Source: Candidatus Poribacteria bacterium (GTDB lineage: Bacteria; Poribacteria; WGA-4E; PCPOR2b). Taken from it: a DNA stretch of 64,000 nucleotides. The position numbers and the translations under genes are program-made. The notes beneath the pieces are model-generated. The model had not been told where the DNA came from and searched no databases. It saw only the letters and a program-made list of their open reading frames with translations. The DNA lies in NCBI GenBank assembly GCA_965215015.1, contig OZ244042.1, positions 3,712,001 to 3,776,000 of the forward strand, in the 5' to 3' direction. Of the stretch, positions 1 through 64,000 are shown piece after piece. Position 1 is the stretch's first letter; each line of letters starts with the position of its first letter.

Positions 1-642
1 TCAAACGCTGCGTCGCCAACCGACTTTCGGTTCTTTAGGCTCTGACTCAGGAGAGATGTTCATGGGCGTTGCTCAAACGTCCGGAGAGAACCGAGCTTCC
101 GGGGCGGATGAGCAAGCACTCGCCTCACCGTTGTTGGAAAAGCGTTCTATCAGAGGGGCAAAAAGCATTCCTGTGCGTTTTGTCGTGGGATTTGATAAAA
201 AATAGACAAGTTAAGAAATGCGATGGGTGTGGTAAATGAAGCATCGGAGGCGGACAAGATGATTTTCGGATTGCGTACAACAAAAATCCATTGGCACCTG
301 ACTCGCTACCGAAACATTATCTGAGATCGATTCAAAAAAAAAGCAGGTGTTTTCCATTTATAATAATCCAAGGAGAGTCTACCCGCGATAAAATCGGGGT
401 GTCCTACTGCGCTACTATCTATAGCCTTGGTTTCTGGCCTACAGATATAGGAGGTTGACTTTTATCGCATCCCTCAGTGAGGGGTGCTCATAAACCCAAT
501 TCATGAAATCGTGCTACCGAAGGGGGCACATTTTTCAGAGATTGGCAGCCTTAGAACGTCTCTGTATCCCAGATTCATAACAATTCTTGGATGTCACAGA
601 GGGTTCCGAATCCGTATTTTCCGTGTCATCTGTTTAATCCGC

Positions 643-1310
643 GATCCAGACAATAAGGAGGCCCCTTCCTCAGACCTATCTCGTCGTTTAGATATGAATG
701 TGAGTCATCTCCTCCTGTGAATCCTTTAATTCTGCAAATCCTGATTCAGACAATAGTTATGGGCACCCCTCAGGCCTATCTCGTCGTTTAGATGTGAACG
801 TGAGTCATCTCCTCCTGTGAATCCTTTAATTCTGCAAATCCTGATTCAGACAATAGTTATGGGCACCCCTCAGGCCTATCTCGTCGTTTAGATGTGAACG
901 TGAGTCATCTCCTCCTGTGAATCCTTTAATTCTGCAAATCCTGATTCAGACAATAGTTATGGGCACCCCTCAGGCCTATCTCGTCGTTTAGATGTGAACG
1001 TGAGTCATCTCCTCCTGTGAATCCTTTAATTCTGCAAATCCTGATTCAGACAATAAGGAGGCCCCTTCCTCAGACCTATCTCGTCGTTTAGATATGGATG
1101 TGAGTCATCTCCTTCTGTGAATCCTTTAATTCTGCAAATCCTGATCCAGACAATAGTTATGGGCACCCCTCAGGCCTATCTCGTCGTTTAGATGTGAACG
1201 TGAGTCATCTCCTCCTGTGAATCCTTTAATTCTGCAAATCCTGATTCAGACAATAGTTATGGGCACCCCTCAGGCCTATCTCGTCGTTTAGATGTGAACG
1301 TGAGTCATCT
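643..1310. repeat. 100-bp tandem repeat, about 6.7 copies, two unit variants (order A-B-B-B-A-B-B)
   Basis: ATCCTTTAATTCTGCAAATCCTGA recurs at 721, 821, 921, 1021, 1121 and 1221. The variable block is AAGGAGGCCCCTTCCTCAGAC near 655 and 1055, and GTTATGGGCACCCCTCAGGC in the other units. Confidence 0.95.
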
Positions 1311-1535
1311 AATTCTGTTTCTGTGAATCCTTCAATCCTAAAAATCCTGATTCAGCAGCTAGCTGTCGATTTTCCAAAATCGAAAATACCGAGAACATTG
1401 TGCTATAAAATACCAGACACTATGGGGCGATAATTCTGGCTCAATCAGTATTTTGTTAAGATATGAATCTTGACTAACTTACAGCATTTGTGGAATTGAC
1501 TACAACAAAATCTCAACAGAACCTAGCAACTTGCG

Positions 1536-2684
1536 TTACAACAAGTCCAAATAAAGATTTTCAGTCAATCTTGCGTTCCGCGTCGCACAAAACAGTTGCT
1601 CTGCCCTCAAACGGCAAGCCTTTCCCATCTGCCGGCACTGCTCGTCATCCTCGGCAAGTTGCGTAATTGCTTCAGCAAAGGCGTCCGAATCCTCAGCGAG
1701 AACAAGGATTCCCGTCTCCGGCGTTACCAGTTCTTTGCTTCCACCAAGGGGAGTAGCAATCACCGGCACGCCCGCTGCCATAGCTTCAATAATGGTGCGC
1801 GGGCAAGCTTCCGGGATGGTCGAAGCAAGCAGCACGATATCAAGAAGGGATAGAATCGCTTGTGTGTCTTCCAGAAAGCCGGTGAAGATCACGCGATCTG
1901 CGATTCCCAATTTCTGCGCCCTTACCTTCAGAGAATCGATATATTCCGCATCTTTGGGAAAGTAAGCCCCCCCCACAACAAGCAACTGGATATTGGGTGC
2001 CGCTTTGAGCTTGGCGAGTGCTTCAATTAAGATATGAATCCCCTTCTCCGGTGTGATGCGCGTCACAATACCGACCAGCAGGCTATCGGGCGCAAGGTTG
2101 AAATCCGCCCGGAGGGTTTCCACTTGCGATGATGGCTGAAACGAAGAAAGTTGGACACCGTTGTAAATCAACACCTGCTTCGAGCGCGGGGCAAACTTCC
2201 ATCGTGTCGCTTCCGAAACCAGAATCACGCGATCCAGCAGCACCTCACAAATCCGATCTAACACTCCATACGCCGTGGCGTACCGCTTGTGCATCACAAT
2301 TGGAAGCCCGTAGAGCTTGGCGGCAACCCCACCGATTAAACCCGCAGCCAAAGAATTTGCATGTATGAGATCGATTTGCTTTTCTTCTAGCACCCACAAA
2401 AGTTGAAAGATTACTTTGAGCCGCCGCAAATCACGCCTAATATCGTCGAATGTAAAACGGTGGGCCTTATCCCCTTTATCGTGTTGTTTCGGCAGATCGA
2501 GCGGGATGACCCGATGCCCCGCCTTTCGCGCCGCCGCTGCCAGCATACTATCCTCCAAACAACCGACGAACGAACGAAATCGCGTCACCTCAAGATGCTT
2601 GAGCAGCAATAGCAAGCTGCGCTGACCACCACCAATACCGGATCCACTATCGAGGTACAAAATATTGTATCGCTTGGATTGCAC
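1536..2684 (-). CDS. Glycosyltransferase family 4 (GT-B)
   Basis: N-terminal GGGQRS, VLIYNGV, RITPEKGIHILIEA and EACPRTIIEAMAAGVPVI motifs. Confidence 0.9.
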   Translation of the reverse strand: MQSKRYNILYLDSGSGIGGGQRSLLLLLKHLEVTRFRSFVGCLEDSMLAAAARKAGHRVIPLDLPKQHDKGDKAHRFTFDDIRRDLRRLKVIFQLLWVLEEKQIDLIHANSLAAGLIGGVAAKLYGLPIVMHKRYATAYGVLDRICEVLLDRVILVSEATRWKFAPRSKQVLIYNGVQLSSFQPSSQVETLRADFNLAPDSLLVGIVTRITPEKGIHILIEALAKLKAAPNIQLLVVGGAYFPKDAEYIDSLKVRAQKLGIADRVIFTGFLEDTQAILSLLDIVLLASTIPEACPRTIIEAMAAGVPVIATPLGGSKELVTPETGILVLAEDSDAFAEAITQLAEDDEQCRQMGKACRLRAEQLFCATRNARLTENLYLDLL

Positions 2685-2726
2685 GGTTTCTAACCTTCAC
2701 CCATTTTATGGACGGGTATGCCATCC

Positions 2727-3218
2727 CTAATTGGTGCTGACAGGAACCACTTCGACTGCGCGTGTAAACTCGTCCTCTCCAGTGATTTTGACCTGAATGT
2801 AACTTGCGGGCAGTAATTCCCCCATCCGATCCGCCCATTCAATGACACAGATACCATCTCCCTCCAAATACTCCTCCAATCCAAGGGCGACAATATCCTC
2901 CAGCTGTTGAAGCCGATACAGATCAATATGGTAGATCGGGATTTTGCCCGCATATTCGTTGATGAGGATGTAGGAGGGGCTGTTGACGGTCTGCTCCTCA
3001 TCAATGCCGGCACCGCGGGCGATACCCTGCGTCAAACAGGTTTTCCCCATTCCCAAGTCACCGATGAGTGCCACAACATCGCCGGGGTTAAGCTGGCACC
3101 CAATCCGCACACCGATTTCCTGCGTCTCCTCGGGGCTATGCGTCCTAAAGGCAGATTTCTTGTCCTTTATTGAAAGATCTGTGGAGCCATTTGCTTTTAT
3201 CGCTTGCGTCATAATCAA
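2727..3218 (-). CDS. tsaE: tRNA threonylcarbamoyladenosine biosynthesis ATPase TsaE
   Basis: GDLGMGKT Walker A, SPSY, HIDLYRL and IEWAD motifs. Confidence 0.95.
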   Translation of the reverse strand: MIMTQAIKANGSTDLSIKDKKSAFRTHSPEETQEIGVRIGCQLNPGDVVALIGDLGMGKTCLTQGIARGAGIDEEQTVNSPSYILINEYAGKIPIYHIDLYRLQQLEDIVALGLEEYLEGDGICVIEWADRMGELLPASYIQVKITGEDEFTRAVEVVPVSTN

Positions 3219-3748
3219 TAATCTTTATAGCCAACCTCTGCTAATCGTGCAGCTTTCTCTGCTACACCTTCGCTGAGTTTGACTTTGTAAGCTTCAAGTT
3301 TCTCACTAAGTTGAGGAAATTTGAGGGCAAGTATCTGAACTGCGAAAAGACCTGCATTGCGTGCACCACCAGAGCCAATTGCCATTGTCCCGACAGGGAT
3401 ACCGGGCGGCATCTGTACGGTGGCATAAAGTGCATCCACACCGTTGAGTGGGCCGCCATCAATAGGGACGCCAATAACGGGCAGAGTGGTATGCGCGGCG
3501 ATGACACCAGCGAGATGCGCTGCCCGGCCTGCACCAGCGATGATGACATGCACACCCCGATCACTCGCACTGTGTGCATATTCCATTGTTCGCTCCGGCG
3601 AGCGGTGTGCAGAGGAAATTGTGATTTCAAAAGGGATATCAAATTCTTCTAAGACTGCGGCAGCTTCGCTCATCTTTCCCAGATCGGAATCACTGCCCAT
3701 AACGATACTGACTAAAGGTTTATCTGGAGAGATACTGTTCATATTCAT
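3215..3748 (-). CDS. purE: N5-carboxyaminoimidazole ribonucleotide mutase
   Basis: MGSDSD, SAHRSP, AGAGRAAHLAG and VQMPPGIPV motifs. Start moved to ATG 3748 because the upstream ORF extension runs through a REP hairpin. Confidence 0.95.
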   Translation of the reverse strand: MNMNSISPDKPLVSIVMGSDSDLGKMSEAAAVLEEFDIPFEITISSAHRSPERTMEYAHSASDRGVHVIIAGAGRAAHLAGVIAAHTTLPVIGVPIDGGPLNGVDALYATVQMPPGIPVGTMAIGSGGARNAGLFAVQILALKFPQLSEKLEAYKVKLSEGVAEKAARLAEVGYKDY

Positions 3749-3771
3749 TTGTCCCTTGTTAAAAAAAGAAA

Positions 3772-3799
3772 GCAGGGGCGGAGTTCCCCCGCCCCTACA
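3772..3799. repeat. REP-like hairpin
   Basis: AGGGGCGG...CCGCCCCTAC inverted repeat ending in CTAC. Confidence 0.7.
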
Positions 3800-3894
3800 A
3801 GGCTTTGGGCAAGCACAAGATCCACTCCTACGTTTGATTGATTCCTGTAGGGGCAACCCTCGTGATTGTCCATCCCGGACGCTTATCTGGTTTG

Positions 3895-4425
3895 TTAATT
3901 CTTAAACCCATCAATCACTGCTTGCAGTTTCTGATAGGTCTCCTTATCGAAGTTAGATTTTATATGAAAGGCAAGTTTCCCTTCAGGATCAATGACGTAG
4001 AGACTTGGCTTGTCTTTTTTTGTACGGTACGCCTGATGCACTTTGCCTTTCCAATCGAGTAGCAGTGTCACCGGCGGTTTATCTTTTTTAAGTTGCCTTT
4101 TAATAAACCCTTTAGGTACAAACCCGGGCACACTCCGCATATCAGCAACAATGTATCCGATGACCCTATCGTTTTTCTGATAATCCTTTTGAAAGGCGTA
4201 TGCCCATTTATCATCTTCCTCCCGGATTTTCCGATTCCCCATTATCAGAAAGACAACCTTACCCCGCATTTTCTCCAATCCGTGCGCCTGATCTTCGGCA
4301 TCTTGCAAGGTAAAATCGGGGGCTGCCTCGCCAACTTGGAGCGGTTTCTCCGCCTGCTCTTGATCTGAAGCAACCGAAGCAAAGACACATAACCCGATTA
4401 TTAAGAACCATAAAATATATTGCAT
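3895..4425 (-). CDS. Exported thioredoxin-fold (redoxin/YtfJ-like) protein lacking CxxC
   Basis: Signal peptide, VGEAAPDFTLQD, RGKVV and LYVIDPEGK. There is no Cys at the active-site position. Confidence 0.75.
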   Translation of the reverse strand: MQYILWFLIIGLCVFASVASDQEQAEKPLQVGEAAPDFTLQDAEDQAHGLEKMRGKVVFLIMGNRKIREEDDKWAYAFQKDYQKNDRVIGYIVADMRSVPGFVPKGFIKRQLKKDKPPVTLLLDWKGKVHQAYRTKKDKPSLYVIDPEGKLAFHIKSNFDKETYQKLQAVIDGFKN

Positions 4426-4434
4426 CCCTATCCC

Positions 4435-5439
4435 CTACTTTTTGCCCTCAAACAGAGTGGGCCACATCTGCCTGACCACTGAATAATTAGCAGGTGTAAT
4501 GAGACGGCTTGTGCCGAATTTCGTTTTCGTTAAAGCTCTACCGTTCGGCAATTCGCTATCAAAAGAGAACGGACGATTGTTCGCAGCATCTAGTGCTGCC
4601 TTTAACACCTCCTGTCCCCGCTGATAAGGCATCGTATCCACTTCGGCGTCGTGCTGTTTAATCATAATCTGACGACACGCTTCCTTTCCCGCGCCGACTC
4701 CGACCGTGATAATCTGATCGGTAAGTTCGTGCAACTGCACACCGCGTACCGCACCGACCGCTAGCCTACTGTCCACCGCAATAATGGCGTGAATATTTCC
4801 CGCGTAATTTTTCAGGACACGATCCGTCAGATCTAACGCAACGTCTGGATCCAGCCGAGAGGCGTGGGAATGCACCCGAATTTCATCGGAATACCGGTCC
4901 AAAACACGGTAAATCCCCAACGAGATATTCCGAAAAGATTCCGCCCCAGTTGACTCCTCCAAAACGAGTACATTTCCTTTGTAGCCGATCTGTTCAAGGG
5001 CATATTGGGCAGCCGCTTCTCCCAACCCAGTTTCGTTGATGGCAATGTGTCCCCGCACGTCTATACTGACCAACAACCGATCCAGCGTGATAACAGGAAC
5101 GTTCCTACGTTCTGCCTCCTTCAGAATGGGATAGGCGCGTTTCTCATCAACAGCCTTGAAAATTAGTACCCTAACTCCTTCGTCAAGCATTCTGCGAATC
5201 TGTTGGGTTTCTAACGTTGCCAGATTCTGCTTGACCCCTGCATCTCGGACTCCATTCCATAGGACTTTGACTCCAGAATCTTTTTCGCCCTCAATCATCG
5301 CCTGCTTCATGAGGGTGTAAACAGGGGAGGTTGTTTCTGGAAGGCTGACCCCAATTTTAATCAGCGAAGTATCATTTCCACATCCAGCGAGAATCACCAT
5401 GACCATGATAATTAGGAAAACCCAAGGCAGCTGAGTCAT
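4435..5439 (-). CDS. Sugar ABC transporter substrate-binding lipoprotein (RbsB/XylF-like)
   Basis: ILAGC lipobox and periplasmic binding protein motifs (VPVITLDR). ATG 5439 overlaps the menG stop (ATGA). Confidence 0.8.
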   Translation of the reverse strand: MTQLPWVFLIIMVMVILAGCGNDTSLIKIGVSLPETTSPVYTLMKQAMIEGEKDSGVKVLWNGVRDAGVKQNLATLETQQIRRMLDEGVRVLIFKAVDEKRAYPILKEAERRNVPVITLDRLLVSIDVRGHIAINETGLGEAAAQYALEQIGYKGNVLVLEESTGAESFRNISLGIYRVLDRYSDEIRVHSHASRLDPDVALDLTDRVLKNYAGNIHAIIAVDSRLAVGAVRGVQLHELTDQIITVGVGAGKEACRQIMIKQHDAEVDTMPYQRGQEVLKAALDAANNRPFSFDSELPNGRALTKTKFGTSRLITPANYSVVRQMWPTLFEGKK

Positions 5440-6149
5440 TTCTTTCTGCCAATATGGATGGCAACAATGCCAAGCGTCTTCCGGTAAAATCGGACATCCG
5501 TGAGACCACACTCTTCCATAATCCCCTTCAGCTGTTCGCAATTTGGAAACTGCATGACAGAATCCGGCAAATAACCGTAGGCGTCATCCCTGTTCTTTGA
5601 GATTAGATTTCCGAGACACGGCAGGAGGCACCTGAAGTAAAAGTAGTATATGTGGCGAAATAGAGGCGTCGTAGGTTGTGTAAACTCAAGGATGGCGATA
5701 CGACCATTCGCCCCGGCAACTCGGCACATTTCACGAATACCGAGCCGGAGGTCTGCGACGTTACGGATACCAAAACCTACCGATACGATATCAAAGGTGT
5801 TGTCTGCAAATGGAAGCGCGAGCGTATCTGCTTCAATTGGAATAAAAGCGTTAGTACGTCCCTGTTTCTCAACCTTATCCTTGCCAACGGCAAGCATATC
5901 ATAACAGAAGTCTGTGCCAATCACAGTGGTGTTGTTGGTTTTGGCGGCATAGGCGAGTGCGAGTTCACCTGTACCTGTACAGACATCGAGAACTCTGCTC
6001 CCCTGCGTTACTTCACTCACCCGTACCGTGAACTTCCGCCACGCTCGGTCACGGCGCAGACTCAACAAAGAATTGAGGAAGTCGTACCGCTTCGCAATGG
6101 AGGAGAAGATTTTACGAACGTAAATTTCCTTGTTCATAAGGGCGGACAA
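5436..6149 (-). CDS. menG: Demethylmenaquinone/UbiE methyltransferase
   Basis: FSSIAKRYDFLN, VLDVCTGTGELA, LPFADNTFD and GFGIRNV motifs. Confidence 0.92.
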   Translation of the reverse strand: MSALMNKEIYVRKIFSSIAKRYDFLNSLLSLRRDRAWRKFTVRVSEVTQGSRVLDVCTGTGELALAYAAKTNNTTVIGTDFCYDMLAVGKDKVEKQGRTNAFIPIEADTLALPFADNTFDIVSVGFGIRNVADLRLGIREMCRVAGANGRIAILEFTQPTTPLFRHIYYFYFRCLLPCLGNLISKNRDDAYGYLPDSVMQFPNCEQLKGIMEECGLTDVRFYRKTLGIVAIHIGRKK

Positions 6150-6187
6150 CTTTGTTCGGGAGGGCTATAGGGGAGTTTACCATTTTT

Positions 6188-7039
6188 TCAAACCTCAATA
6201 ACCTGCGTCTGTTTTTCCGGCATGACACCGTGCCGTTCCGCCCATTCGACGAGCGGCCACTGGATGCCGTTGGGGGCGGAACGACCATCCGTCCCCTCCG
6301 CCGCGTCTAGGAGCTGCCTGCCGATGTCATCCAATTTTTCCAACAGTGCTGCATCTGGCTGCAATTTGCCGTTATAGTGTCGAAGGTAGTAGTCCGGCTT
6401 GACCCAAGAATAATGGTAGCCGTAGATCACGACCTTGGCAATCTGATCGGTAAAGTTAAGGGCGGCGGCGTGGTAGATACGGCTCTCGAATAGGAATGCG
6501 TCCCCGGCATGTAGGAGGGGTTCGTCAAACTCCAGTGGGTCAACCTTGTCCTTGGGGATAGACAGCGGCTCGCTAAGGTTGTTGCTTTTGCGGACGAACA
6601 GGGTCGCACCAGAATTGGGTCCGGTGAAGTCTGTCAAGCAGTAGCCAATTTTCAACCCGACACGAGGCAGTCTCTGATGTCCAAGGTCGAGGTGGACCCC
6701 GACATCGCGGTGCCAGTTGCGGAAAGCGGGCGTTTCGGGAGCTTGGGGGTGCTTATAAATTAGCGCAGTATTGGTTATATGGATATTAGGGCCGAGTAGC
6801 TGAACGATGAGCGGCACCGTACTTGAGTTCGTAATAAGTGATACGTAGGCCTCTTCTTCTTGAATAAGGCCGGGACGCCGATGTGCATAGTAATCTTCGT
6901 AATCGAATGATGCCATCAATCGGTCCCCACCTTCGATTAGACGATCAACTGTCGCCTTATCAAGAGATTGGGGCACAATCAGGTAACCGTTTTCGTCAAA
7001 GTCCCGACGTTGTGTTTCGGTGAGCCGAACGAAATCCAT
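6188..7039 (-). CDS. Phytanoyl-CoA dioxygenase (PhyH) family 2OG-Fe(II) oxygenase
   Basis: FDENGYLIV, WHRD, NSGAT and AGDAFLFESRIYHAA (HxD...H triad). Confidence 0.9.
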   Translation of the reverse strand: MDFVRLTETQRRDFDENGYLIVPQSLDKATVDRLIEGGDRLMASFDYEDYYAHRRPGLIQEEEAYVSLITNSSTVPLIVQLLGPNIHITNTALIYKHPQAPETPAFRNWHRDVGVHLDLGHQRLPRVGLKIGYCLTDFTGPNSGATLFVRKSNNLSEPLSIPKDKVDPLEFDEPLLHAGDAFLFESRIYHAAALNFTDQIAKVVIYGYHYSWVKPDYYLRHYNGKLQPDAALLEKLDDIGRQLLDAAEGTDGRSAPNGIQWPLVEWAERHGVMPEKQTQVIEV

Positions 7040-7074
7040 AACAGTTGTGTCCTCTAACTAAATTTCTTAGGCAC

Positions 7075-7278
7075 CTAAAATACTTTTGCAAAATCAACTC
7101 GAATCTCCTCATTCTCAACAATGCTGTCAGGGAACAATTTTTCCTCTGATAAAGTAAGTCCCGGGAGAGGCTCAACCTTCTCATTCTGAAACAACTGACG
7201 GAGAATCTGAAGACAGATATAACTATGATTCAGTGAAGGCATTTCTTCATCCTGTTTATCATTTTCAAGAGTCAGCAT
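7075..7278 (-). pseudogene. Internally deleted Uma2-family endonuclease remnant
   Basis: MPSLNHSYICLQILRQL...LPGLTL resembles a Uma2 N-terminus. It is joined directly to a C-terminal-like VDFAKVF and the PD-(D/E)XK core is absent. Confidence 0.55.
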
Positions 7279-7331
7279 ATCGTTTATACTCTTCCCCTCA
7301 CACAGGTCTGAAGCTGCCCCTACATTTTACG

Positions 7332-8282
7332 CTAGAAATTCGATATGAGTGAAAATCGGTGGGCGGCCCCCAGTCTACCGTAGGAGACAAAGGCGTAATC
7401 AAGTTGAAAGCCTTCGATGCTAAATCCAATTCCGGTGGTGAAGCCGGATGCCGTTCCTAAATCGTTGCCTCCGAGTTTATATTTGTACCCTGCACGTAAG
7501 TGGATGAGTTCGTAGGTTGTGAACGCTGCACCTACACCAACGGTGGGGTCATTGTCGCTGGGGCGGTTCACATCGGCAGTGAGGGTAAACGCCTCGGCCA
7601 GCAATCTGTACGCCGCACCCACCTTGATGTTGAGAGGCAGGCTAAAGGATTCCTCAACGAATTTGGCCTTGGCACCGAGATGTTGAACATTGAATCCGAA
7701 AGAGAGTGAATTGTTGAAGATAGCGTACAGTCCCCCTATATCAAATGCAACGACTTGAGCACTTTCCGTATCAATCTTTTCGCGAACCCATTTGGCGTTG
7801 ACACCCACAGACAGCGCGCCTCCGAATCGGCGAGCATAAGAGGTAATCAGGGCCAGATCATAGGGATGGAAATTCTCTGTTTTAACGGGCTCACCACTCT
7901 CAGTAATATCATATCCCTCAAGTTCACCATAAGAGAGATAGATGAGACTGCCGCCGAGTGTACCTGCGTTACCGAGAGGTTGGGCAAAGCCGATGAATTG
8001 GTGATTAATTCCTTCAAACCATTCATTGTGCATCAGACCAAGTTGCGGGCGTTGCAGTTGAGCCAGCCCTGCTGGATTCCAGTATGTCGCATATAGATCG
8101 TCTGCATCAGCAACTTGAGACTCTCCCATACCGATAGCTTTAGCACCAACGCCGATTTTCAGGAATGTCATTGCCCGTGTTCCAACATTTTCATGAATAT
8201 CCGCGCCATCGGCTGCTGTCCATGGACACAATACAATGCCGCAGAGTATAAAAAGAATGAAATATCTCTTAAATCTTGGCAA
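7332..8282 (-). CDS. PorV/PorQ-like (UPF0164) outer-membrane beta-barrel
   Basis: Signal peptide, FLKIGVGAKAIGMG, YWNPAGLA, LRAGY, LDYAF and a terminal Phe. Confidence 0.85.
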   Translation of the reverse strand: MPRFKRYFILFILCGIVLCPWTAADGADIHENVGTRAMTFLKIGVGAKAIGMGESQVADADDLYATYWNPAGLAQLQRPQLGLMHNEWFEGINHQFIGFAQPLGNAGTLGGSLIYLSYGELEGYDITESGEPVKTENFHPYDLALITSYARRFGGALSVGVNAKWVREKIDTESAQVVAFDIGGLYAIFNNSLSFGFNVQHLGAKAKFVEESFSLPLNIKVGAAYRLLAEAFTLTADVNRPSDNDPTVGVGAAFTTYELIHLRAGYKYKLGGNDLGTASGFTTGIGFSIEGFQLDYAFVSYGRLGAAHRFSLISNF

Positions 8283-8683
8283 ACAATCCTCCAGACTGAG
8301 GCATACGAAATAAGTGATTATACCGAGAAAACATTAACGCATTATAGCGAATCCGAATAGCTTTGTCAATACAAATCTTGATTGCTTACAGGGCAATCGC
8401 GTGTCATGTGAGTAGTGTGTGGAGCTTTGGCAGACAACAATGGAAATCTAATCATAGCCCCAGGTTGCCTAACCTGTAATCCCGGCAGGTTAAGAAACGT
8501 TGATTTCATCAAGAGGAGGCTCTATACCACGACAGAGGTTAACCCCAGACTCTGATTGATCAATTACCTGATTTCTATAACAGATGCAATTCCCCTATGA
8601 TTGCTGAGAAGCATTTAGTTCGACTGTCCGTTGAAAACTCGCGGAACGAAGAGGAATCTCCGAATCCCAACTCTGCCTAACGC

Positions 8684-9058
8684 TCAGACCACTTCTACAT
8701 CCTCGGTGCTGTTTTTGAGGGCATCTTCAGGTTGACTTGCAAGGTAGTCTTGAACCACTGTTTTTGCATCGTCCACCTGATCCGCGTGGACAAGGAGCGC
8801 ACCCCATTCCGATTCAAGCCGGATCCCACCGAGCGCGGAAATCTCATGTGGGCGCACCACCGCCTCAATACCTTCACCCTCCAGTACTCCCTTAATCAGG
8901 TTTCCGACAAATTCGTTCGGAATCTCCTGAACAGCTGCCCAATCAACATATTCTGCGGTGTCCTCCGGTGGGCGTTCCGACACTAATTCAATTTGGCAAT
9001 CGGCACAGATTGAAACATCTGAGGTATATTCAGCACTACATTTTGGGCAAAATAGCAT
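8684..9058 (-). CDS. Zinc-ribbon plus DUF2007 (putative signal-transducing) protein
   Basis: FCPKC...CADC, followed by LIKGVLEGEGIEA. Confidence 0.8.
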   Translation of the reverse strand: MLFCPKCSAEYTSDVSICADCQIELVSERPPEDTAEYVDWAAVQEIPNEFVGNLIKGVLEGEGIEAVVRPHEISALGGIRLESEWGALLVHADQVDDAKTVVQDYLASQPEDALKNSTEDVEVV

Positions 9059-9174
9059 GATAGACGCCTCCTTTCCTGTCAGAACTTATGAGGATTTGAA
9101 CCTTCAACTGCGTAAGGCCTACCGGATTGCCAATTGGCAAAAATTGAACCCCAACACGCCCCCGAAAACCGACT

Positions 9175-9996
9175 CTATTTCCCAAAATTCCAAAGCTGAA
9201 GTGCAGTTTTACCCAAGACCCATTCCCGATCTTCCGGCGCGAAAAAGTCCATCTCGTCCCGCACGACCGACAAGGTCTGGGCGTAAGTCGCTTTGCTCAA
9301 GCAGACGGGCCAATCTGTTCCCCACATAATGCGCCTTCCGCCAAATGCCTGATAGACTTTCTTGACTAAGTCGTGTGTATCCGCCCAAGGATAGCCGGTA
9401 TTGGAAGCCGACCAAGTATGGCTAATTTTGACATAAACCCGTGGGAAGCGTGCCATGTCTAGCAACAGCTGTTGTTTGTCAGAGTCATCCGGTGGCGCGC
9501 TTGCCATGTGATCGATGCAGACATCAAGATCGCCGTGTCGTTCCAAGATTGCCGCAAGGTCAGGCATCCGATCCACACCAGTCAAAATTAGCATCGGAAC
9601 GCCAAGGGCTTCTGCACGACTGAAGATTGGGGACATCAACGGACCTGTGAACCAATCGTTGGTAGCACCGCCAGACGGACTGAGGCGGACACCGTGGAAG
9701 CCGTGCTCCTCTATCCAATGACTCAGATGGTCTGGGGCGTCGGGGTCTTCCGGGTTAATCCGGCAGACCGCCATGAATTTATCGGGATAGTCTTTTATCG
9801 CCTTGGCGGCGTAACTATTTTCCCAACGATAATGGATGACCTGCACCAGTACCGTTTTCTCAACGCCGTTGGCATCCATCAATTCCAGTAACATCTCCGG
9901 TGTAGCGTCTTCCGTCGGTGGGCTAGTTGTCTCAGGTGCCCACGGGAATTGTGGGTCATTTTTCCACACATGAACGTGTGGATCAATAATTCTCAA
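9175..9996 (-). CDS. Amidohydrolase_2 family metal-dependent hydrolase
   Basis: IDPHVH, IDHM, VYVKIS and MWGTDWP motifs. Confidence 0.9.
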   Translation of the reverse strand: MRIIDPHVHVWKNDPQFPWAPETTSPPTEDATPEMLLELMDANGVEKTVLVQVIHYRWENSYAAKAIKDYPDKFMAVCRINPEDPDAPDHLSHWIEEHGFHGVRLSPSGGATNDWFTGPLMSPIFSRAEALGVPMLILTGVDRMPDLAAILERHGDLDVCIDHMASAPPDDSDKQQLLLDMARFPRVYVKISHTWSASNTGYPWADTHDLVKKVYQAFGGRRIMWGTDWPVCLSKATYAQTLSVVRDEMDFFAPEDREWVLGKTALQLWNFGK

Positions 9997-10199
9997 TTTT
10001 GTTTTCCTTTCTATATCAGGACTTTTCGGATTTTCTTGATGAAATAGTTTAGATTGCTTAGGATTGTTCTGCTCAATTTTGCACTGACCCCGATTTTATC
10101 GGAATTCAAAGCAACTTGTCAAGAAGAAACTCTACTCACAAATTCTATCAGACGAAAATGCAGTGGTTATAATAACCCAAGTTGTCAATAGTAGGCCTG

Positions 10200-10375
10200 C
10201 GGCGTATGCCCTTCCCCCGCTAAGAACCCTACGCAACCCGGTGGATTGCCCATCAATTCCTGACTCATTGAGCCTATTCCCCACCGCCGCCGAGGTAGGT
10301 ACACCTGCGTTCTTTCCCCCCGCTGCGGGGGGTTAGGGGGGGGCTTTCCTCCCCGCTTGCGGGGGGGGGTATACA
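10200..10375. repeat. Composite GC-rich repeat element
   Basis: ACCCGGTGGATTGCCCATCAATTCCTGACTCATTGAGCC is related to the inverted copy at about 63720-63760. CCCCCGC..GCGGGGGGTTAGGGGGG modules match those in the 21.2-21.9 kb array. Confidence 0.65.
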
Positions 10376-10379
10376 TTAG

Positions 10380-11597
10380 TTACACACCCAACTCCCCCTT
10401 AACCTCGGCAAACATCCTGACAGCAAAATCGAGGTCTTCGACCGAATGCACGGCGGAGATCTGCGTCCGGATTCGCGCCGTACCCTCAGGGACGACAGGA
10501 TAGAAGAAGCCGATCACATATACCTCCTTTTCGAGGAGGCGCGCTGCCATCTGCTGCGCCAACCTTGCATCCCCAAGCATGATCGGCACGATGGGATGCG
10601 AGCCAGATGGCATGTCAAATCCCACTTCCGCCATTTTTGATCGGAAGTAGCGAGTATTCTCCTCCAACTTGTCCCGCAGGACGGTGGACACTGTTATCAT
10701 CTCAAGTGCCTTCAGAGACGCGCTGACGATACTGGGAGCAACGGTGTTGGAAAACAGGTAGGGACGTGAGCGTTGGCGTAGCAGATCAATAATTTCACCC
10801 CTGCCGCTTGTGAAGCCGCCGCTGGCACCGCCAAGTGCCTTTCCAAGCGTGCTAGTGATAATGTCAATTCTGCCCATAACGTCGCGGTATTCATGCGTAC
10901 CTTTGCCCGTTTTCCCCATAAATCCGGTTGCGTGGGAATCGTCGATCATGACCAGCGCGTCGTATTTATCCGCAAGGTCGCAGATACCCTGCAGATTAGC
11001 AATCGTGCCGTCCATAGAGAACACGCCATCTGTTGCGATCAGACGGAAGCGCGAGTCCTGAGCGTTCTTGAGTTTGGCTTCTAAATCCTCCACATCACAA
11101 TTTTTGAAACGCAGACGCTTCGCTTTGCAGAGCCGGATGCCGTCGATGATGCTGGCGTGGTTTAATTCGTCACTGAGGATTGCATCCTCCTCGGTCAGCA
11201 ACGTCTCAAACAGTCCCCCGTTTGCATCAAAACAGGAAGTATAAAGGATGGTGTCCTCTGTTTCGAGGAATTCGGAGATTTTCTCTTCCAGCGTCCTGTG
11301 GATCGACTGTGTCCCGCAAATAAAGCGTACAGACGAAAGCCCGTGCCCCCATTGGTCTATGCCGTCCTTCGCTGCTTCAATAATCTCCGGGTGATTTGAC
11401 AACCCAAGGTAGTTATTGGCACACATATTGAGGACGGTTCCGCCGGTCTCAACATTGATGCGAGCCTGCTGTGGGCTAGTGATGACTCGCTCCCTTTTAT
11501 ATAACCCCCTTTCCTCGATGTCTTTGAGCTGCGTTCTCAAATGAGATTTCATCATATCAATCATATCGCATTCCCTCCATCCGGATAGATCATTCAA
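10380..11597 (-). CDS. kbl: Glycine C-acetyltransferase (2-amino-3-ketobutyrate CoA ligase)
   Basis: [37 protein letters not shown] and [11 protein letters not shown] motifs. The true start may be a few codons downstream. Confidence 0.95.
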
Positions 11598-11601
11598 TCA
11601 C

Positions 11602-12366
11602 TTACATCATCAAATCACCGCCGTTAATATCAATCGATGCCCCTGTAATATACGCCGCATCCGTTGCTAGAAAGACTATGAGTTGCGCTACTTCTTCGGG
11701 TGTCCCTAATCTAGGAATCGGAAAGCTCTCTTCATAAGCACGTAATTGTTCAGGAGAACAGTTTTCCCGTGCCATCTCCGTGTCGATTAATCCGGGGCAC
11801 ACCGCATTGACAGTGATACCAAAAGGGGCCACCTCTTTTGCCATCCCCCGCGTCAAGCCAAGGACCCCCGCCTTAGCAGCTGTATAATGTACACCCCCGA
11901 GTGTGCTGACGCTTCTCCCCGCAGATGAAGACATATTGACGATGCGACCAAATTTATTCGCCTTCATGATCGGCAGCACTGCCTTTGAACAGAGAAAGCT
12001 ACCGTTCAAGTTTACATCAATGACCTCATCCCACTCAGCTTTGGTAACGTTGTCAATGCGGGTCGGATAGAGAATGCCCGCATTATTGACCAGAATACCC
12101 ACCGTCCCATACTGTTCGATAGCCATTCCGACCATATCAGCGACCTCATTCTCTTTCGTGACATCAGTCGCCATCGCCAACGCACTGTTCGCCCCGGCGG
12201 CGTTTATTCTCTCAGCGACCTGTGCGACCTTTTCCACATTGAGGTCGCTCAAGACAACCTTCGTACCTTCCGCTGCCAGGTGCCCGGCAATTACGGCACC
12301 CATCCCTTGAGCAGCACCGGTAACAATCGCTACCTGATTGTAAAGTTTTCCCTCGGATTGTTCCAT
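11602..12366 (-). CDS. Short-chain dehydrogenase/reductase (FabG-like)
   Basis: TGAAQGMG, NNAG, YTAAK and PGLIDT motifs. Confidence 0.92.
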   Translation of the reverse strand: MEQSEGKLYNQVAIVTGAAQGMGAVIAGHLAAEGTKVVLSDLNVEKVAQVAERINAAGANSALAMATDVTKENEVADMVGMAIEQYGTVGILVNNAGILYPTRIDNVTKAEWDEVIDVNLNGSFLCSKAVLPIMKANKFGRIVNMSSSAGRSVSTLGGVHYTAAKAGVLGLTRGMAKEVAPFGITVNAVCPGLIDTEMARENCSPEQLRAYEESFPIPRLGTPEEVAQLIVFLATDAAYITGASIDINGGDLMM

Positions 12367-12387
12367 CGTGTGTCCCCTCGTGCCCTC

Positions 12388-13566
12388 TCACGCAATTTTC
12401 ATCAACTTATCAGTTGCCTTCAAACCTGAGCCTGTCAAGATGGAGACGGTGATATCTCCTACACGGATAATTCCCGATTCCACAAACTTATCAAAAGCTT
12501 TGACGATAACCGCGGAAGTGGGTTCAACGTAAATACCCTTTGAAGCGAGATCTTTAGTTCCGGACTCAATTTCCGCCTCATCGACGATTGTTATTGCACC
12601 GTTGGTTTCACGGAGTGCCTGCATAATTGTATTCCCGCGAATCGGTGCCTCCGATGTGATGCCCTCCGCGAGGGTCTCATAAGTTTGGGGAGACCTTTCA
12701 ATCTGTGCCCTGTTTTCGGCATAAGCCTTATAAACCGGACAGCACGCAGCGGATTGAACCCCAAGTAAGCGGGGAATTTTGGTGATAATTCCCTGTGCGT
12801 GAAGCTCTCCAAAGCCAATGTGCAAGCCCATATAAACGCTTCCGAACCCGATTGGACAGATGATATGGTCGGGAGCCTGCCAACCGAGCTGCTCTGTAAT
12901 CTCGAAGGCGATGGTTTTTGTGCCCTCTAAAAAGAAGGGATTCCAGTTGTGCGAGGCGTAATAGGTAGTCTCCGCTGCTTCGAGAACTGCCTGTGTCGTT
13001 GCCGCGCGATTTCCTTCGATCAGTTTTAGCTTCGCACCGTACATCGAAATCTGCGTGAGCTTGCCTTTTGAGGTGGAAGCCGGGCAGTAGATTGTACAGT
13101 CAATTCCCGCCTTCGCACTATACGCCGCTATCGCTGCCCCCGCATTCCCCGACGAATCCTCAACAACCTCTTGGACACCAAGGGCCTTGACTTTGGACAA
13201 CAGGACAGCAGCCCCACGGTCTTTGTACGAACCTGTCGGGCAAACAAAATCCAACTTCAGTCGATGGTCATGTAGGGCGTTATCAAAAGATATGAGCGGC
13301 GTCATTCCCTCACCGAGCGAGATTATCGATGCGTCATCGGTAATTGGAAGGGCCTGGTGATAACGCCAGAGCGTGTTGTCCTCCACGGAGACCCGGTCAA
13401 TTGAAAATCCAATCTCTGTTTTCTTTAGTTCAAGCGGTTGACCACAATCACATTTGTACCGAAGAGTGTCGGTACGGTATGTTATATGGCACCGGTTGCA
13501 GATATATTCAATCATTTTCCTCTTCCGTACTATCAAGTCGCGCTTATGAATTCTCCAGCTTCTCAA
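12388..13566 (-). CDS. thrC: Threonine synthase-like PLP enzyme
   Basis: N-terminal Zn-ribbon, SLGEGMTPL, PTGSYKDRG, SSGNAG and EPTSA. Probable start is MIEYIC at about 13515. Confidence 0.8.
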   Translation of the reverse strand: MRSWRIHKRDLIVRKRKMIEYICNRCHITYRTDTLRYKCDCGQPLELKKTEIGFSIDRVSVEDNTLWRYHQALPITDDASIISLGEGMTPLISFDNALHDHRLKLDFVCPTGSYKDRGAAVLLSKVKALGVQEVVEDSSGNAGAAIAAYSAKAGIDCTIYCPASTSKGKLTQISMYGAKLKLIEGNRAATTQAVLEAAETTYYASHNWNPFFLEGTKTIAFEITEQLGWQAPDHIICPIGFGSVYMGLHIGFGELHAQGIITKIPRLLGVQSAACCPVYKAYAENRAQIERSPQTYETLAEGITSEAPIRGNTIMQALRETNGAITIVDEAEIESGTKDLASKGIYVEPTSAVIVKAFDKFVESGIIRVGDITVSILTGSGLKATDKLMKIA

Positions 13567-13628
13567 CTAGTTAAGGGGTGCTCATACATAATTGTCTGAA
13601 TCGCGGATCCAACTGCGTAAGCCCCTAC

Positions 13629-13785
13629 CTAGGTGTTTCCAGACGCCTCCCGTCCAAACAGTCCGTACATTGTAACCCAACCTCCCACATCATCCCAGTC
13701 AATATCCGCGGGAATCACTAGCACATCCTTCGCCTTTTCCATCACGCCGCAATCAACGTCCGCCAGCCATAATAACCGTATACAT
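13629..13785 (-). pseudogene. Internally deleted mannose-1-phosphate guanylyltransferase remnant
   Basis: GGAGG RBS followed by MYTVIMAGG. A second frame reads DVDCGVMEKAKDVLVIPADIDWDDVGGW, which resembles the SIDYAVMEK...WSDVGSW motif. Confidence 0.8.
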
Positions 13786-13816
13786 GCTGCCTCCCAACCT
13801 AGATTTTCAATCTTAG

Positions 13817-14536
13817 CTAGTCCTTTTTAAGACTATCATCGACAAGCCAATATTTGAGAATGATGTAAATCGCAACAATCCCATCTTTCCATTTAATTTT
13901 TTTTCCTTCGGCGTAGGTGCGGGCGTGATAACTGATGGGAACTTCATGGAAGCGTAATTTCCGCTTGGCAATTTTCGCGGTAATCTCTGGTTCGATGCCA
14001 AAACCGTTTGACCGTAACGGGATTGTCTTCAAGGATTGTAGCCAAAATGCCTTATAACAGGTTTCCATGTCCGTCAGATTGAGGTTCGTAAACCTGTTAC
14101 TCAAATATGTCAGAAACCTGTTCCCTAAAGCATGTTTGGAATACAGGGCACGCCCGTTTCCTTTTGTCATAAAACGAGACCCATAAACCACGTCTGCATC
14201 ACCCTGTAGAATGGGAGTCAATACTAGCTGGAAATCCTTCGGATTGTATTCAAGATCCGCATCTTGGATAATGGCTATGTCTCCAGAAGCGATTTCAATC
14301 GCTTCGCGGACTGCTGCACCCTTCCCCCGGTTCTTTCTTTGAAAAATAGGTTGAATTTGTGGATAAACACCGGCTAATTGTTCAATAATTTTAGTGGAAC
14401 CGTCGGTTGAGGCATCATCTACGATCACGAGCTCAAGGGAATCAACGCCGTTGATGCTCTGCTCAAGTACGCGGGAAACGATCTCCGCAAGCGTTTGCCT
14501 CTCATTATAAACTGGCATCAAAACACTTAGCTTCAT
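13817..14536 (-). CDS. Glycosyltransferase family 2 (DPM1-like)
   Basis: MPVYNE, VDDASTDG, NRGKG, QDADLEY and DMETCYK motifs. Confidence 0.92.
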   Translation of the reverse strand: MKLSVLMPVYNERQTLAEIVSRVLEQSINGVDSLELVIVDDASTDGSTKIIEQLAGVYPQIQPIFQRKNRGKGAAVREAIEIASGDIAIIQDADLEYNPKDFQLVLTPILQGDADVVYGSRFMTKGNGRALYSKHALGNRFLTYLSNRFTNLNLTDMETCYKAFWLQSLKTIPLRSNGFGIEPEITAKIAKRKLRFHEVPISYHARTYAEGKKIKWKDGIVAIYIILKYWLVDDSLKKD

Positions 14537-14939
14537 GGAGTATCAATCTGTCAGTTACGACGCCCCCTATAATGCCATACACATGTCGAAAATATCCCGA
14601 AAGTTGCATGAGGCAAATACCAACGATATCACGCAATAATCCTGGCTCAATCCGCCCGGAACATTGCGCTATAGTGCCGGGGGCTTCTCAATGAGCCAAG
14701 AATTGACGGACGACCCACGGGGCAGGACTTGGGGAGCGTTGGGATTTGGCATTGCCATATACATTCCACCCCGTTGGAGCTTTTTGTTAGCTCATCGGTG
14801 CAATTAATCAACTTTTCAACGAGTGAACTCTTGAAGTCAATGGGTTCATGGACCGAAGATTACAGCATACGGCGTATGCCTACTACTAGCAACTTGCGCT
14901 ACAATAAGATTGCTGAAAGTTAAGTGATTTCCTCTGCCA

Positions 14940-16862
14940 TTACCACCAACTATACACGGAGGTGGTAAGGATAAGGCTTAGGATCGGCCAGAAGCAACCC
15001 ATCACCGCTTCGCCGAGAACCAATCCCACGAAAAAGGGAATTGCGGCACGATACGCTTTGATGCCACCATGCCTGATTAACAACCACTTCGTAACCATTG
15101 CAATCGCTACAGGGAACCAGATCATATCCGTTGTGCCGGGCGCAAGACCGATAACGTAGCCCGCCGGGTGAAGTGGGCACCAAACAAAGCGCGCCCGCAG
15201 AAACATGATACCGAGGTTCACAAAAAAAGCAAATCCGAGAACGCTCATTGACAACCAATTCGTTGGCTTGGGATTGACCAACCACCCAGATAGATAGTTG
15301 TAAGTTCCTGCACCACCGGCATGAATCTGTTCAGAACCCGCCGCAACCCCTGTCTTGTAAATTGTATATGGGTAAAGGATGAGGCTGGATTCGATACCTA
15401 CAATGCTAGCAATGATCAACACAATAAACATCGTCCGATTTCTGATGCTAGTTCGCTCTGCGAGTTTGAATGACTCAAGTTGATCGGGTATCGGGTGGGT
15501 CCGGAATCCGGCACCGCTGAGCCAGTTCATCAAAGAGAGTATTGTTAAATTTCCCGGTTTTAGGCGGCGCGTCCCGAACATAGCAACCATCAGATATTGG
15601 GGGTTTATGTAGCCTATGGAGTGAATCGGGGGGCCCAACTCCGCACGCATACGCGCCAGTCCGACAACAATTGCGAAGTAAATGCCGATGAAAACAGCGT
15701 AACCCCACAATGACATCCCACCTGCTATGCAGAAGACCATCAACACCAAGAGACAGATACAGACCGTAACAACAGCAGCTCGATAGGAGATTGGCTCATT
15801 GGCCTCATCAACCCGATTTGGACGGATGACGCGAGAGAGAACCTGTACAAAATGCCTCCTGCCTGTCCAACAGGTTACCGCGAGTAAAGCGAACAGGGCA
15901 CCTGTGCCCTGTTCCCCCAAGAATGGGTAACCGGGAATACTCCTGATGCCTGCCATACTGCCAAAGACAAGTTGGGCCTTCCGCATGAGGTAGAAGAACG
16001 TACATGAGAAGGAGAGATCCAAAGGGAGAACAAAAGAGAGACCAATGAGGTACGGGTGGAAATAAAAAGAGGTACTGCCCATGGCATTCCACGGCTTCTG
16101 TGAAAAACTGAAGACGTTTCTGGTGCGGTCATTAATGGGCAGAGAGGGGATGATAGGGAAAAAAAAAGCAATCCCGTTCAGCAGGTCAATGCCGAAGGCG
16201 ATTCCAAAACCGATCCACAGGACACGATTCCTAAAGATGCCCCCGGACTCAGCTGTGATTTCGAGGGGAATTTGGATAATCGGATACGCTAATTTCTCGC
16301 GCTCAACCCACTGTCTTCTGATGAGCGAGGTCAGACAGAGGAAAATGAGCATCAACGAAAAAATGACAATTGACCACGATAGGATAGGCGTCACCCAATA
16401 TCGTACGTAGCCGTCTGTAAAGAAATTGACATTCCCCTCGTAAAAATCGTTGACGGTCTTCGGATCGGATATGACCAACCAATCCGGCAAGTGATGAAAC
16501 AGCAACGCCGCCCAGTCATTTTCAGGAGTCGCAAAGCGGAAGGCGTAGGGCATCAGGCCCATCAGCCGGGGCATCGCGTCGTGTCCTGAGAAGCAGCTTC
16601 CCACCGCAAGCATCGCATAGATAACGAGCAGGTCTTGTTGATTGAGGGCAGCTTGGGGCGAAACCTGACGGACAATTATGTTTAGCCACGTTATTATCAG
16701 GACAGCAAACATAACGTTGACCGACAGCGACACAGTCGTCAGATGCGCCGTATGCCATATCATTTCGACATAGGCGATCCAGTAACTGTTGGCGATGATT
16801 AGCAACACGCCAATCAACACCGCACGCTTTTTGATTGAGATTATCGCGTTTGTATCCTTCAT
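14940..16862 (-). CDS. Polytopic membrane protein, DUF6785/DUF6784 (OPT-like) family
   Basis: Many TM segments with RRQWVEREKLAYP, RMRAELG, PLHPAGY and IPFFVGLVLGE. Start set at MKDTNA. Confidence 0.75.
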   Translation of the reverse strand: MKDTNAIISIKKRAVLIGVLLIIANSYWIAYVEMIWHTAHLTTVSLSVNVMFAVLIITWLNIIVRQVSPQAALNQQDLLVIYAMLAVGSCFSGHDAMPRLMGLMPYAFRFATPENDWAALLFHHLPDWLVISDPKTVNDFYEGNVNFFTDGYVRYWVTPILSWSIVIFSLMLIFLCLTSLIRRQWVEREKLAYPIIQIPLEITAESGGIFRNRVLWIGFGIAFGIDLLNGIAFFFPIIPSLPINDRTRNVFSFSQKPWNAMGSTSFYFHPYLIGLSFVLPLDLSFSCTFFYLMRKAQLVFGSMAGIRSIPGYPFLGEQGTGALFALLAVTCWTGRRHFVQVLSRVIRPNRVDEANEPISYRAAVVTVCICLLVLMVFCIAGGMSLWGYAVFIGIYFAIVVGLARMRAELGPPIHSIGYINPQYLMVAMFGTRRLKPGNLTILSLMNWLSGAGFRTHPIPDQLESFKLAERTSIRNRTMFIVLIIASIVGIESSLILYPYTIYKTGVAAGSEQIHAGGAGTYNYLSGWLVNPKPTNWLSMSVLGFAFFVNLGIMFLRARFVWCPLHPAGYVIGLAPGTTDMIWFPVAIAMVTKWLLIRHGGIKAYRAAIPFFVGLVLGEAVMGCFWPILSLILTTSVYSWW

Positions 16863-16897
16863 GGTAGGAAACAGATAGAAATTTTGGGGAAAATTAC

Positions 16898-16933
16898 AAA
16901 GAAGAAAGCCCCACACCAAAAGGCGGGGGCTTT
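16898..16933 (-). terminator. Rho-independent terminator
   Basis: AAAGCCCC/GGGGCTTT stem followed on the minus strand by a T-rich tail, downstream of the 253-aa gene. Confidence 0.7.
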
Positions 16934-16976
16934 ACTGAGGTGTATCCTGGAAGCTAAATGTGAGAGAGCCGATTTA

Positions 16977-17738
16977 TCAACGGGTTTTCAGTGAACCCCA
17001 AGTGGTCGTCAGCTTATCACCCGGCTCAACAACCCGTCCCTTGAGACCAGTCACGAAAGCATTGTCAAATGTAGCAGTGGTAGCCTCTGTGCCTACACCG
17101 ACACGACCTCCTTTGCTACCGTTTATATCCTTTCCCTCAAAGATGAGTTCCTCATCAAGAAACAGTTGGATAAAGAGACCTTGATTCAAAATTTTGATAT
17201 GCAAATCATCTCTTCCTAGCTTGTGTTTTGTCTCAGTCCCTTTTTTAATGTCCGTAATACCTCTAACATCCCGAATGACAAAGGAGGAGTTATTCTCCCA
17301 ACCAATCTCCCACCAAAACTTGATACGGCTTTTTTCATCAGCAAGCCGCCCCTTAACGGGACCATTAAGCGTAAACGACCGGGCGTCGTCTCTGCCGGGA
17401 CCGGGCTGCAAATCATCTTTGATCCGCCAAAAAATGCGAACCCCATTACTGCCCCTTAATTTTCTTGCGGTCACTTCAAAAATATATTCGTTCCACGTAT
17501 CATCCCAGAAATCATCCGAAATGACAGCGATGGTGCGCCCATCCGCCTGGCCTTGTTGGAGTGCTCCGTTCTGAATTTCCCATGCTCCTTGTAAAAACGT
17601 CCATTTTTCTGCGGAACGGTTCGGCTTTGCAAAATTATCCTCAAACAGAATCTGTGCAGCAGCAGGAGAAGCAAGTAGAATGAGTGCAACGAAGCACGCC
17701 CCTACAAAATTACATGGAATTGATAATACTTTCTTCAT
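16977..17738 (-). CDS. Secreted DUF1080-like/ConA jelly-roll protein with C-terminal TWG motif
   Basis: Signal peptide, LFEDNF, GAWEIQNG and GGRVGVGT. Ends VEPGDKLTTTWGSLKTR. Confidence 0.7.
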   Translation of the reverse strand: MKKVLSIPCNFVGACFVALILLASPAAAQILFEDNFAKPNRSAEKWTFLQGAWEIQNGALQQGQADGRTIAVISDDFWDDTWNEYIFEVTARKLRGSNGVRIFWRIKDDLQPGPGRDDARSFTLNGPVKGRLADEKSRIKFWWEIGWENNSSFVIRDVRGITDIKKGTETKHKLGRDDLHIKILNQGLFIQLFLDEELIFEGKDINGSKGGRVGVGTEATTATFDNAFVTGLKGRVVEPGDKLTTTWGSLKTR

Positions 17739-17787
17739 ATCCCTCCTTTCCTAAAGATAAAAGACTATATGCAACAAGATAGATTTA

Positions 17788-18582
17788 TTAACGGGTTTTC
17801 AGCGAACCCCAAGTGGTCGTTATTTTACCACCGGGTTCGACCCCTTGTCCTTTAAGGTCCGTGATAACAAAGTCAGAAAATTCAACCGCTGTCGTATGGG
17901 TGCCCAGAGCAATCCTCCCACCCTTATTGGCACCATTAATCTCCTTGCCTTCCCAGACCAGCTCATCATCGAGAAACATCTTAACAAGTATAGCATCATT
18001 TTCAATTCTGACCTTAGTCTCTTTGTTTTTCGCGAGCTTGTGTTTTGACTCTGTACCTTTTCTGTCTTTGGCAAGTCCATTGACATCTCTTACCAAAACC
18101 GATGTAGTGCCCTCGCGACCGATATCCCACCAGAGCTTAATACGACCTTTGCCTATATCTTCGAGCCGTCCCTTTGCACCGGCATCACCTAAACAGAACG
18201 AATTGTTAAAGCCGTCGCCACACTCTCTGCCGACCTGGTTTTTCATATCATCTCTGATACGCCAGAAGATCAACGCACCATTGTCGCCCCTGAGTTTCTT
18301 TACGGTCACCTCAAAAATATACTGCGTCATCTCTTCAAATTCTTCTGTCCAAGCTGTATCCGACATGTAGGCCATTGAGCGCCCTTGCACTGCACCTTGC
18401 GTCATTTTACCGCCCTGAACTTTCCAATCTCCTACGGCGAACACCCAGTTATTTTTCGATTTCTCTGCGTTTTTGAAGTTATCCTCAAAAAGGATTTTCG
18501 CCGTAGCGGTAGGAGACACTAAGAGACACACCATAACGCTGGAGAATACGGGGGTGAATAGAAATAATAAAACTTTTTTCAT
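17788..18582 (-). CDS. Secreted DUF1080-like protein, paralog of the previous gene
   Basis: RBS plus MKKVLLF, LFEDNF and FWRIRDD. Ends VEPGGKITTTWGSLKTR. Confidence 0.7.
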   Translation of the reverse strand: MKKVLLFLFTPVFSSVMVCLLVSPTATAKILFEDNFKNAEKSKNNWVFAVGDWKVQGGKMTQGAVQGRSMAYMSDTAWTEEFEEMTQYIFEVTVKKLRGDNGALIFWRIRDDMKNQVGRECGDGFNNSFCLGDAGAKGRLEDIGKGRIKLWWDIGREGTTSVLVRDVNGLAKDRKGTESKHKLAKNKETKVRIENDAILVKMFLDDELVWEGKEINGANKGGRIALGTHTTAVEFSDFVITDLKGQGVEPGGKITTTWGSLKTR

Positions 18583-18780
18583 TTTAGCTCCCTCCTTATC
18601 TTTAGTTAAAATACAATTTGAACTATTTATAAGAAGCGTTGAGTTATTGTCTTTCAATTTCCCTGGACGTTTAAACCGTTTTTAGTCGGACTTTGTTACA
18701 TTTCGATGTGAAAAGTGCAGTCAAAGTCTGTAATGTAATCGCCTACAGAATCACAGCCAATCTGTATTCAACAAAAGATA

Positions 18781-18822
18781 AAAATAAAGCGTGATGCCCT
18801 GATTTAACAGCGCATCACGCTT
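18781..18822 (-). terminator. Rho-independent terminator
   Basis: Perfect 11-bp stem AAGCGTGATGC/GCATCACGCTT with a T-rich tail on the minus strand. Confidence 0.75.
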
Positions 18823-18840
18823 CATATTTAGACTACGCAA

Positions 18841-19800
18841 TTATAGGCCTTGTTTTGCATTCAGCTTAATATTGCCCCACGTCTGCGAGAGCTTATCCTT
18901 AGGAGTGACAGAGCGCACACCGATGAACTGGAGGTCGCCGTAGATGCAGACACAGTTGTCATTCTCAAAAGATGATGCCCAAGAGATCGAACCTTCTCGA
19001 CTCTCGCCCGCGGCTTCATGATCATTCATTGTTGAGTCAAATCCCACTATGACTCCATCAACGAATTCCTGAGGCTTGATGGTTGATATAGTCATTCCCT
19101 CTTTATAGTTAAGGGCAATTTCCATGATCATGCCATCACCGGTTTGAGTCGCCGCTGTATTTGCCGAACAATCTTCATCAAAGACGTGTACATCACCGAG
19201 AACTGCGTTCTGCCCATGGTTCCACCAGCAGGCAGGTTCGGAGGTTCCGGCACCCGTCCACGGTTTAATCCGCCACCAGTGATCGCCGGGCTGCGGTTTG
19301 CAGCAGTCAACTTGCGCGAGATCCCGGTCATCATTCCCTTTGGGCTGCCTACAAGCGTTATGCTCCCAGTCAAACTCAAGCCACAGCTCGGATGTATTGG
19401 GTGCGGTGGGGCCGCCTTTGTTCTTCGCTTCGCCGCTATTGATATCAGTAGGCAAATTCGCATCCTTGACCACACCGATATAGTAGAGACGCTCTTCGTC
19501 AAAGAGAAATCCGAAATTGTTACTTAAATCATCGGCATCATCAATGGTGCCTCGACTCACTCGGTTTGGTGAGGTTTCCTCAAAAAGGAACCAATCCGGA
19601 ACCCGTTCGACATCCATGTGCATATCAGCCTGCTGATACTCGTCCCAATGCATCTCATACTCTTCATCAACCTTGCCATCAATTTCAGGCGGTTTTTGTG
19701 CGAAGAAGGCTTTCGCTGTGCCGCCCGAATGTGCGAAAACAAGCACTGTAGAAAATAGCATTACTAACGCCATTGTACAGAGAATAGCGTACCTTAACAT
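18841..19800 (-). CDS. Secreted CBM9/DOMON-like sugar-binding protein with TWG motif
   Basis: PPEIDGKVDE, LYYIGVVKD, MEIAL and GFD...ND, Cys-rich. Ends VTPKDKLSQTWGNIK. Confidence 0.65.
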   Translation of the reverse strand: MLRYAILCTMALVMLFSTVLVFAHSGGTAKAFFAQKPPEIDGKVDEEYEMHWDEYQQADMHMDVERVPDWFLFEETSPNRVSRGTIDDADDLSNNFGFLFDEERLYYIGVVKDANLPTDINSGEAKNKGGPTAPNTSELWLEFDWEHNACRQPKGNDDRDLAQVDCCKPQPGDHWWRIKPWTGAGTSEPACWWNHGQNAVLGDVHVFDEDCSANTAATQTGDGMIMEIALNYKEGMTISTIKPQEFVDGVIVGFDSTMNDHEAAGESREGSISWASSFENDNCVCIYGDLQFIGVRSVTPKDKLSQTWGNIKLNAKQGL

Positions 19801-20040
19801 GGTGTTATCTCCTCCAATTTTAGAGTAAATTGATAAAACGATGGTTAAGTCCCATCCAAAATTGTGCAATTTATTGCACAGTTAAACAACTTAGTTTTAA
19901 TTTTTCAGACGTGATACAACCGAATTGATACTGTATCTCGTCTGCCGACGCACTACTAAAGAAATATTCATAGCGCGCTCACATTTTCAAAATCTGTAAC
20001 AGCCGAGCTAGACGCTCCCTCTATTAGGAATATCTATGGT

Positions 20041-20853
20041 CTACTGCCCAGCTTTCAGTTCACCCCAAACCGTTGCTAATTTACCTTTTGCTTCAACAGA
20101 AAAGGGATTACCTTCGGGTGTCGTAACAAACACATCATCTACCACAATTTTGCCATTAACGGTTCCAAAACCGATACGTCCTTCGCCTTGAATATTTACA
20201 TCTTTTTTCCCTAAGGCTTCAAGGTCAACAATCGGATCACCATAACTCCCCGCAGCCACCGCCCCTGCTTTATCGGTCAGGTACAGTTTATAAAGCTTTG
20301 CAGCATTTTCAATTTTCACATAATAATCTGTCCCAGCGTTGATCTTTGTTTTAGTTTCGGTGATTTCAAACGGCTTGATAATAGTCCGTATATCACGTTG
20401 GACGACTGCACCTCCACCCTTTTGGAACCACCAATAGATCACATGACGACGACCACTCTCTTGCATCAGTTTGGGCAGACTTCCAGCGGGGGAAAAGTTA
20501 CCCCCCTGCGAACCGTCGCTGTGAAACCGCCAGAAAATAGCTGGCTCAGAACCAGCCGAAGTGGAGATTTTTGCATAGAACCAATAATCAACCCACTCTG
20601 GATCCCAATGTGCATCAGTCACCATGATTAGGCTTTTATCAGCTGATGTATTTCTTAATTCTCCGCCTTGAATGGTCCACTTTCCAAGGGCGACATGCCA
20701 TTTTCCTGAGCCATCTAACTTACCGCTCTTGAAATTATCCTCAAACAGGATTTCTATGGCTTGAACGAAACTCGGTGCGATGAGCGAGACGCTCACCAAA
20801 ACTGCGATTGCCGCAAACAGAAATAGTTTGGGCAAGCTGTTAGTTCTATACAT
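20041..20853 (-). CDS. Secreted DUF1080-like protein with TWG motif
   Basis: Signal peptide, LFEDNF, GKWTIQGG and GRIGFGT. Ends VEAKGKLATVWGELK. Confidence 0.7.
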   Translation of the reverse strand: MYRTNSLPKLFLFAAIAVLVSVSLIAPSFVQAIEILFEDNFKSGKLDGSGKWHVALGKWTIQGGELRNTSADKSLIMVTDAHWDPEWVDYWFYAKISTSAGSEPAIFWRFHSDGSQGGNFSPAGSLPKLMQESGRRHVIYWWFQKGGGAVVQRDIRTIIKPFEITETKTKINAGTDYYVKIENAAKLYKLYLTDKAGAVAAGSYGDPIVDLEALGKKDVNIQGEGRIGFGTVNGKIVVDDVFVTTPEGNPFSVEAKGKLATVWGELKAGQ

Positions 20854-21157
20854 GGCTAACTCTCCTTTCAAGTTTCGATTATGACAAACAGATGACAAAC
20901 AAATGTCAATTACGATACAAAGATAATGCTATTTTATTACAGATCTAGTTGTGTGTCAACAAAAAAAGATCCCATCCTCCTAAACTAAAAACGCATTTAT
21001 TCAATTTAGGCTTAGCACGCCCCTTTAATTTATAGTATTCTATAAGGTGGTTTAAGTCGGTAAATTGCTAACTTTTTGGTGTTAGCAGTATAGATGGACG
21101 GCTACCTCACCTATACCTGTGCCGAAAAGAGATGATCCCTGTGGCATGGAGAAACGC

Positions 21158-21945
21158 TGTAGGGCGCCCCCTTGTACCCTCCCCTCTGCGGGGGTATAGA
21201 GGGGGGCGTGAGTTTGTAGTAGTACAATTCATTACACGTCTTCCCCCCTGCTTGCGGGGGGGTTAGGGGAGGTACACCTACGCCCCTCCCCCTACTTGTC
21301 CTCGGTTACGGGAGTATAGAAGGGGCATAAGTTTGTAGTAGTGCAATTCATTGCACGTCTTCCCCCCTGCTTGCGGGGGGGTTAGGGGGGTACACCTGCA
21401 CCCCTCCCCCTACTTGTCCTCAGTTACGGGGGTATAGAAGGGGCGTAAGTTTGTAGTAGTGCAATTCATTGCACGTCTGCCCCCCCGCTTGCGGGGGGGT
21501 TAGGGGGGGTACACCATGCGTCCCTCCCCCTACTTGCGGAGGGTTAGGGGGGGTACACCTGCGCCCCTCCCCCTACTTGTCCTCGGTTACGGGGGTATAG
21601 AAGGGGCGTGAGTTTGTAGTAGTGCAATTCATTGCACGTCTGCCCCCCCGCTTGCGGGGGGGTTAGGGGGGGTACACCATGCGTCCCTCCCCTTCAAGAT
21701 ATTCGTCGAATCTATCTAAAATCTCTTGTTAGGGGGGGTACACCATGCGTCCCTCCCCCTACTTGCGGAGGGTTAGGGGGGGTACACCTGCGCCCCTCCC
21801 CCTACTTGTCCTCGGTTACGGGGGTATAGAAGGGGCGTGAGTTTGTAGTAGTGCAATTCATTGCACGTCTTCCCCCCTGCTTGCGGGGGGGGGGTAGGGG
21901 GGGTACACCTACGCCCCTCCCCCTACTTGCGGGGGACCGAGTGAG
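21158..21945. repeat. GC-rich mosaic tandem array of REP-like modules
   Basis: GTAGTAGTGCAATTCATTGCAC-type module at 21216, 21335, 21453, 21616 and 21845, interleaved with CCCCC..CTTGCGGGGGGGTTAGGGGGG modules. Confidence 0.92.
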
Positions 21946-22092
21946 GGGCTTAGGTTCTTAGGGAAGTTAGCTCAACGAGCCAGGAATTGACAGACACCCC
22001 ACCGCGTATTTGAGGAAGCGTTCTCCTAAGTTGCCTTGTAATGCGCCTAAGGGCGAAGAAAATGAGCCAATTACATACCACGTTCCGCGGCT

Positions 22093-22986
22093 TCAAGGCA
22101 AGTCCGGCAACCAAAGAAACGAGAGCACCTGGTTCAGGCGGGGTAATCGGCGGGATTGCTCAATGAGGGCTTGGTCCGATGGCGTCGAACACCAATAGGA
22201 CAACGGGACTTTCCGTCTACCCTCTTTGAACTCTTTTAATCTACTTTTGTCAAGAAGGCCTGCAACCGATTCGGGATGGAGAGATTTGTTTTTGGCAAGA
22301 TAGCAATCGCTGTTCTGACGAAAACGCTCGGAATACGCAAAATATTTAATCTGCCCTTGCTCAGACAGTACAACCGCACAAATATGCGGACTCAGGCGGG
22401 TGTAGCGAATCGCTGTGCTGGTCAAAGAGGTAGAATATTTGGAAGCGAGGGCATCAATCGCCGGTAAGCCGATTTTAGGCAGATCCGCAGCGTCCGCTCG
22501 GAAAATGGGAAATGGCATCAGCAGCTCAACTGCGAACTGATTGGCACGTTGCTCCTCCAATCGGTGCGAATCAAATCCACGCAAATCTTCGCGCTGACAG
22601 CGGTGCTGAGGGACAAATTCCACCACCTTGTTCGTTTCACTTGTGGCGGAAATTTGCCGCTCGGCTTGCCCTCCATCTAGGTAGTAATGCCCCAGCTCGT
22701 GAGCAATCGTAAAGTTCTTTCGAGCCTGGGACTGAATCAGGTTGTTGAGCAGGATGCCCCAAGTATCGCCGACCCGCATCAAGCAGCCATCATACTGGCT
22801 TTCCATCTCACGCTCCCAAACAACAATCCGCAGTTGTTCCGCAATTTCCCGCGGTTGGATCGGGATGCCCTGAACATTGAGCTCACGCAATAACTGGCGC
22901 GCACCCTCGGCGGGCTCCAGATCGAGCTTGGAGGACACCTGTCTTGAAATCTTATGTTTTTGGGAAGGTCTCTGATTCATAATCAA
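22093..22986 (-). CDS. ImmA/IrrE (M78) Zn-metallopeptidase
   Basis: RKNFTIAHELGHYYL (HExxH), EQRANQFAVELLMP and SLTSTAIR motifs. Confidence 0.92.
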   Translation of the reverse strand: MIMNQRPSQKHKISRQVSSKLDLEPAEGARQLLRELNVQGIPIQPREIAEQLRIVVWEREMESQYDGCLMRVGDTWGILLNNLIQSQARKNFTIAHELGHYYLDGGQAERQISATSETNKVVEFVPQHRCQREDLRGFDSHRLEEQRANQFAVELLMPFPIFRADAADLPKIGLPAIDALASKYSTSLTSTAIRYTRLSPHICAVVLSEQGQIKYFAYSERFRQNSDCYLAKNKSLHPESVAGLLDKSRLKEFKEGRRKVPLSYWCSTPSDQALIEQSRRLPRLNQVLSFLWLPDLP

Positions 22987-23009
22987 GCAGCAGATCCCTT
23001 GTAACTACG

Positions 23010-23354
23010 CTACTTCGCGTTTTTGTCGTTTTTGTCTCTAAGAAATTCGTAGAATTCAAGCAAGGCTTCCTTATCTTTCTCCGAAAGCTCCATGATGCCT
23101 CTAAACATAATACTAACTTTCGGATCCGCTAAAAGATCATTGTAGCCTTGCTCCTTTTTGCCGAGCAGGTAGTCCGTGGTGACTTTCAGCGCATCGGCGA
23201 GGCTCGAAAGTGTGTCAAACGCCGGTTTGCGGGTGCCAGACTCAAACTGCGAAATCGCCGCAGGGGTCAGTCTTGCCGCTTTGGCCAGTTGTGTTTGCGT
23301 CATTCCAAGCTTATCACGGCGTTTCTTAATACGTACTGAAACAGACATAATCAC
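23010..23354 (-). CDS. XRE-family HTH transcriptional regulator
   Basis: MTQTQLA...AISQFESGTRKP...LADALKVTTDYLLG, with an AGGAGG RBS. Confidence 0.95.
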   Translation of the reverse strand: MIMSVSVRIKKRRDKLGMTQTQLAKAARLTPAAISQFESGTRKPAFDTLSSLADALKVTTDYLLGKKEQGYNDLLADPKVSIMFRGIMELSEKDKEALLEFYEFLRDKNDKNAK

Positions 23355-23452
23355 ATACCTCCTTTTGGGTTAAGGTAAAAACTAAAAACAGTGTACAGTT
23401 CAATAATCGAAAAAAATAGGGCCTATTAAGCTGCCTAACGGTTGTGATTCAC

Positions 23453-23482
23453 ATTTTAACATATTACGCCAGCCTAATGCAA
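23453..23482 (-). promoter_or_regulatory. Putative sigma70 promoter for the XRE-IrrE pair
   Basis: Minus-strand TTGCAT-N18-TAAAAT with a TG extension. Confidence 0.45.
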
Positions 23483-23764
23483 GCTATAAAACAGAATTTA
23501 AGAGAAATTAATGAAAATTTGTACAAAACGGTAGCCCAGATCTGAACCAAAAGATAGGGCACTTAACAGGGGGAAAACCCCGTCTCTATAAGAAAATAGA
23601 TAGAAACCGACGCAAGAGGCGGGGATTGGAATGCCCTCCTACTACACAAACTACACAAAACAGATAGAACGTAGAGAAAAATTTAGTATTACGTTTTACG
23701 ATATTAATCTTAAAGAGTATCCTGTTATAACCCTCACTTTTGTAAATTAGATCCGTTTTGCGTC

Positions 23765-23793
23765 TTGACAAGATTCTACGACTGTGATAGAAT
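23765..23793 (+). promoter_or_regulatory. Sigma70 promoter of the giant-permease operon
   Basis: TTGACA-N17-TAGAAT with extended -10 TG, and a GGAGG RBS before ATG 23862. Confidence 0.75.
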
Positions 23794-23861
23794 CTGACAA
23801 ATTTAAACAAAATAGAACTATGTGCCGGTTAGCTTAATTAAAAAATTTCGGAGGGATCACC

Positions 23862-26800
23862 ATGATTATCAAGAGATATTATTACATCAGTTTATGGCTT
23901 TGTATCTTTGCCCTACTATCTCCGCATGTGGACGCCGCGGTTGAAGAGCAGCTGTCAGTTGGGCTTTCGGAGGTTGCGGTCAAAATCGTTGACAAAGTCG
24001 ATATCGGTCGAATGCGAAAAGACATCGCTCGACTCTCTAATCTTTCCACCCGTGTCACCGGCTACGATGAAGCCGCCTCAGGCAGCAAATACATCTTCGA
24101 TCAATTTGTCGATATTGGCTTACAAAACGTCGAGAGCCGCGAGTTTCCTGTTTCCGTGCCGATTGACCACGGTGATGGGAAGGTAGAAATTCTCTCCGAA
24201 GATAAAACGCTCCTCAAGACTTATCGAATCTGGTCCATTTGGCCCAACCTGGTTCGCACCTCCTTCCTCCCCAACGGTATCTCCCATCTGGTAGTCGCAG
24301 GTGAAAACCTTGATAGGATTGCCAAATCCTACCAAGTTGACCCACAAACCATTTTAGCTGACCCGCACAACCAATACCTTCGTGACCAAGCAACCGATGG
24401 CAGCGATAACGATGATGATGGTGAAGTCGACGAACCGGGCGAGTTGGTGCTGGTCGAAGGCAACTCACTCTTTATTCCCACCGGCGGATTGACCGCCCCC
24501 ATCTTTTATGGCGGAAGTGGCGAGCTCGCCTCGTTCAACGGTAAAGATATCGGAGGCTTCTGGCACAAAGTTCAGCCTAACGATACGCTAGAAGACCTCG
24601 CCCATCAATTTCGCATCGGCGTCGGTAGTATCACCGACGACGTGCTTAACGGGCACCTCCAAAAAACGCAAGATGGTATCGACAACAACGAAGACGGACA
24701 GATTGACGAATACGGTGAGATTCCCCCACTCACTGAAATCTTACAGTGGGATACCGACGGTATTGACAACGATGGGGATGAGTTCGTAGACGAACAGCCC
24801 GGCGATGCAACTGACGGCATCGATAACAACAACAACGGACAAATTGACGAAGAAGGTGAATTTGTCGCCGCCTCTGAATCCAGCATCTTTATTCCCCAAG
24901 GCAGCGTTGCCCTTATTGACTTCAACTCTAGCACCAAATGGATTAACGCCGCAATGCTTGGTGCAAAAGCCGTGCTCTTCATCGAGCCAGAGACCACTAT
25001 CCGCGGCGAGGCTGAAAACAAATTTCTGACGGTCCCCGCCAACATCCCTCGATTCTGGATTGCTAAGAAAGATGCCGACGAACTCTTGGCTATGCTCGGT
25101 GAAGGAGAAACGGGTGCACAATCACCAATAACAGAAACTGACTCGCAACCGTCCGGGTTGATTGAGCCAGGAGGGGTGGAGCGCAGCCCTAGGTATCCGA
25201 AACTTTATGCGCGTCTTACCAGTACCATCACTTGGGAACAGCGGATGGGGCAGAACATTCGGGGCTTCCTTGAGGGGGGCGACCCAACCCTGAAAGACGA
25301 ATTGGTCGTTATCACCGGCTATTACGACTCAATGTCTGTCGTTCCCGCAATGGCACCGGGAGCCGACCCCACCGGCGGCATCGCCACGTTGTTGGAACTT
25401 GCCCGCATCTTTAGCGACGAGGAATTTCGGCCGGGCCGCTCTCTCCTTTTTGTAGCGACAGATGCCCACTTCCAAGGGCTCGGCGGGATGCGAGCATTTA
25501 TGGAAGGGATTGGTCAAGATATCGTCGGCCGCGAAGCGGATTCTCCCGGCACACCGACGATGCGCGGGCTGCGGCGCGGTTTAAGCACCGACCTCTTTGA
25601 GTTTGAGGAATTAGGACGCAAGCTATTGCTGTCAATCGATCGGAATGTGCTGGTAGACCTGCCCCCTAACTTCTTCCATGATGTCCACGAACTCAAAGCA
25701 GATGTTGATTCCCTAGCAACAACCCTCGCTGATTTGGCGACGACAAAGGGCAAGATTAACAGCTTGCGTAACGCCCAACGTGAGGCAAAAGAGAAGGAAA
25801 AGAAGAAACTTGAAACAACCAAGAAGCGAGAGAAACAAGGATTTACCGAAGAGGAAAAATCTCGGCTAGAAGTTAATCTAGCAAAGTTCAAGAAGGATGC
25901 ACTGCAGACCACCCAATTCATTCGTTCAATGTTTCATCGTACCCTTAAATTGCGTACCCAAGCATTGGACGAGTGCCGTCAAACCCAGCGCGAACTGATT
26001 GAACAGGTTGCCTTACCCATGGCTCGGTTGGATGTCTGGGCAATTGAAAAACTCATCGCAGATCTGGCAGCGAAACGAATTAAAGGGAAATATGCCCAAA
26101 CGCCAGACAGCAGCTATCTCGTGCCGAAGGAAGGGGAGGACGGACAGTATTACTTGCCCGCACCAAACGACCTATCATCGTATTTAGAGGCAGATGTTCA
26201 GCGGCTGTCCGAAGCATTGCAGGACTGGGAATTTGAAGATCCACGGAAATTCACCCTCCAGTATGCCCAAGAGAAGTTGTTAGACCGTCATCTCGACTTT
26301 AAGGGGTTGGAACGAATTAAGTCCGCCCGGAGGGTTGTGAACCGCGCTGAAAAATCTCTAGAAGCCTACATAATCGAGGAACGACAAATCCTTGAACGGA
26401 CGCTCGCAAACATTCCCGCTGGCAGCGACGCGGCGGATAGCATCAAAAACGCTATCACCCAGTTAGGCGCTAAACCCGACCATATCCCCAGCGGCTTTGT
26501 TGATGAGCTAAAACTCTTCCTCAACGCAGCGACCCTCAAGCAGTTCGAGATTGTCCAGAACCAACTCCATCAGAAGTTAGAGATGATGGACCCAACAACG
26601 GGAACAACAACCTCACGAGAGTTGGATCAAATTCTAATTGACGACCTGACCAGAGATAAACAGAGCATTCTCGAAACCGCGATGCGTAACGCTCGCCTCG
26701 AACGCTATCGGATTGAATCCCTCCTCGCACGCCATGGGTCGTTGAACCGATCCTACCTCGCCGAAGAAGAACTCGTCCTCCGGCACTATCTCCCTGAAGA

Positions 26801-29800
26801 TGCAGCAGACCGGGCGATGGACGTCCGAGAGCAAATCTTCGGTCAGCTGGAAGAACAACAGCTACTCGAGATAGTGAAGAAGCGAGCCAAGAACGATATC
26901 GTCGAACTCCAGAATCTTCTCAACGTTCTTGACCGCCTCGATCGGGACCCGGACGAGGAGACCAAAATCCTCCTGCGTGATAACCTGCTGACGATGCGAA
27001 ACGCTCGATTCCGTAATCTACAGAAACGGGTGGAAAAAATCGCACGCATCAGCGAAGCCGAATACACACGGAAGATACGCTCCATTGAACAAGCGATTGC
27101 ACTCCAAGACATCTTTAACCGTTACTACACCTCTCTCTTTATTTCTATTGACCTCTCCAGCCAGAACGACCAATTTGGCGTATTCAACAAAGGTTGGTTC
27201 TACGACCAACAACCCGAATTCGTCCTCCGCCGCGAGTTTGCTTCTATCGGAAATAAACTTGCCGAATACGCGCAGGGCGCCGATTTCGGCGAGCGTATCC
27301 AGAAACTCTGGACCTTCACCGACGACCAGATCCGCCAAGCGGTGATGAACACCCAGTGGACAGTCGCAGCCGGCATCGATCCGAAAAAAGCCATCGAAGG
27401 CAAGAGCCTAGAAAGCTTAGTCACCGAACATTATGCAACGTTGGTCGGGCTATCCGGGGTCTCTCGATTGATGAAGATGCAATTTGAACAGATGAAAAGC
27501 CAAGGCGAACCGTCCGAGGACATGCTCAAGGATATGGACTATATCCGCAAGGAGGTCGAGCGATTCATCCGAAACGATATCCGAGAGGCACGGAAGAACC
27601 GCAAGAATAAAGTGCGCCTGCTCAATCGACTAGATGCCATGCTTGCCCTGCGCTATGAAGACCCGTCCGAATTCACCCAAGAAGAAGTCGATGATATCAA
27701 GGCACTCATTAATATTGCCGGTTTCGGCGGTGAAACCAACTTCGTCAACGCAATCTCCGCCAGTGGCGGTAAGATCTGGAAGACTTACATCCCCGGCAAG
27801 ATTGCCTTCGATAGCGAAGTTGCCACCCTCACCGGGTTTACCGGAATCGCTTTTGCCACCATAGACGATGCGCGCGTGCTGACCGATACCCCGCTCGATA
27901 CTATTGACCGGATGGACTTGACCAAAGATGGTGCCTTGCATAAACAAGCGAAGACCCTTGCCGCTGTTCTCATCCAAGCAATGCGCGACCCGAAGATGCC
28001 CACCGCAGCGCGGGTCGGGAATTTCTACTGCAACCTATTTGGTGATGTCGTCGAGTATGACGCCCGCGAGAGCGCACTCCCAAACAAGCCAGTCGAGTAC
28101 CCCATCCTCGCCTTGCGGAGTCGGCACAAAACTATGATGGGAGTACGCGGCGACCTCATCGCAATGGGAGACAATAAAGGGAACTTTGAGGTCGCAGGGC
28201 TTGCGATGGAGGGACGCGCAACCATCCGTCTCAAAGGAACGCAGGAGGTGGAAGCATACATCCTCCACCCCGATTCGGGCGATATTGTCTACGCACCGGA
28301 TCTCGGCAATTTCGGCGCAAAACTTTTACCGAACCTGATACCGATCAACACCCACCGTCGTGGATGCCGGATTGTGGTTTTCCCCTGCGTGTCCACCACC
28401 ATTTACGATCTTGTAGATCAGCGATACCTACGGACCCTTCGTGAGCTGGAAGTTTTTGATGCCGCAAGCGATAGCCCACCCGAAAAGTATGGCGTGTCGA
28501 AGCCGTGGCAGCAGGAAGGCATCTCGGCGACCGAACCCATTGCGCTCGTCTATTCTGAACCCAACAGCCGTATCAAGGTGGGGATGGCGTATGGACAGAT
28601 TGGCAAACGGTTGCTGCTGATTAAAGCCAGCAAAAGTGGAACGAAGAACCCCACACTCTATACCGGAGAAGGGTTTGTCGTCCGTGAAAACGGGAGCATT
28701 CGGGTAACCCCATATGTTGTCGTCCGCGATATGTGGTGGCTCGATGAAAACCGAGCCAGTTTGTATAAACGGTTCGGCATCAGCAGCGACCGACTCGATC
28801 AACTTCACCAATTTGCCAATGAACATCTGAATCAGGCGGAGGCCGCCCTCATTCAAAGAGACTATCAGCAAGCACTCAAGCTCGCCCGCGCCGCCTGGGG
28901 ATACGAATCTCGCGCATATCCCGATGTCAAGAAAACAGGCAATGACGTCGTCAACGGCGTGATGTTTTATCTCGCGCTCCTGATCCCGTTCGCTTACTTC
29001 ATGGAGCGACTGCTGTTCGCCTTCCCAACCGTCCAAAAGCAGATTATCGGAACAGCCGCGATTTTCCTCGTCGTATTTTTCTTCTTGGCGCAGGTGCACC
29101 CCGCATTTCAGATTACCACAACGCCGGTTATCATCCTGATTGCATTCATCGTCCTCGCATTGACAGCAATCGTAATCAGTATCATCGTCCGGAAGTTTGA
29201 AGAACAGATAGAAAAAATTAAGCAGGAAGGCTCGCAGGTGTACAAAGCGGATGTGGGACGACTGTCTGCCTCCGCTGCCGCTTTTAGTCTCGGTATTTCC
29301 AATATGCGTAAGCGGAAGGGGCGCACCATCCTCACCTGTAGCACGCTGGTCATTCTCACATTTACGGTCATCTCCTTTACATCGGTGCGGACCTTTATGC
29401 ACCCCAACAGCACCAACCTACCGTCTGTAACCCCCCGATACACCGGGATGCTCATCCGAGATCAGTATTGGAACCCTCTTGAGGAACCCGTTGTCAACTC
29501 CCTTACAAACGATTTGCGGAAAACACAAATCCCTGAAAAGGATTTACGGCTACTGTTGAAGAAGCGGCGGGGACAGCAGGGTACGCCTACCAATCAGATT
29601 GACGAGGACGTTGATGCAATGTTAGACCAACTACGGCAGCAGGGGGCATTAATTGAACTCGGTGAAGAATCTGTATTGCGAGTGCACAACATCGTCGCAC
29701 CACGAGCGTGGTATCAGTCCGCAGGTACAGGGGATCAGTCATTTGTACAGCTAGAACGCACCGCCAACCCACGAGATCCCGTACCGCCTGTCAATACCGC

Positions 29801-31337
29801 CACCGGTCAGCCAAAGACCTACTCCGCTACCATGCTGGTCGGGATGAGTCAAGATGAACCCGGTGTCACCGGGATTGACCGCTACCTCCAATACGGGCGA
29901 TGGTATCACCCCGACGATGAAGCGGAGTGGCCCACACAATGGCCCTACGCTTGCGTGTTGCCCAAAGGCATGGCGGATCTGCTCGGTATCACCGAAGCCG
30001 ATATGGGCAAAGCGACCGTCTCCGTATACGGCGCGGATTTCACCGTAACCGGTGTCCTCGGTATCGGCTTCAAAGACCTACAGGATAACGATGGCGAAGA
30101 ACTAACACCCGTTGATTACCAACTGATGCAGCAGCAGGAAGCGCGCGGCGGCGGCGCACAGGGACAGAACCAAGCCATGGAGGGAGAGCTGGAAAAATAT
30201 ATCCATCTCCCGCCTGACGCTGTAGCTATCCTGCCGTACGATGTGGTGATGAATCAGGGCGGAACCTTACGCTCGGTCGCTGTCAACATGGAAGCACAAC
30301 CCGGCGATCCGAAAATTTTCAGTGCAGCAGATAAACTTGATCTGATTATGGCACCCCTGATGAACCGAATCGCACTCGACTTCTTTGTTGGAAAAGATCG
30401 GGATACCTATCTATACAGTTCAATCGGAATGACCTCTTTCTCCGGGATGGGCAACCTGTTCATACCAATCTTAATTGCGTCGCTGATTGTTCTGAACACA
30501 ATGCTCGGTGCGGTCTATGAACGTGTCCGTGAAATCAGCATCTACAGCTCCGTCGGACTTGCCCCTGTGCATATCGCTTTTCTGTTCCTCGCAGAGGCGT
30601 GTGTGTACGCAATTGTCGGTGCAGTGCTCGGCTACCTGCTTGGTCAGGCTGTCGCAACCATCCTCGTCAATTTCGGATTACTCGCCGGACTGACCCTTAA
30701 CTACTCGTCAATGTCAACAGTGGTAGCAACCATTATTGTGATGATTGTTGTGGTTGGGAGCACGCTGTATCCTGCAATTAAAGCCAGTCGCATGGCGGTG
30801 CCCGACATTGAACGGAAATGGCAGCTGCCGGAACCTGAAGGCGATGAGTGGCACTTCGATCTTCCCTTTACAGTGTTGGCAGAAGAATCGCTCGGCTTGA
30901 ATATCTTTATGCGCGATTACTTTGAGGCGCACGCCGACGAATCCGCAAGCGACTTTTATACGGATCAGGTCGCCTTCGGTCGAACATCTGTGGAAGTTGA
31001 AGGAACGGAAGACGAAGCCTACAACATCAGCATGATGGTCTGGCTCGCACCCTACGACCTCGGGGTCAGCCAATCCATTCGGCTTGTCACCTCACCGGTC
31101 GGCGGTGAAGAGGAAGAGCTGTATAAAATCCACCTCGATGTCCATCGTGAGAGCGGGGAGATTGCTTCATGGAAGCGTGTCAACCGCCGTTTCTTGAACC
31201 TGGTCCGAAAACAGTTGCTAATCTGGCGGACCTTCAGTGCCGATGTCCGTGGTGAATTCCATGAGCGTGGACGGCAAGAGAGCGAGACGGAAACGACCCC
31301 GGGCGTAGGCAATCTGGTCGCCCAACCGGCAGATTAA
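23862..31337 (+). CDS. Giant (2491 aa) M28-peptidase-like/LysM/FtsX-type ABC permease fusion
   Basis: Signal peptide; M28-like RVTGY and ITGYYDS...PGADPTGGIATLLELAR; two LysM-like segments; four DGxDN..DG..DE repeats; long helical inserts; TM blocks; FtsX motifs ISNMRKRKGRTILT and VYERVREISIYSSVGL. Confidence 0.85.
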   Translation: MIIKRYYYISLWLCIFALLSPHVDAAVEEQLSVGLSEVAVKIVDKVDIGRMRKDIARLSNLSTRVTGYDEAASGSKYIFDQFVDIGLQNVESREFPVSVPIDHGDGKVEILSEDKTLLKTYRIWSIWPNLVRTSFLPNGISHLVVAGENLDRIAKSYQVDPQTILADPHNQYLRDQATDGSDNDDDGEVDEPGELVLVEGNSLFIPTGGLTAPIFYGGSGELASFNGKDIGGFWHKVQPNDTLEDLAHQFRIGVGSITDDVLNGHLQKTQDGIDNNEDGQIDEYGEIPPLTEILQWDTDGIDNDGDEFVDEQPGDATDGIDNNNNGQIDEEGEFVAASESSIFIPQGSVALIDFNSSTKWINAAMLGAKAVLFIEPETTIRGEAENKFLTVPANIPRFWIAKKDADELLAMLGEGETGAQSPITETDSQPSGLIEPGGVERSPRYPKLYARLTSTITWEQRMGQNIRGFLEGGDPTLKDELVVITGYYDSMSVVPAMAPGADPTGGIATLLELARIFSDEEFRPGRSLLFVATDAHFQGLGGMRAFMEGIGQDIVGREADSPGTPTMRGLRRGLSTDLFEFEELGRKLLLSIDRNVLVDLPPNFFHDVHELKADVDSLATTLADLATTKGKINSLRNAQREAKEKEKKKLETTKKREKQGFTEEEKSRLEVNLAKFKKDALQTTQFIRSMFHRTLKLRTQALDECRQTQRELIEQVALPMARLDVWAIEKLIADLAAKRIKGKYAQTPDSSYLVPKEGEDGQYYLPAPNDLSSYLEADVQRLSEALQDWEFEDPRKFTLQYAQEKLLDRHLDFKGLERIKSARRVVNRAEKSLEAYIIEERQILERTLANIPAGSDAADSIKNAITQLGAKPDHIPSGFVDELKLFLNAATLKQFEIVQNQLHQKLEMMDPTTGTTTSRELDQILIDDLTRDKQSILETAMRNARLERYRIESLLARHGSLNRSYLAEEELVLRHYLPEDAADRAMDVREQIFGQLEEQQLLEIVKKRAKNDIVELQNLLNVLDRLDRDPDEETKILLRDNLLTMRNARFRNLQKRVEKIARISEAEYTRKIRSIEQAIALQDIFNRYYTSLFISIDLSSQNDQFGVFNKGWFYDQQPEFVLRREFASIGNKLAEYAQGADFGERIQKLWTFTDDQIRQAVMNTQWTVAAGIDPKKAIEGKSLESLVTEHYATLVGLSGVSRLMKMQFEQMKSQGEPSEDMLKDMDYIRKEVERFIRNDIREARKNRKNKVRLLNRLDAMLALRYEDPSEFTQEEVDDIKALINIAGFGGETNFVNAISASGGKIWKTYIPGKIAFDSEVATLTGFTGIAFATIDDARVLTDTPLDTIDRMDLTKDGALHKQAKTLAAVLIQAMRDPKMPTAARVGNFYCNLFGDVVEYDARESALPNKPVEYPILALRSRHKTMMGVRGDLIAMGDNKGNFEVAGLAMEGRATIRLKGTQEVEAYILHPDSGDIVYAPDLGNFGAKLLPNLIPINTHRRGCRIVVFPCVSTTIYDLVDQRYLRTLRELEVFDAASDSPPEKYGVSKPWQQEGISATEPIALVYSEPNSRIKVGMAYGQIGKRLLLIKASKSGTKNPTLYTGEGFVVRENGSIRVTPYVVVRDMWWLDENRASLYKRFGISSDRLDQLHQFANEHLNQAEAALIQRDYQQALKLARAAWGYESRAYPDVKKTGNDVVNGVMFYLALLIPFAYFMERLLFAFPTVQKQIIGTAAIFLVVFFFLAQVHPAFQITTTPVIILIAFIVLALTAIVISIIVRKFEEQIEKIKQEGSQVYKADVGRLSASAAAFSLGISNMRKRKGRTILTCSTLVILTFTVISFTSVRTFMHPNSTNLPSVTPRYTGMLIRDQYWNPLEEPVVNSLTNDLRKTQIPEKDLRLLLKKRRGQQGTPTNQIDEDVDAMLDQLRQQGALIELGEESVLRVHNIVAPRAWYQSAGTGDQSFVQLERTANPRDPVPPVNTATGQPKTYSATMLVGMSQDEPGVTGIDRYLQYGRWYHPDDEAEWPTQWPYACVLPKGMADLLGITEADMGKATVSVYGADFTVTGVLGIGFKDLQDNDGEELTPVDYQLMQQQEARGGGAQGQNQAMEGELEKYIHLPPDAVAILPYDVVMNQGGTLRSVAVNMEAQPGDPKIFSAADKLDLIMAPLMNRIALDFFVGKDRDTYLYSSIGMTSFSGMGNLFIPILIASLIVLNTMLGAVYERVREISIYSSVGLAPVHIAFLFLAEACVYAIVGAVLGYLLGQAVATILVNFGLLAGLTLNYSSMSTVVATIIVMIVVVGSTLYPAIKASRMAVPDIERKWQLPEPEGDEWHFDLPFTVLAEESLGLNIFMRDYFEAHADESASDFYTDQVAFGRTSVEVEGTEDEAYNISMMVWLAPYDLGVSQSIRLVTSPVGGEEEELYKIHLDVHRESGEIASWKRVNRRFLNLVRKQLLIWRTFSADVRGEFHERGRQESETETTPGVGNLVAQPAD

Positions 31338-31554
31338 AGCGTGATGCGTTAGAAGTACATTGCGCATTGCGCTCCTCCGGAGCGAATCGGCTGGTGTTAT
31401 GCCATTGATCTGTGGGTGGGGTAAGGACACCCGAACCACGAGGCCCATAAAAAAATGCAAAACCCTCTTTTTACATAAGCCAACTCAAAAAGCATTCCTT
31501 TCCTCTAATCACGCATTACCTTTAACGTATCACGCAAAGGAAACAACAAAATCA

Positions 31555-31722
31555 ATGGAAAAATTAGCGTATATCCTAATCTTTATCGGTTCAATCTTTT
31601 GGGTATTTTCGATCTTCTTTATGGGAGCCCGATGGCAGCCACAGCTGCTCGCTGCCACAATCCTAATTGTTGGAATTATTATCGCCCACGTTTGGGAAGA
31701 GCTTTTCCGAGAAAAAAAATGA
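31555..31722 (+). CDS. Small two-TM membrane protein (55 aa)
   Basis: MEKLAYILIFIGSIFWVFS...EELFREKK, with AAGGA upstream, inside the operon. Confidence 0.6.
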   Translation: MEKLAYILIFIGSIFWVFSIFFMGARWQPQLLAATILIVGIIIAHVWEELFREKK

Positions 31723-31850
31723 CCGATGGACACAGTGAAACAACGCACGATTGAGCTCATTTATTCATAGGTGCAAAAGTTCATTAACGAACCAATCAAC
31801 CAATGAGCTAACTTACGTTTCACGTTTCGTGTCCTGAAAGGAGCATAAAT

Positions 31851-33848
31851 TTGGCAAGAGAAAGGGTGTCACAAGCAGAAGAGTGGCAAGCTTGGGCACA
31901 ACGTTATGATGTTGAGGGCGGTTTAAGAACCTTTGAATCCGGGTTAACCCTGAAAGTCTTTCTAGGGGCGGTCTTCATTGGACTATTGATGATGCCGGGG
32001 TCAATCTATTTGACCTTAGTCGCAGGTCAATCGGGTGCAGGGGCTGCACCTTGGGTAGCGGTTATTCTGTTTACAGAGTTGGCACGCAGGTCCTTCACGA
32101 CAGCAAGGAGACAAGAACTTTACATTTTGCTAGGGTTGACCGGCGCGGCAGTCGGATCCGGAATCCATTATCGCGCCTATCCATTTGTCTGGTACGCCTA
32201 CTTTATCAACACGCCGCAGGCACAGTCGTATGAAATCGCAGACAAAATCCCCTATTGGGTCGCACCAGCAAAGGACGCTGTCGCAATTGCAGAGCGGTCA
32301 CTCCTACATATCGATTGGTTTTGGCCCCTTGCAATCTTCCTAATCATGAAGTTGCTGGCAGAAGTCCGCTATATTAGCGCAAGTTATTTCCTGTTCCGTC
32401 TGACAGCAGATTTAGAGCGACTCCCCTATCCGCTAGCACCGATTCACGCACAAGGGGCAACCGCATTAGCCGAAACCACCGGACAGGGCGAAACATGGCG
32501 TTGGCGCGTCTTTTCCATTGGATCTATGGCAGGGCTGTTCTGGGGATTTTTCTATATCGGTATACCCTCGCTCACGGGAGTGATGATGTCAACACCGATA
32601 CAGATTCTGAAAATTCCATTTATCGACTTCACTCCAAGCATCGAAAGCTTTGCGCCATCGGGAATGTTTGCCCTGTGGACAGATTTCGGACTGATATTAC
32701 AGGGGTTCGTACTGCCGTTTCCAATCATCATAAGCGAATTTGTCTCAGCGATGTTCACCCAATTTATCTTGAATCCGCAAATCCTTTACCGTTACGAAAT
32801 TTTACATCAGTGGCGCCCCGGTCTGGATATGCGTGGAACCAAGCTATTTAACGACCTTGATTTTTGGTTGAGCTTCGACATGGGCAAATCCTTTAGCTTT
32901 GCCGCCGTTGGCTTGGCAGCATCCATTCCAATCATGTTGAGTCTTAGACAGAAAAAACAGCAAGAGGCCGGTGCCCGAGGCTCGTTACAAACGCCACCGG
33001 GACGTGGCGATTTCCCAATCTGGTTGATGGGCGGTTTGTGGGTACTCAGTATGGTGGTATATGTATGGATTGTGCATCGGATGGTGCCAAACTTCCCCGT
33101 CGCTTTCCTGCTTGGCTTCGCCTTCCTGTATACTCCCTTACATTCGTATATCAACGCGCGAACATTTGGGGTGTTAGGGAGACCCCTCTTCGTGCTCCCT
33201 TACATCCATCAGGCAACGTTTATTTTAAGCCGCTACGAAGAGATCGACATCTGGTTTGTCCACCTACCAGATGAAGATTATGGCGCAGGCACACAGCACT
33301 GGCGCGTGCTTGAACTAACCGGCACCACCTTCACCAGCGATGTCCTTGGGCGCGCCTTGATGGTGCCGCTACTAATTGTTGCGACAATCATCGTCTGGCA
33401 TTTTATCTGGCAAATCGCGCCAATCCCGTCTTCACAATATCCGTTTGCACAGACATGGTGGCCCCTCTACGCAACCGATGAATGCCTCTGGAAAACCTCA
33501 CTCCGCGATGGAAACAGCCAGATGCTGCAAGCCATTCGTGGCGATTACGTGTCAGCCGGTTTTACCTCCTCGCTAGCAATCTACGGTTTTCTTTGGGTGG
33601 CGAAGCTACCCAGTATGTGGTTCTACGGTATTGTCGGCGGAATCGGTCAAGACCCAGGGATGATGGTCCCACGGGTTATCGGCGCACTCATCGGTCGATT
33701 CTACATGATCAAACAGTTCGGTCTGAAACGATGGTTTATGTATAACCCCGTCTTAGCGGCAGGCTTCACCTGTGGTGTCGGACTTGTCGGCATGGCTACG
33801 GTTGCGATTGCCCTGGTCTCCAAAGCAGTAATCGTCAAACCGTTCTAA
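31851..33848 (+). CDS. OPT-like (oligopeptide transporter superfamily) membrane protein, copy 1
   Basis: Numerous TM helices, ERLPYPLAP and LMMPGSIYL; AAGGAG RBS and TTG start. Confidence 0.75.
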   Translation: MARERVSQAEEWQAWAQRYDVEGGLRTFESGLTLKVFLGAVFIGLLMMPGSIYLTLVAGQSGAGAAPWVAVILFTELARRSFTTARRQELYILLGLTGAAVGSGIHYRAYPFVWYAYFINTPQAQSYEIADKIPYWVAPAKDAVAIAERSLLHIDWFWPLAIFLIMKLLAEVRYISASYFLFRLTADLERLPYPLAPIHAQGATALAETTGQGETWRWRVFSIGSMAGLFWGFFYIGIPSLTGVMMSTPIQILKIPFIDFTPSIESFAPSGMFALWTDFGLILQGFVLPFPIIISEFVSAMFTQFILNPQILYRYEILHQWRPGLDMRGTKLFNDLDFWLSFDMGKSFSFAAVGLAASIPIMLSLRQKKQQEAGARGSLQTPPGRGDFPIWLMGGLWVLSMVVYVWIVHRMVPNFPVAFLLGFAFLYTPLHSYINARTFGVLGRPLFVLPYIHQATFILSRYEEIDIWFVHLPDEDYGAGTQHWRVLELTGTTFTSDVLGRALMVPLLIVATIIVWHFIWQIAPIPSSQYPFAQTWWPLYATDECLWKTSLRDGNSQMLQAIRGDYVSAGFTSSLAIYGFLWVAKLPSMWFYGIVGGIGQDPGMMVPRVIGALIGRFYMIKQFGLKRWFMYNPVLAAGFTCGVGLVGMATVAIALVSKAVIVKPF

Positions 33849-34005
33849 AGTAGTCGGCATACGCATACGCCGTATGCCGTAACCAATATCCATCAGACAG
33901 CACGGCGAACGCACTTACTATTAATAAGTTCATGGGCTCATTTGCAATCCCTGAACAAATCCGAATAAAGTTGAACCTGTACAACCGATTTAGCCGCTGT
34001 CATTC

Positions 34006-34063
34006 GTAGGGAACAATTCTTCTCGGACTCCCGGTCATCGCCCGGAGACTCATTGTTCCCTAC
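34006..34063. repeat. GTAG-type REP hairpin
   Basis: Perfect arms GTAGGGAACAAT/ATTGTTCCCTAC, with related copies at about 45144 and 46046. Confidence 0.75.
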
Positions 34064-34125
34064 ACACAAACGCGTACCCCTGATTGGATAAGGAGATCAA
34101 GATTCATTCTTGACACCCAATTGTG

Positions 34126-34502
34126 ATGATTGTTTGGAGAATCTTTTTTTCTTTTGAAGGTAGAATCAACCGGGGCACCTATTGGGGGCGACCGCGGCGC
34201 GTCTAGTAATGTCCTGTATTTGCCTTCTTGTTTTTATCTTAACTATTGAGCAGCCAGTACACTTTAGCGTTACCGGCTTGTTTACTTTATCGTTATTCAT
34301 ACTCACATTACCGTTGTTCATACTCACATTCTACTGCGGCTATCCAATAGCCGTAAAACGTTGGCATGACAGAAACAAATCAGGTTGGTGGATACTGATT
34401 GAATGGATTCCACTTATAGGGACTTTCTGGACAATTATTGAATGCGGTTTTCTGAAAGGCACCGAAGGACCGAATCGGTTCGGACCAAACCCCTTAATAT
34501 AA
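34126..34502 (+). pseudogene. DUF805 (YhaH-like) membrane protein with a frameshift in a G5 tract
   Basis: ATG 34126 reads MIVWRIFFSFEGRINRGTYW and then stops. The rest (AVKRWHDRNKSGWW...GPNRFGPNP) continues in another frame from the G-run at 34184-34188. Confidence 0.8.
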
Positions 34503-34548
34503 CTGATCCGCTATGAACCAATGAACTAATGAACCACTAAGAGTTGTT

Positions 34549-36543
34549 ATGGCAAGAGAACGAGTTACACAAGCAGAAGAGTGGCAAGTCTGGGCGCAAC
34601 GCTACGACATTGATGGGGGCATCCGAACCTTCGAGTCGGGCTTAACGCTGAAGGTCTTCCTAGGAGCACTTTTCGTCGGCTTGCTGATGATGCCGGGGTC
34701 AATCTACCTGACCTTAGTCTCCGGTCAGTCCGGCGCAGGGGCAGCTCCGTGGGTCGCAGTCATCCTATTCACCGAGCTAGCCCGTCGATCTTTCACAACT
34801 GCTAGGCGACAAGAGCTTTATATGTTGCTTGGACTCACCGGCGCAGCGGTCGGGTCCGGGGGGCAGTACCGCGGTTTTATCTGGTACGCTTACTTTATCA
34901 ATACGCCACAAGCTGCGTCGTATGAAATTGCGGATAAAATCCCTTTCTGGATTGTGCCATCGAAAGATGCACTAGCGATTGCAGAGCGTTCGCTCCTGCA
35001 CATGGACTGGTTTTGGCCCATCGCATTCTTTCTGATATTCAAGTTGTTGGGAGAGATCCGCTATATTAGTGCAGGCTATTTTCTGTTTCGTCTGACAGCT
35101 GATATGGAGCGGCTTCCCTACCCAATGGCGCCCATCGAAGCGCAGGGCGCGACCGCATTAGCAGAGACCACCGGACGGGTCGAAACGTGGCGGTGGCGTG
35201 TCTTTTCGGTCGGATCTATGGCTGGGTTGATCTGGGGATTTATTTACATCGGTATCCCTTCACTCACTGGAGTGATGATGTCAACACCGATACAGCTCCT
35301 GAAGATTCCATTCATCGATTTTACAAACGTCATCGAAGAAATAGCGCCAACGGGGGTGTTCGCACTATCGACCGACTTTGGGGCGGTACTCACCGGTTTT
35401 GTACTGCCATTTCCCATTATCATGACGGAACTTGTCGGAGCCTTCTTTACCCAGTTTATTCTGAATCCACGAATCCTTTATCCGGCAGAAATCCTGCATC
35501 AATGGCGTCCCGGATTGGATGTCCGTGGTACAGGCTTATACAATGGGCTCGATTTCTGGATTAGCTTCGGGATGGGTAAATCTTTCAGCTTCGCCTTCGT
35601 TGGTATGGCAGCCTCGATTCCGATGCTGCTCAAGTTTAGACAGGCTCGACAAGAACAATCAGGGTTATCCAGATCACTACAAACACCGCCGGGACGTGGC
35701 GATTTTCCACTCTGGTTGATGGCAATCCTGTGGCTCTTTGGGATGGGAACTTTCATCTATATCGTTCACGTTTATATGGCACCGAACTTTCCGTTGGCTT
35801 TCCTGATCGGTTTTGCCTTTTTGTACACCCCGGTCAATTCATACATTACTGCGCGAACATACGGGATTCTCGGCCGCGACCTTTTCGAGATCCCTTACCT
35901 CCACGAAACGACATTTATCTTGAGTCGCTACGAGGAAATTGATATCTGGTTCGTCCCACTGCCGGACGAAGACTACGGACGCGGCACACAAAGCTGGCGG
36001 GTCCTTGAATTGACAGGGACCACCTTCACCAGTAGTATCGCTGCACGATTACTGCTTATGCCAATCCTGATTATCTCTGGCATTGTGGTCTGGCATTTTA
36101 TCTGGAAAGTCGCGCCAATTCCGTCGGCGCAATATCCGTTTGCACAGACATGGTGGCCCCTCTATGCGACCAACGAATGCCTCTGGAAAACCTCCCTCCG
36201 GGACGGAAATAGCCAGATGTTGCAAGCCATTCGTGGCAATTATGTCGTGGCCGGCTTCGCCTCCTCAATGGCAATCTACGGTTTACTCTGGGTGGCGAAG
36301 ATGCCAAGCATGTGGTTCTACGGGATCGTGGGGGGAATCGGTGCCGACCCCGGCATGATGCTTCCAAAAGTTATGGGGGCAATTATCGGCCGTTTTTATA
36401 TGATTAAGAAATTCGGTCTGAAACGATGGTTCATGTTTAATCCCGTTTTGGCAGCAGGCTTCATCTGCGGCGTTGGACTGGTTGGAATGGGAACCGTTGC
36501 GGTTGCGCTAGTCTCCAAAGCGGTAATCGTCAAACCGTTCTAA
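34549..36543 (+). CDS. OPT-like membrane protein, copy 2 (tandem paralog)
   Basis: Collinear and highly similar to 31851-33848, with the same C-terminal ending LVSKAVIVKPF. Confidence 0.75.
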   Translation: MARERVTQAEEWQVWAQRYDIDGGIRTFESGLTLKVFLGALFVGLLMMPGSIYLTLVSGQSGAGAAPWVAVILFTELARRSFTTARRQELYMLLGLTGAAVGSGGQYRGFIWYAYFINTPQAASYEIADKIPFWIVPSKDALAIAERSLLHMDWFWPIAFFLIFKLLGEIRYISAGYFLFRLTADMERLPYPMAPIEAQGATALAETTGRVETWRWRVFSVGSMAGLIWGFIYIGIPSLTGVMMSTPIQLLKIPFIDFTNVIEEIAPTGVFALSTDFGAVLTGFVLPFPIIMTELVGAFFTQFILNPRILYPAEILHQWRPGLDVRGTGLYNGLDFWISFGMGKSFSFAFVGMAASIPMLLKFRQARQEQSGLSRSLQTPPGRGDFPLWLMAILWLFGMGTFIYIVHVYMAPNFPLAFLIGFAFLYTPVNSYITARTYGILGRDLFEIPYLHETTFILSRYEEIDIWFVPLPDEDYGRGTQSWRVLELTGTTFTSSIAARLLLMPILIISGIVVWHFIWKVAPIPSAQYPFAQTWWPLYATNECLWKTSLRDGNSQMLQAIRGNYVVAGFASSMAIYGLLWVAKMPSMWFYGIVGGIGADPGMMLPKVMGAIIGRFYMIKKFGLKRWFMFNPVLAAGFICGVGLVGMGTVAVALVSKAVIVKPF

Positions 36544-36719
36544 AGTAGTCGGCATACACCATACGCTGTATGCCGTAACCAATATCCATCAGACCGCACG
36601 ACGAGCGCACTTACTACAATGAGTTCAATAGTTCACCCGTTCATTTACACTCCCTGAACCAATGCAGATGAACTAAATAAGGTGTTTTGTGATGTCCGAA
36701 CCAAGTAAATTCACCGCAC

Positions 36720-36953
36720 TAGGGCGTGTTGACATTTGCTTAATTGAACCGATCGCCATTCCGAGCGTTTTCAATGCGTTGCCAATTTTCCAAAATCGAA
36801 AATACCTACAACATTGCGCCATAGAATACTAGACACGATAGGGGGACAATCCTGGCTCAATCGGCCCAGGACATTGCGCAAGAGTCCGGGTATTCTGTCG
36901 AGATGTGAATCTCGACCTACTAATTGGCGATAGCAAAATGTCAACACGCCCTA
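36720..36953. mobile_element. MITE with perfect 18-bp terminal inverted repeats
   Basis: TAGGGCGTGTTGACATTT ... AAATGTCAACACGCCCTA with TA at both ends and no ORF. Internal blocks recur at about 1369-1525, 14586-14675 and 42716-42765. Confidence 0.85.
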
Positions 36954-36972
36954 ATGAACTAATGAACCAACT

Positions 36973-37902
36973 ATGAAATGGACAACACTAGGGTGGAGCG
37001 GTATTACCCTCGAACTTCCTGAAGATTGGGAATTAAGCGGATTATCCGGCGACGATAAAAGCGGGTATTTGCGCCTAGAGGACGCCGATATACCGCGCCT
37101 TGAGTTAAAATGGTCCGAGTCAAAGCAGAAGAAGCCTGACCTCCAGCGCGTCCTCGACGACTATTTCAAGCTCGTTCGTAAAAATTATAAACGCAAAAAT
37201 ACAAACCTGCACATCCAACGGAATGTCAACCTAATCAAGGAGGCAGCGTTTTTCGAGAACCGAGAGGTTGCTTTCTTCAACTGGAAAGGGGAATTTCGGG
37301 CGAGCGGCGTCATCTTTCACTGCCACATCTGCAAACGAATCACGATTGTGCAGGTCATGGGGCATCTCAAGGAGAATATTCGGGACACAACCCATCGTAT
37401 TTTGAGCTCCGTTCAAGATCACCCCGTAGGACACGCAACGTTTTGGAATGTATACCAACTCAATGCGGAAGTGCCGAGACGGTATCGCCTCGACAAACAT
37501 AAACTGTTGTCCGGCTACCTGCTCTTTTCATTCGTAGACGGAAGTCGAAAGGTTAGCATTGAACGGTATGGAATCGCAGATGTTACCCTGAAGGAGCAGG
37601 ACCTTGAGGAGTGGTTTCGAGCGAGATACGCCAAAGCCATCCGCGGATACGGCTTCTCAATTGAGTCTAACAACAGTGATGCAGATGAACAACTGACGCT
37701 AATCGGGGAGGAAACGCGCATTATAGACCGTGTACCTTTTGCACCTGCTCTGATTATCGACAAAATAATGCGTCGTAAAACTTTCGCCATTTGCCTCTGG
37801 CACTGTCATCACTCGAATCGGATCTACGTTGTTCAAGCGATTGCCAAGCAAGATGCAGCCAAAACAGCGGAGGAGATAGCGGCGAGTATCCAGTGCCATT
37901 AA
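36973..37902 (+). CDS. Hypothetical cytoplasmic protein (309 aa)
   Basis: Long ORF inside the operon with no family recognised. HCHIC and HCHHS motifs. Confidence 0.75.
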   Translation: MKWTTLGWSGITLELPEDWELSGLSGDDKSGYLRLEDADIPRLELKWSESKQKKPDLQRVLDDYFKLVRKNYKRKNTNLHIQRNVNLIKEAAFFENREVAFFNWKGEFRASGVIFHCHICKRITIVQVMGHLKENIRDTTHRILSSVQDHPVGHATFWNVYQLNAEVPRRYRLDKHKLLSGYLLFSFVDGSRKVSIERYGIADVTLKEQDLEEWFRARYAKAIRGYGFSIESNNSDADEQLTLIGEETRIIDRVPFAPALIIDKIMRRKTFAICLWHCHHSNRIYVVQAIAKQDAAKTAEEIAASIQCH

Positions 37903-37973
37903 GCTCAGTTCACTAGTTCGTTTATTGGTTCATTTACATCCCCTGAACCAATGCGAATGAACCAAAGAAGCCC

Positions 37974-38393
37974 ATGATTAGTACAATCCTTTATAAACTC
38001 AAGCTCAAAAAACGTCCAGAATCCCAACTGGAGCGAGCAGATATTTTACAATCATTGCCGCTGCGCAACCAGTTAATCGAATGGGAAGTCGATCACAACG
38101 GGGAAGTGTCATTGGTTATCCCCCAAAAGGAGACCCTCTGGCTACGACTGGTTGCAAAGCTGTTTATGCTACCCCCCAAGCGTGTGGTTGTCTTAGACGA
38201 TGTCGGAGCCTTTGTGTGGCAACTGTGCGATGGGCATAATTCCATCGCTCAGATTGTCAAACAACTTTGTGGGAAGTATCGCATGACGAGAAAAGAGGCG
38301 GAGACTTCGCTATTCACGTTTATGCGGCAGTTAGGCAAGCGGGGAATGGTAGGATTTGCGGTTCCCCAAAAATCGAAGAAAGGAAAGCAATAA
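37974..38393 (+). CDS. PqqD-family (RiPP recognition element-like) protein
   Basis: LDDVGAFVWQLCDGHNSIAQIV...FMRQLGKRGMV matches the PqqD winged-helix pattern. Confidence 0.85.
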   Translation: MISTILYKLKLKKRPESQLERADILQSLPLRNQLIEWEVDHNGEVSLVIPQKETLWLRLVAKLFMLPPKRVVVLDDVGAFVWQLCDGHNSIAQIVKQLCGKYRMTRKEAETSLFTFMRQLGKRGMVGFAVPQKSKKGKQ

Positions 38394-38394
38394 A

Positions 38395-39219
38395 ATGGCA
38401 GAACTAGAAGGATTCTCTCCGGAAACAGCAGTGCATACCACTGTGCCGACGGAAACGCCTGCACGATTTGCGAGAGATTTACCCAAGGAAAACACAGTGC
38501 GAGTCAGAAACCTGATCAAGAAATACGAGATGGGCACCACTGTCGTTGAGGCACTGCGAGGCACCAATTTTGAGATTCGCCGTGGAGAGTACATCTCGAT
38601 TATGGGACCATCAGGCTCCGGTAAGTCAACGCTTTTCAACATGATTGGGGGCTTGGACAAGCCAACAGAGGGCAGAGTCTATATCGATGAAGTGGATATT
38701 GCACAACTGGATGCCTACGAATTGGCGTGGCTTCGCTGTCGCAAAATCGGTTACATTTTCCAGTCGTTCAACCTAATCCCTGTGATGACCGCCCTCGAAA
38801 ATGTCTCTCTTCCCATGATTTTCGCTGGGATGACCGCTGATGATAGCCGCATAAAAGCGATTGAATTACTAACTACTGTCGGATTAGGAGAACGGGTACA
38901 GCATAAGCCGCTTGAGCTCTCTGGCGGTCAGCAACAGCGTGTCGCCGTTGCGCGGTCGCTCGCAAACGATCCCGCAATTGTGCTCGCAGATGAACCGACC
39001 GGAAACCTAGACACACGGACCGGGCTTGAGATTATCGACCTCCTGAAAAGTCTGAACGAGGATAACGGGGTCACCATCATCACAGCCACCCACGACACAA
39101 AGATGCTTGATGTGTCGGATCGAATCTTCTACATGGCCGACGGCAAAATCGAAAAAATGGAGACCCGCGAAGAAATCGATCTGCAGGTGGGTAGACTCGA
39201 CGGTGAAGAAGTTGGGTAA
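38395..39219 (+). CDS. ABC transporter ATP-binding protein (LolD/MacB-like)
   Basis: GPSGSGKST, LSGGQQQRVAVAR, LADEPTGNLD and ATHD. Start set at MAELEG. Confidence 0.95.
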   Translation: MAELEGFSPETAVHTTVPTETPARFARDLPKENTVRVRNLIKKYEMGTTVVEALRGTNFEIRRGEYISIMGPSGSGKSTLFNMIGGLDKPTEGRVYIDEVDIAQLDAYELAWLRCRKIGYIFQSFNLIPVMTALENVSLPMIFAGMTADDSRIKAIELLTTVGLGERVQHKPLELSGGQQQRVAVARSLANDPAIVLADEPTGNLDTRTGLEIIDLLKSLNEDNGVTIITATHDTKMLDVSDRIFYMADGKIEKMETREEIDLQVGRLDGEEVG

Positions 39220-39360
39220 ACGTGATGCGTGCAACGTTAGAAGTACACACTAAAACAGAGGTCTCATCTTAAGAAATCGTGCAACAGAAACCGATTGAGT
39301 TCATGCGTTCACTCATGCATTAATAAACCAATAGACTAATGAACCAATGGTTTTCACGTT

Positions 39361-40398
39361 TCAATAGGTTTCCTTGAATAAGCGTGCTTTATCCCGCGCT
39401 CTTTCGATTTTTGACCATTGCGGAGCGTCCCGGGACAACCCTTCAATATCCGCTACAGTCAGACCGTCCGGAAGGTTGACAAGGTTCGACCCTATCCGAT
39501 AGAGCCACGGATAGATGCCATACTCCATGCCCTTTAACCCACACATATAAAACAGGGTAGCCGACTGCTCTAGCAGGGGGGCGAGTCCGTCCTGATGCTC
39601 TTCGAGGCGATCCTGTACATACATTTTGCCGCCGCGAGCGTTAGTTTGTTCCCGGCTGATCGCGGTGGTATAATGAAAATTTGGGTAACGGGCCGCGAAA
39701 TAGAGGAACTCCTCATTATACATAATGTCTGTGGAATACGGAACTCCAAAGATGAGCCACACCTCCCGCTCAAAGCCTTGATTGAATAGCTCAACAAGCA
39801 TCCCGACAAACGGGGCAATCCCCGTTCCTGTTGCGGTGAAGACGTAATTGTAGTCCAGCGGATTATCCGGCAGTAGGAAGCTCTTGCCCACAGGACCCGT
39901 GATGAGCATCTCATCGCCCGGCTTTGCGTCACAGATATAGTTTGAATCTACACCCAAAACCAATTCGCCTGTTTCTGCATCCTCCGCGATTTCTCGCTTT
40001 ACACACAGCGATACAGTTTCTCCCTTCCAATCATCGCCCCAGCAAGCGGAAGTGATCGAATACAGGCGAATTTTATTAGTCAGTGCCTCATGGGCATAAT
40101 TAAATTCTGCATTATTGAAGCGTCCAGCCGGCACCACGCCGATACTCTGACCAATGCGATATTTTCCCACCATTTTGCTCCCCTTCAGATTGAGAACGAC
40201 ATGCCAGCCATAGTTCGGGCTGGAACGATCTGTAATCTGATACTTACTCACGACCTCTGCCGGAAAGGGATTCTTTGGGGTATAAATATTTACCGCTATT
40301 TCTGGAATTGGCATAAGTGGTGAATCAACAGGTTTTTCTAAGAAAGACGTTATCACGGTCCGCCTCCCGTCTAATATAATGATGAAAACTTTGAGCAT
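39361..40398 (-). CDS. Ferredoxin-NADP+ reductase (plant-type FNR-like)
   Basis: RLYSITS, GVDSNYICD, TGTGIAPF, YVQDR, MCGLKGM and terminal ETY. The start is probably downstream of the ORF start. Confidence 0.9.
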   Translation of the reverse strand: MLKVFIIILDGRRTVITSFLEKPVDSPLMPIPEIAVNIYTPKNPFPAEVVSKYQITDRSSPNYGWHVVLNLKGSKMVGKYRIGQSIGVVPAGRFNNAEFNYAHEALTNKIRLYSITSACWGDDWKGETVSLCVKREIAEDAETGELVLGVDSNYICDAKPGDEMLITGPVGKSFLLPDNPLDYNYVFTATGTGIAPFVGMLVELFNQGFEREVWLIFGVPYSTDIMYNEEFLYFAARYPNFHYTTAISREQTNARGGKMYVQDRLEEHQDGLAPLLEQSATLFYMCGLKGMEYGIYPWLYRIGSNLVNLPDGLTVADIEGLSRDAPQWSKIERARDKARLFKETY

Positions 40399-40469
40399 AG
40401 ATCAGTGTTAAATTTTTTCACAGGGGAGATCCTAATCGGCGTAAAAATCTAACTATAGTTTTAACATTT

Positions 40470-40583
40470 GCTCATGTTAAGAAATCGTGCAACAGAAACC
40501 GATTGAGTTCATTAGTTCACTAGTGAACCAGTGGTTTTCACGTTTCACACGCTTCGCGTTTTGCACTTGCTTTTGACATGAAT
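40470..40583. mobile_element. Short MITE, family 2
   Basis: GCTCATGTTAAGAAATCGTGCAAC ... TGCACTTGCTTTTGACATGAAT, with relatives at 53930-54072 and 58873-58962. Confidence 0.65.
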
Positions 40584-40836
40584 TTTATCATTATAGCACT
40601 GACCCAAATTGCTGTCAACAGAATTTCCGGGACCTTCGCTACTTTGAAGAATCACTGATCTTGACCTTTGTACCCCTAAGTAGATTGCTTATGATATAAT
40701 GTTTGGGAAATTGCAAAAGTTTACAACATTTTACAAAGATTCGCCCAGATTGGCGAAGATTCGTCGAGGAAATGAGAGTTGGTGCTTACTATCCGCGAAT
40801 CGCGCAAATCCACGCGAATAAAAACTGAGTGTTTTA

Positions 40837-41418
40837 TTGGAGCAAAGTATGGTATCCGTAGATGAACTGATCGATGTAATTGATAACGGAGATGAATTAA
40901 CCGCACAAAAACTTCTCGAACAGCAGCCCGCACTCGCCACCGGCGAATCGCTCAGAGAAGATGTCCTTCGAGGCGCAACACCACTGCATTGGGCAGCCCA
41001 CAGAAATATGACTGACCTGTGTGAGCGACTCATTGACTCAGGGGCAGACGCGAATGCCCGTCGAGCCCAATGGTGGCGGACCCCGCTCGCTTGGGCGGCG
41101 GACGCGGGGTGTACCGAAGCCGTTGAATTGCTCCTCAGAAATGGGGCAGATGTCAACGGAGACGCCTTCGGTATGACGACGGCACTTCATGCCGCAGCCC
41201 AAGGCGGTTCAACAAGCGGGAAGGAAAAGCCGGAAACCTATCGTAGAACCGCTCTGTTTCTGATAACACACGGGGTAGATATTAACCGTCGAGCAACGGG
41301 CGACCATGACCAAACTGCGTTGGATGACGCTATTCGGAAAGGAAATAAAGCCGTTGTTGAGGTCCTTGTCGAACATGGTGGGAAAACAGCAGCAGCACTA
41401 CGATTGGCGAACCAATGA
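40837..41418 (+). CDS. Ankyrin-repeat protein
   Basis: TPLHWAA, TPLAWAA, TALHAAA, TALDDA and GADVN repeats. Confidence 0.92.
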   Translation: MEQSMVSVDELIDVIDNGDELTAQKLLEQQPALATGESLREDVLRGATPLHWAAHRNMTDLCERLIDSGADANARRAQWWRTPLAWAADAGCTEAVELLLRNGADVNGDAFGMTTALHAAAQGGSTSGKEKPETYRRTALFLITHGVDINRRATGDHDQTALDDAIRKGNKAVVEVLVEHGGKTAAALRLANQ

Positions 41419-41464
41419 ACCAACTTACGCATCACGTTTCATGCACTAGAAAAAGGAAACCCGT

Positions 41465-42625
41465 ATGTTCTCCTCCATCTTCAGTTTTCCTAACAAAATT
41501 ATCTTCGGTGTCGGGACCATTAACACACTTGCCGAGCAGCTTTCGGCGTTCTCTCCCCACAAAGTTTTATTGGTCACGGACAAGGGAATTTGCCAAACAG
41601 GACTGGTAAATGAAGTAACGCAGCGGCTCGAAGCGGCGCGAATTGACTACGTAATCTTCGATGGAGTCCACGGCAATCCCGTCGAAGAAGATGTGTTCGA
41701 GGGCGTGGCAGTTTTCCAGAAGGAAGGCTGCGATTTCGTAATCGGCATGGGCGGCGGCAGTCCTCTCGATGTCGCCAAGCTGATCTGCTTGAAGGCAACC
41801 CATCCACTGCCATTAGCAGAATACGAAGTCCTCAACGGCGGATTGAAGAAAATTTCGTCTGACCTTCCATCGATGCTTGCTATTCCAACCGCAGCAGGAA
41901 CTGGGAGTGAAGTCGGGCGCGGTGCCGTTGTTACAATAAAATCGCTGGACCGCAAAGCATTGGTCTTTAGTCCCCAGCTGCTTCCCAAAATCGCAATTGT
42001 TGATCCAGCATTGACCGTTGGACTGCCCAAAGCCTTGACCGCCGCGACGGGGATGGATGCACTTACCCACAACCTCGAATCCTATCTTTCGACCGTTTAT
42101 CATCCGATTTGCGATGCGATCGCGCTTGCTGGTGTAAAACTGGTCGCCCAAAACCTGCGGCGTGCTGTCGAGAATGGCAGCGACCTCGAAGCACGTGGTG
42201 CGATGATGATGGCGGCGATGATGGGGGCCATCGCATTTCAGAAAGAGCTGGGCGTCACCCATTCCTTGGCCCATCCCCTTTCAACCGTCGCAGGCTTGCA
42301 TCACGGGCTTGCAAACGCAATCCTCCTACCGTACACGATGGCGTTCAACCGGGAGGCGGCAACGGATCAACTGAGAGACATCGCCGCTGCATTCGGCGCG
42401 AATACCTACTCACTATCACCGGAGGAGGGCGCACAAGCCGCAATCGATCAGGTCACGCAGTTGTGTCAAGACATTGGCATCCCGTTCCGTTTGCGGGAGG
42501 TCAATGTAACGGCTGAGATGATTCCCCGCCTCGCGCAGCAGGCTATAGCGGATGGATGCCACCTAACCAATCCCCGCCCTTGCACTGAGGGGGACATGAT
42601 CAATCTATATCAACAGGCACTCTGA
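41465..42625 (+). CDS. Iron-containing alcohol dehydrogenase
   Basis: GGGSPLDVAK, PTAAGTGSEVG, GMDALTH and HSLAH...HHGLAN motifs. Confidence 0.95.
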   Translation: MFSSIFSFPNKIIFGVGTINTLAEQLSAFSPHKVLLVTDKGICQTGLVNEVTQRLEAARIDYVIFDGVHGNPVEEDVFEGVAVFQKEGCDFVIGMGGGSPLDVAKLICLKATHPLPLAEYEVLNGGLKKISSDLPSMLAIPTAAGTGSEVGRGAVVTIKSLDRKALVFSPQLLPKIAIVDPALTVGLPKALTAATGMDALTHNLESYLSTVYHPICDAIALAGVKLVAQNLRRAVENGSDLEARGAMMMAAMMGAIAFQKELGVTHSLAHPLSTVAGLHHGLANAILLPYTMAFNREAATDQLRDIAAAFGANTYSLSPEEGAQAAIDQVTQLCQDIGIPFRLREVNVTAEMIPRLAQQAIADGCHLTNPRPCTEGDMINLYQQAL

Positions 42626-43000
42626 TCGCATCGCGTTTCACGTCCCCCGCATCACGCATGAACCAATGAACTAGAGTTGTTATGGCGACGATGGCAGGTT
42701 CGGGCATTGTAGGTTGATTTTCCAAAATCGACAATCTTGTGTTGAGATGTGAATCTCGACCTACAGGCTGACCCTAGAACTATTGCCAATAACTGGGTAA
42801 CCTAGATTATTAGGAGTTACACCGTTTGTAGTAACGCCATTTAACCCGCGTTCCGATAGACGATAAATCGCCAACTGTAGCCACCCGATTCATCGGGCAT
42901 TGAGCGGGATGTTCACCGGCGATGAATCGCCGACGATCCCCTAACTATAGCACACTAGTCACGGCTTAAGTCATGGCTTAATCAACAGCGATATAGAAAT

Positions 43001-44953
43001 ATGCGATTTTACCTTTCCTTTCTCTCAACCCTCCTCCTCCTTCTTAATGCCGCAGAATTAGCGGCTCGGACGGATCTCTCTATCATTAACCCAATCACCG
43101 ACTTCACGACAAATAATCAAACGGTACGAATCAAGGGAATCGTTAAATCTTCAGTCCGAGGCGAAGTTATCATTTCGACCAATACACCCGCGGGCATCCC
43201 AGATCTCGCGCAATTGGCACACTCAATTTACGGGATCCTCGTAGACCTCGGCAGCGTGCAGGAACTCAAGGGGATGCTGATTCGGCCTGTCGTCGATCGA
43301 GGGTTTCCCCGCGGGCCGCGGTTGGCGCGCATCACCTTTACTGAGGACAAATCCAATTTCTCAGAAGGCCAATCCTTTAACATTCCATCGGGTATAGATC
43401 CCGACTTCCGAAGCACGGTCGTTGATTTTCCATCAGTCATCCCCGCACAATTCATTCAGATTGAGATGATCGAAGGGTGGCAGATTGACCCAATCTCGAT
43501 TGAATCAATCCAGTTTTTGGATACAAGCAATCGGGTTATACAGGGACAAATCCAATCCATTGCAATCCGACTCCCCCTAACAGATATTTGCGATCCGAAT
43601 CTGACCGAACCCTACTGTGCCGCCTTTTCGATGGAAGTGACCCTCAAGGCTGGAGAGAACCGACTTGCGGTAACTGCGAAGGAACTAGCACCATCGGATC
43701 CAGATTCGCTGAATACCGCGGATAGAGAAACGATTTCCCTCTTTTACCTCCCTGAGCTACAGCCTAAAGCGGCTGATGGCGGGGTTTTCACCTTGAGCGA
43801 TGGAGACCGAGCAACCATTGTCATTCCCGAGGATGCCTTTGGTGAACACATTAAAAAATTACAATTTTTTTTAGTGCCCCCTGACGAAGTTGACCCTCTA
43901 TCTTATCGGGGAAACAGCCGTATTGCTAAAGGAACGGCACCGGTAGTTGTGTACCGTTTTGAAGCACTGCGCCAAGGTGCCTTTGCCGCCAAAGCGACAA
44001 GCGCGTTACCTGACCAACCGCCCACCTTCGCTGCGGATGGCATCTTGGAGCCACCGTCCACATGGGTCGCAGGTCTTGTGCCACTGCCCGTCAGTTTGAC
44101 CATCGATCTTGAGGTGCGACGCACTGTCAGCCGCATGGTTGTGCACGCTAATGTGGAAGGGGAGGTCTCCTTCGGCCCACAGCGTGCAACACTCCTCGCA
44201 TCAAACGATAACGAAAATTTCACAAGCGTGCTTGAAGTCACAACCTTTGAAGATCGAGCCACTACTATTGATCTACCAACACGACCATCCGCTCGTTACT
44301 TTCGCCTCGAAATCACAGAGAGCAAGCAAGCGAATAACATTCAACTCAATGAGGTTGAGTTTTTCGATGCGTCCGGCGCGAAAATCGTGTCTTTTGACGC
44401 CTTCGATCACCTGATCCTTGACCGTCCTGCACTACTTGAATTGGGCTATCGCCCTTCAGATCTGATGGTCGCAAACATCACACGAGAGGCGGATTTGAAG
44501 GTCTTCGCTTGGGATGCATCCACGCAGGAATGGCAGTTGGTCGGCGGTGAAACTAATCTGAATCGGCAGGCTGTCCGTTTGGCACTCAACTTCATTTCTC
44601 AAGTTGCCTTGTTTCAGGCAGTCTCATCGCAGATTCAGGCAGCGTGGAGTTTCAACCCCTTCTCGCCCGATGGCAACGGAATCGCTGACCGAACGCGACT
44701 CACAATCGTGGACGCGAATGCCTCTCACATCGGGGGTACGGAGCCGGTCGTTGAAATCTTTGATCTGCACAATAAGCTTATCCGTACCTTAGTGAATCGG
44801 ACTATAATGCGTTCCAACGCGATGAGTATCGAATGGGATGGCAGGGATGAGGCAGGCGAAATCGTGAGTATCGGTCCCTACATCTACCAGATTCAGTTGA
44901 AATTTGGCGATCAGGTCCAAGTCCGCAACGGTATTATCGTGGTGGGAAAATGA
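43001..44953 (+). CDS. Secreted protein with discoidin/F5-8-like domains and a C-terminal FlgD-Ig/T9SS-CTD-like domain
   Basis: Signal peptide and LTIDL...ARYFRLEI...LNEVEF. C-terminal NPFSPDGNG...WDGRDEAGEIVSIGPYIYQI. Confidence 0.75.
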   Translation: MRFYLSFLSTLLLLLNAAELAARTDLSIINPITDFTTNNQTVRIKGIVKSSVRGEVIISTNTPAGIPDLAQLAHSIYGILVDLGSVQELKGMLIRPVVDRGFPRGPRLARITFTEDKSNFSEGQSFNIPSGIDPDFRSTVVDFPSVIPAQFIQIEMIEGWQIDPISIESIQFLDTSNRVIQGQIQSIAIRLPLTDICDPNLTEPYCAAFSMEVTLKAGENRLAVTAKELAPSDPDSLNTADRETISLFYLPELQPKAADGGVFTLSDGDRATIVIPEDAFGEHIKKLQFFLVPPDEVDPLSYRGNSRIAKGTAPVVVYRFEALRQGAFAAKATSALPDQPPTFAADGILEPPSTWVAGLVPLPVSLTIDLEVRRTVSRMVVHANVEGEVSFGPQRATLLASNDNENFTSVLEVTTFEDRATTIDLPTRPSARYFRLEITESKQANNIQLNEVEFFDASGAKIVSFDAFDHLILDRPALLELGYRPSDLMVANITREADLKVFAWDASTQEWQLVGGETNLNRQAVRLALNFISQVALFQAVSSQIQAAWSFNPFSPDGNGIADRTRLTIVDANASHIGGTEPVVEIFDLHNKLIRTLVNRTIMRSNAMSIEWDGRDEAGEIVSIGPYIYQIQLKFGDQVQVRNGIIVVGK

Positions 44954-45379
44954 GCCCATTGCGGTGTAAGTTTGCCCACGACATGACTCAAAAAGTAGGA
45001 ATTAAGTGTTGAGATATGAATCTTGACCTACGAGCTCCGCCATGCCGTTATGTGCACAATGGTTACCGCATACGGCGTATGCCTACTACTAGCGACTTGG
45101 GTTATTATACGCCAAAAGCGATGGAAAATCAGGTAGAACTTACGAGGGAACACCGATCGGTGTTCCCTACGTACGCCTTAATAGAACCCTTGTTGTAGTT
45201 GCTCGATTCATCGGGCCTCAGGGGTGTGCTCCGACGACGAATCACCAAGGATATCCTGACTCTAGCCCAATAGTCATGGCTAAACCAACCATGAATATTG
45301 CGCGCCCTTTTCTGGTGTTGGCATTGAGCGTTCAACTGCATAATTCCTACGAAATAAAGAAGAAGCCCCACCATAGAAA

Positions 45380-45683
45380 ATGAAAACGATGAAAGCCGCA
45401 ATTCTGGGCTGCACAGGGAGAGTCGTTAGCCATTGACCCGGTTCAACCGCCGAGAGATCTCTCACCGGGCCAAGTCCTCCACACCAATGTCTGCGGCTCA
45501 CAGGTCACCATGATCGAGGGAAAACGGGGAAAGGCCCCCTATCTGTCACACCTGCTCGGACATGAAGGTTCAGCAACGATTGAAGCGGTGAATCTTGGTA
45601 TCGTTGAGATGGATGGCGAGTTTATTACGTGCCTCATCGAAAAGCCCCAGAACCCACCGACAAACCTTGTTCGCTTATATTAA
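45380..45683 (+). pseudogene. Truncated, frameshifted Zn-dependent (MDR) alcohol dehydrogenase
   Basis: MKAAIL, then a shifted frame PGQVLHTNVCGSQ...HLLGHEGSATIEAV (CGS and GHE motifs). Ends at a MITE end. Confidence 0.8.
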
Positions 45684-46121
45684 GCAATCGTGTAATAGAA
45701 ACCGATTGAATGGTTTTCACGTTAGCTACAACGAATATCAGTTGACAGACGGGTTGCGGTTGATGGTAGAATGTAGCGAGCAGATGAAGGTTGAATTCAT
45801 CAATTCGCTGCATTGCGGCACCCTAGGCCAACTGTTGAACGCCAATCGGTCTATCAAAAAGAGCATCGCAAACTTGCCAATTTCTCAATAGCGTGATTAT
45901 CCCGCCCGTTTTTATCGGAGCGGACGCAGTTATTGAAAGGACTATTATCGGTCCCTATGCCTCGATTGGCAGCAGGGCGCGAGTTATCAACATACCGTAG
46001 GGGCTTAGTTTCCTCGCCCGATAGGTTAAAAAAAACAACCCCTGTGTAGGGAACACCGATTTGCGTTCCCCACAAAAGGAAACAGATAGATTACCCATCT
46101 TGACCTTATAGGAGAAAATTT

Positions 46122-47084
46122 TTGAATCCCGTTACGTTTCAAGGCGTTTTGGCTGCACGCCGCACCGTCTATCAGTTCCTGAAGCCGACGCCATTAATCC
46201 ACTATCCAGAGCTGTCAGGGCTATTTGGCTTCAAGGCTTATATCAAGCATGAAAACCATCAACCAACGGGAAGCTTTAAGGTTCGCGGCGGCTTGAACTT
46301 TATCAGTCAACTCCCGGCAGATCTGCGGGAGCGCGGTGTGATAACCGCAACGCGGGGGAATCATGGCGGATCAATCGCGTATGCAGCAAAACAGTTCGGC
46401 GTTCATGCCACAATCGTTGTACCACACGGCAACAATCCGGAGAAGAACAGTGCGATGCGTGCTTTCGGTGCAGAACTAATCGAGCACGGCATCGATTTTG
46501 ATGAATCACGGAAGTTATGCGAAAAGCTGCAGATCGAACGTGGGCTCTATTATGTCCACCCCGCCAACGAACCGCCGCTCCTCCACGGGGTCGGAACCTA
46601 TTCCCTTGAGATCTTTGAGGACCTGCCAGAGGTAGAGGCAATCCTCGTGCCCATCGGAGCGGGGAGCGGTGCGTGTGGAGCAATCACAGTGGCGCAGGCG
46701 ATTAATCCAAACGTAAAGGTCATCGGTGTGCAAGCGGAAAACGCACCGTCGGTTTACCGCTCATGGAAGGCAGGACAGAAGCTCGAGACCAACTCAGCAA
46801 ATACAGTCGCTGATGGCTTGGCGACTCGCGTAACATTTGACCTTCCGTTTTCAATTCTAAAAGATGGAATCAGTCAGATTCTGTTGGTGAGTGAGGAGGA
46901 GATTCGAGAGGCGATTCGGATGGCACTGCGGTATACACACAACCTCATAGAAGGGGCTGCTGCGGCACCAATCGCTGCTGCCCGCAAGCTGAAGGAAGAA
47001 CTCGCAGACCAAAACGTTGTAATGATTATGAGCGGTGCAAACCTAGATACCGAAACGCTCCGGTGGACCCTGCGCGAGGAATAG
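46122..47084 (+). CDS. Threonine/serine dehydratase (PLP)
   Basis: KHENHQPTGSFKVRGG, TRGNHG, VPIGAGSG, ADGLA and SGAN motifs. Confidence 0.9.
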   Translation: MNPVTFQGVLAARRTVYQFLKPTPLIHYPELSGLFGFKAYIKHENHQPTGSFKVRGGLNFISQLPADLRERGVITATRGNHGGSIAYAAKQFGVHATIVVPHGNNPEKNSAMRAFGAELIEHGIDFDESRKLCEKLQIERGLYYVHPANEPPLLHGVGTYSLEIFEDLPEVEAILVPIGAGSGACGAITVAQAINPNVKVIGVQAENAPSVYRSWKAGQKLETNSANTVADGLATRVTFDLPFSILKDGISQILLVSEEEIREAIRMALRYTHNLIEGAAAAPIAAARKLKEELADQNVVMIMSGANLDTETLRWTLREE

Positions 47085-47316
47085 CTATTAGAGAACAACT
47101 CAATGTATTATAGGAGTTACGCATTTGAGTTTGTAGTCGCGCGTTCATTGCGCGCCTTTAAGGAGGCATACGGCGTATGCCGTAACCGTTGTGCCAATGA
47201 TGGCATGTAGGTCGAGATTTACATCTCGACACTACAATGCCCGAATTTGCTTATTCAAGCCGTTAAATGTCAACAGAACCTCGTTCATTAATGAACCAAT
47301 CTACCGATGAACTAAT

Positions 47317-47826
47317 TTACGCATCAGAATGCTGTTTAATAGAGATGGCCAACTTCTCCACTTCCTCAAATTTTGGACGATACAAAAAGAGGCCAACGAG
47401 TGAAATTGCAAGGAATATCAAGAATGTGGTAAAATTACCATTCATAAAAAAAATTGTTAATCCAAAAGCCGCAATGCTCTCCGCAATGGCAAGCGAAACA
47501 ACCACAGCGGGCTTATATCTCGCAATGTATGGCGAAATCTGCCCCGGCGTCTTTCTCGACTCTTTGGAAAGTGGTTTGGAAGACGCCCTGTGTAACATAT
47601 ACTTCCGTACAAAATAAGCCAAGAGTAATCCAACGATTGCCACACCATATAGGATTTGCGTGATCTGCCTAACAGTTTGTGGGTGGTGCCTCTGTTCGAT
47701 GCTTTTACCAAGCAGAAAGACAAATATCAGTGATAAAACTAAGGTCAAGAACATCGCAATCCAAACAGTCCAGACCTTGAACATTCCCGCCTTTAACTGC
47801 CTTACTTCCCTTGTAGGGTCTAACAT
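47317..47826 (-). CDS. Hypothetical four-TM membrane protein
   Basis: Hydrophobic segments and SLAIAESIAAFG. GGAGG-like RBS before MLDPT. Confidence 0.7.
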   Translation of the reverse strand: MLDPTREVRQLKAGMFKVWTVWIAMFLTLVLSLIFVFLLGKSIEQRHHPQTVRQITQILYGVAIVGLLLAYFVRKYMLHRASSKPLSKESRKTPGQISPYIARYKPAVVVSLAIAESIAAFGLTIFFMNGNFTTFLIFLAISLVGLFLYRPKFEEVEKLAISIKQHSDA

Positions 47827-47900
47827 ATTCCTCCCCTTCAATGTCCCACAAAGATGGTTCACCAGTTCAATTAACCAACGAACCCGTTAAGTTCACTCGT

Positions 47901-48449
47901 TCATTCCTCGCTGAAGCGATTGGCCACAGCAACCAAATCAAGGATATTAACGGTGCCATCTTCATTGACATCTCCTAGCAGCTCCGGACCCGTTCTTCCA
48001 AGCTGATTGGCGATGAGAACCAGATCGAGGATATTGACCACGCCATCTTGGTTGACATCATAGGACGAGGGCTGTGGTGGCTTAATATATGTGAAACCAC
48101 CCACAAGCCTATCCGATTTGCCATCAGGATTGGTGACAACGACATCGGCACTTCCCGCAACACCTGCCGGCGTCTCGACTGACAACTCGGTTGGTGAAAC
48201 GAAAATCACATTTGATGCGGCATTCCGGCCAACTGTAACAGTTGCTCCGGCCTGAAAGTTTTCTCCGATAATCTGAACGGTTGCTCCGCCGTCTACCATG
48301 TCGTTATCTGGTTCAACACGGGTAAGGGTTGGTGCGACCGATTGTGTGGCAAATTGTTGATTAATTTCCGCCTGTGAGATTGGCACAGTAAGCCATAACC
48401 CGATAAGCATCAAGCATAAAAAATAAGTTGTATATCTTATCAATTTCAT
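47901..48449 (-). CDS. Secreted IPT/TIG-domain protein with C-terminal dockerin-like repeats
   Basis: GGATVQIIGENF...VVVTNPDG, and DVNQDGVVNILDLV / DVNEDGTVNILDLV. Confidence 0.88.
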   Translation of the reverse strand: MKLIRYTTYFLCLMLIGLWLTVPISQAEINQQFATQSVAPTLTRVEPDNDMVDGGATVQIIGENFQAGATVTVGRNAASNVIFVSPTELSVETPAGVAGSADVVVTNPDGKSDRLVGGFTYIKPPQPSSYDVNQDGVVNILDLVLIANQLGRTGPELLGDVNEDGTVNILDLVAVANRFSEE

Positions 48450-48619
48450 TCTCCTTAGGACTTACACAATTGACCCCTCGAAGCCTTGCAGGTCGAAATT
48501 CATATCTTGAGCCGAAACGTTAATTTCAGCGAGGACAGTCCCTGCATCACGGCTACAGATTCGATAAACATGCCTCACAACGCCCAATTTATCGGGCGGC
48601 GACAGTTAAGCGAGGGAGG

Positions 48620-48840
48620 CTCATAAAGTAGTAGGCATACTCCGCGGGCCGTAAACCCAACAACCATTATGGCATATGGCTTGGCTAACACGCAACTGCC
48701 GTTAAACTCCCAGCCATAATTGGGAAAAACAAAGTACCTCCAACCCCGTAGGTGGGGCATCTTGTCCCATCTACCGCTGCGAACCCTATCTGTATCCGTG
48801 CAATCTGCGTCATCTACTGAGTCCGCGATTCAGACAATAA
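48620..48840. repeat. About 220-bp dispersed repeat, inverted copy at about 60908-61125
   Basis: The spurious ORFs 48575-48760(-) and 60908-61123(+) give collinear translations, and the DNA is similar. Confidence 0.8.
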
Positions 48841-48963
48841 TTATGACCACCCCTCAGTTCATCCGATTTATAGTCTATCGTGATGCGGGTTGAATTGCCT
48901 TACTACAAACTCAAGGGTGTACTACCTTCTGATAATTGCGAATCAGCCACATGCTCGTCTTTA

Positions 48964-49791
48964 TCAACCATTTTTTGCAGCCTTCATTAACTCAGCAAGC
49001 CGTTCAGCAAATCTAATCGCACTATTGTCTCCAGGCTGATAGTCAATCACTTTCCGAGCGTTTACAATGCTCCAGAAGCTGTGCGAATTGTCGCTGATTC
49101 CATACACAATCTGAAACGGAATCCCATTTTCATCTTCGATGTTTGCGGTTTCAATGCTTTTGATGAACAGTTGTGTCTGATCCTTTGCGCTTAAATAGGC
49201 GCCAAGTTCCCGATGGATGTGCTTCAAGTCCTTTGGATCTGCGGCATCGAGAATTGTCTCACGCGGCGCACCGATACGGACTTGCACGTTTTCCACCTTC
49301 TTCCCATCAACGTGCCCCGTCGCAAACACAAAACCGAGATGTTCATAGGTCTCCTTCGCCCAGCCATAGAAGTTGTCGGATAACGGACGCATGTCGGGCG
49401 TCACCACATCCCACTTATCTCCCCAGATTAGGTTTTCATAGTAATCCGCCGCATGATTAGAACTACAGACGACTGCCCGACGCACCCCCTCCTCAAGACA
49501 GATTTGGTAGAGGTTATATGCCATTTGGACGTTTGCTAACTCGTTCTCAAAGCTCCCACCCTTAAAGGCACAGTGAACAACAGCATCAACACCTTTGAAA
49601 TACGCGCGATATTTGTCTCGGTCCGGATCAGTCAAGTCCGCAATCTGAATCCCATCGACTGTCTCGCCCCCTCGATTGGTCGTCTTGACATCAAGGAGCA
49701 CGAGCGCATACCGTTCACGGAAGGTAGGTAACATTCTGCTTGCGATATATCCTGATGCCCCTGTGATAAGAACCTTCCTTTTGTCAGCCAT
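48964..49791 (-). CDS. NAD-dependent epimerase/dehydratase (uronate dehydrogenase-like)
   Basis: ITGASGYIA, SSNHA, YGWAK and YGISDN motifs. Confidence 0.88.
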   Translation of the reverse strand: MADKRKVLITGASGYIASRMLPTFRERYALVLLDVKTTNRGGETVDGIQIADLTDPDRDKYRAYFKGVDAVVHCAFKGGSFENELANVQMAYNLYQICLEEGVRRAVVCSSNHAADYYENLIWGDKWDVVTPDMRPLSDNFYGWAKETYEHLGFVFATGHVDGKKVENVQVRIGAPRETILDAADPKDLKHIHRELGAYLSAKDQTQLFIKSIETANIEDENGIPFQIVYGISDNSHSFWSIVNARKVIDYQPGDNSAIRFAERLAELMKAAKNG

Positions 49792-49873
49792 GTAGTGTGT
49801 ACCTCCTTAAATATACCATGCATAATAGCATAGCCAGCACTATCCGTCAAACAAAAAAGTCGAGATAAAATCC

Positions 49874-49902
49874 TTGACAGACACATAATATCCTGTTATA
49901 AT
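49874..49902 (+). promoter_or_regulatory. Consensus sigma70 promoter of the tRNA pair
   Basis: TTGACA-N17-TATAAT with a TG extension, 15 bp upstream of tRNA-Gln. Confidence 0.9.
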
Positions 49903-49917
49903 TTTTTCATCTGGTTT

Positions 49918-49991
49918 TGCCGGGTCGTCTAATGGTAGGACGCATGGTTCTGGCCCATGTTACGAGGGTTCGAGTCCTTCCCCGGCAGCCA
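49918..49991 (+). tRNA. tRNA-Gln (anticodon CTG)
   Basis: TGCCGGG/CCCGGCA acceptor stem, CATGG-TTCTGGC-CCATG anticodon arm, GGTTCGAGTCC T-arm and encoded CCA. Confidence 0.95.
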
Positions 49992-50003
49992 GCCTTTTCG
50001 CAT

Positions 50004-50075
50004 GGCGCTATCGTCTAGGGGTTAGGACGGGTGGTTCTCAGCCATCAAACCGGGGTTCGATTCCCCGTAGCGCTA
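50004..50075 (+). tRNA. tRNA-Glu (anticodon CTC)
   Basis: GGCGCTA/TAGCGCT stem, GGTGG-TTCTCAG-CCATC anticodon arm and GGTTCGATTCC. CCA is not encoded. Confidence 0.93.
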
Positions 50076-50215
50076 TCGTGTCAAAATAATCCTTAAAACT
50101 GCACCGAATCTCTAAAGCCGCTGTCGGATGGACAACGATTTCATCAATCAGACCCCTGACAGCGGCTTTTTGTGTGTCCGGGGCATCTAACGCAGCCAGA
50201 AGATCCGAACCGAAG
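50038..50215 (-). pseudogene. C-terminal remnant of a large serine recombinase reading into the tRNA-Glu 3' end
   Basis: QKAAVRGLIDEIVVHPTAALEIR resembles the C-terminal tail of serine integrases. The ORF ends antisense within the tRNA (ALRGIEPRFDG). Confidence 0.55.
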
Positions 50216-50555
50216 GTCGTTAGGAAGGATTTATAACTTTTTGGTTTGAAAACGAACAAATCTCAGCTGAACGCTCAAAATCCCGATAGGGATTTTCAAA
50301 GTCACCCAACTCCGGAGCACTATTGTCTATCAGTTTCAAGACTGTCTGAATCAGGATTCTCAGGATTAGGAGATTTTCAGGAGGATGGATTTATAACTTC
50401 CTGCGTCTGTTAGCGCGTCTGCGTCTGGAGGGCCTCACGTTGGTTAGCAATTTTGCTTTTAAGGATTTTGACACTAGCGTCAAGGTTGGGATAGGTATGT
50501 CAACGCTTTGACGCGCATGTCAACATTTTAACAGGGGTGTCAAAATTTCGCAATT

Positions 50556-50575
50556 TGTGGATAACTTGTGGATAA
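50556..50575. promoter_or_regulatory. Two tandem perfect DnaA boxes (candidate oriC core)
   Basis: TGTGGATAA at 50556 and 50567, 2 bp apart, in a 1.3-kb gene-free region. Confidence 0.6.
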
Positions 50576-50989
50576 CTTTTCGTGAAACGTGAAAGGGGTA
50601 CCTATGAATCGGACCTATGGTGTTATTAAGATGGGCGAAATTCGGCAGCTCGTTCCTTGTCCCTGCGACAGTCTTATTATCGTTGAGTTGGGGATGCCTT
50701 CTTCTGCCGCGAGTTGGAGCCAACTGCTCCGCTATTACGAATTTGTATTCCACGGGCGAGGGTGCTGCTAAAAATGGGTAAGGCGGAGCGTTGCCTACTA
50801 CTTTTTACGGTATGGCGGGGTGTGTTTGCTGCTTTGGGCTGAACTGTAGTTGCCTGATTTATCGGGCCTCAGGGGTGTGCTCTAGGGATGAAGGATGCTA
50901 AAAACGATTCTAATACTTTAGCATTGGGCCCGGCACTGTTATTTTTTTCTTGCCAATCCCTTGGAAATGTGTTGTAATAATAGGGTACT

Positions 50990-51014
50990 GGATAAATGGC
51001 AATATCCTTGTAAC
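50990..51014 (+). promoter_or_regulatory. Sigma54-like -24/-12 motif upstream of pspA
   Basis: GGATAAATGGCAATATCCTTGTAAC (GG-N10-GT), with a 23/25 identical copy at 56386. Confidence 0.55.
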
Positions 51015-51439
51015 GTCCTGTTCATCACAATTGAGTTTATCGTAATGCCATTCAACATCACGATAGACTATAAATCGCCCGATAGTAGTTGGTATACGGC
51101 GTATGCTGTAGTCGTTGTGCCTCGGAACGATACTCCCCCTGCGGGGCCGGGGGGCTCTCTTCGCTTAGGCGGTGTCGTCCTTCCCCCGTAAGGAGTGAGG
51201 GCCATTCCACAGATTGTTAGGTAATTGTTAGGGCAAGCCCTAACAATCCCTTGAAGCACGAGTACTACAAGCCGCCTAACAGTCAGCGCGCAATGAATTG
51301 CGCTACTACAAGCTCTCGGGGTTCACCTAGAGCTTTACGAACTTAATGCCCCCTGCTGGGACTGAGGGGGGCGGCGCGTGCTTACTACTAGCGGCGGAGT
51401 TAATTATTTAAAAACAATGTTACAGGGAGGAACTGAACC

Positions 51440-52165
51440 GTGCAAACCTTAAATCGAGCGAAGCTCATCGTGAGATCGCATGTGAACGAGCTGCTAGAGA
51501 AAGCGGAGGATACGCGCAAAACGCGGGGGCTTATGGTGGAAGAGATGCGCCAGAATGTGCGCCATGTCAAGGCTTTAATCGCCGGTGCGATAGCCGATCT
51601 CAAGTTGATAGAACGGGAGATCGATGCCCATGGGGATAAAGCCAACAAGTGGGAGGAGAGGGCGGTCTTCGCCTTGAAGAAGGGAGAGGAAGATCTCGCT
51701 CGCCGGGCACTCACCCGCAAAGGTGAGCATATAAAAAAGGCCGATCTGTATCGTGAACAGATTGGGACGCAACAGGAGATAATAGACTCCCTCAAGTCAA
51801 GTTTGAAAATGCTGGATGCTAAGCTGGACACGATGCGCTATCAAACTGCGAAATTGGCTGCCTCTGAGAGTTTAGAGGTGTTACAGTCCACTGTCGGTGC
51901 AACACGACCGGCGGATACAGTGATTGACACAACCGCCCCGATGGAATCGGGATTCAAAGCTACCTTCGATGCCTACGATCGGCTGGTTGACCGTGTCCAA
52001 GATTTGGAAGCACAGGCGGAAGCGTTGGCTGAGTTGACGCAGGGCGATGACCTTGAGCGGAAATTTCATGAACTTGAGAATAACGAAAAGGTCGAGGCAG
52101 ATCTTGCGGCGTTGAAAACCAAAGTCCATCCTGCAAACCAGGGAGGCTCGTCCCCAACGGAGTGA
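51440..52165 (+). CDS. PspA/IM30 (ESCRT-III-like) family protein, divergent copy
   Basis: LLEKAED, WEERAVFALKKGEEDLARRAL, EAQAEA and DLERKF motifs, with an AGGAGG RBS. Confidence 0.88.
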   Translation: MQTLNRAKLIVRSHVNELLEKAEDTRKTRGLMVEEMRQNVRHVKALIAGAIADLKLIEREIDAHGDKANKWEERAVFALKKGEEDLARRALTRKGEHIKKADLYREQIGTQQEIIDSLKSSLKMLDAKLDTMRYQTAKLAASESLEVLQSTVGATRPADTVIDTTAPMESGFKATFDAYDRLVDRVQDLEAQAEALAELTQGDDLERKFHELENNEKVEADLAALKTKVHPANQGGSSPTE

Positions 52166-52548
52166 GGTGGATGGCTGACTTTCATCGGTTACCGTTTCGT
52201 ATTCAGGAGACAACCCAAGCCCAACTGAGTGCGGAGGAGCCAATTAGATTGTGCACGCTTGGGAGGTCTCGCCTGCTGACCCCTGATTTTGTCGTTATCA
52301 CTTCTGAGCGGGTGTTGGTGCTGGAGGAGCGTCAGATGGGGAGTCTGAGTGCGTCCTACATCAACATTCGGTGCAACCTCTCATTTTCTCAGATTACGGC
52401 AGTCAAACTAGAGCAAAGCCTCAAACACCGTATCTTTGGGCAGGCTGCTCTTGAAATTACAGTGAACGGGGATAAGCATCTGATTAACAACATCGGCTAC
52501 CGCGATGCCAAACGCGCAATGATGTTGATTTCTGCTTGCCGTGAATGA
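52162..52548 (+). CDS. Bacterial PH-domain-like protein
   Basis: VVITSERVL...FSQITAV...GQAALEI pattern. Overlaps the pspA stop; probable start is ATG 52171. Confidence 0.65.
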   Translation: MRWMADFHRLPFRIQETTQAQLSAEEPIRLCTLGRSRLLTPDFVVITSERVLVLEERQMGSLSASYINIRCNLSFSQITAVKLEQSLKHRIFGQAALEITVNGDKHLINNIGYRDAKRAMMLISACRE

Positions 52549-52669
52549 CTTATAGAGGGCAGCAGATCTAGGGCTATTTAGTTTTCGGTTTTTTGACCGA
52601 TTTTGGCGGGTAGGCGGAAGCTTGTCTCTACATCGTAGGCGGGGTATCTTGCGCCGCTCAAGGAATTAA

Positions 52670-53374
52670 ATGACCCTAGGAGCAGATATGGGCGATTTTC
52701 TTAATTACATCCTTGTCTGGTATAATGTTTGGTTTACGGCACCGATTACGTGCGTTTTTCTCTTTGCCATCTTCCAGCTTGTTATGGGAAGTTTGGATTT
52801 TGGGGGGGGAGGCAATGGGGTAGATACCGATGTTTCCCCGGACGCAGACGTTAGTGTCGACAGCAGTTCGGGCGGGGCCAGCTTTAAGGACGGGGTATTA
52901 GGAATTTTGAACCTTGGCAAGGTGCCTTTTACGATTCTCTTGATGGCACTTTTTGCTACCTGGGGGATTTCAGGTTTGATTGTTAATGAGTTTCTGAATA
53001 TCAACGTTCACTCTCCACGATCTACGCTCTGGATTTCTGTCGGGGCTGCGTGCCTGTGTAGTATATTCGGCACCCGTTACCTCGCACTGGGGCTTTCAAA
53101 GCTGTTTCCTGAAAGTAACCGTGCCACTAACGACTCTCACCTAATCGGTTTAAGAGGTCGGGTGATTAGTGGTCGGGTCACAACTACTTTTGGTACCGCG
53201 CGTGTCCCGGTGCCGCATGGCCCCGAGTTGACGGTCAGTTGTCGTGTCCGTGAGGGGGAGGATGTTCCCTTAAAGGGGGACACGGTGATTCTCATTGATT
53301 ACGATTTGCGGGGACGGATTTTTGAGGTGACCAAGGAGGAGAGTTCACTTATTTCGTTATCAAAAATCCTTTAG
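52670..53374 (+). CDS. YqiJ/NfeD-like OB-fold membrane protein (flotillin partner)
   Basis: N-terminal TM, acidic linker, LNLGKVP, LIGLRGRV...FGTARV and KGDTVILIDY. Confidence 0.82.
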   Translation: MTLGADMGDFLNYILVWYNVWFTAPITCVFLFAIFQLVMGSLDFGGGGNGVDTDVSPDADVSVDSSSGGASFKDGVLGILNLGKVPFTILLMALFATWGISGLIVNEFLNINVHSPRSTLWISVGAACLCSIFGTRYLALGLSKLFPESNRATNDSHLIGLRGRVISGRVTTTFGTARVPVPHGPELTVSCRVREGEDVPLKGDTVILIDYDLRGRIFEVTKEESSLISLSKIL

Positions 53375-53619
53375 GGATAAACTTCATTCTCTGCCGCTCT
53401 ACCCCAAGAACCCCACCCCTGGCCCCTCCCCACAAGGAGGGAGGGGCCATTCCACAGCTTGTTTCTGAATCAGGATTCTCAAGATTAAGGGATTTTCAGG
53501 ATGGCTTGTTAGGCGGCTTGAAGGCAGATTGTTAGGGGAGGGATTAACAGCTTGTTAGGCCTCTGTTAGGTTTCACCTAACAGCCAGCTAACAGGCTTTG
53601 AATGTGATAGATCCTTCTG

Positions 53620-53927
53620 AATTAAGGGGATTTGCTGGCGGGGCCAATCTGTGGCAAGTGGTATCCCTCTAGTAGGAGGTGTTCGGCTTGTGGTTTTGTG
53701 GATGTGGGGCTGAATCCTGGGTGACAGGGCATGGCAGTGTCCAAGCCGTGATACGCAGTTGGATAGGGATCGCAACGCCGGGGTCAATGTCTTTCGGGTG
53801 GGGCTTCTATCCTCTCAGGAGAAGGGGTAAGCCCATCTTCGGCTGGCTCACTTTGACGGTTGTTAGATAGAGTGATTCCACTCCTAAAGGTAAGCATCCC
53901 AATCCTTTAGGAGTGGGAATGCGTTAA
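53620..53927 (+). mobile_element. IS200/IS605-type TnpB C-terminal remnant with right-end hairpin
   Basis: KWYPSSRRCSACG, then after a frameshift DRAWQCPSRDTQLDRDRNAGVNV (Zn-ribbon and RuvC-III DRDxNA). Followed by CCACTCCTAAAGG..CCTTTAGGAGTGGGAATGCGTTAA. Confidence 0.8.
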
Positions 53928-53929
53928 AG

Positions 53930-54072
53930 GCTCATGTCCAAAGAAAGTGCAAAACGTAAAAATCGTAAAACGTGATGTGTGGAGGGGTGATGGCAGAGGG
54001 GGGGCACGCGGAGTGTGCCTGCTACTTTAATGGACTCGCTTGGTTTCTGTTGAACGATTGCTTAATATAAGC
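53930..54072. mobile_element. MITE family 2 (inverted) carrying a REP module
   Basis: GCTCATGTCCAAAGAAAGTGCA ... TTGAACGATTGCTTAATATAAGC. Confidence 0.6.
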
Positions 54073-54118
54073 GTCGTTATAATGATTCGACGTGTATCCT
54101 TACACGAGGAGGTTGAAA

Positions 54119-56014
54119 ATGGAAGGGCTTAGCTTGGGACCTTTTTTCGGTATTATCGTCGTCATTGCAGCATTTTTTCTGATTATGTTTTTTACCTACA
54201 AAGCGTTATATAAAAAGGCACCTGCTGATGCCGCATTGGTTATTTCAGGCGGCAAAAGTAAGAGTGTTGTCTTTGGTGGTAAAATCGTTAACCCACTCAC
54301 AAAGGAAACACAACTCGTTTCGTTGAATACCATGCAGCTTTTGGTTCAACGGACTGGACCGGATGCCTTAATCACAAAGGATAGTTTGCGTGTCGATATT
54401 GAAGCCCAATTCTATGTGAAGATCGAACCTAATGAACAGGATGTCCTTAATGCCGTTGCAAGTCTTGGGGATAAAACGCTAGAGCCAGACAATGTGAAAT
54501 CATTGCTCGAAGGAAAACTGGTTGGGATACTACGAAGTGTGGCAGCAACAATGGAGCTTCAAGAACTCCATGAAAAGCGTCAAGATTTTTCGGATCAGGT
54601 TCGGGAAAGCTGCAAAGATGACCTTGAACAGAATGGGTTTCAGCTCGAAAGTGTCGCAGTAACCAACCTCGATCAGACCCCGCTTGACCAACTCGATGAA
54701 AACAACCGTTTTGATGTAGTTGCCATCCAAACTATCAATCAAGAGGTTCAAGAGCGGCAAACGCGGACTGAACGCATTAAGCATGAGAACAGGGTCAAAC
54801 AGGAGGAGGATAAGCTGAAAGCGGACCTGGCGATCAAGCAGCAGGAGGAAGCCACGCAGACAGAGAGCCTCGAGGTCGAAAAACGACTGGCATTTGCCCA
54901 AGAGATGCAGCGCAAAGAGGTTGCGACCAATAAAGCGGAACAAGAACGGGTCGTCAAAGAGGCAGAGCTTCGGCAACAACAAGCCCTTGAGGAGGCGCGT
55001 ATCCGTCAGGAAGAAGCGGTAGAATCTTCGCAGATTCAGCAGAAGCAGCGGATTGAAACCGCTCGAATTGATCAGGAACAGCAGGTCCAAGAAGCGGGGA
55101 TTGAACAGAAAAGAGCTTTAGAGACAGCGCGTGTGTCTCAGGAGCAAGAAGTCCAATCTATTGAAATTGAGCGAGACCAAGCAATTGAACAAGCCCGAAT
55201 TGAGCAGGAGCGCACGGTTGAAGAGTCGCGTGTCCGTCAACAACAGGCAATTGAGGAAGCCAATATCGTCAGACGGATCGCGCTTATCGAGAGAAATCGA
55301 GAAGAAAAAGAGACTGAAGCCTCCAGCGAAATTCAGATTGCGTTGAAGGAGAAGGAACGCGAACTTGCTGCTACAGATCGGTTGACTGCAACCGCTGAGC
55401 GCACTAAATCTGAAGCCCAAGTCTTGACGGTGGAAGCGATTGAGGAGGCGGAGCGTAATAGCCGAATCGCGTTAATCAGGGCCGAACAGGAGGCGGATGA
55501 AGAGCGCATTTCAAAAGAGCGGTTGGCAAATGCTGAAGCCTACACTGTTATAGAAGCGGCGAAAGCGGATCGAGAGGCCGCCACTCTCAGAGCGGCAGCG
55601 CAGAAAATCCTCGCTGAGGCGATTCTGGTGGAAGCGAAAGCGAAGGCGGAAGGGGAAGAGGCACTTATTGAAGCGAAGAACACGGCGGATCAGCGGATTC
55701 TGAATAACGAGGCACTGTTGAAACTGATCCAATCCCTGCCCGAGGTCACAGGTCAATTGATGAAGCCTGCGGAACAGATTGAAAGCATCCGCATCCTTGA
55801 TCTTGGCGGAAACGGAGCTCCGGGTGGGAACACGGGTAAGATTTTCGGATCTATCTTGCAGGCTGGTGCAGCATTACCAATGCTGAAGGAGGTTCTGAAT
55901 TTTGGGGGGATTGACGCGCAGAATCTCGCTGAAACTATAAGCCAATATGTTCCTGGCTTGGATCTTGCTGCTAAAACGGAGTCCCCGGAATCAACTGACC
56001 AAGATTCGACATAA
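54119..56014 (+). CDS. Flotillin/SPFH-domain protein (YqiK-like)
   Basis: N-terminal TM, LITKDSLRVDIEAQFYVK, EGKLVGILRSVAA, a long coiled coil and LMKPAEQIESIRIL. GAGGAGG RBS. Confidence 0.92.
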   Translation: MEGLSLGPFFGIIVVIAAFFLIMFFTYKALYKKAPADAALVISGGKSKSVVFGGKIVNPLTKETQLVSLNTMQLLVQRTGPDALITKDSLRVDIEAQFYVKIEPNEQDVLNAVASLGDKTLEPDNVKSLLEGKLVGILRSVAATMELQELHEKRQDFSDQVRESCKDDLEQNGFQLESVAVTNLDQTPLDQLDENNRFDVVAIQTINQEVQERQTRTERIKHENRVKQEEDKLKADLAIKQQEEATQTESLEVEKRLAFAQEMQRKEVATNKAEQERVVKEAELRQQQALEEARIRQEEAVESSQIQQKQRIETARIDQEQQVQEAGIEQKRALETARVSQEQEVQSIEIERDQAIEQARIEQERTVEESRVRQQQAIEEANIVRRIALIERNREEKETEASSEIQIALKEKERELAATDRLTATAERTKSEAQVLTVEAIEEAERNSRIALIRAEQEADEERISKERLANAEAYTVIEAAKADREAATLRAAAQKILAEAILVEAKAKAEGEEALIEAKNTADQRILNNEALLKLIQSLPEVTGQLMKPAEQIESIRILDLGGNGAPGGNTGKIFGSILQAGAALPMLKEVLNFGGIDAQNLAETISQYVPGLDLAAKTESPESTDQDST

Positions 56015-56385
56015 GGACTGAGCGTGAGGCCGACAGGAGGAAGTTGACAATTGTCTGAATCCGGATTTTCAGGATTCAAGGATTTTCAGGATATACCTCA
56101 ACGCTACAATCCTGACGCTTGTTAGCGGATTGGTAGGCAGATTGTTAGGGGAACCCTGACAATCGCCTAACAGAGAGCTAACAATCCACGCGCAATGAAT
56201 TGCGCGGCTACGAACTGAATTTACGCACTTCATTCCCCCCTGCTGGGACTGAGGGGGGACGGCACGCGGGGTGTGCCTACTATTTTAATGAATGAGTGAG
56301 CTAATCAATTCAATCGGTTTCCGTTGCACGATTGCTTAACATGAGCGGAATCGGTATAACAAGCAATTTGGAATTGTCGATGACG

Positions 56386-56410
56386 GGATAAATGGCAACA
56401 TTCTTGTAAC
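56386..56410 (+). promoter_or_regulatory. Second copy of the sigma54-like motif
   Basis: GGATAAATGGCAACATTCTTGTAAC upstream of the DUF151 gene. Confidence 0.55.
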
Positions 56411-56452
56411 ATTCCTTACACCATCGGCGGCTCCAATTAAAACTTCAAATTA

Positions 56453-57004
56453 GTGATGAAGGAGTCTACCATGAAAGAAAAAGCCAATGAACATCTCCAA
56501 ATGGATGGAAAGAACATGATCGCGGTTGAAGTGGCGTTTATTTCTATTGATGCGAGTAGTGGTGCACCTATCCTCTTTTTGAGGGAGCTGGAAGGCGATC
56601 CGAGATTGGTGCTGCCGATATGGATTGGACAGGGAGAGGCACTCTCGATTCAGTTTCAGCTCAAAGGTGAACATCCGCTACGTCCGATGACGCATGACCT
56701 CATGAAAAACATCATCGAAAGGCTTGGTGTAACGGTTGATGCGGTCTACGTACATACCATGAAGGACTCAACTTATTTTGGGCAGATCAATGTGGTTGCC
56801 AACGGCAAAACAGTGGAGATTGATGCCCGTCCGAGTGATTCGATTGCGCTCGCCTTGAGATTGAGGGCACCCATCTATGTGGCGGAATCGATTGTTCAAG
56901 AAATCGGTTTCCCTGAGACGGAGTTGAGAGAGGCCGAGCGGCAGCAGTCGAGAGAGGAGTTAGAGCATTTAGATGATGAAACACTGGGAAGGTATACTGT
57001 ATGA
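56453..57004 (+). CDS. Bifunctional nuclease family (DUF151) protein
   Basis: LPIWIGQGEA, RPMTHDL and IDARPSDSIALALR motifs. Confidence 0.92.
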   Translation: MMKESTMKEKANEHLQMDGKNMIAVEVAFISIDASSGAPILFLRELEGDPRLVLPIWIGQGEALSIQFQLKGEHPLRPMTHDLMKNIIERLGVTVDAVYVHTMKDSTYFGQINVVANGKTVEIDARPSDSIALALRLRAPIYVAESIVQEIGFPETELREAERQQSREELEHLDDETLGRYTV

Positions 57005-57351
57005 ACCAATGGTGCGAGTTTGCAACTGTAATACACTCTCTGATGATGCGTGAAACGTGAAGACAATTTGTTCATTAGTTGATTGGTTCATTAATGAACA
57101 CCCCAATGTAGGTCGAGGTTCATATCTCAACACCCCAATGTTCATAGTGTCAATTTTGAGAGATCGGCTTCATCGGGTGGCGACAGTTAGCGATTTATGG
57201 TCTATCGTGACGCGGAAGGATTTATAACATTCATGTTTCCAATGTGAATGAAGATTGTTAGGGGAGGGCATTCGCCGCGCAATGAATTGCGCGACTACGA
57301 ACTTAAGTGCGTAGTGCCTAAATCACTGATAGAGTAAGGGAGTGATCACCA

Positions 57352-58011
57352 ATGCCGATCTTTGAGAAAATCAGGCGGCTATTCAATTCAAATATAAATG
57401 ACCTCCTCGATCGGGTTGAAGATCCGGAAAAGATTTTGAATCAACTCTTGGAGGATATGCAGCACGAGCTCAAAGAGGTAAAGATTCAAGTTGCTGCGGC
57501 GATTCGGGATGGCAACAAGTTTGAAGCGCAGTATAAGGAGAACTTGGAGAGTGCCGAGAAGTGGGAGAAGCGTGCCATTATGTTCATCCGAAACGGCGAT
57601 GATGCTCGCGCCAAAGAAGCTCTTCGCCGCAAACGGTCTTTCGGCGAGTTGGCAGAGAGTTTTCGTGAGCAATTTGAGGCGCAGCAAGATAGTGTCGCTG
57701 TACTTAAAGATGGGCTGGCAACCTTAGAACAAAAAATTGCAGAGGCAAAGAACAAACGGGCGCTGCTGATTGCTCGCCAAAGACGAGCAGAGGCGGAACG
57801 GAGCATCCATCAAACGATGTCGGGTATTTCCGATTCCAGTGCGTTGAGTGCTTTTGATCGCATCCAGAACCGAGTCCTTGATACAGAAGCGGAGGCGGAA
57901 GCCCTCAGCGAAATGCGTCAACCTAGTTTGGAAGATGAGTTGAACGCGCTCGACCAGAAAGACGAAATTGATGATGAGCTTGCCAAACTCAAAGCCCGCC
58001 TAAAAGACTAG
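57352..58011 (+). CDS. pspA: PspA/IM30 family protein
   Basis: NINDLLDRVEDPEKIL, WEKRA...AKEAL, AFDRI...EAEAEA and DDELAKLKA motifs. Confidence 0.92.
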   Translation: MPIFEKIRRLFNSNINDLLDRVEDPEKILNQLLEDMQHELKEVKIQVAAAIRDGNKFEAQYKENLESAEKWEKRAIMFIRNGDDARAKEALRRKRSFGELAESFREQFEAQQDSVAVLKDGLATLEQKIAEAKNKRALLIARQRRAEAERSIHQTMSGISDSSALSAFDRIQNRVLDTEAEAEALSEMRQPSLEDELNALDQKDEIDDELAKLKARLKD

Positions 58012-58124
58012 TGGTACTGGAATAGAAGCCGAGTTTTTCCGAAAGAACTCCGAAAGAGCTCGGTTTCTGTTCGTGCTTTGCACTTTCTGTTTATAAGAGT
58101 CGAATTGGAAAGGAGTTATATCTG

Positions 58125-58298
58125 ATGGGATTACTGAAAAACCTTGCTATCCTTGTGTTGATATTTTTACTGATTTTGATTGCATTTCGGCTTGTTTTGC
58201 CTGTTATCGCTTGGGCGTTTGAGCTCGCTTTTACCCTCATCGTGCTCGGTGCGATTGGTTTTGCAATCGTCTATCTCTGCTGCAAGCTTCGCACATAA
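58125..58298 (+). CDS. Small two-TM membrane protein (57 aa), below the ORF-track cutoff
   Basis: AAGGAG RBS; MGLLKNLAILVLIFLLILIAFRLVLPVIAWAFELAFTLIVLGAIGFAIVYLCCKLRT. Confidence 0.75.
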   Translation: MGLLKNLAILVLIFLLILIAFRLVLPVIAWAFELAFTLIVLGAIGFAIVYLCCKLRT

Positions 58299-58784
58299 CC
58301 TTCGCGATATTCACCTTGGCCATACCCCGATTGAACCAACCACACAAAGCCGGGAGCGAGTATACTTGCTCACCCGGCTTTTTGCATTTAGGCTGCTTAT
58401 TGTATTAGGGGAATTGCATCTGTTATAGGAATTACGTAGCGGGGATCATAGGAAACCTGTGGCTCCTAGTCCATTTCCATTGTCCTATGCCAAAGTCATA
58501 TACACTCACTATTTACATGTGATTGCCCTGGCTTATTGTTTGATGTACTCCTACCCCTAAGGGCTTGGGATTCTGGGATTGCTAGCGGCTTTCCCTAGTA
58601 ATCTTCTTTCAGGTTCTCGACTTGAAGGTTATAAATCCTTAAGAACCCCACCCCAAGCCCCCCTAACCCCCAAGATCTTCAACCTTCTGGTTTCAAACAG
58701 AAGGTTATAGATCCTCCGCAAGCAGGGGAATTTGCTGGTGGAGGGGAATGGGTTTTACCTCTAAAGGATTTTTGATAATTAGGC

Positions 58785-58814
58785 TTGACATGGTTTAAAA
58801 TAAACTGTTATCAT
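58785..58814 (+). promoter_or_regulatory. Putative sigma70 promoter
   Basis: TTGACA-N18-TATCAT with a TG extension, upstream of the S55 gene. Confidence 0.55.
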
Positions 58815-58872
58815 AAGCCTGATTTTGGGAACGAAAGATTGGATTTCTATTATACGCCAAGTAAAAACTAAG

Positions 58873-58962
58873 GCTGATGTTAAGAAATCGTGCAACAGAC
58901 CCTGAGTTTTCAACAAAAAACTCGATGTCTCTTCGTGCCATGCACTTTCTTTTAACATGAGC
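58873..58962. mobile_element. 90-bp MITE, family 2
   Basis: GCTGATGTTAA ... TTAACATGAGC terminal inverted repeats. Confidence 0.7.
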
Positions 58963-58983
58963 GAAAATTCAATGAGGTGAGTT

Positions 58984-60837
58984 TTGAAAAAGAACTGTTT
59001 TGTATTGATGATAAGCCTCTTCTGCTTGATTGCTCTTCAAGTGGGCGCACAAATTAAATGGGATTCATCGAAATTTATGCGGTTAGCAGAGATTGCGCCC
59101 GGCATGAAAGGGGAGGGATATACCGTCTTTTCTGGCACAACCGTTGAAAAGTTCAACTTTGAGGTGGTCAGCATTGAGTACAATTACTATCCCAATTGGC
59201 ACGTGATATGGGTCAAAGGTAGTGGCGAGAACTTTGAAAAGACGGGTGTCGCCGGCGGTATGAGTGGGAGTCCGATGTATATTAACGGACAGCTCATTGG
59301 CGCGATTTCTCTCGGCTACTTTTATCAGCGTGAACATGCAAACCTCATGGGCGTAACACCCATTGAGTTGATGATTGAAGTGACACAGCGGGGGATGCAG
59401 CCCAATTTGAGCTATCGGGGTGGGACGCGCCTTAACTTTGGGACAGACACGGTTTTAAGTGGCCTGGAAATGTTGCCCCTGATGCCTGATAGGAAACATA
59501 GGCCTGAAGCCCGGATGGAGATGTCCCCGGCTCCCAATCCATTGGAGCGGGCACCCCGTCTTCAGATGCCTGTTGCATTCTCAGGGTTACCGACGGGTGC
59601 GATTGGATTTTTCAAGCAGTTTTTTGACAAATATCATCTCAGTCCGATACAGGGTACGGGCGGTGGTTCACCCGTTGAAAGTGCGCCGATTGAGCCGGGA
59701 CAGATTGTAGGTATTGAGTTGGTCCGAGGGGCTTTCACTGCCTTCGGATACGGTACCATGACCTATATTGAGGGGGATCAACTCTTGGGCTTTGGTCATT
59801 CAATGTTTGGGGAGGGCAATGTCAATCTGCCGCTTTCCGGCGGGCATGTCCACTTCATTTTACCCAGTACGCTCAGATCATCCAAAATTGCTTCTCCAAC
59901 CCAGCCGATTGGCACACTCGTCCAGGACCGTCAGGCGGGCATTGCTGGTTTGATTGGCTCCCATCCCAGTTTTATTCCAGTGAATGCGACCATCCAGACA
60001 ATGGATGGGAAGGTCCACCCCACGCGCTATGAGGTCATCCGCCATCGAGATTTTTCGACGCTGTACACCCTCATCCCTCTTTGGTTCATCATTGATGGTA
60101 TAGAAATCTACAGCGGTGACCACTCTGTCGACGTTGATGCAAAAATTCTGTTGAAGGAGCATCCGAATCTGGCCTCCCGCGAAATTGTTCGGAGAAATGT
60201 GTACTCCTCCAGCGGCTCACCGGGCTTTCAAGCGACCCGGGCACTGACGCCGCTGTTTAGCTTAATTGGCAACCGATATACAAAGGTTGATGTGGAACGC
60301 ATAGACCTCGATATTAAAATGGGGGACAAACGAAAAACGGCGGTCATTGAAGCGGTACGGATCGACAGAGATCGGTATAAGCCCGGGGCAACAATTGAAG
60401 TGACCATGCGTCTGCGTCCCTACCTCGAAGCACCGATTATCCAGACTGGTTCAATTACCGTCCCCAAGGATGCCCCTGAAGGTTTAACTACCCTTCTCGC
60501 TATCAGTCCGTCTTTATATGAAGGTTGGCAGCGGACGCGGGCTCCCTTGAACTACCAGCCGACAAACATCAACCAATTAATTAAACTGTTGCAGCGTGAG
60601 GAAAACAACAGTGACATTATCTTGGAGCTGTTTGTGCCCAAGGTCGGTATGACCGTTCAGGGGGAGGAGTTTCCCGAGCTGCCGGTATCGATGCTCTCCG
60701 TGATGGGTGTAGCGACGCAATCTGGCGAAGGGGGACCGACTCGCGGCACGACGCTGCATTTTGAAAGGGTTACTACACCCTATGTGGTTTCCGGCAGTCG
60801 ATTTTTGCGGTTTACGGTTGACCGCAATGCGCCGTAA
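58984..60837 (+). CDS. SpoIVB-like peptidase S55 domain protein, secreted
   Basis: Signal peptide, GMKGEGYTVF, GVAGGMSGSPMY and GTMTY...GFGH motifs. Confidence 0.88.
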   Translation: MKKNCFVLMISLFCLIALQVGAQIKWDSSKFMRLAEIAPGMKGEGYTVFSGTTVEKFNFEVVSIEYNYYPNWHVIWVKGSGENFEKTGVAGGMSGSPMYINGQLIGAISLGYFYQREHANLMGVTPIELMIEVTQRGMQPNLSYRGGTRLNFGTDTVLSGLEMLPLMPDRKHRPEARMEMSPAPNPLERAPRLQMPVAFSGLPTGAIGFFKQFFDKYHLSPIQGTGGGSPVESAPIEPGQIVGIELVRGAFTAFGYGTMTYIEGDQLLGFGHSMFGEGNVNLPLSGGHVHFILPSTLRSSKIASPTQPIGTLVQDRQAGIAGLIGSHPSFIPVNATIQTMDGKVHPTRYEVIRHRDFSTLYTLIPLWFIIDGIEIYSGDHSVDVDAKILLKEHPNLASREIVRRNVYSSSGSPGFQATRALTPLFSLIGNRYTKVDVERIDLDIKMGDKRKTAVIEAVRIDRDRYKPGATIEVTMRLRPYLEAPIIQTGSITVPKDAPEGLTTLLAISPSLYEGWQRTRAPLNYQPTNINQLIKLLQREENNSDIILELFVPKVGMTVQGEEFPELPVSMLSVMGVATQSGEGGPTRGTTLHFERVTTPYVVSGSRFLRFTVDRNAP

Positions 60838-61150
60838 TTTTTCAAGATTAGCGGGTCCTGTTGAAGCGTTATTGGTGTATGGGTTGATTGAGGGGTGCTC
60901 ATAAGTATTGTCTGAATTATGGATTAAACTGGTGGCGCAGAAAACACGGATATGGATAGTGTTCTCAGGCGGGAGATGGGGCAGGATGTCCCACCTACGG
61001 GTTTGGGGATATTTTGTTTTTCCCCATTCGGGGTGCGAGTTTCATGGCAGTGGCGTGTTAGTCAATCCGTATGCGTTAACGATTGTGGGGTTTAGGGCAC
61101 GCGGAGCGTGCTTACTACTTTAATGAACTAACTTAACGGAGGATTTCTTC

Positions 61151-63250
61151 TTGATGATGTTTTACCGTGCTTTTTGTATTTTTAGTGTCGTTGTCGTTTT
61201 CTTTTGGATCCATCTCCTACCAGCGTTAGGGGTGACGACCCAGATTTGGGAACAACAGCACCAAAAGGATTTTGAATCTGGCAAGCTCGAAAATGTTTCG
61301 GTCTCAAGTAAGGGTGCGCTGATGTTGGCTCCTAAATTGGAGGCTTTCTTTGAAGATACTCAAGAGATATACGTTTGGTGTCTCGCCGAGGATTCCAAAG
61401 GAAACATCTACGCGGGCACCGGCAATGCGGGCAAAATTTATCGGATGACTCCTGAGGGTGAACCGTCGCTCTTTTATGATTCGCCAGAGGTTTCAATCTT
61501 GACGTTGGCTATTGATTCCAATGACAACATTTATGCCGGTACAGCCCCCGACGGATTAATCTACAAGCTCACTGACGATAGCACCCCGCCGACAACGATT
61601 CTTAGTTCGGAGGAGAGGTATGTTTGGGCGATGACCTTTGATGATGCAGGAAATCTATATGCGGCGACCGGAACCAATGGAAAAATTTACAAGATTATGC
61701 CCGACGGACAGACCAGTGTCCTCTTTGATTCCGACGAGCGTAACCTTTTATGCCTACTCTATCATAACGGGATGCTGTATGCGGGCAGCGATGGCAAAGG
61801 GACTATCTATAGTGTCAAAACAGTGGACGGTGCGGCCACCGTGATTTACCAAACCGGGCAGAAAGAGGTGCGTAGGCTTGTTATTGGGCCGCAGGGGCTA
61901 ATTTACGCTGGAACCATCACAACAGCAGCACCGCAGCCCGGCGGTCCGCCATCACCGCCTACCGGTCCGTCCCCTCCTAGGGGGCGTAACGCTGAAGAAA
62001 AGAAGTCAAGGGTCTATCAGATTCAGCCGGATGGCATCGTGTCTGTTATGTGGGAGGTGCCCGATCCCTTGATTTTGTCGATGGCATTTGATTCGGAGGA
62101 TGGACTTTATATCGGTACAGGCGATAGTGGTAAATTGTACTGGGTCAACGCGGCGGGCGATTCTGTCTTAAAGGGCAAATGTAGTGCGAGCCAGATTCTG
62201 GCGCTGCACCGCACGGCAAATTCAGATCGGTTCCTGCTTGCTACGGGGAATCCTGGAAAAATCTTTGAATTGAAATCGGATTATCTTGCCGAGGGGACCC
62301 TTGAATCCAAGGCATACGATACGAAGATTGTTTCTCGCTGGGGTAAGTTGTCGTGGGAGGGCGTTACGCCGGAAGGAACGGCGATCTCTTTTGCCACCCG
62401 GACTGGCAACACAGAGCAACCAAATAGCATGTGGAAGGATTGGTCAGAAGAATTGACGGCTCCTGAAGCATCCCAAATTACCAGTCCTCCCGCCCGGTAT
62501 ATTCAGTGGCGCGCCAAGCTCACAACGGGTGTGGCTTCTGCGACGCCTGTCCTCAAAAAAGTAACCGTTGCGTCGGTTCAGTCCAATACCGAACCGCGAT
62601 TCACCTCGATTGAGGTTCGCCGGGGCGATGCTCCCGAGAGCCCCGGTCCGCCCAAAGGTGTTAGTATACCGAGGGAAAGTCGGGCCCCCTCCAATCCGGA
62701 GGGAGATAGTACAAAATATACTGCCGCGTGGAAGGTGAAGGACGAAAATGGTGATACCTTACAGTTTAACGTCTATTACAAGGGGGTTGATGAGACGAAT
62801 TGGAAGCTTCTTAAAAAGGAGTTGAAGAAGAGCACCCATGCTTGGGATAGTACCTCAATGTCCGACGGGCGTTACGTCATCAAAGTCAGTGCGACGGACA
62901 AACTCAGCAATCCGCCCAATTTTGCGAAGTCTACCGAGAAGATTAGTGCCCCCTTTGATATTGATAACAGCCAACCGATGGTCACTGGTATAACTGCGAC
63001 AGTGAATGAAGATCGGACCTATCAGATTTCCTGTACGGCGGCAGACTCGTCCGGTTACATCCAGAAAGCGGTCTACAAAATCGACAGCGATGAGGAGTGG
63101 CAGGTCATCTTCCCTGACGATGGCATCTTTGACTCGAAGCGTGAAACCTTGCTACTTCATACCAACCCCCTCCCAGCCGGTGAGCACACCATCACCATTC
63201 GCGTCACCGATGCGGCGGGGAACACGGGTGTTGGGCGGGCGACATTTTAG
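61151..63250 (+). CDS. Secreted beta-propeller protein with C-terminal Ig/FN3-like domains
   Basis: Repeated D..GN.YAGT..GKIY blades, a Pro-rich linker, DGRYVIKVSATD and GEHTITIRVTDAAGN. Confidence 0.82.
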   Translation: MMMFYRAFCIFSVVVVFFWIHLLPALGVTTQIWEQQHQKDFESGKLENVSVSSKGALMLAPKLEAFFEDTQEIYVWCLAEDSKGNIYAGTGNAGKIYRMTPEGEPSLFYDSPEVSILTLAIDSNDNIYAGTAPDGLIYKLTDDSTPPTTILSSEERYVWAMTFDDAGNLYAATGTNGKIYKIMPDGQTSVLFDSDERNLLCLLYHNGMLYAGSDGKGTIYSVKTVDGAATVIYQTGQKEVRRLVIGPQGLIYAGTITTAAPQPGGPPSPPTGPSPPRGRNAEEKKSRVYQIQPDGIVSVMWEVPDPLILSMAFDSEDGLYIGTGDSGKLYWVNAAGDSVLKGKCSASQILALHRTANSDRFLLATGNPGKIFELKSDYLAEGTLESKAYDTKIVSRWGKLSWEGVTPEGTAISFATRTGNTEQPNSMWKDWSEELTAPEASQITSPPARYIQWRAKLTTGVASATPVLKKVTVASVQSNTEPRFTSIEVRRGDAPESPGPPKGVSIPRESRAPSNPEGDSTKYTAAWKVKDENGDTLQFNVYYKGVDETNWKLLKKELKKSTHAWDSTSMSDGRYVIKVSATDKLSNPPNFAKSTEKISAPFDIDNSQPMVTGITATVNEDRTYQISCTAADSSGYIQKAVYKIDSDEEWQVIFPDDGIFDSKRETLLLHTNPLPAGEHTITIRVTDAAGNTGVGRATF

Positions 63251-63289
63251 TTTATTGGTTCATTTGTCAATAACCCCCTTACCCCGCTA

Positions 63290-63660
63290 AGAACCCCACC
63301 CCTAACCCCTCCCCGCAAGCGGGGAGGGGAAAGGGCCCGCAAGCGGGGAGGGGAAAGGGCCCGCAAGCGGGGAGGGGAAAGGGCCCGCAAGCGGGGAGGG
63401 GCCATTCCACAGCTTGTGTGGTAGGTGAAATCTAACAAGCCACGCGCAATGAATTGCGCGACTACGAACTGGATTTAGGAACTTAATAAGGGAGTTTGTA
63501 AGGGGGGAGGGGAGGAACCTAAGAATCCCACCGAACCTAAGAACCCTACCCAACCTAAGAACCCCACCCCTAACCCCTCCCCGCAAGCGGGGAGGGGAAA
63601 GGGCCCGCAAGTGGGGAGGGAGGACAAGGAGGGTATTTAGTGGGGAGGGGAAAAGGGCCG
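63290..63660. repeat. 24-bp GC-rich tandem repeat plus REP mosaic
   Basis: CCCGCAAGCGGGGAGGGGAAAGGG at 63312, 63336, 63360 and 63384 (partial), and again at about 63579. Confidence 0.9.
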
Positions 63661-63940
63661 GGTGGGTATTCGGGATTACCGCCCTCTATCCAAATACCCA
63701 TACGGTATCAGACCGTTCTAGGTTCAATGAGCCAGGACCTGACGGACAACCCACCGGGTATTTAGCAGGGGAAGGGCACGACGGAGCGTTCCTACTGCTA
63801 TTTCTCGCTTCCTTTGGGTTGGGAGTTGGGTTTCACGGTTCTCGTTCAACCCAACTCTGTTCGGAGAGTCTCTGACCTATATGCTGTTAAATGTCAACAC
63901 ACCCTAGTTCATTGGTTCATTTGTCAATGAGGAGAGCTTC

Positions 63941-64000
63941 ATGATTATTGATTCACACAGTCACGCCTGGCCGCGCTGGCCTTACCAACCCCCCGTCCCT
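63941..64000 (+). CDS. Amidohydrolase family protein, 5' end only (truncated by the window)
   Basis: GAGGAG RBS; MIIDSHSHAWPRWPY (DxHxH). Confidence 0.7.
   Translation, partial: MIIDSHSHAWPRWPYQPPVP

Follow-up and report, generated by a model that had tools for sequence, protein, structure and literature searches.

A conserved gene cluster of Poribacteria with a giant FtsX-type permease and OPT-fold permeases: a possible uptake machine

The locus and its small genes

The Poribacteria DNA under study, from a sponge-associated bacterium, is a stretch of 64,000 nucleotides (the window, whose numbering is used throughout). A check of its open reading frames showed that seven genes at 23862..39219, all on the + strand and co-oriented, are real, so that the seven-gene run described in an earlier, sequence-only reading stands. 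That reading had also called the run promoter-led. A promoter-like site is indeed located about 70 bases upstream of the ATG of the first gene (23765..23793, + strand; TTGACA, a 17-base spacer and TAGAAT, an extended -10 with TG before the TAGAAT), and it matches the sigma-70-like consensus at 11 of 12 positions, a consensus match only; however, promoter-like sites across the region are no more frequent than in shuffled sequence (11 found vs 16.6 expected). In addition, two intergenic gaps, of 334 and 430 bases, are wide enough to hold internal promoters. An XRE-type HTH gene (23010..23354, - strand; HTH_3 E 2.9e-17) is transcribed divergently from the run, and such a gene is found divergently upstream in 32 of the 48 Poribacteria-type loci having at least 1.5 kb of upstream DNA; its product is a candidate local regulator.

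The gene list of the sequence-only reading was incomplete, lacking a DUF805 gene in the run, a small second FtsX permease with a paralogous ATPase, and the DUF6785 family, the last two of which are treated below. The DUF805 gene (34182..34502, +; Pfam E 7.5e-20) encodes a small membrane protein of 106 aa between the two OPT-fold paralogs, and its presence in only 6/63 Poribacteria-type loci indicates that it is probably a variable passenger rather than part of the system. A 55-aa two-helix membrane protein (31555..31722, +, inside a longer TTG-initiated frame at 31360-31722) was detected by tblastn in 58 of the 63 Poribacteria-type loci but in no locus, of 16, from other phyla; it thus appears to be specific to Poribacteria.

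The giant permease and its ATPase

The first gene (23862..31337, +; single copy in the genome) encodes a giant MacB/FtsX-type permease of 2491 aa. An N-terminal signal or anchor (residues 9-27) precedes an ectodomain of ~1670 aa, which carries PA-like and remodelled M28-like domains together with Poribacteria-specific inserts, namely LysM-like and Asp-rich repeats (137-345) and a long helical region (~551-1286). Three additional TM helices (1695-1781) follow the ectodomain, and then come an FtsX module, consisting of TM1 (1821-1842), a periplasmic domain and TM2-4 (2192-2309), and a conserved, cytoplasmic C-terminal domain (2312-2491). Orthologs in other phyla are 1529-1688 aa long. The inserts vary by lineage and are of glycan-binding types, LysM-like here and F5/8 type C in Desantisbacteria.

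In Pfam, the FtsX match is clear (E 3e-12, 47.1 bits vs a cut-off of 25.5, residues 2200-2311), while Peptidase_M28 (E 5.3e-8) covers only profile positions 1-77 of 193 and LysM (E 1.3e-5) has no single stretch that passes alone. MacB_PCD (21.5 bits, cut-off 27) and PA (17.3 bits) fall under their cut-offs, but MacB_PCD exceeds it in the Desantisbacteria ortholog (32.7 bits). The NCBIfam LolC score is 27.9, against a cut-off of 473.

Comparison of the M28-like domain with Vibrio aminopeptidase revealed the changes His97 to Tyr, Glu151 to His and Glu152 to Phe, so that the canonical zinc and catalytic residues are gone. The His-Phe replacement and the loss of His97 are found in 7/7 orthologs compared, from different phyla. 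The site is remodelled and conserved rather than decayed; because the canonical residues are missing, the processing that the sequence-only reading had listed among the possible functions of the system is unlikely to be done by this domain.

The last gene (38395..39219, +) encodes a MacB/LolD-type ABC ATPase; its ATG at 38395 comes right after the stop of the PqqD gene, and the longest frame starts at TTG 38356. The protein matches ABC_tran (E 6.3e-34), and motifs that we take to be Walker A, the signature and Walker B can be read in it. Its best NCBIfam match is LolD, at 230.7 bits under the cut-off of 307.75. It shares 69-73% identity with its counterparts in the clusters of other phyla vs 62% with a paralog in its own genome. 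That paralog is encoded with a small second FtsX permease 560 kb from the cluster, whereas in 8 loci from other phyla the small FtsX gene adjoins that of the ATPase. The best NCBIfam match of the small FtsX is lolCE (58.5 vs a cut-off of 362). From their domain content, the giant permease and the ATPase are predicted to be parts of a type VII ABC motor, whose genes are always accompanied by one for an OPT-fold permease.

The OPT-fold permeases

Two paralogs, copy a (31851..33848, +; 665 aa) and copy b (34549..36543, +; 664 aa), are 80% identical. Copy b is closer than copy a to the single-copy ortholog of other Poribacteria in 52/53 loci, and copy a is a genus-specific duplicate; two copies are present in 18 of 19 other genomes of the genus. 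The family is found in 39/41 genomes of the order at 71-98% identity.

These proteins had been called OPT-like. Neither shows any Pfam or NCBIfam match, even at E 10; PF03169 (OPT) matches only 1 of 21 aligned members of the family (E 5.8e-4), and one ortholog scores 24.3 bits against the Pfam OPT model, whose cut-off is 25.8. However, a Foldseek search of the PDB with the AlphaFold model of copy a (pLDDT 74.3) retrieved barley Yellow Stripe 1 (7wst_A; E 2.2e-10, TM 0.60/0.66 over ~600 residues), and nothing else at E<=0.001. The designation therefore holds at the level of the modelled fold only. Some relatives are named 'peptide transporter' by NCBI.

The DUF6785 family

At 14940..16919 on the - strand, outside the region that the sequence-only reading had covered (23862..39219), is a gene for a 659-aa polytopic membrane protein with DUF6785 and DUF6784 (Pfam E 1.1e-155 and 1e-26). 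Alignment of the DUF6785 and OPT-like families by hhalign (E 5e-4, probability 31%, 541 collinear columns) suggests that this protein is a distant relative of the OPT-fold permeases of the cluster, the sequence link being weak.

The genome contains 31 DUF6785 copies by Pfam and 27 by tblastn, and nine other cluster-bearing genomes contain 5-46 vs 0 in 14 control genomes. The neighbourhoods of 23 of the 27 tblastn copies, in 20 regions, were scanned through the nearest 89 of 176 neighbouring ORFs. These 89 included 3 sulfatases, 2 FGE-sulfatase proteins, 6 GFO/IDH/MocA oxidoreductases, 4 xylose-isomerase-like TIM barrels, 6 PhyH dioxygenases, 2 acetyl-xylan esterases, one arabinofuranosidase, 2 LamG lectins and 3 Kelch/NanM-like proteins, and only 3 other uptake-type proteins (MFS, Bmp and a TonB-dependent receptor). 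The family is hugely expanded, with its genes in sugar-catabolic loci.

Among 252 genomes sampled from two other phyla, the presence of DUF6785 also agrees with that of the OPT-like gene of the cluster in 250. Among Armatimonadota, each family is present in 81/101 genomes and the two sets are identical; among 151 Planctomycetota, each is present in 23, with 22 genomes having both and 127 neither. Since related genomes are not independent, part of this co-occurrence may reflect shared descent.

The 309-aa and PqqD proteins

The remaining genes, each single copy in the genome, encode a 309-aa cytoplasmic protein (36973..37902, +) and a 139-aa protein with a PqqD/RRE domain (37974..38393, +; PF05402 E 4.3e-14). 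The 309-aa protein has no Pfam family; its own family comprises 1713 clusters at E<=0.001. In its model (pLDDT 89.8), two domains of the PsbP/Mog1 fold are predicted (1-150 and 155-309), the similarity being strongest to cyanobacterial PsbP (Z 14.8, rmsd 2.8 over 138 residues; Foldseek E 1.8e-5), with Apa (Z 11.3) and Mog1 (Z 11.2) next. An alignment of 20 orthologs of the PqqD protein shows the conserved core of the domain and a conserved, basic N-terminal extension. Its score for the PqqD equivalog is 39.1 vs a cut-off of 46 and that for the lasso model 29.9 vs 80; all of its RiPP-chaperone equivalog scores in NCBIfam are under cut-off.

Complex modelling, which the sequence-only reading had proposed, supports binding of the 309-aa protein to the PqqD protein. 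The median ipSAE is 0.69, against 0.00 for the best of 3 controls; the mark used was reached by 58/80 solved complexes and 2/110 mismatched pairs, a calibration that applies only roughly here because the pair was modelled from alignments made for this analysis. At least 96% of the contacts are shared between runs, with partner pLDDT of at least 75. The proposal of the sequence-only reading that the RRE serves as a peptide adaptor gained no support.

Distribution and related systems

The C-terminal part of the permease, the OPT-like protein, the 309-aa protein, the PqqD protein and the ATPase are encoded collinearly on one strand in 59 of 63 Poribacteria-type loci, and the other four are cut by contig ends. 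This arrangement is far beyond chance. Beyond Poribacteria, the core is present in several phyla, including Armatimonadota, WS1, Desantisbacteria and Planctomycetota. Of 16 such loci, 4 contain the complete set of five core genes, and in several the gene for the 309-aa protein, the PqqD protein or the ATPase was not detected within 10 kb. Given this co-occurrence and adjacency, the earlier proposal of one functional unit survives, and its domain calls (FtsX permease, peptidase-like ectodomain, PqqD, MacB/LolD-type ATPase, OPT likeness) hold at the levels given above. One genome of the same genus, G017 (2 contigs, 96% complete), is an exception. It has neither an OPT-like gene nor a giant permease, and none of its DNA matches the cluster, the break being within a contig; either the system is dispensable there or it is missing from the assembly.

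As the sequence-only reading had supposed, none of Pfam, NCBIfam and PADLOC links the cluster to a characterised transporter or RiPP pathway, and literature searches found no description of it or of the pairing of an FtsX motor with a secondary-transporter fold. LolCDE, like the cluster system, has two unlike FtsX-type permeases, each with a periplasmic domain between TM1 and TM2, and a LolD-like ATPase. However, the Lol equivalog scores here are far under cut-off, the cluster permease has its ~1670-aa ectodomain, 3 extra TM helices and conserved cytoplasmic tail, and none of its obligate OPT-fold, PqqD and PsbP-like neighbours is present in Lol. MacAB-TolC, FtsEX-EnvC, HrtBA and YbbAP share the FtsX fold, a MacB-type periplasmic core domain (weak here) and a cognate ATPase, and each acts via an extracytoplasmic partner or domain; the partner here would instead be a polytopic secondary-transporter-fold protein and not a periplasmic adaptor, amidase activator or lipase.

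Similarly, the OPT/Yellow-Stripe family (barley YS1, 7wst, 7wsr; PF03169) resembles the cluster permeases in overall fold and length, but the latter belong to a family of their own, which has diverged deeply and is linked to an ABC motor. The PqqD protein has PF05402 above cut-off, as do PqqD/RRE proteins such as lasso-peptide B1; unlike them, it is not beside a RiPP maturase or precursor, it has the basic extension, and its predicted partner is PsbP-like rather than an enzyme. Both halves of the 309-aa protein can be superposed on PsbP or Mog1 (Z 11-15), members of the PsbP/Mog1/DUF1795 (Eag chaperone) group, and the T6SS immunity protein TplEi also has two such domains. In contrast to these, the 309-aa protein is cytoplasmic, shows no detectable sequence relationship to them (7-16% identity) and is always found with this ABC system. 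Finally, Group II ECF transporters offer an analogy only: there too, one or two sets of motor genes coexist with many scattered, substrate-specific membrane proteins beside pathway genes, but the folds are unrelated and G017 contradicts a dependence of DUF6785 on the motor.

A model for the function of the cluster

The cluster joins genes for an ATP-driven MacB/FtsX-type motor with a huge ectodomain resembling an inactive peptidase, OPT-fold transporters and two cytoplasmic helpers. In our preferred reading, for which our confidence is a little less than even, the run encodes the principal components of a conserved inner-membrane machine of several subunits, an ATP-powered uptake system that captures and feeds its substrate. 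In this model, no substrate would pass through the FtsX helices; rather, ATP hydrolysis would move the large ectodomain, as in other MacB-type systems. The non-catalytic PA/M28 head, with its lineage-specific glycan-binding modules, would capture an oligomeric substrate (a peptide, glycopeptide or glycan fragment) outside the membrane, and the ectodomain would pass it to the OPT-fold permease, the path across the membrane. The PsbP-like/PqqD pair would serve as an adaptor or regulator docked on the cytoplasmic side. The presence of the related DUF6785 permeases in sugar-catabolic loci favors import. However, OPT transporters are autonomous, proton-coupled carriers, and thus a motor is not needed in principle. 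Furthermore, we know of no role for PqqD/RRE in uptake.

To our knowledge, the type VII ABC systems characterised so far act outward or on the outer leaflet, by expulsion or extraction and not by import, and this favors a reading in the opposite direction. In that case a MacB-type motor would extract or push outward a surface or periplasmic component, as do LolCDE, MacAB-TolC and HrtBA; the component would be supplied by the OPT-fold permease or the membrane, and the PqqD/PsbP-like pair would deliver or gate cytoplasmic cargo. The best NCBIfam matches of the ATPase and both FtsX proteins (LolD and LolC/E) point this way, and RRE and Eag/PsbP-like folds are established to bind peptides or protein segments bound for modification or export. 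The LysM-like inserts could tie the ectodomain to the cell wall, the Armatimonadota locus adjoins mreB, mreC, RNase G and rho, and the OPT-like gene is mostly single-copy and highly conserved, as would befit a housekeeping function. Yet every Lol, FtsX and MacB equivalog score is far under cut-off, the genome holds other full-length MacB/LolCE-like permeases, no conserved cargo gene was seen beside the cluster across the phyla examined, and the relatives of the OPT-fold partner are in catabolic loci. Since G017 appears to be without the cluster, an essential envelope role is also argued against, and we consider export or envelope assembly doubtful, though a serious contender. Much less probable is export or processing of a RiPP-type peptide, in which the RRE would bind a leader and the OPT-plus-ABC system would process and export the product. 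The PqqD/RRE domain is bona fide, weaker matches to lasso-peptide and other RiPP chaperone models exist, and ABC exporters are known to be common in RiPP clusters. However, the sequence-only reading had seen no modifying enzyme or precursor, and indeed no radical-SAM, cyclodehydratase, lasso, lanthipeptide or other maturase and no conserved precursor was found within ~10 kb here, nor any RiPP maturase or conserved precursor in four loci of other phyla. These absences, the subthreshold chaperone scores and the noncatalytic M28-like domain weaken the RiPP reading, as does a near-universal, mostly single-copy occurrence in Armatimonadota, unlike that of patchy RiPP clusters.

The DUF6785 data raise the idea of a shared energizing hub, in which the FtsX/ATPase motor would drive both the adjacent OPT-like protein and the scattered DUF6785 permeases, as a shared ECF module serves many S-components or TonB many receptors. 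The asymmetry in copy number, with one copy each of the permease, 309-aa and PqqD genes and two of the OPT-like gene against 27-31 of DUF6785 here and 5-46 in the nine other carriers, is consistent with this, as are the (near-)identical phyletic patterns in two phyla. In addition, of the 22 Planctomycetota genomes bearing both families, 13 have, by a count of coordinates, a DUF6785 gene on the contig of the OPT-like gene and no more than ~10 kb from it, and such a gene immediately precedes that of the permease at Desantisbacteria and Brocadiia loci; three Armatimonadota genomes that lack both families also lack the small FtsX. Nevertheless, G017 keeps 26 DUF6785 genes, along with the small FtsX (96% identity) and the paralogous ATPase, while having neither giant permease nor OPT-like gene. 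One Planctomycetota genome without a cluster-type OPT gene has 4 giant-permease homologs, 3 of them beside DUF6785 genes, for 8 DUF6785 genes, which suggests pairing rather than a hub. OPT-fold carriers are established to need no ATPase, and co-occurrence among related genomes overstates the linkage; a hub is thus rather improbable. Least credible, and very unlikely in our view, is that there is no single system, a separate ABC system and independent OPT-like carriers having remained adjacent through lineage inheritance. The wide gaps, the variable DUF805 passenger and the adjacency of the permease-OPT pair alone in several loci of other phyla would fit this. Against it, the OPT-like gene comes immediately after that of the giant-permease ortholog at 15 of the 16 loci from several other phyla, at OPT-like identities of 40-44%, the PqqD gene follows the 309-aa gene in all loci across phyla where both were found, and the predicted interface between their products passed its controls.

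Organization and conservation of the cluster

The cluster is well supported as a conserved, multi-subunit membrane system that combines a type VII ABC motor, an OPT-fold permease, and a cytoplasmic pair formed by a PsbP-like protein and a PqqD protein. All of the genes that a sequence-only reading had listed at positions 23862-39219 are indeed present on the + strand: the giant permease of 2491 aa (23862-31337), a 55-aa membrane protein (31555-31722), two OPT-like paralogs of 665 and 664 aa (31851-33848 and 34549-36543), which share 80% identity, the 309-aa protein (36973-37902), the 139-aa PqqD protein (37974-38393), and the ABC ATPase, with its ATG at 38395 immediately after the PqqD stop. 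A DUF805 gene between the OPT-like paralogs (34182-34502), which was missing from that list, is confined to 6 of 63 related loci. As for the promoter with which the run was said to begin, one sigma-70-like site (11 of 12 matches) is located ~70 bases 5' of the first gene; such sites are not in excess over the region as a whole, and intergenic gaps of 334 and 430 bases within the cluster leave space enough for internal promoters. Among public sequencing runs, 4 DNA runs of a single study and no RNA run contain this sequence.

A scan at one genome per species yielded 79 loci. In 59 of the 63 Poribacteria-type loci, the genes for the permease, OPT-like protein, 309-aa protein, PqqD protein, and ATPase are collinear on one strand, and the remaining four loci are cut by contig ends. 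The other 16 come from Armatimonadota, WS1, Desantisbacteria, Planctomycetota/Brocadiia, Zipacnadia, and Hebobacterum; here a permease of 1529-1688 aa lies directly 5' of the OPT-like gene in 15 cases, and all five genes fall within the locus in four. Thus, the gene-neighborhood survey for which the sequence-only reading had called finds that these genes co-occur and adjoin in other genomes and phyla. Its statement that the cluster matches no characterized pathway also stands: literature and profile searches gave no such match, and no paper on the system was found in full-text literature searches.

The giant permease

A hydropathy scan and the alignment of the permease with six of its orthologs from other phyla gave its layout. 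A signal/anchor is followed by an ectodomain of ~1670 residues, three extra TM helices (1695-1781), an FtsX module consisting of four helices and a periplasmic domain, and a cytoplasmic tail of 180 residues (2312-2491), in which 39 columns are invariant in a seven-sequence alignment. Within the FtsX module, Pfam places PF02687 (FtsX) at residues 2200-2311 (E 3e-12, 47.1 bits versus a cut-off of 25.5), and the hydropathy scan gives TM-like segments at 1821-1842 and 2192-2309. The MacB_PCD match of this permease is weak (21.5 bits versus a cut-off of 27), while its Desantisbacteria ortholog scores above the cut-off at 32.7 bits.

Inserts specific to Poribacteria total ~717 residues: a long helical region at about 551-1286, preceded by two blocks of LysM-like and Asp-rich repeats (137-345). 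Each of the two blocks, which are encoded at window positions 24270-24896 (permease residues 137-345), consists of a LysM-like half-motif and acidic Asp/Asn/Gly-rich repeats, and the latter look like calcium-binding loops. In the alignment, none of the six orthologs from other phyla has these blocks.

The ectodomain had been described as peptidase-like. An M28-like segment is in fact found, but the canonical M28 site has not been kept. When the segment is aligned with the Vibrio aminopeptidase (1amp), Tyr stands in place of His97, His in place of Glu151, and Phe in place of Glu152. Of these four positions, which belong to the co-catalytic zinc ligands and the catalytic Glu, Asp117 is retained. 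All 7 orthologs compared share this His-Phe pair and likewise lack His97. Furthermore, the Pfam M28 match covers only profile positions 1-77 of 193, so that the second half of the domain is unmatched. This is no canonical di-zinc M28 peptidase; its site is both remodeled and conserved.

A census of CARF sensor proteins evidently included relatives of the giant permease. The PADLOC profile PDLC01991 matches permease residues 2172-2459 (profile positions 414-683 of 810, E 1.8e-48); in an ortholog, the match spans profile positions 69-683, and positions 684-810 remain unmatched. It is the FtsX half that is matched by the profiles 'CARF_m8--CARF_LolE_TM' and 'CARF_m8--CARF_Beta-galactosidase_LolE_TM' (E 1.8e-48 and 5.7e-25, respectively). 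The C-terminal domain alone gives no CARF_m8 match and, by its sequence, looks to be alpha+beta rather than Rossmann-like; it returned only chance-level rows when compared with the sequences of solved structures (E 0.5-0.9) and nothing above 0.88 in the ESM Atlas. Literature on the CARF domain superfamily and SAVED consisted of CRISPR papers only, and the matching passages of a review that cites the likely census, all of them in its reference list, make no mention of the CARF_m8 group. Since PADLOC gave only generic ATPase matches in addition to the CARF_m8 profiles, a defense system was rejected.

The ATPase and the small FtsX protein

The cluster ATPase matches ABC_tran with an E of 6.3e-34, its top NCBIfam matches are LolD, YbbA, DevA, and MacB, and the nucleotide-binding motifs are intact in its translation. 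It is a member of the LolD/MacB clade, yet it falls under every NCBIfam equivalog cut-off. Type VII ABC systems work through periplasmic partners.

A small FtsX protein of 223-280 aa is encoded next to the ATPase in eight of the loci from other phyla. The ortholog in the genome that carries the window (G000, a single contig of 5.94 Mb, assigned to Candidatus Poribacteria by the public names of its homologs) is 52% identical and lies 560 kb from the cluster, beside a second ATPase. Given this arrangement in other phyla and the position of the G000 ortholog next to a paralogous ATPase, the motor is likely to be asymmetric, with a giant and a small FtsX subunit, similar to the two-permease asymmetry of LolC/LolE. 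The second ATPase is 62% identical to that of the cluster, and the cluster ATPase shares 69-73% identity with its counterparts in other phyla; Poribacteria would thus have duplicated the ATPase.

The likeness to known systems stops short of their profile cut-offs. The LolCDE equivalog cut-offs are missed by the giant permease (LolC, 27.9 versus 473), the cluster ATPase (LolD, 230.7 versus 307.75), and the small FtsX protein (lolCE, 58.5 versus 362.45). For FtsEX, the FtsX models give 19.6-32.4 bits versus cut-offs of 225-255, and FtsE gives 205.1 versus 264.85. The identification of the small FtsX and ATPase pair as FtsEX or LolCDE was rejected because the scores of this pair lie far under the cut-offs. 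At L101:8786-10206, the region of the small FtsX gene (G000:C1:3148786-3150206), the small FtsX and paralogous ATPase genes adjoin a succinylglutamate-desuccinylase/aspartoacylase-like gene, and a full-length MacB-like permease is located 3 kb 5' of this region.

The OPT-like permeases

Neither OPT-like protein of the window has a Pfam or NCBIfam match even at E 10. PF03169 matches only 1 of 21 aligned family members (E 5.8e-4), and an ortholog in one locus, L083, scores 24.3 bits versus a cut-off of 25.8. An AlphaFold model built from a 21-sequence alignment, with a mean pLDDT of only 74.3, matches barley Yellow Stripe 1 and nothing else at E<=0.001 (7wst_A, E 2.2e-10, TMq 0.60, TMt 0.66). 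When the profile of the family was compared with the sequences of solved structures, there was nothing at E<=1. Consequently, the label 'OPT-like' of the sequence-only reading is valid for the fold, which is predicted to be of the OPT/YSL type, and not for membership in the PF03169 family. The OPT family itself carries out the proton-coupled uptake of oligopeptides or metal chelates.

Conservation of the OPT-like protein is unusually high, with identities of 71-98% across the order (39 of 41 genomes) and 40-44% across phyla. Its duplication is specific to the Candidatus Poribacteria genus of G000, and in 52 of 53 loci it is copy b that more closely resembles the single-copy orthologs.

The 309-aa protein and its predicted PqqD partner

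The 309-aa protein has no signal peptide and no TM helix. Its model (pLDDT 89.8) consists of two PsbP/Mog1-type domains, each an alpha-beta-alpha sandwich: the N-terminal half (1-150) aligns with cyanobacterial PsbP (2xb3_A) over 138 residues (Z 14.8, rmsd 2.8), and the C-terminal half (153/155-309) matches Apa (5zxa_A, Z 11.3) and Mog1 (1jhs_A, Z 11.2). The family has no Pfam model. It comprises 1713 clusters (50% identity) at E<=0.001 and 274 at E<=1e-30, and the sole name among ten sampled clusters is 'hypothetical protein'; the ESM Atlas gave only unnamed clusters of Poribacteria, Gemmatimonadota, and Armatimonadota, with weak leads (<0.85).

The PqqD protein matches PF05402 at residues 64-126 (53 bits versus a cut-off of 23.4) and has a conserved basic N-terminal extension. 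Wherever both genes are found, the order is 309-aa and then PqqD. Modeling supports the prediction that the two proteins bind each other: the median ipSAE of the complex is 0.69, while the best of three controls gives 0.00. Among solved complexes, 58 of 80 score this high, as do 2 of 110 mismatched pairs; this calibration holds only roughly here because our own alignments were used. Contact agreement among the runs is >=96%, with a partner pLDDT of >=75, and the predicted interface on PqqD involves the basic N-terminal residues 5-15 and 18 as well as residues 102-112.

The DUF6785 permeases

A DUF6785/DUF6784 permease gene (14940-16919, minus strand) lies 7 kb 5' of the cluster. It and four further genes for secreted-looking proteins occupy window positions 14940-20898 on the minus strand; these four proteins have only weak, lectin-type matches (CBM9-like, 3-keto-disaccharide-hydrolase/LamG-like, and GH59 C-terminal lectin-like), and the region looks to be one of the numerous small, substrate-specific loci of this genome that have a DUF6785 permease at their center. 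A DUF6785 gene also lies immediately 5' of the permease gene in the loci from Desantisbacteria and Brocadiia. The comparison of the OPT-like and DUF6785 proteins is suggestive of kinship: BLASTP of the OPT-like protein against the window DUF6785 protein gives an E of 0.013, and hhalign finds a weak match between the families that is collinear over 541 columns (E 5e-4, probability 31%).

DUF6785 is a multicopy family. G000 has 31 Pfam matches (27 by tblastn), nine other cluster-bearing genomes have 46, 14, 44, 27, 9, 13, 5, 8, and 34 copies, and 14 control genomes have none. A scan of 89 of the 176 ORFs around 23 of the 27 copies in G000 found mostly genes of sugar and sulfated-glycan catabolism, and only three other uptake-type proteins among the 89. 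Genes for PhyH-family dioxygenases occur a few genes from DUF6785 paralogs in 6 of 20 regions (L102, L104, L106, L108, L112, and L116), and at L119:58-5187 (G000:C1:4396058-4401187) a gene for a 1709-aa bacterial alpha-2-macroglobulin-like protein lies directly 5' of a paralog. A literature search found no papers on DUF6785 or DUF6784 (PF20581 / PF20580).

Among 101 Armatimonadota genomes, the OPT-like gene and DUF6785 are each present in 81, and the two sets of genomes are identical. Here the OPT-like gene is nearly universal (81/101) and mostly single-copy, with per-genome copy numbers of both families being at-least values, since up to 13 candidates per genome were scored. In Planctomycetota (n=151), 23 genomes have the OPT-like gene and 23 have DUF6785, with 22 shared and 127 having neither. 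The two genes thus agree in 250 of 252 genomes when both phyla are summed; the genomes are related rather than independent, and so the counts overstate the evidence. The Planctomycetota genome with only DUF6785 still has four giant-permease homologs, three of them beside DUF6785 genes, and one of its permease modules includes a small FtsX homolog. Consequently, the invariant pairing is that of a giant FtsX permease with an OPT-fold permease of either type.

A same-genus assembly without the cluster

G017, a second genome of the genus (2 contigs, 96% complete), offers a counter-example. It has 26 DUF6785 genes and a small FtsX gene at 96% identity, beside which lies ATPase-like DNA that is 67% identical to the cluster ATPase. 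There is no OPT-like gene and no match to the C-terminal third of the permease. Apart from this ATPase-like DNA and short dispersed repeats, window positions 21001-41000 have no DNA match in G017. On the upstream side, G017 stays collinear to window position 20991, inside a contig, and the downstream flank is found about 520 kb away and inverted. The syntenic site of G017:C1 holds nothing equivalent to a ~24-kb block (window ~21000-45000) with an HTH/M78 gene pair, the whole cluster, and ferredoxin-reductase-like, ankyrin-repeat, Fe-alcohol dehydrogenase, and F5/8-type-C genes. Either the cluster is dispensable and not needed by the DUF6785 permeases, or the G017 assembly has lost it.

Models for the function of the cluster

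The reading that is favored, if tentatively, is that the system uses ATP to capture an oligomeric nutrient and feed it into the OPT-fold permease. It is favored because MacB-type motors move ectodomains rather than substrates, because the ectodomain bears lineage-specific glycan-binding inserts, and because the relatives of the OPT-fold permease sit in catabolic loci. Its main rival, an envelope machine that acts outward, is in keeping with the fact that, to our knowledge, all known type VII ABC systems do so; even so, it seems rather unlikely. An attractive model in which the motor is a shared hub that serves the DUF6785 permeases is weakened by G017 and must be considered improbable. Very improbable is a role of the RiPP type, for which a maturase and a precursor would be expected. 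As the sequence-only reading had noted, neither is visible among the window neighbors, and the same is true of four loci of other phyla, where the neighbors are housekeeping or unrelated genes.

Nutrient capture and feeding may also be cast as a previously unrecognized hybrid transporter, a proposal that is itself doubtful, in which a type VII ABC motor (giant plus small FtsX) is physically coupled to OPT-fold carriers. ATP would then drive the capture of an oligomer by the remodeled peptidase head, which would feed the carrier, and the PsbP-like/RRE pair would be the module for receiving or gating on the cytoplasmic side. The boldest version of this proposal would have the same motor family energize or gate dozens of DUF6785 permeases. 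If this were true, Armatimonadota, Poribacteria, part of Planctomycetota, and allied uncultured phyla would take up organic nutrients mainly through this system, and it would fill the place held elsewhere by SusCD or binding-protein ABC importers.

The combination of a type VII ABC motor, an OPT-fold permease, and a PqqD/RRE and PsbP-like pairing would be a new transporter architecture and would give the RRE a new job outside RiPP biosynthesis. Three of the families concerned (the cluster OPT-like proteins, the 309-aa protein, and DUF6785/DUF6784) are without any functional annotation. Given that the system is near-universal in the sampled Armatimonadota and tracks DUF6785, which is present in 5-46 copies in sugar and sulfated-glycan catabolic loci, it may be the route of organic-matter uptake in several abundant, mostly uncultured heterotrophic phyla, including sponge symbionts. 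The Armatimonadota have cultured members, among them Chthonomonas, Fimbriimonas, and Armatimonas, and the hypothesis is therefore open to bench testing.

Local surroundings

Divergent from the cluster, on the minus strand at window positions 22093-23354, are genes for an XRE-type HTH protein and an M78/IrrE-like metallopeptidase, a pairing that is typical of ImmR/ImmA-like regulators. The HTH gene is kept upstream in 32 of 48 loci and the M78 gene in fewer. Just 3' of the cluster, positions 40837-41418 encode a 193-aa ankyrin-repeat protein; such eukaryote-like proteins are often reported from sponge symbionts. Finally, intergenic stretches of 35-120 bases at 36886-36923, 39253-39294, and 40463-40581 match >=25 places in G017 at 70-100% identity and probably represent a dispersed REP- or MITE-like repeat of the genus.
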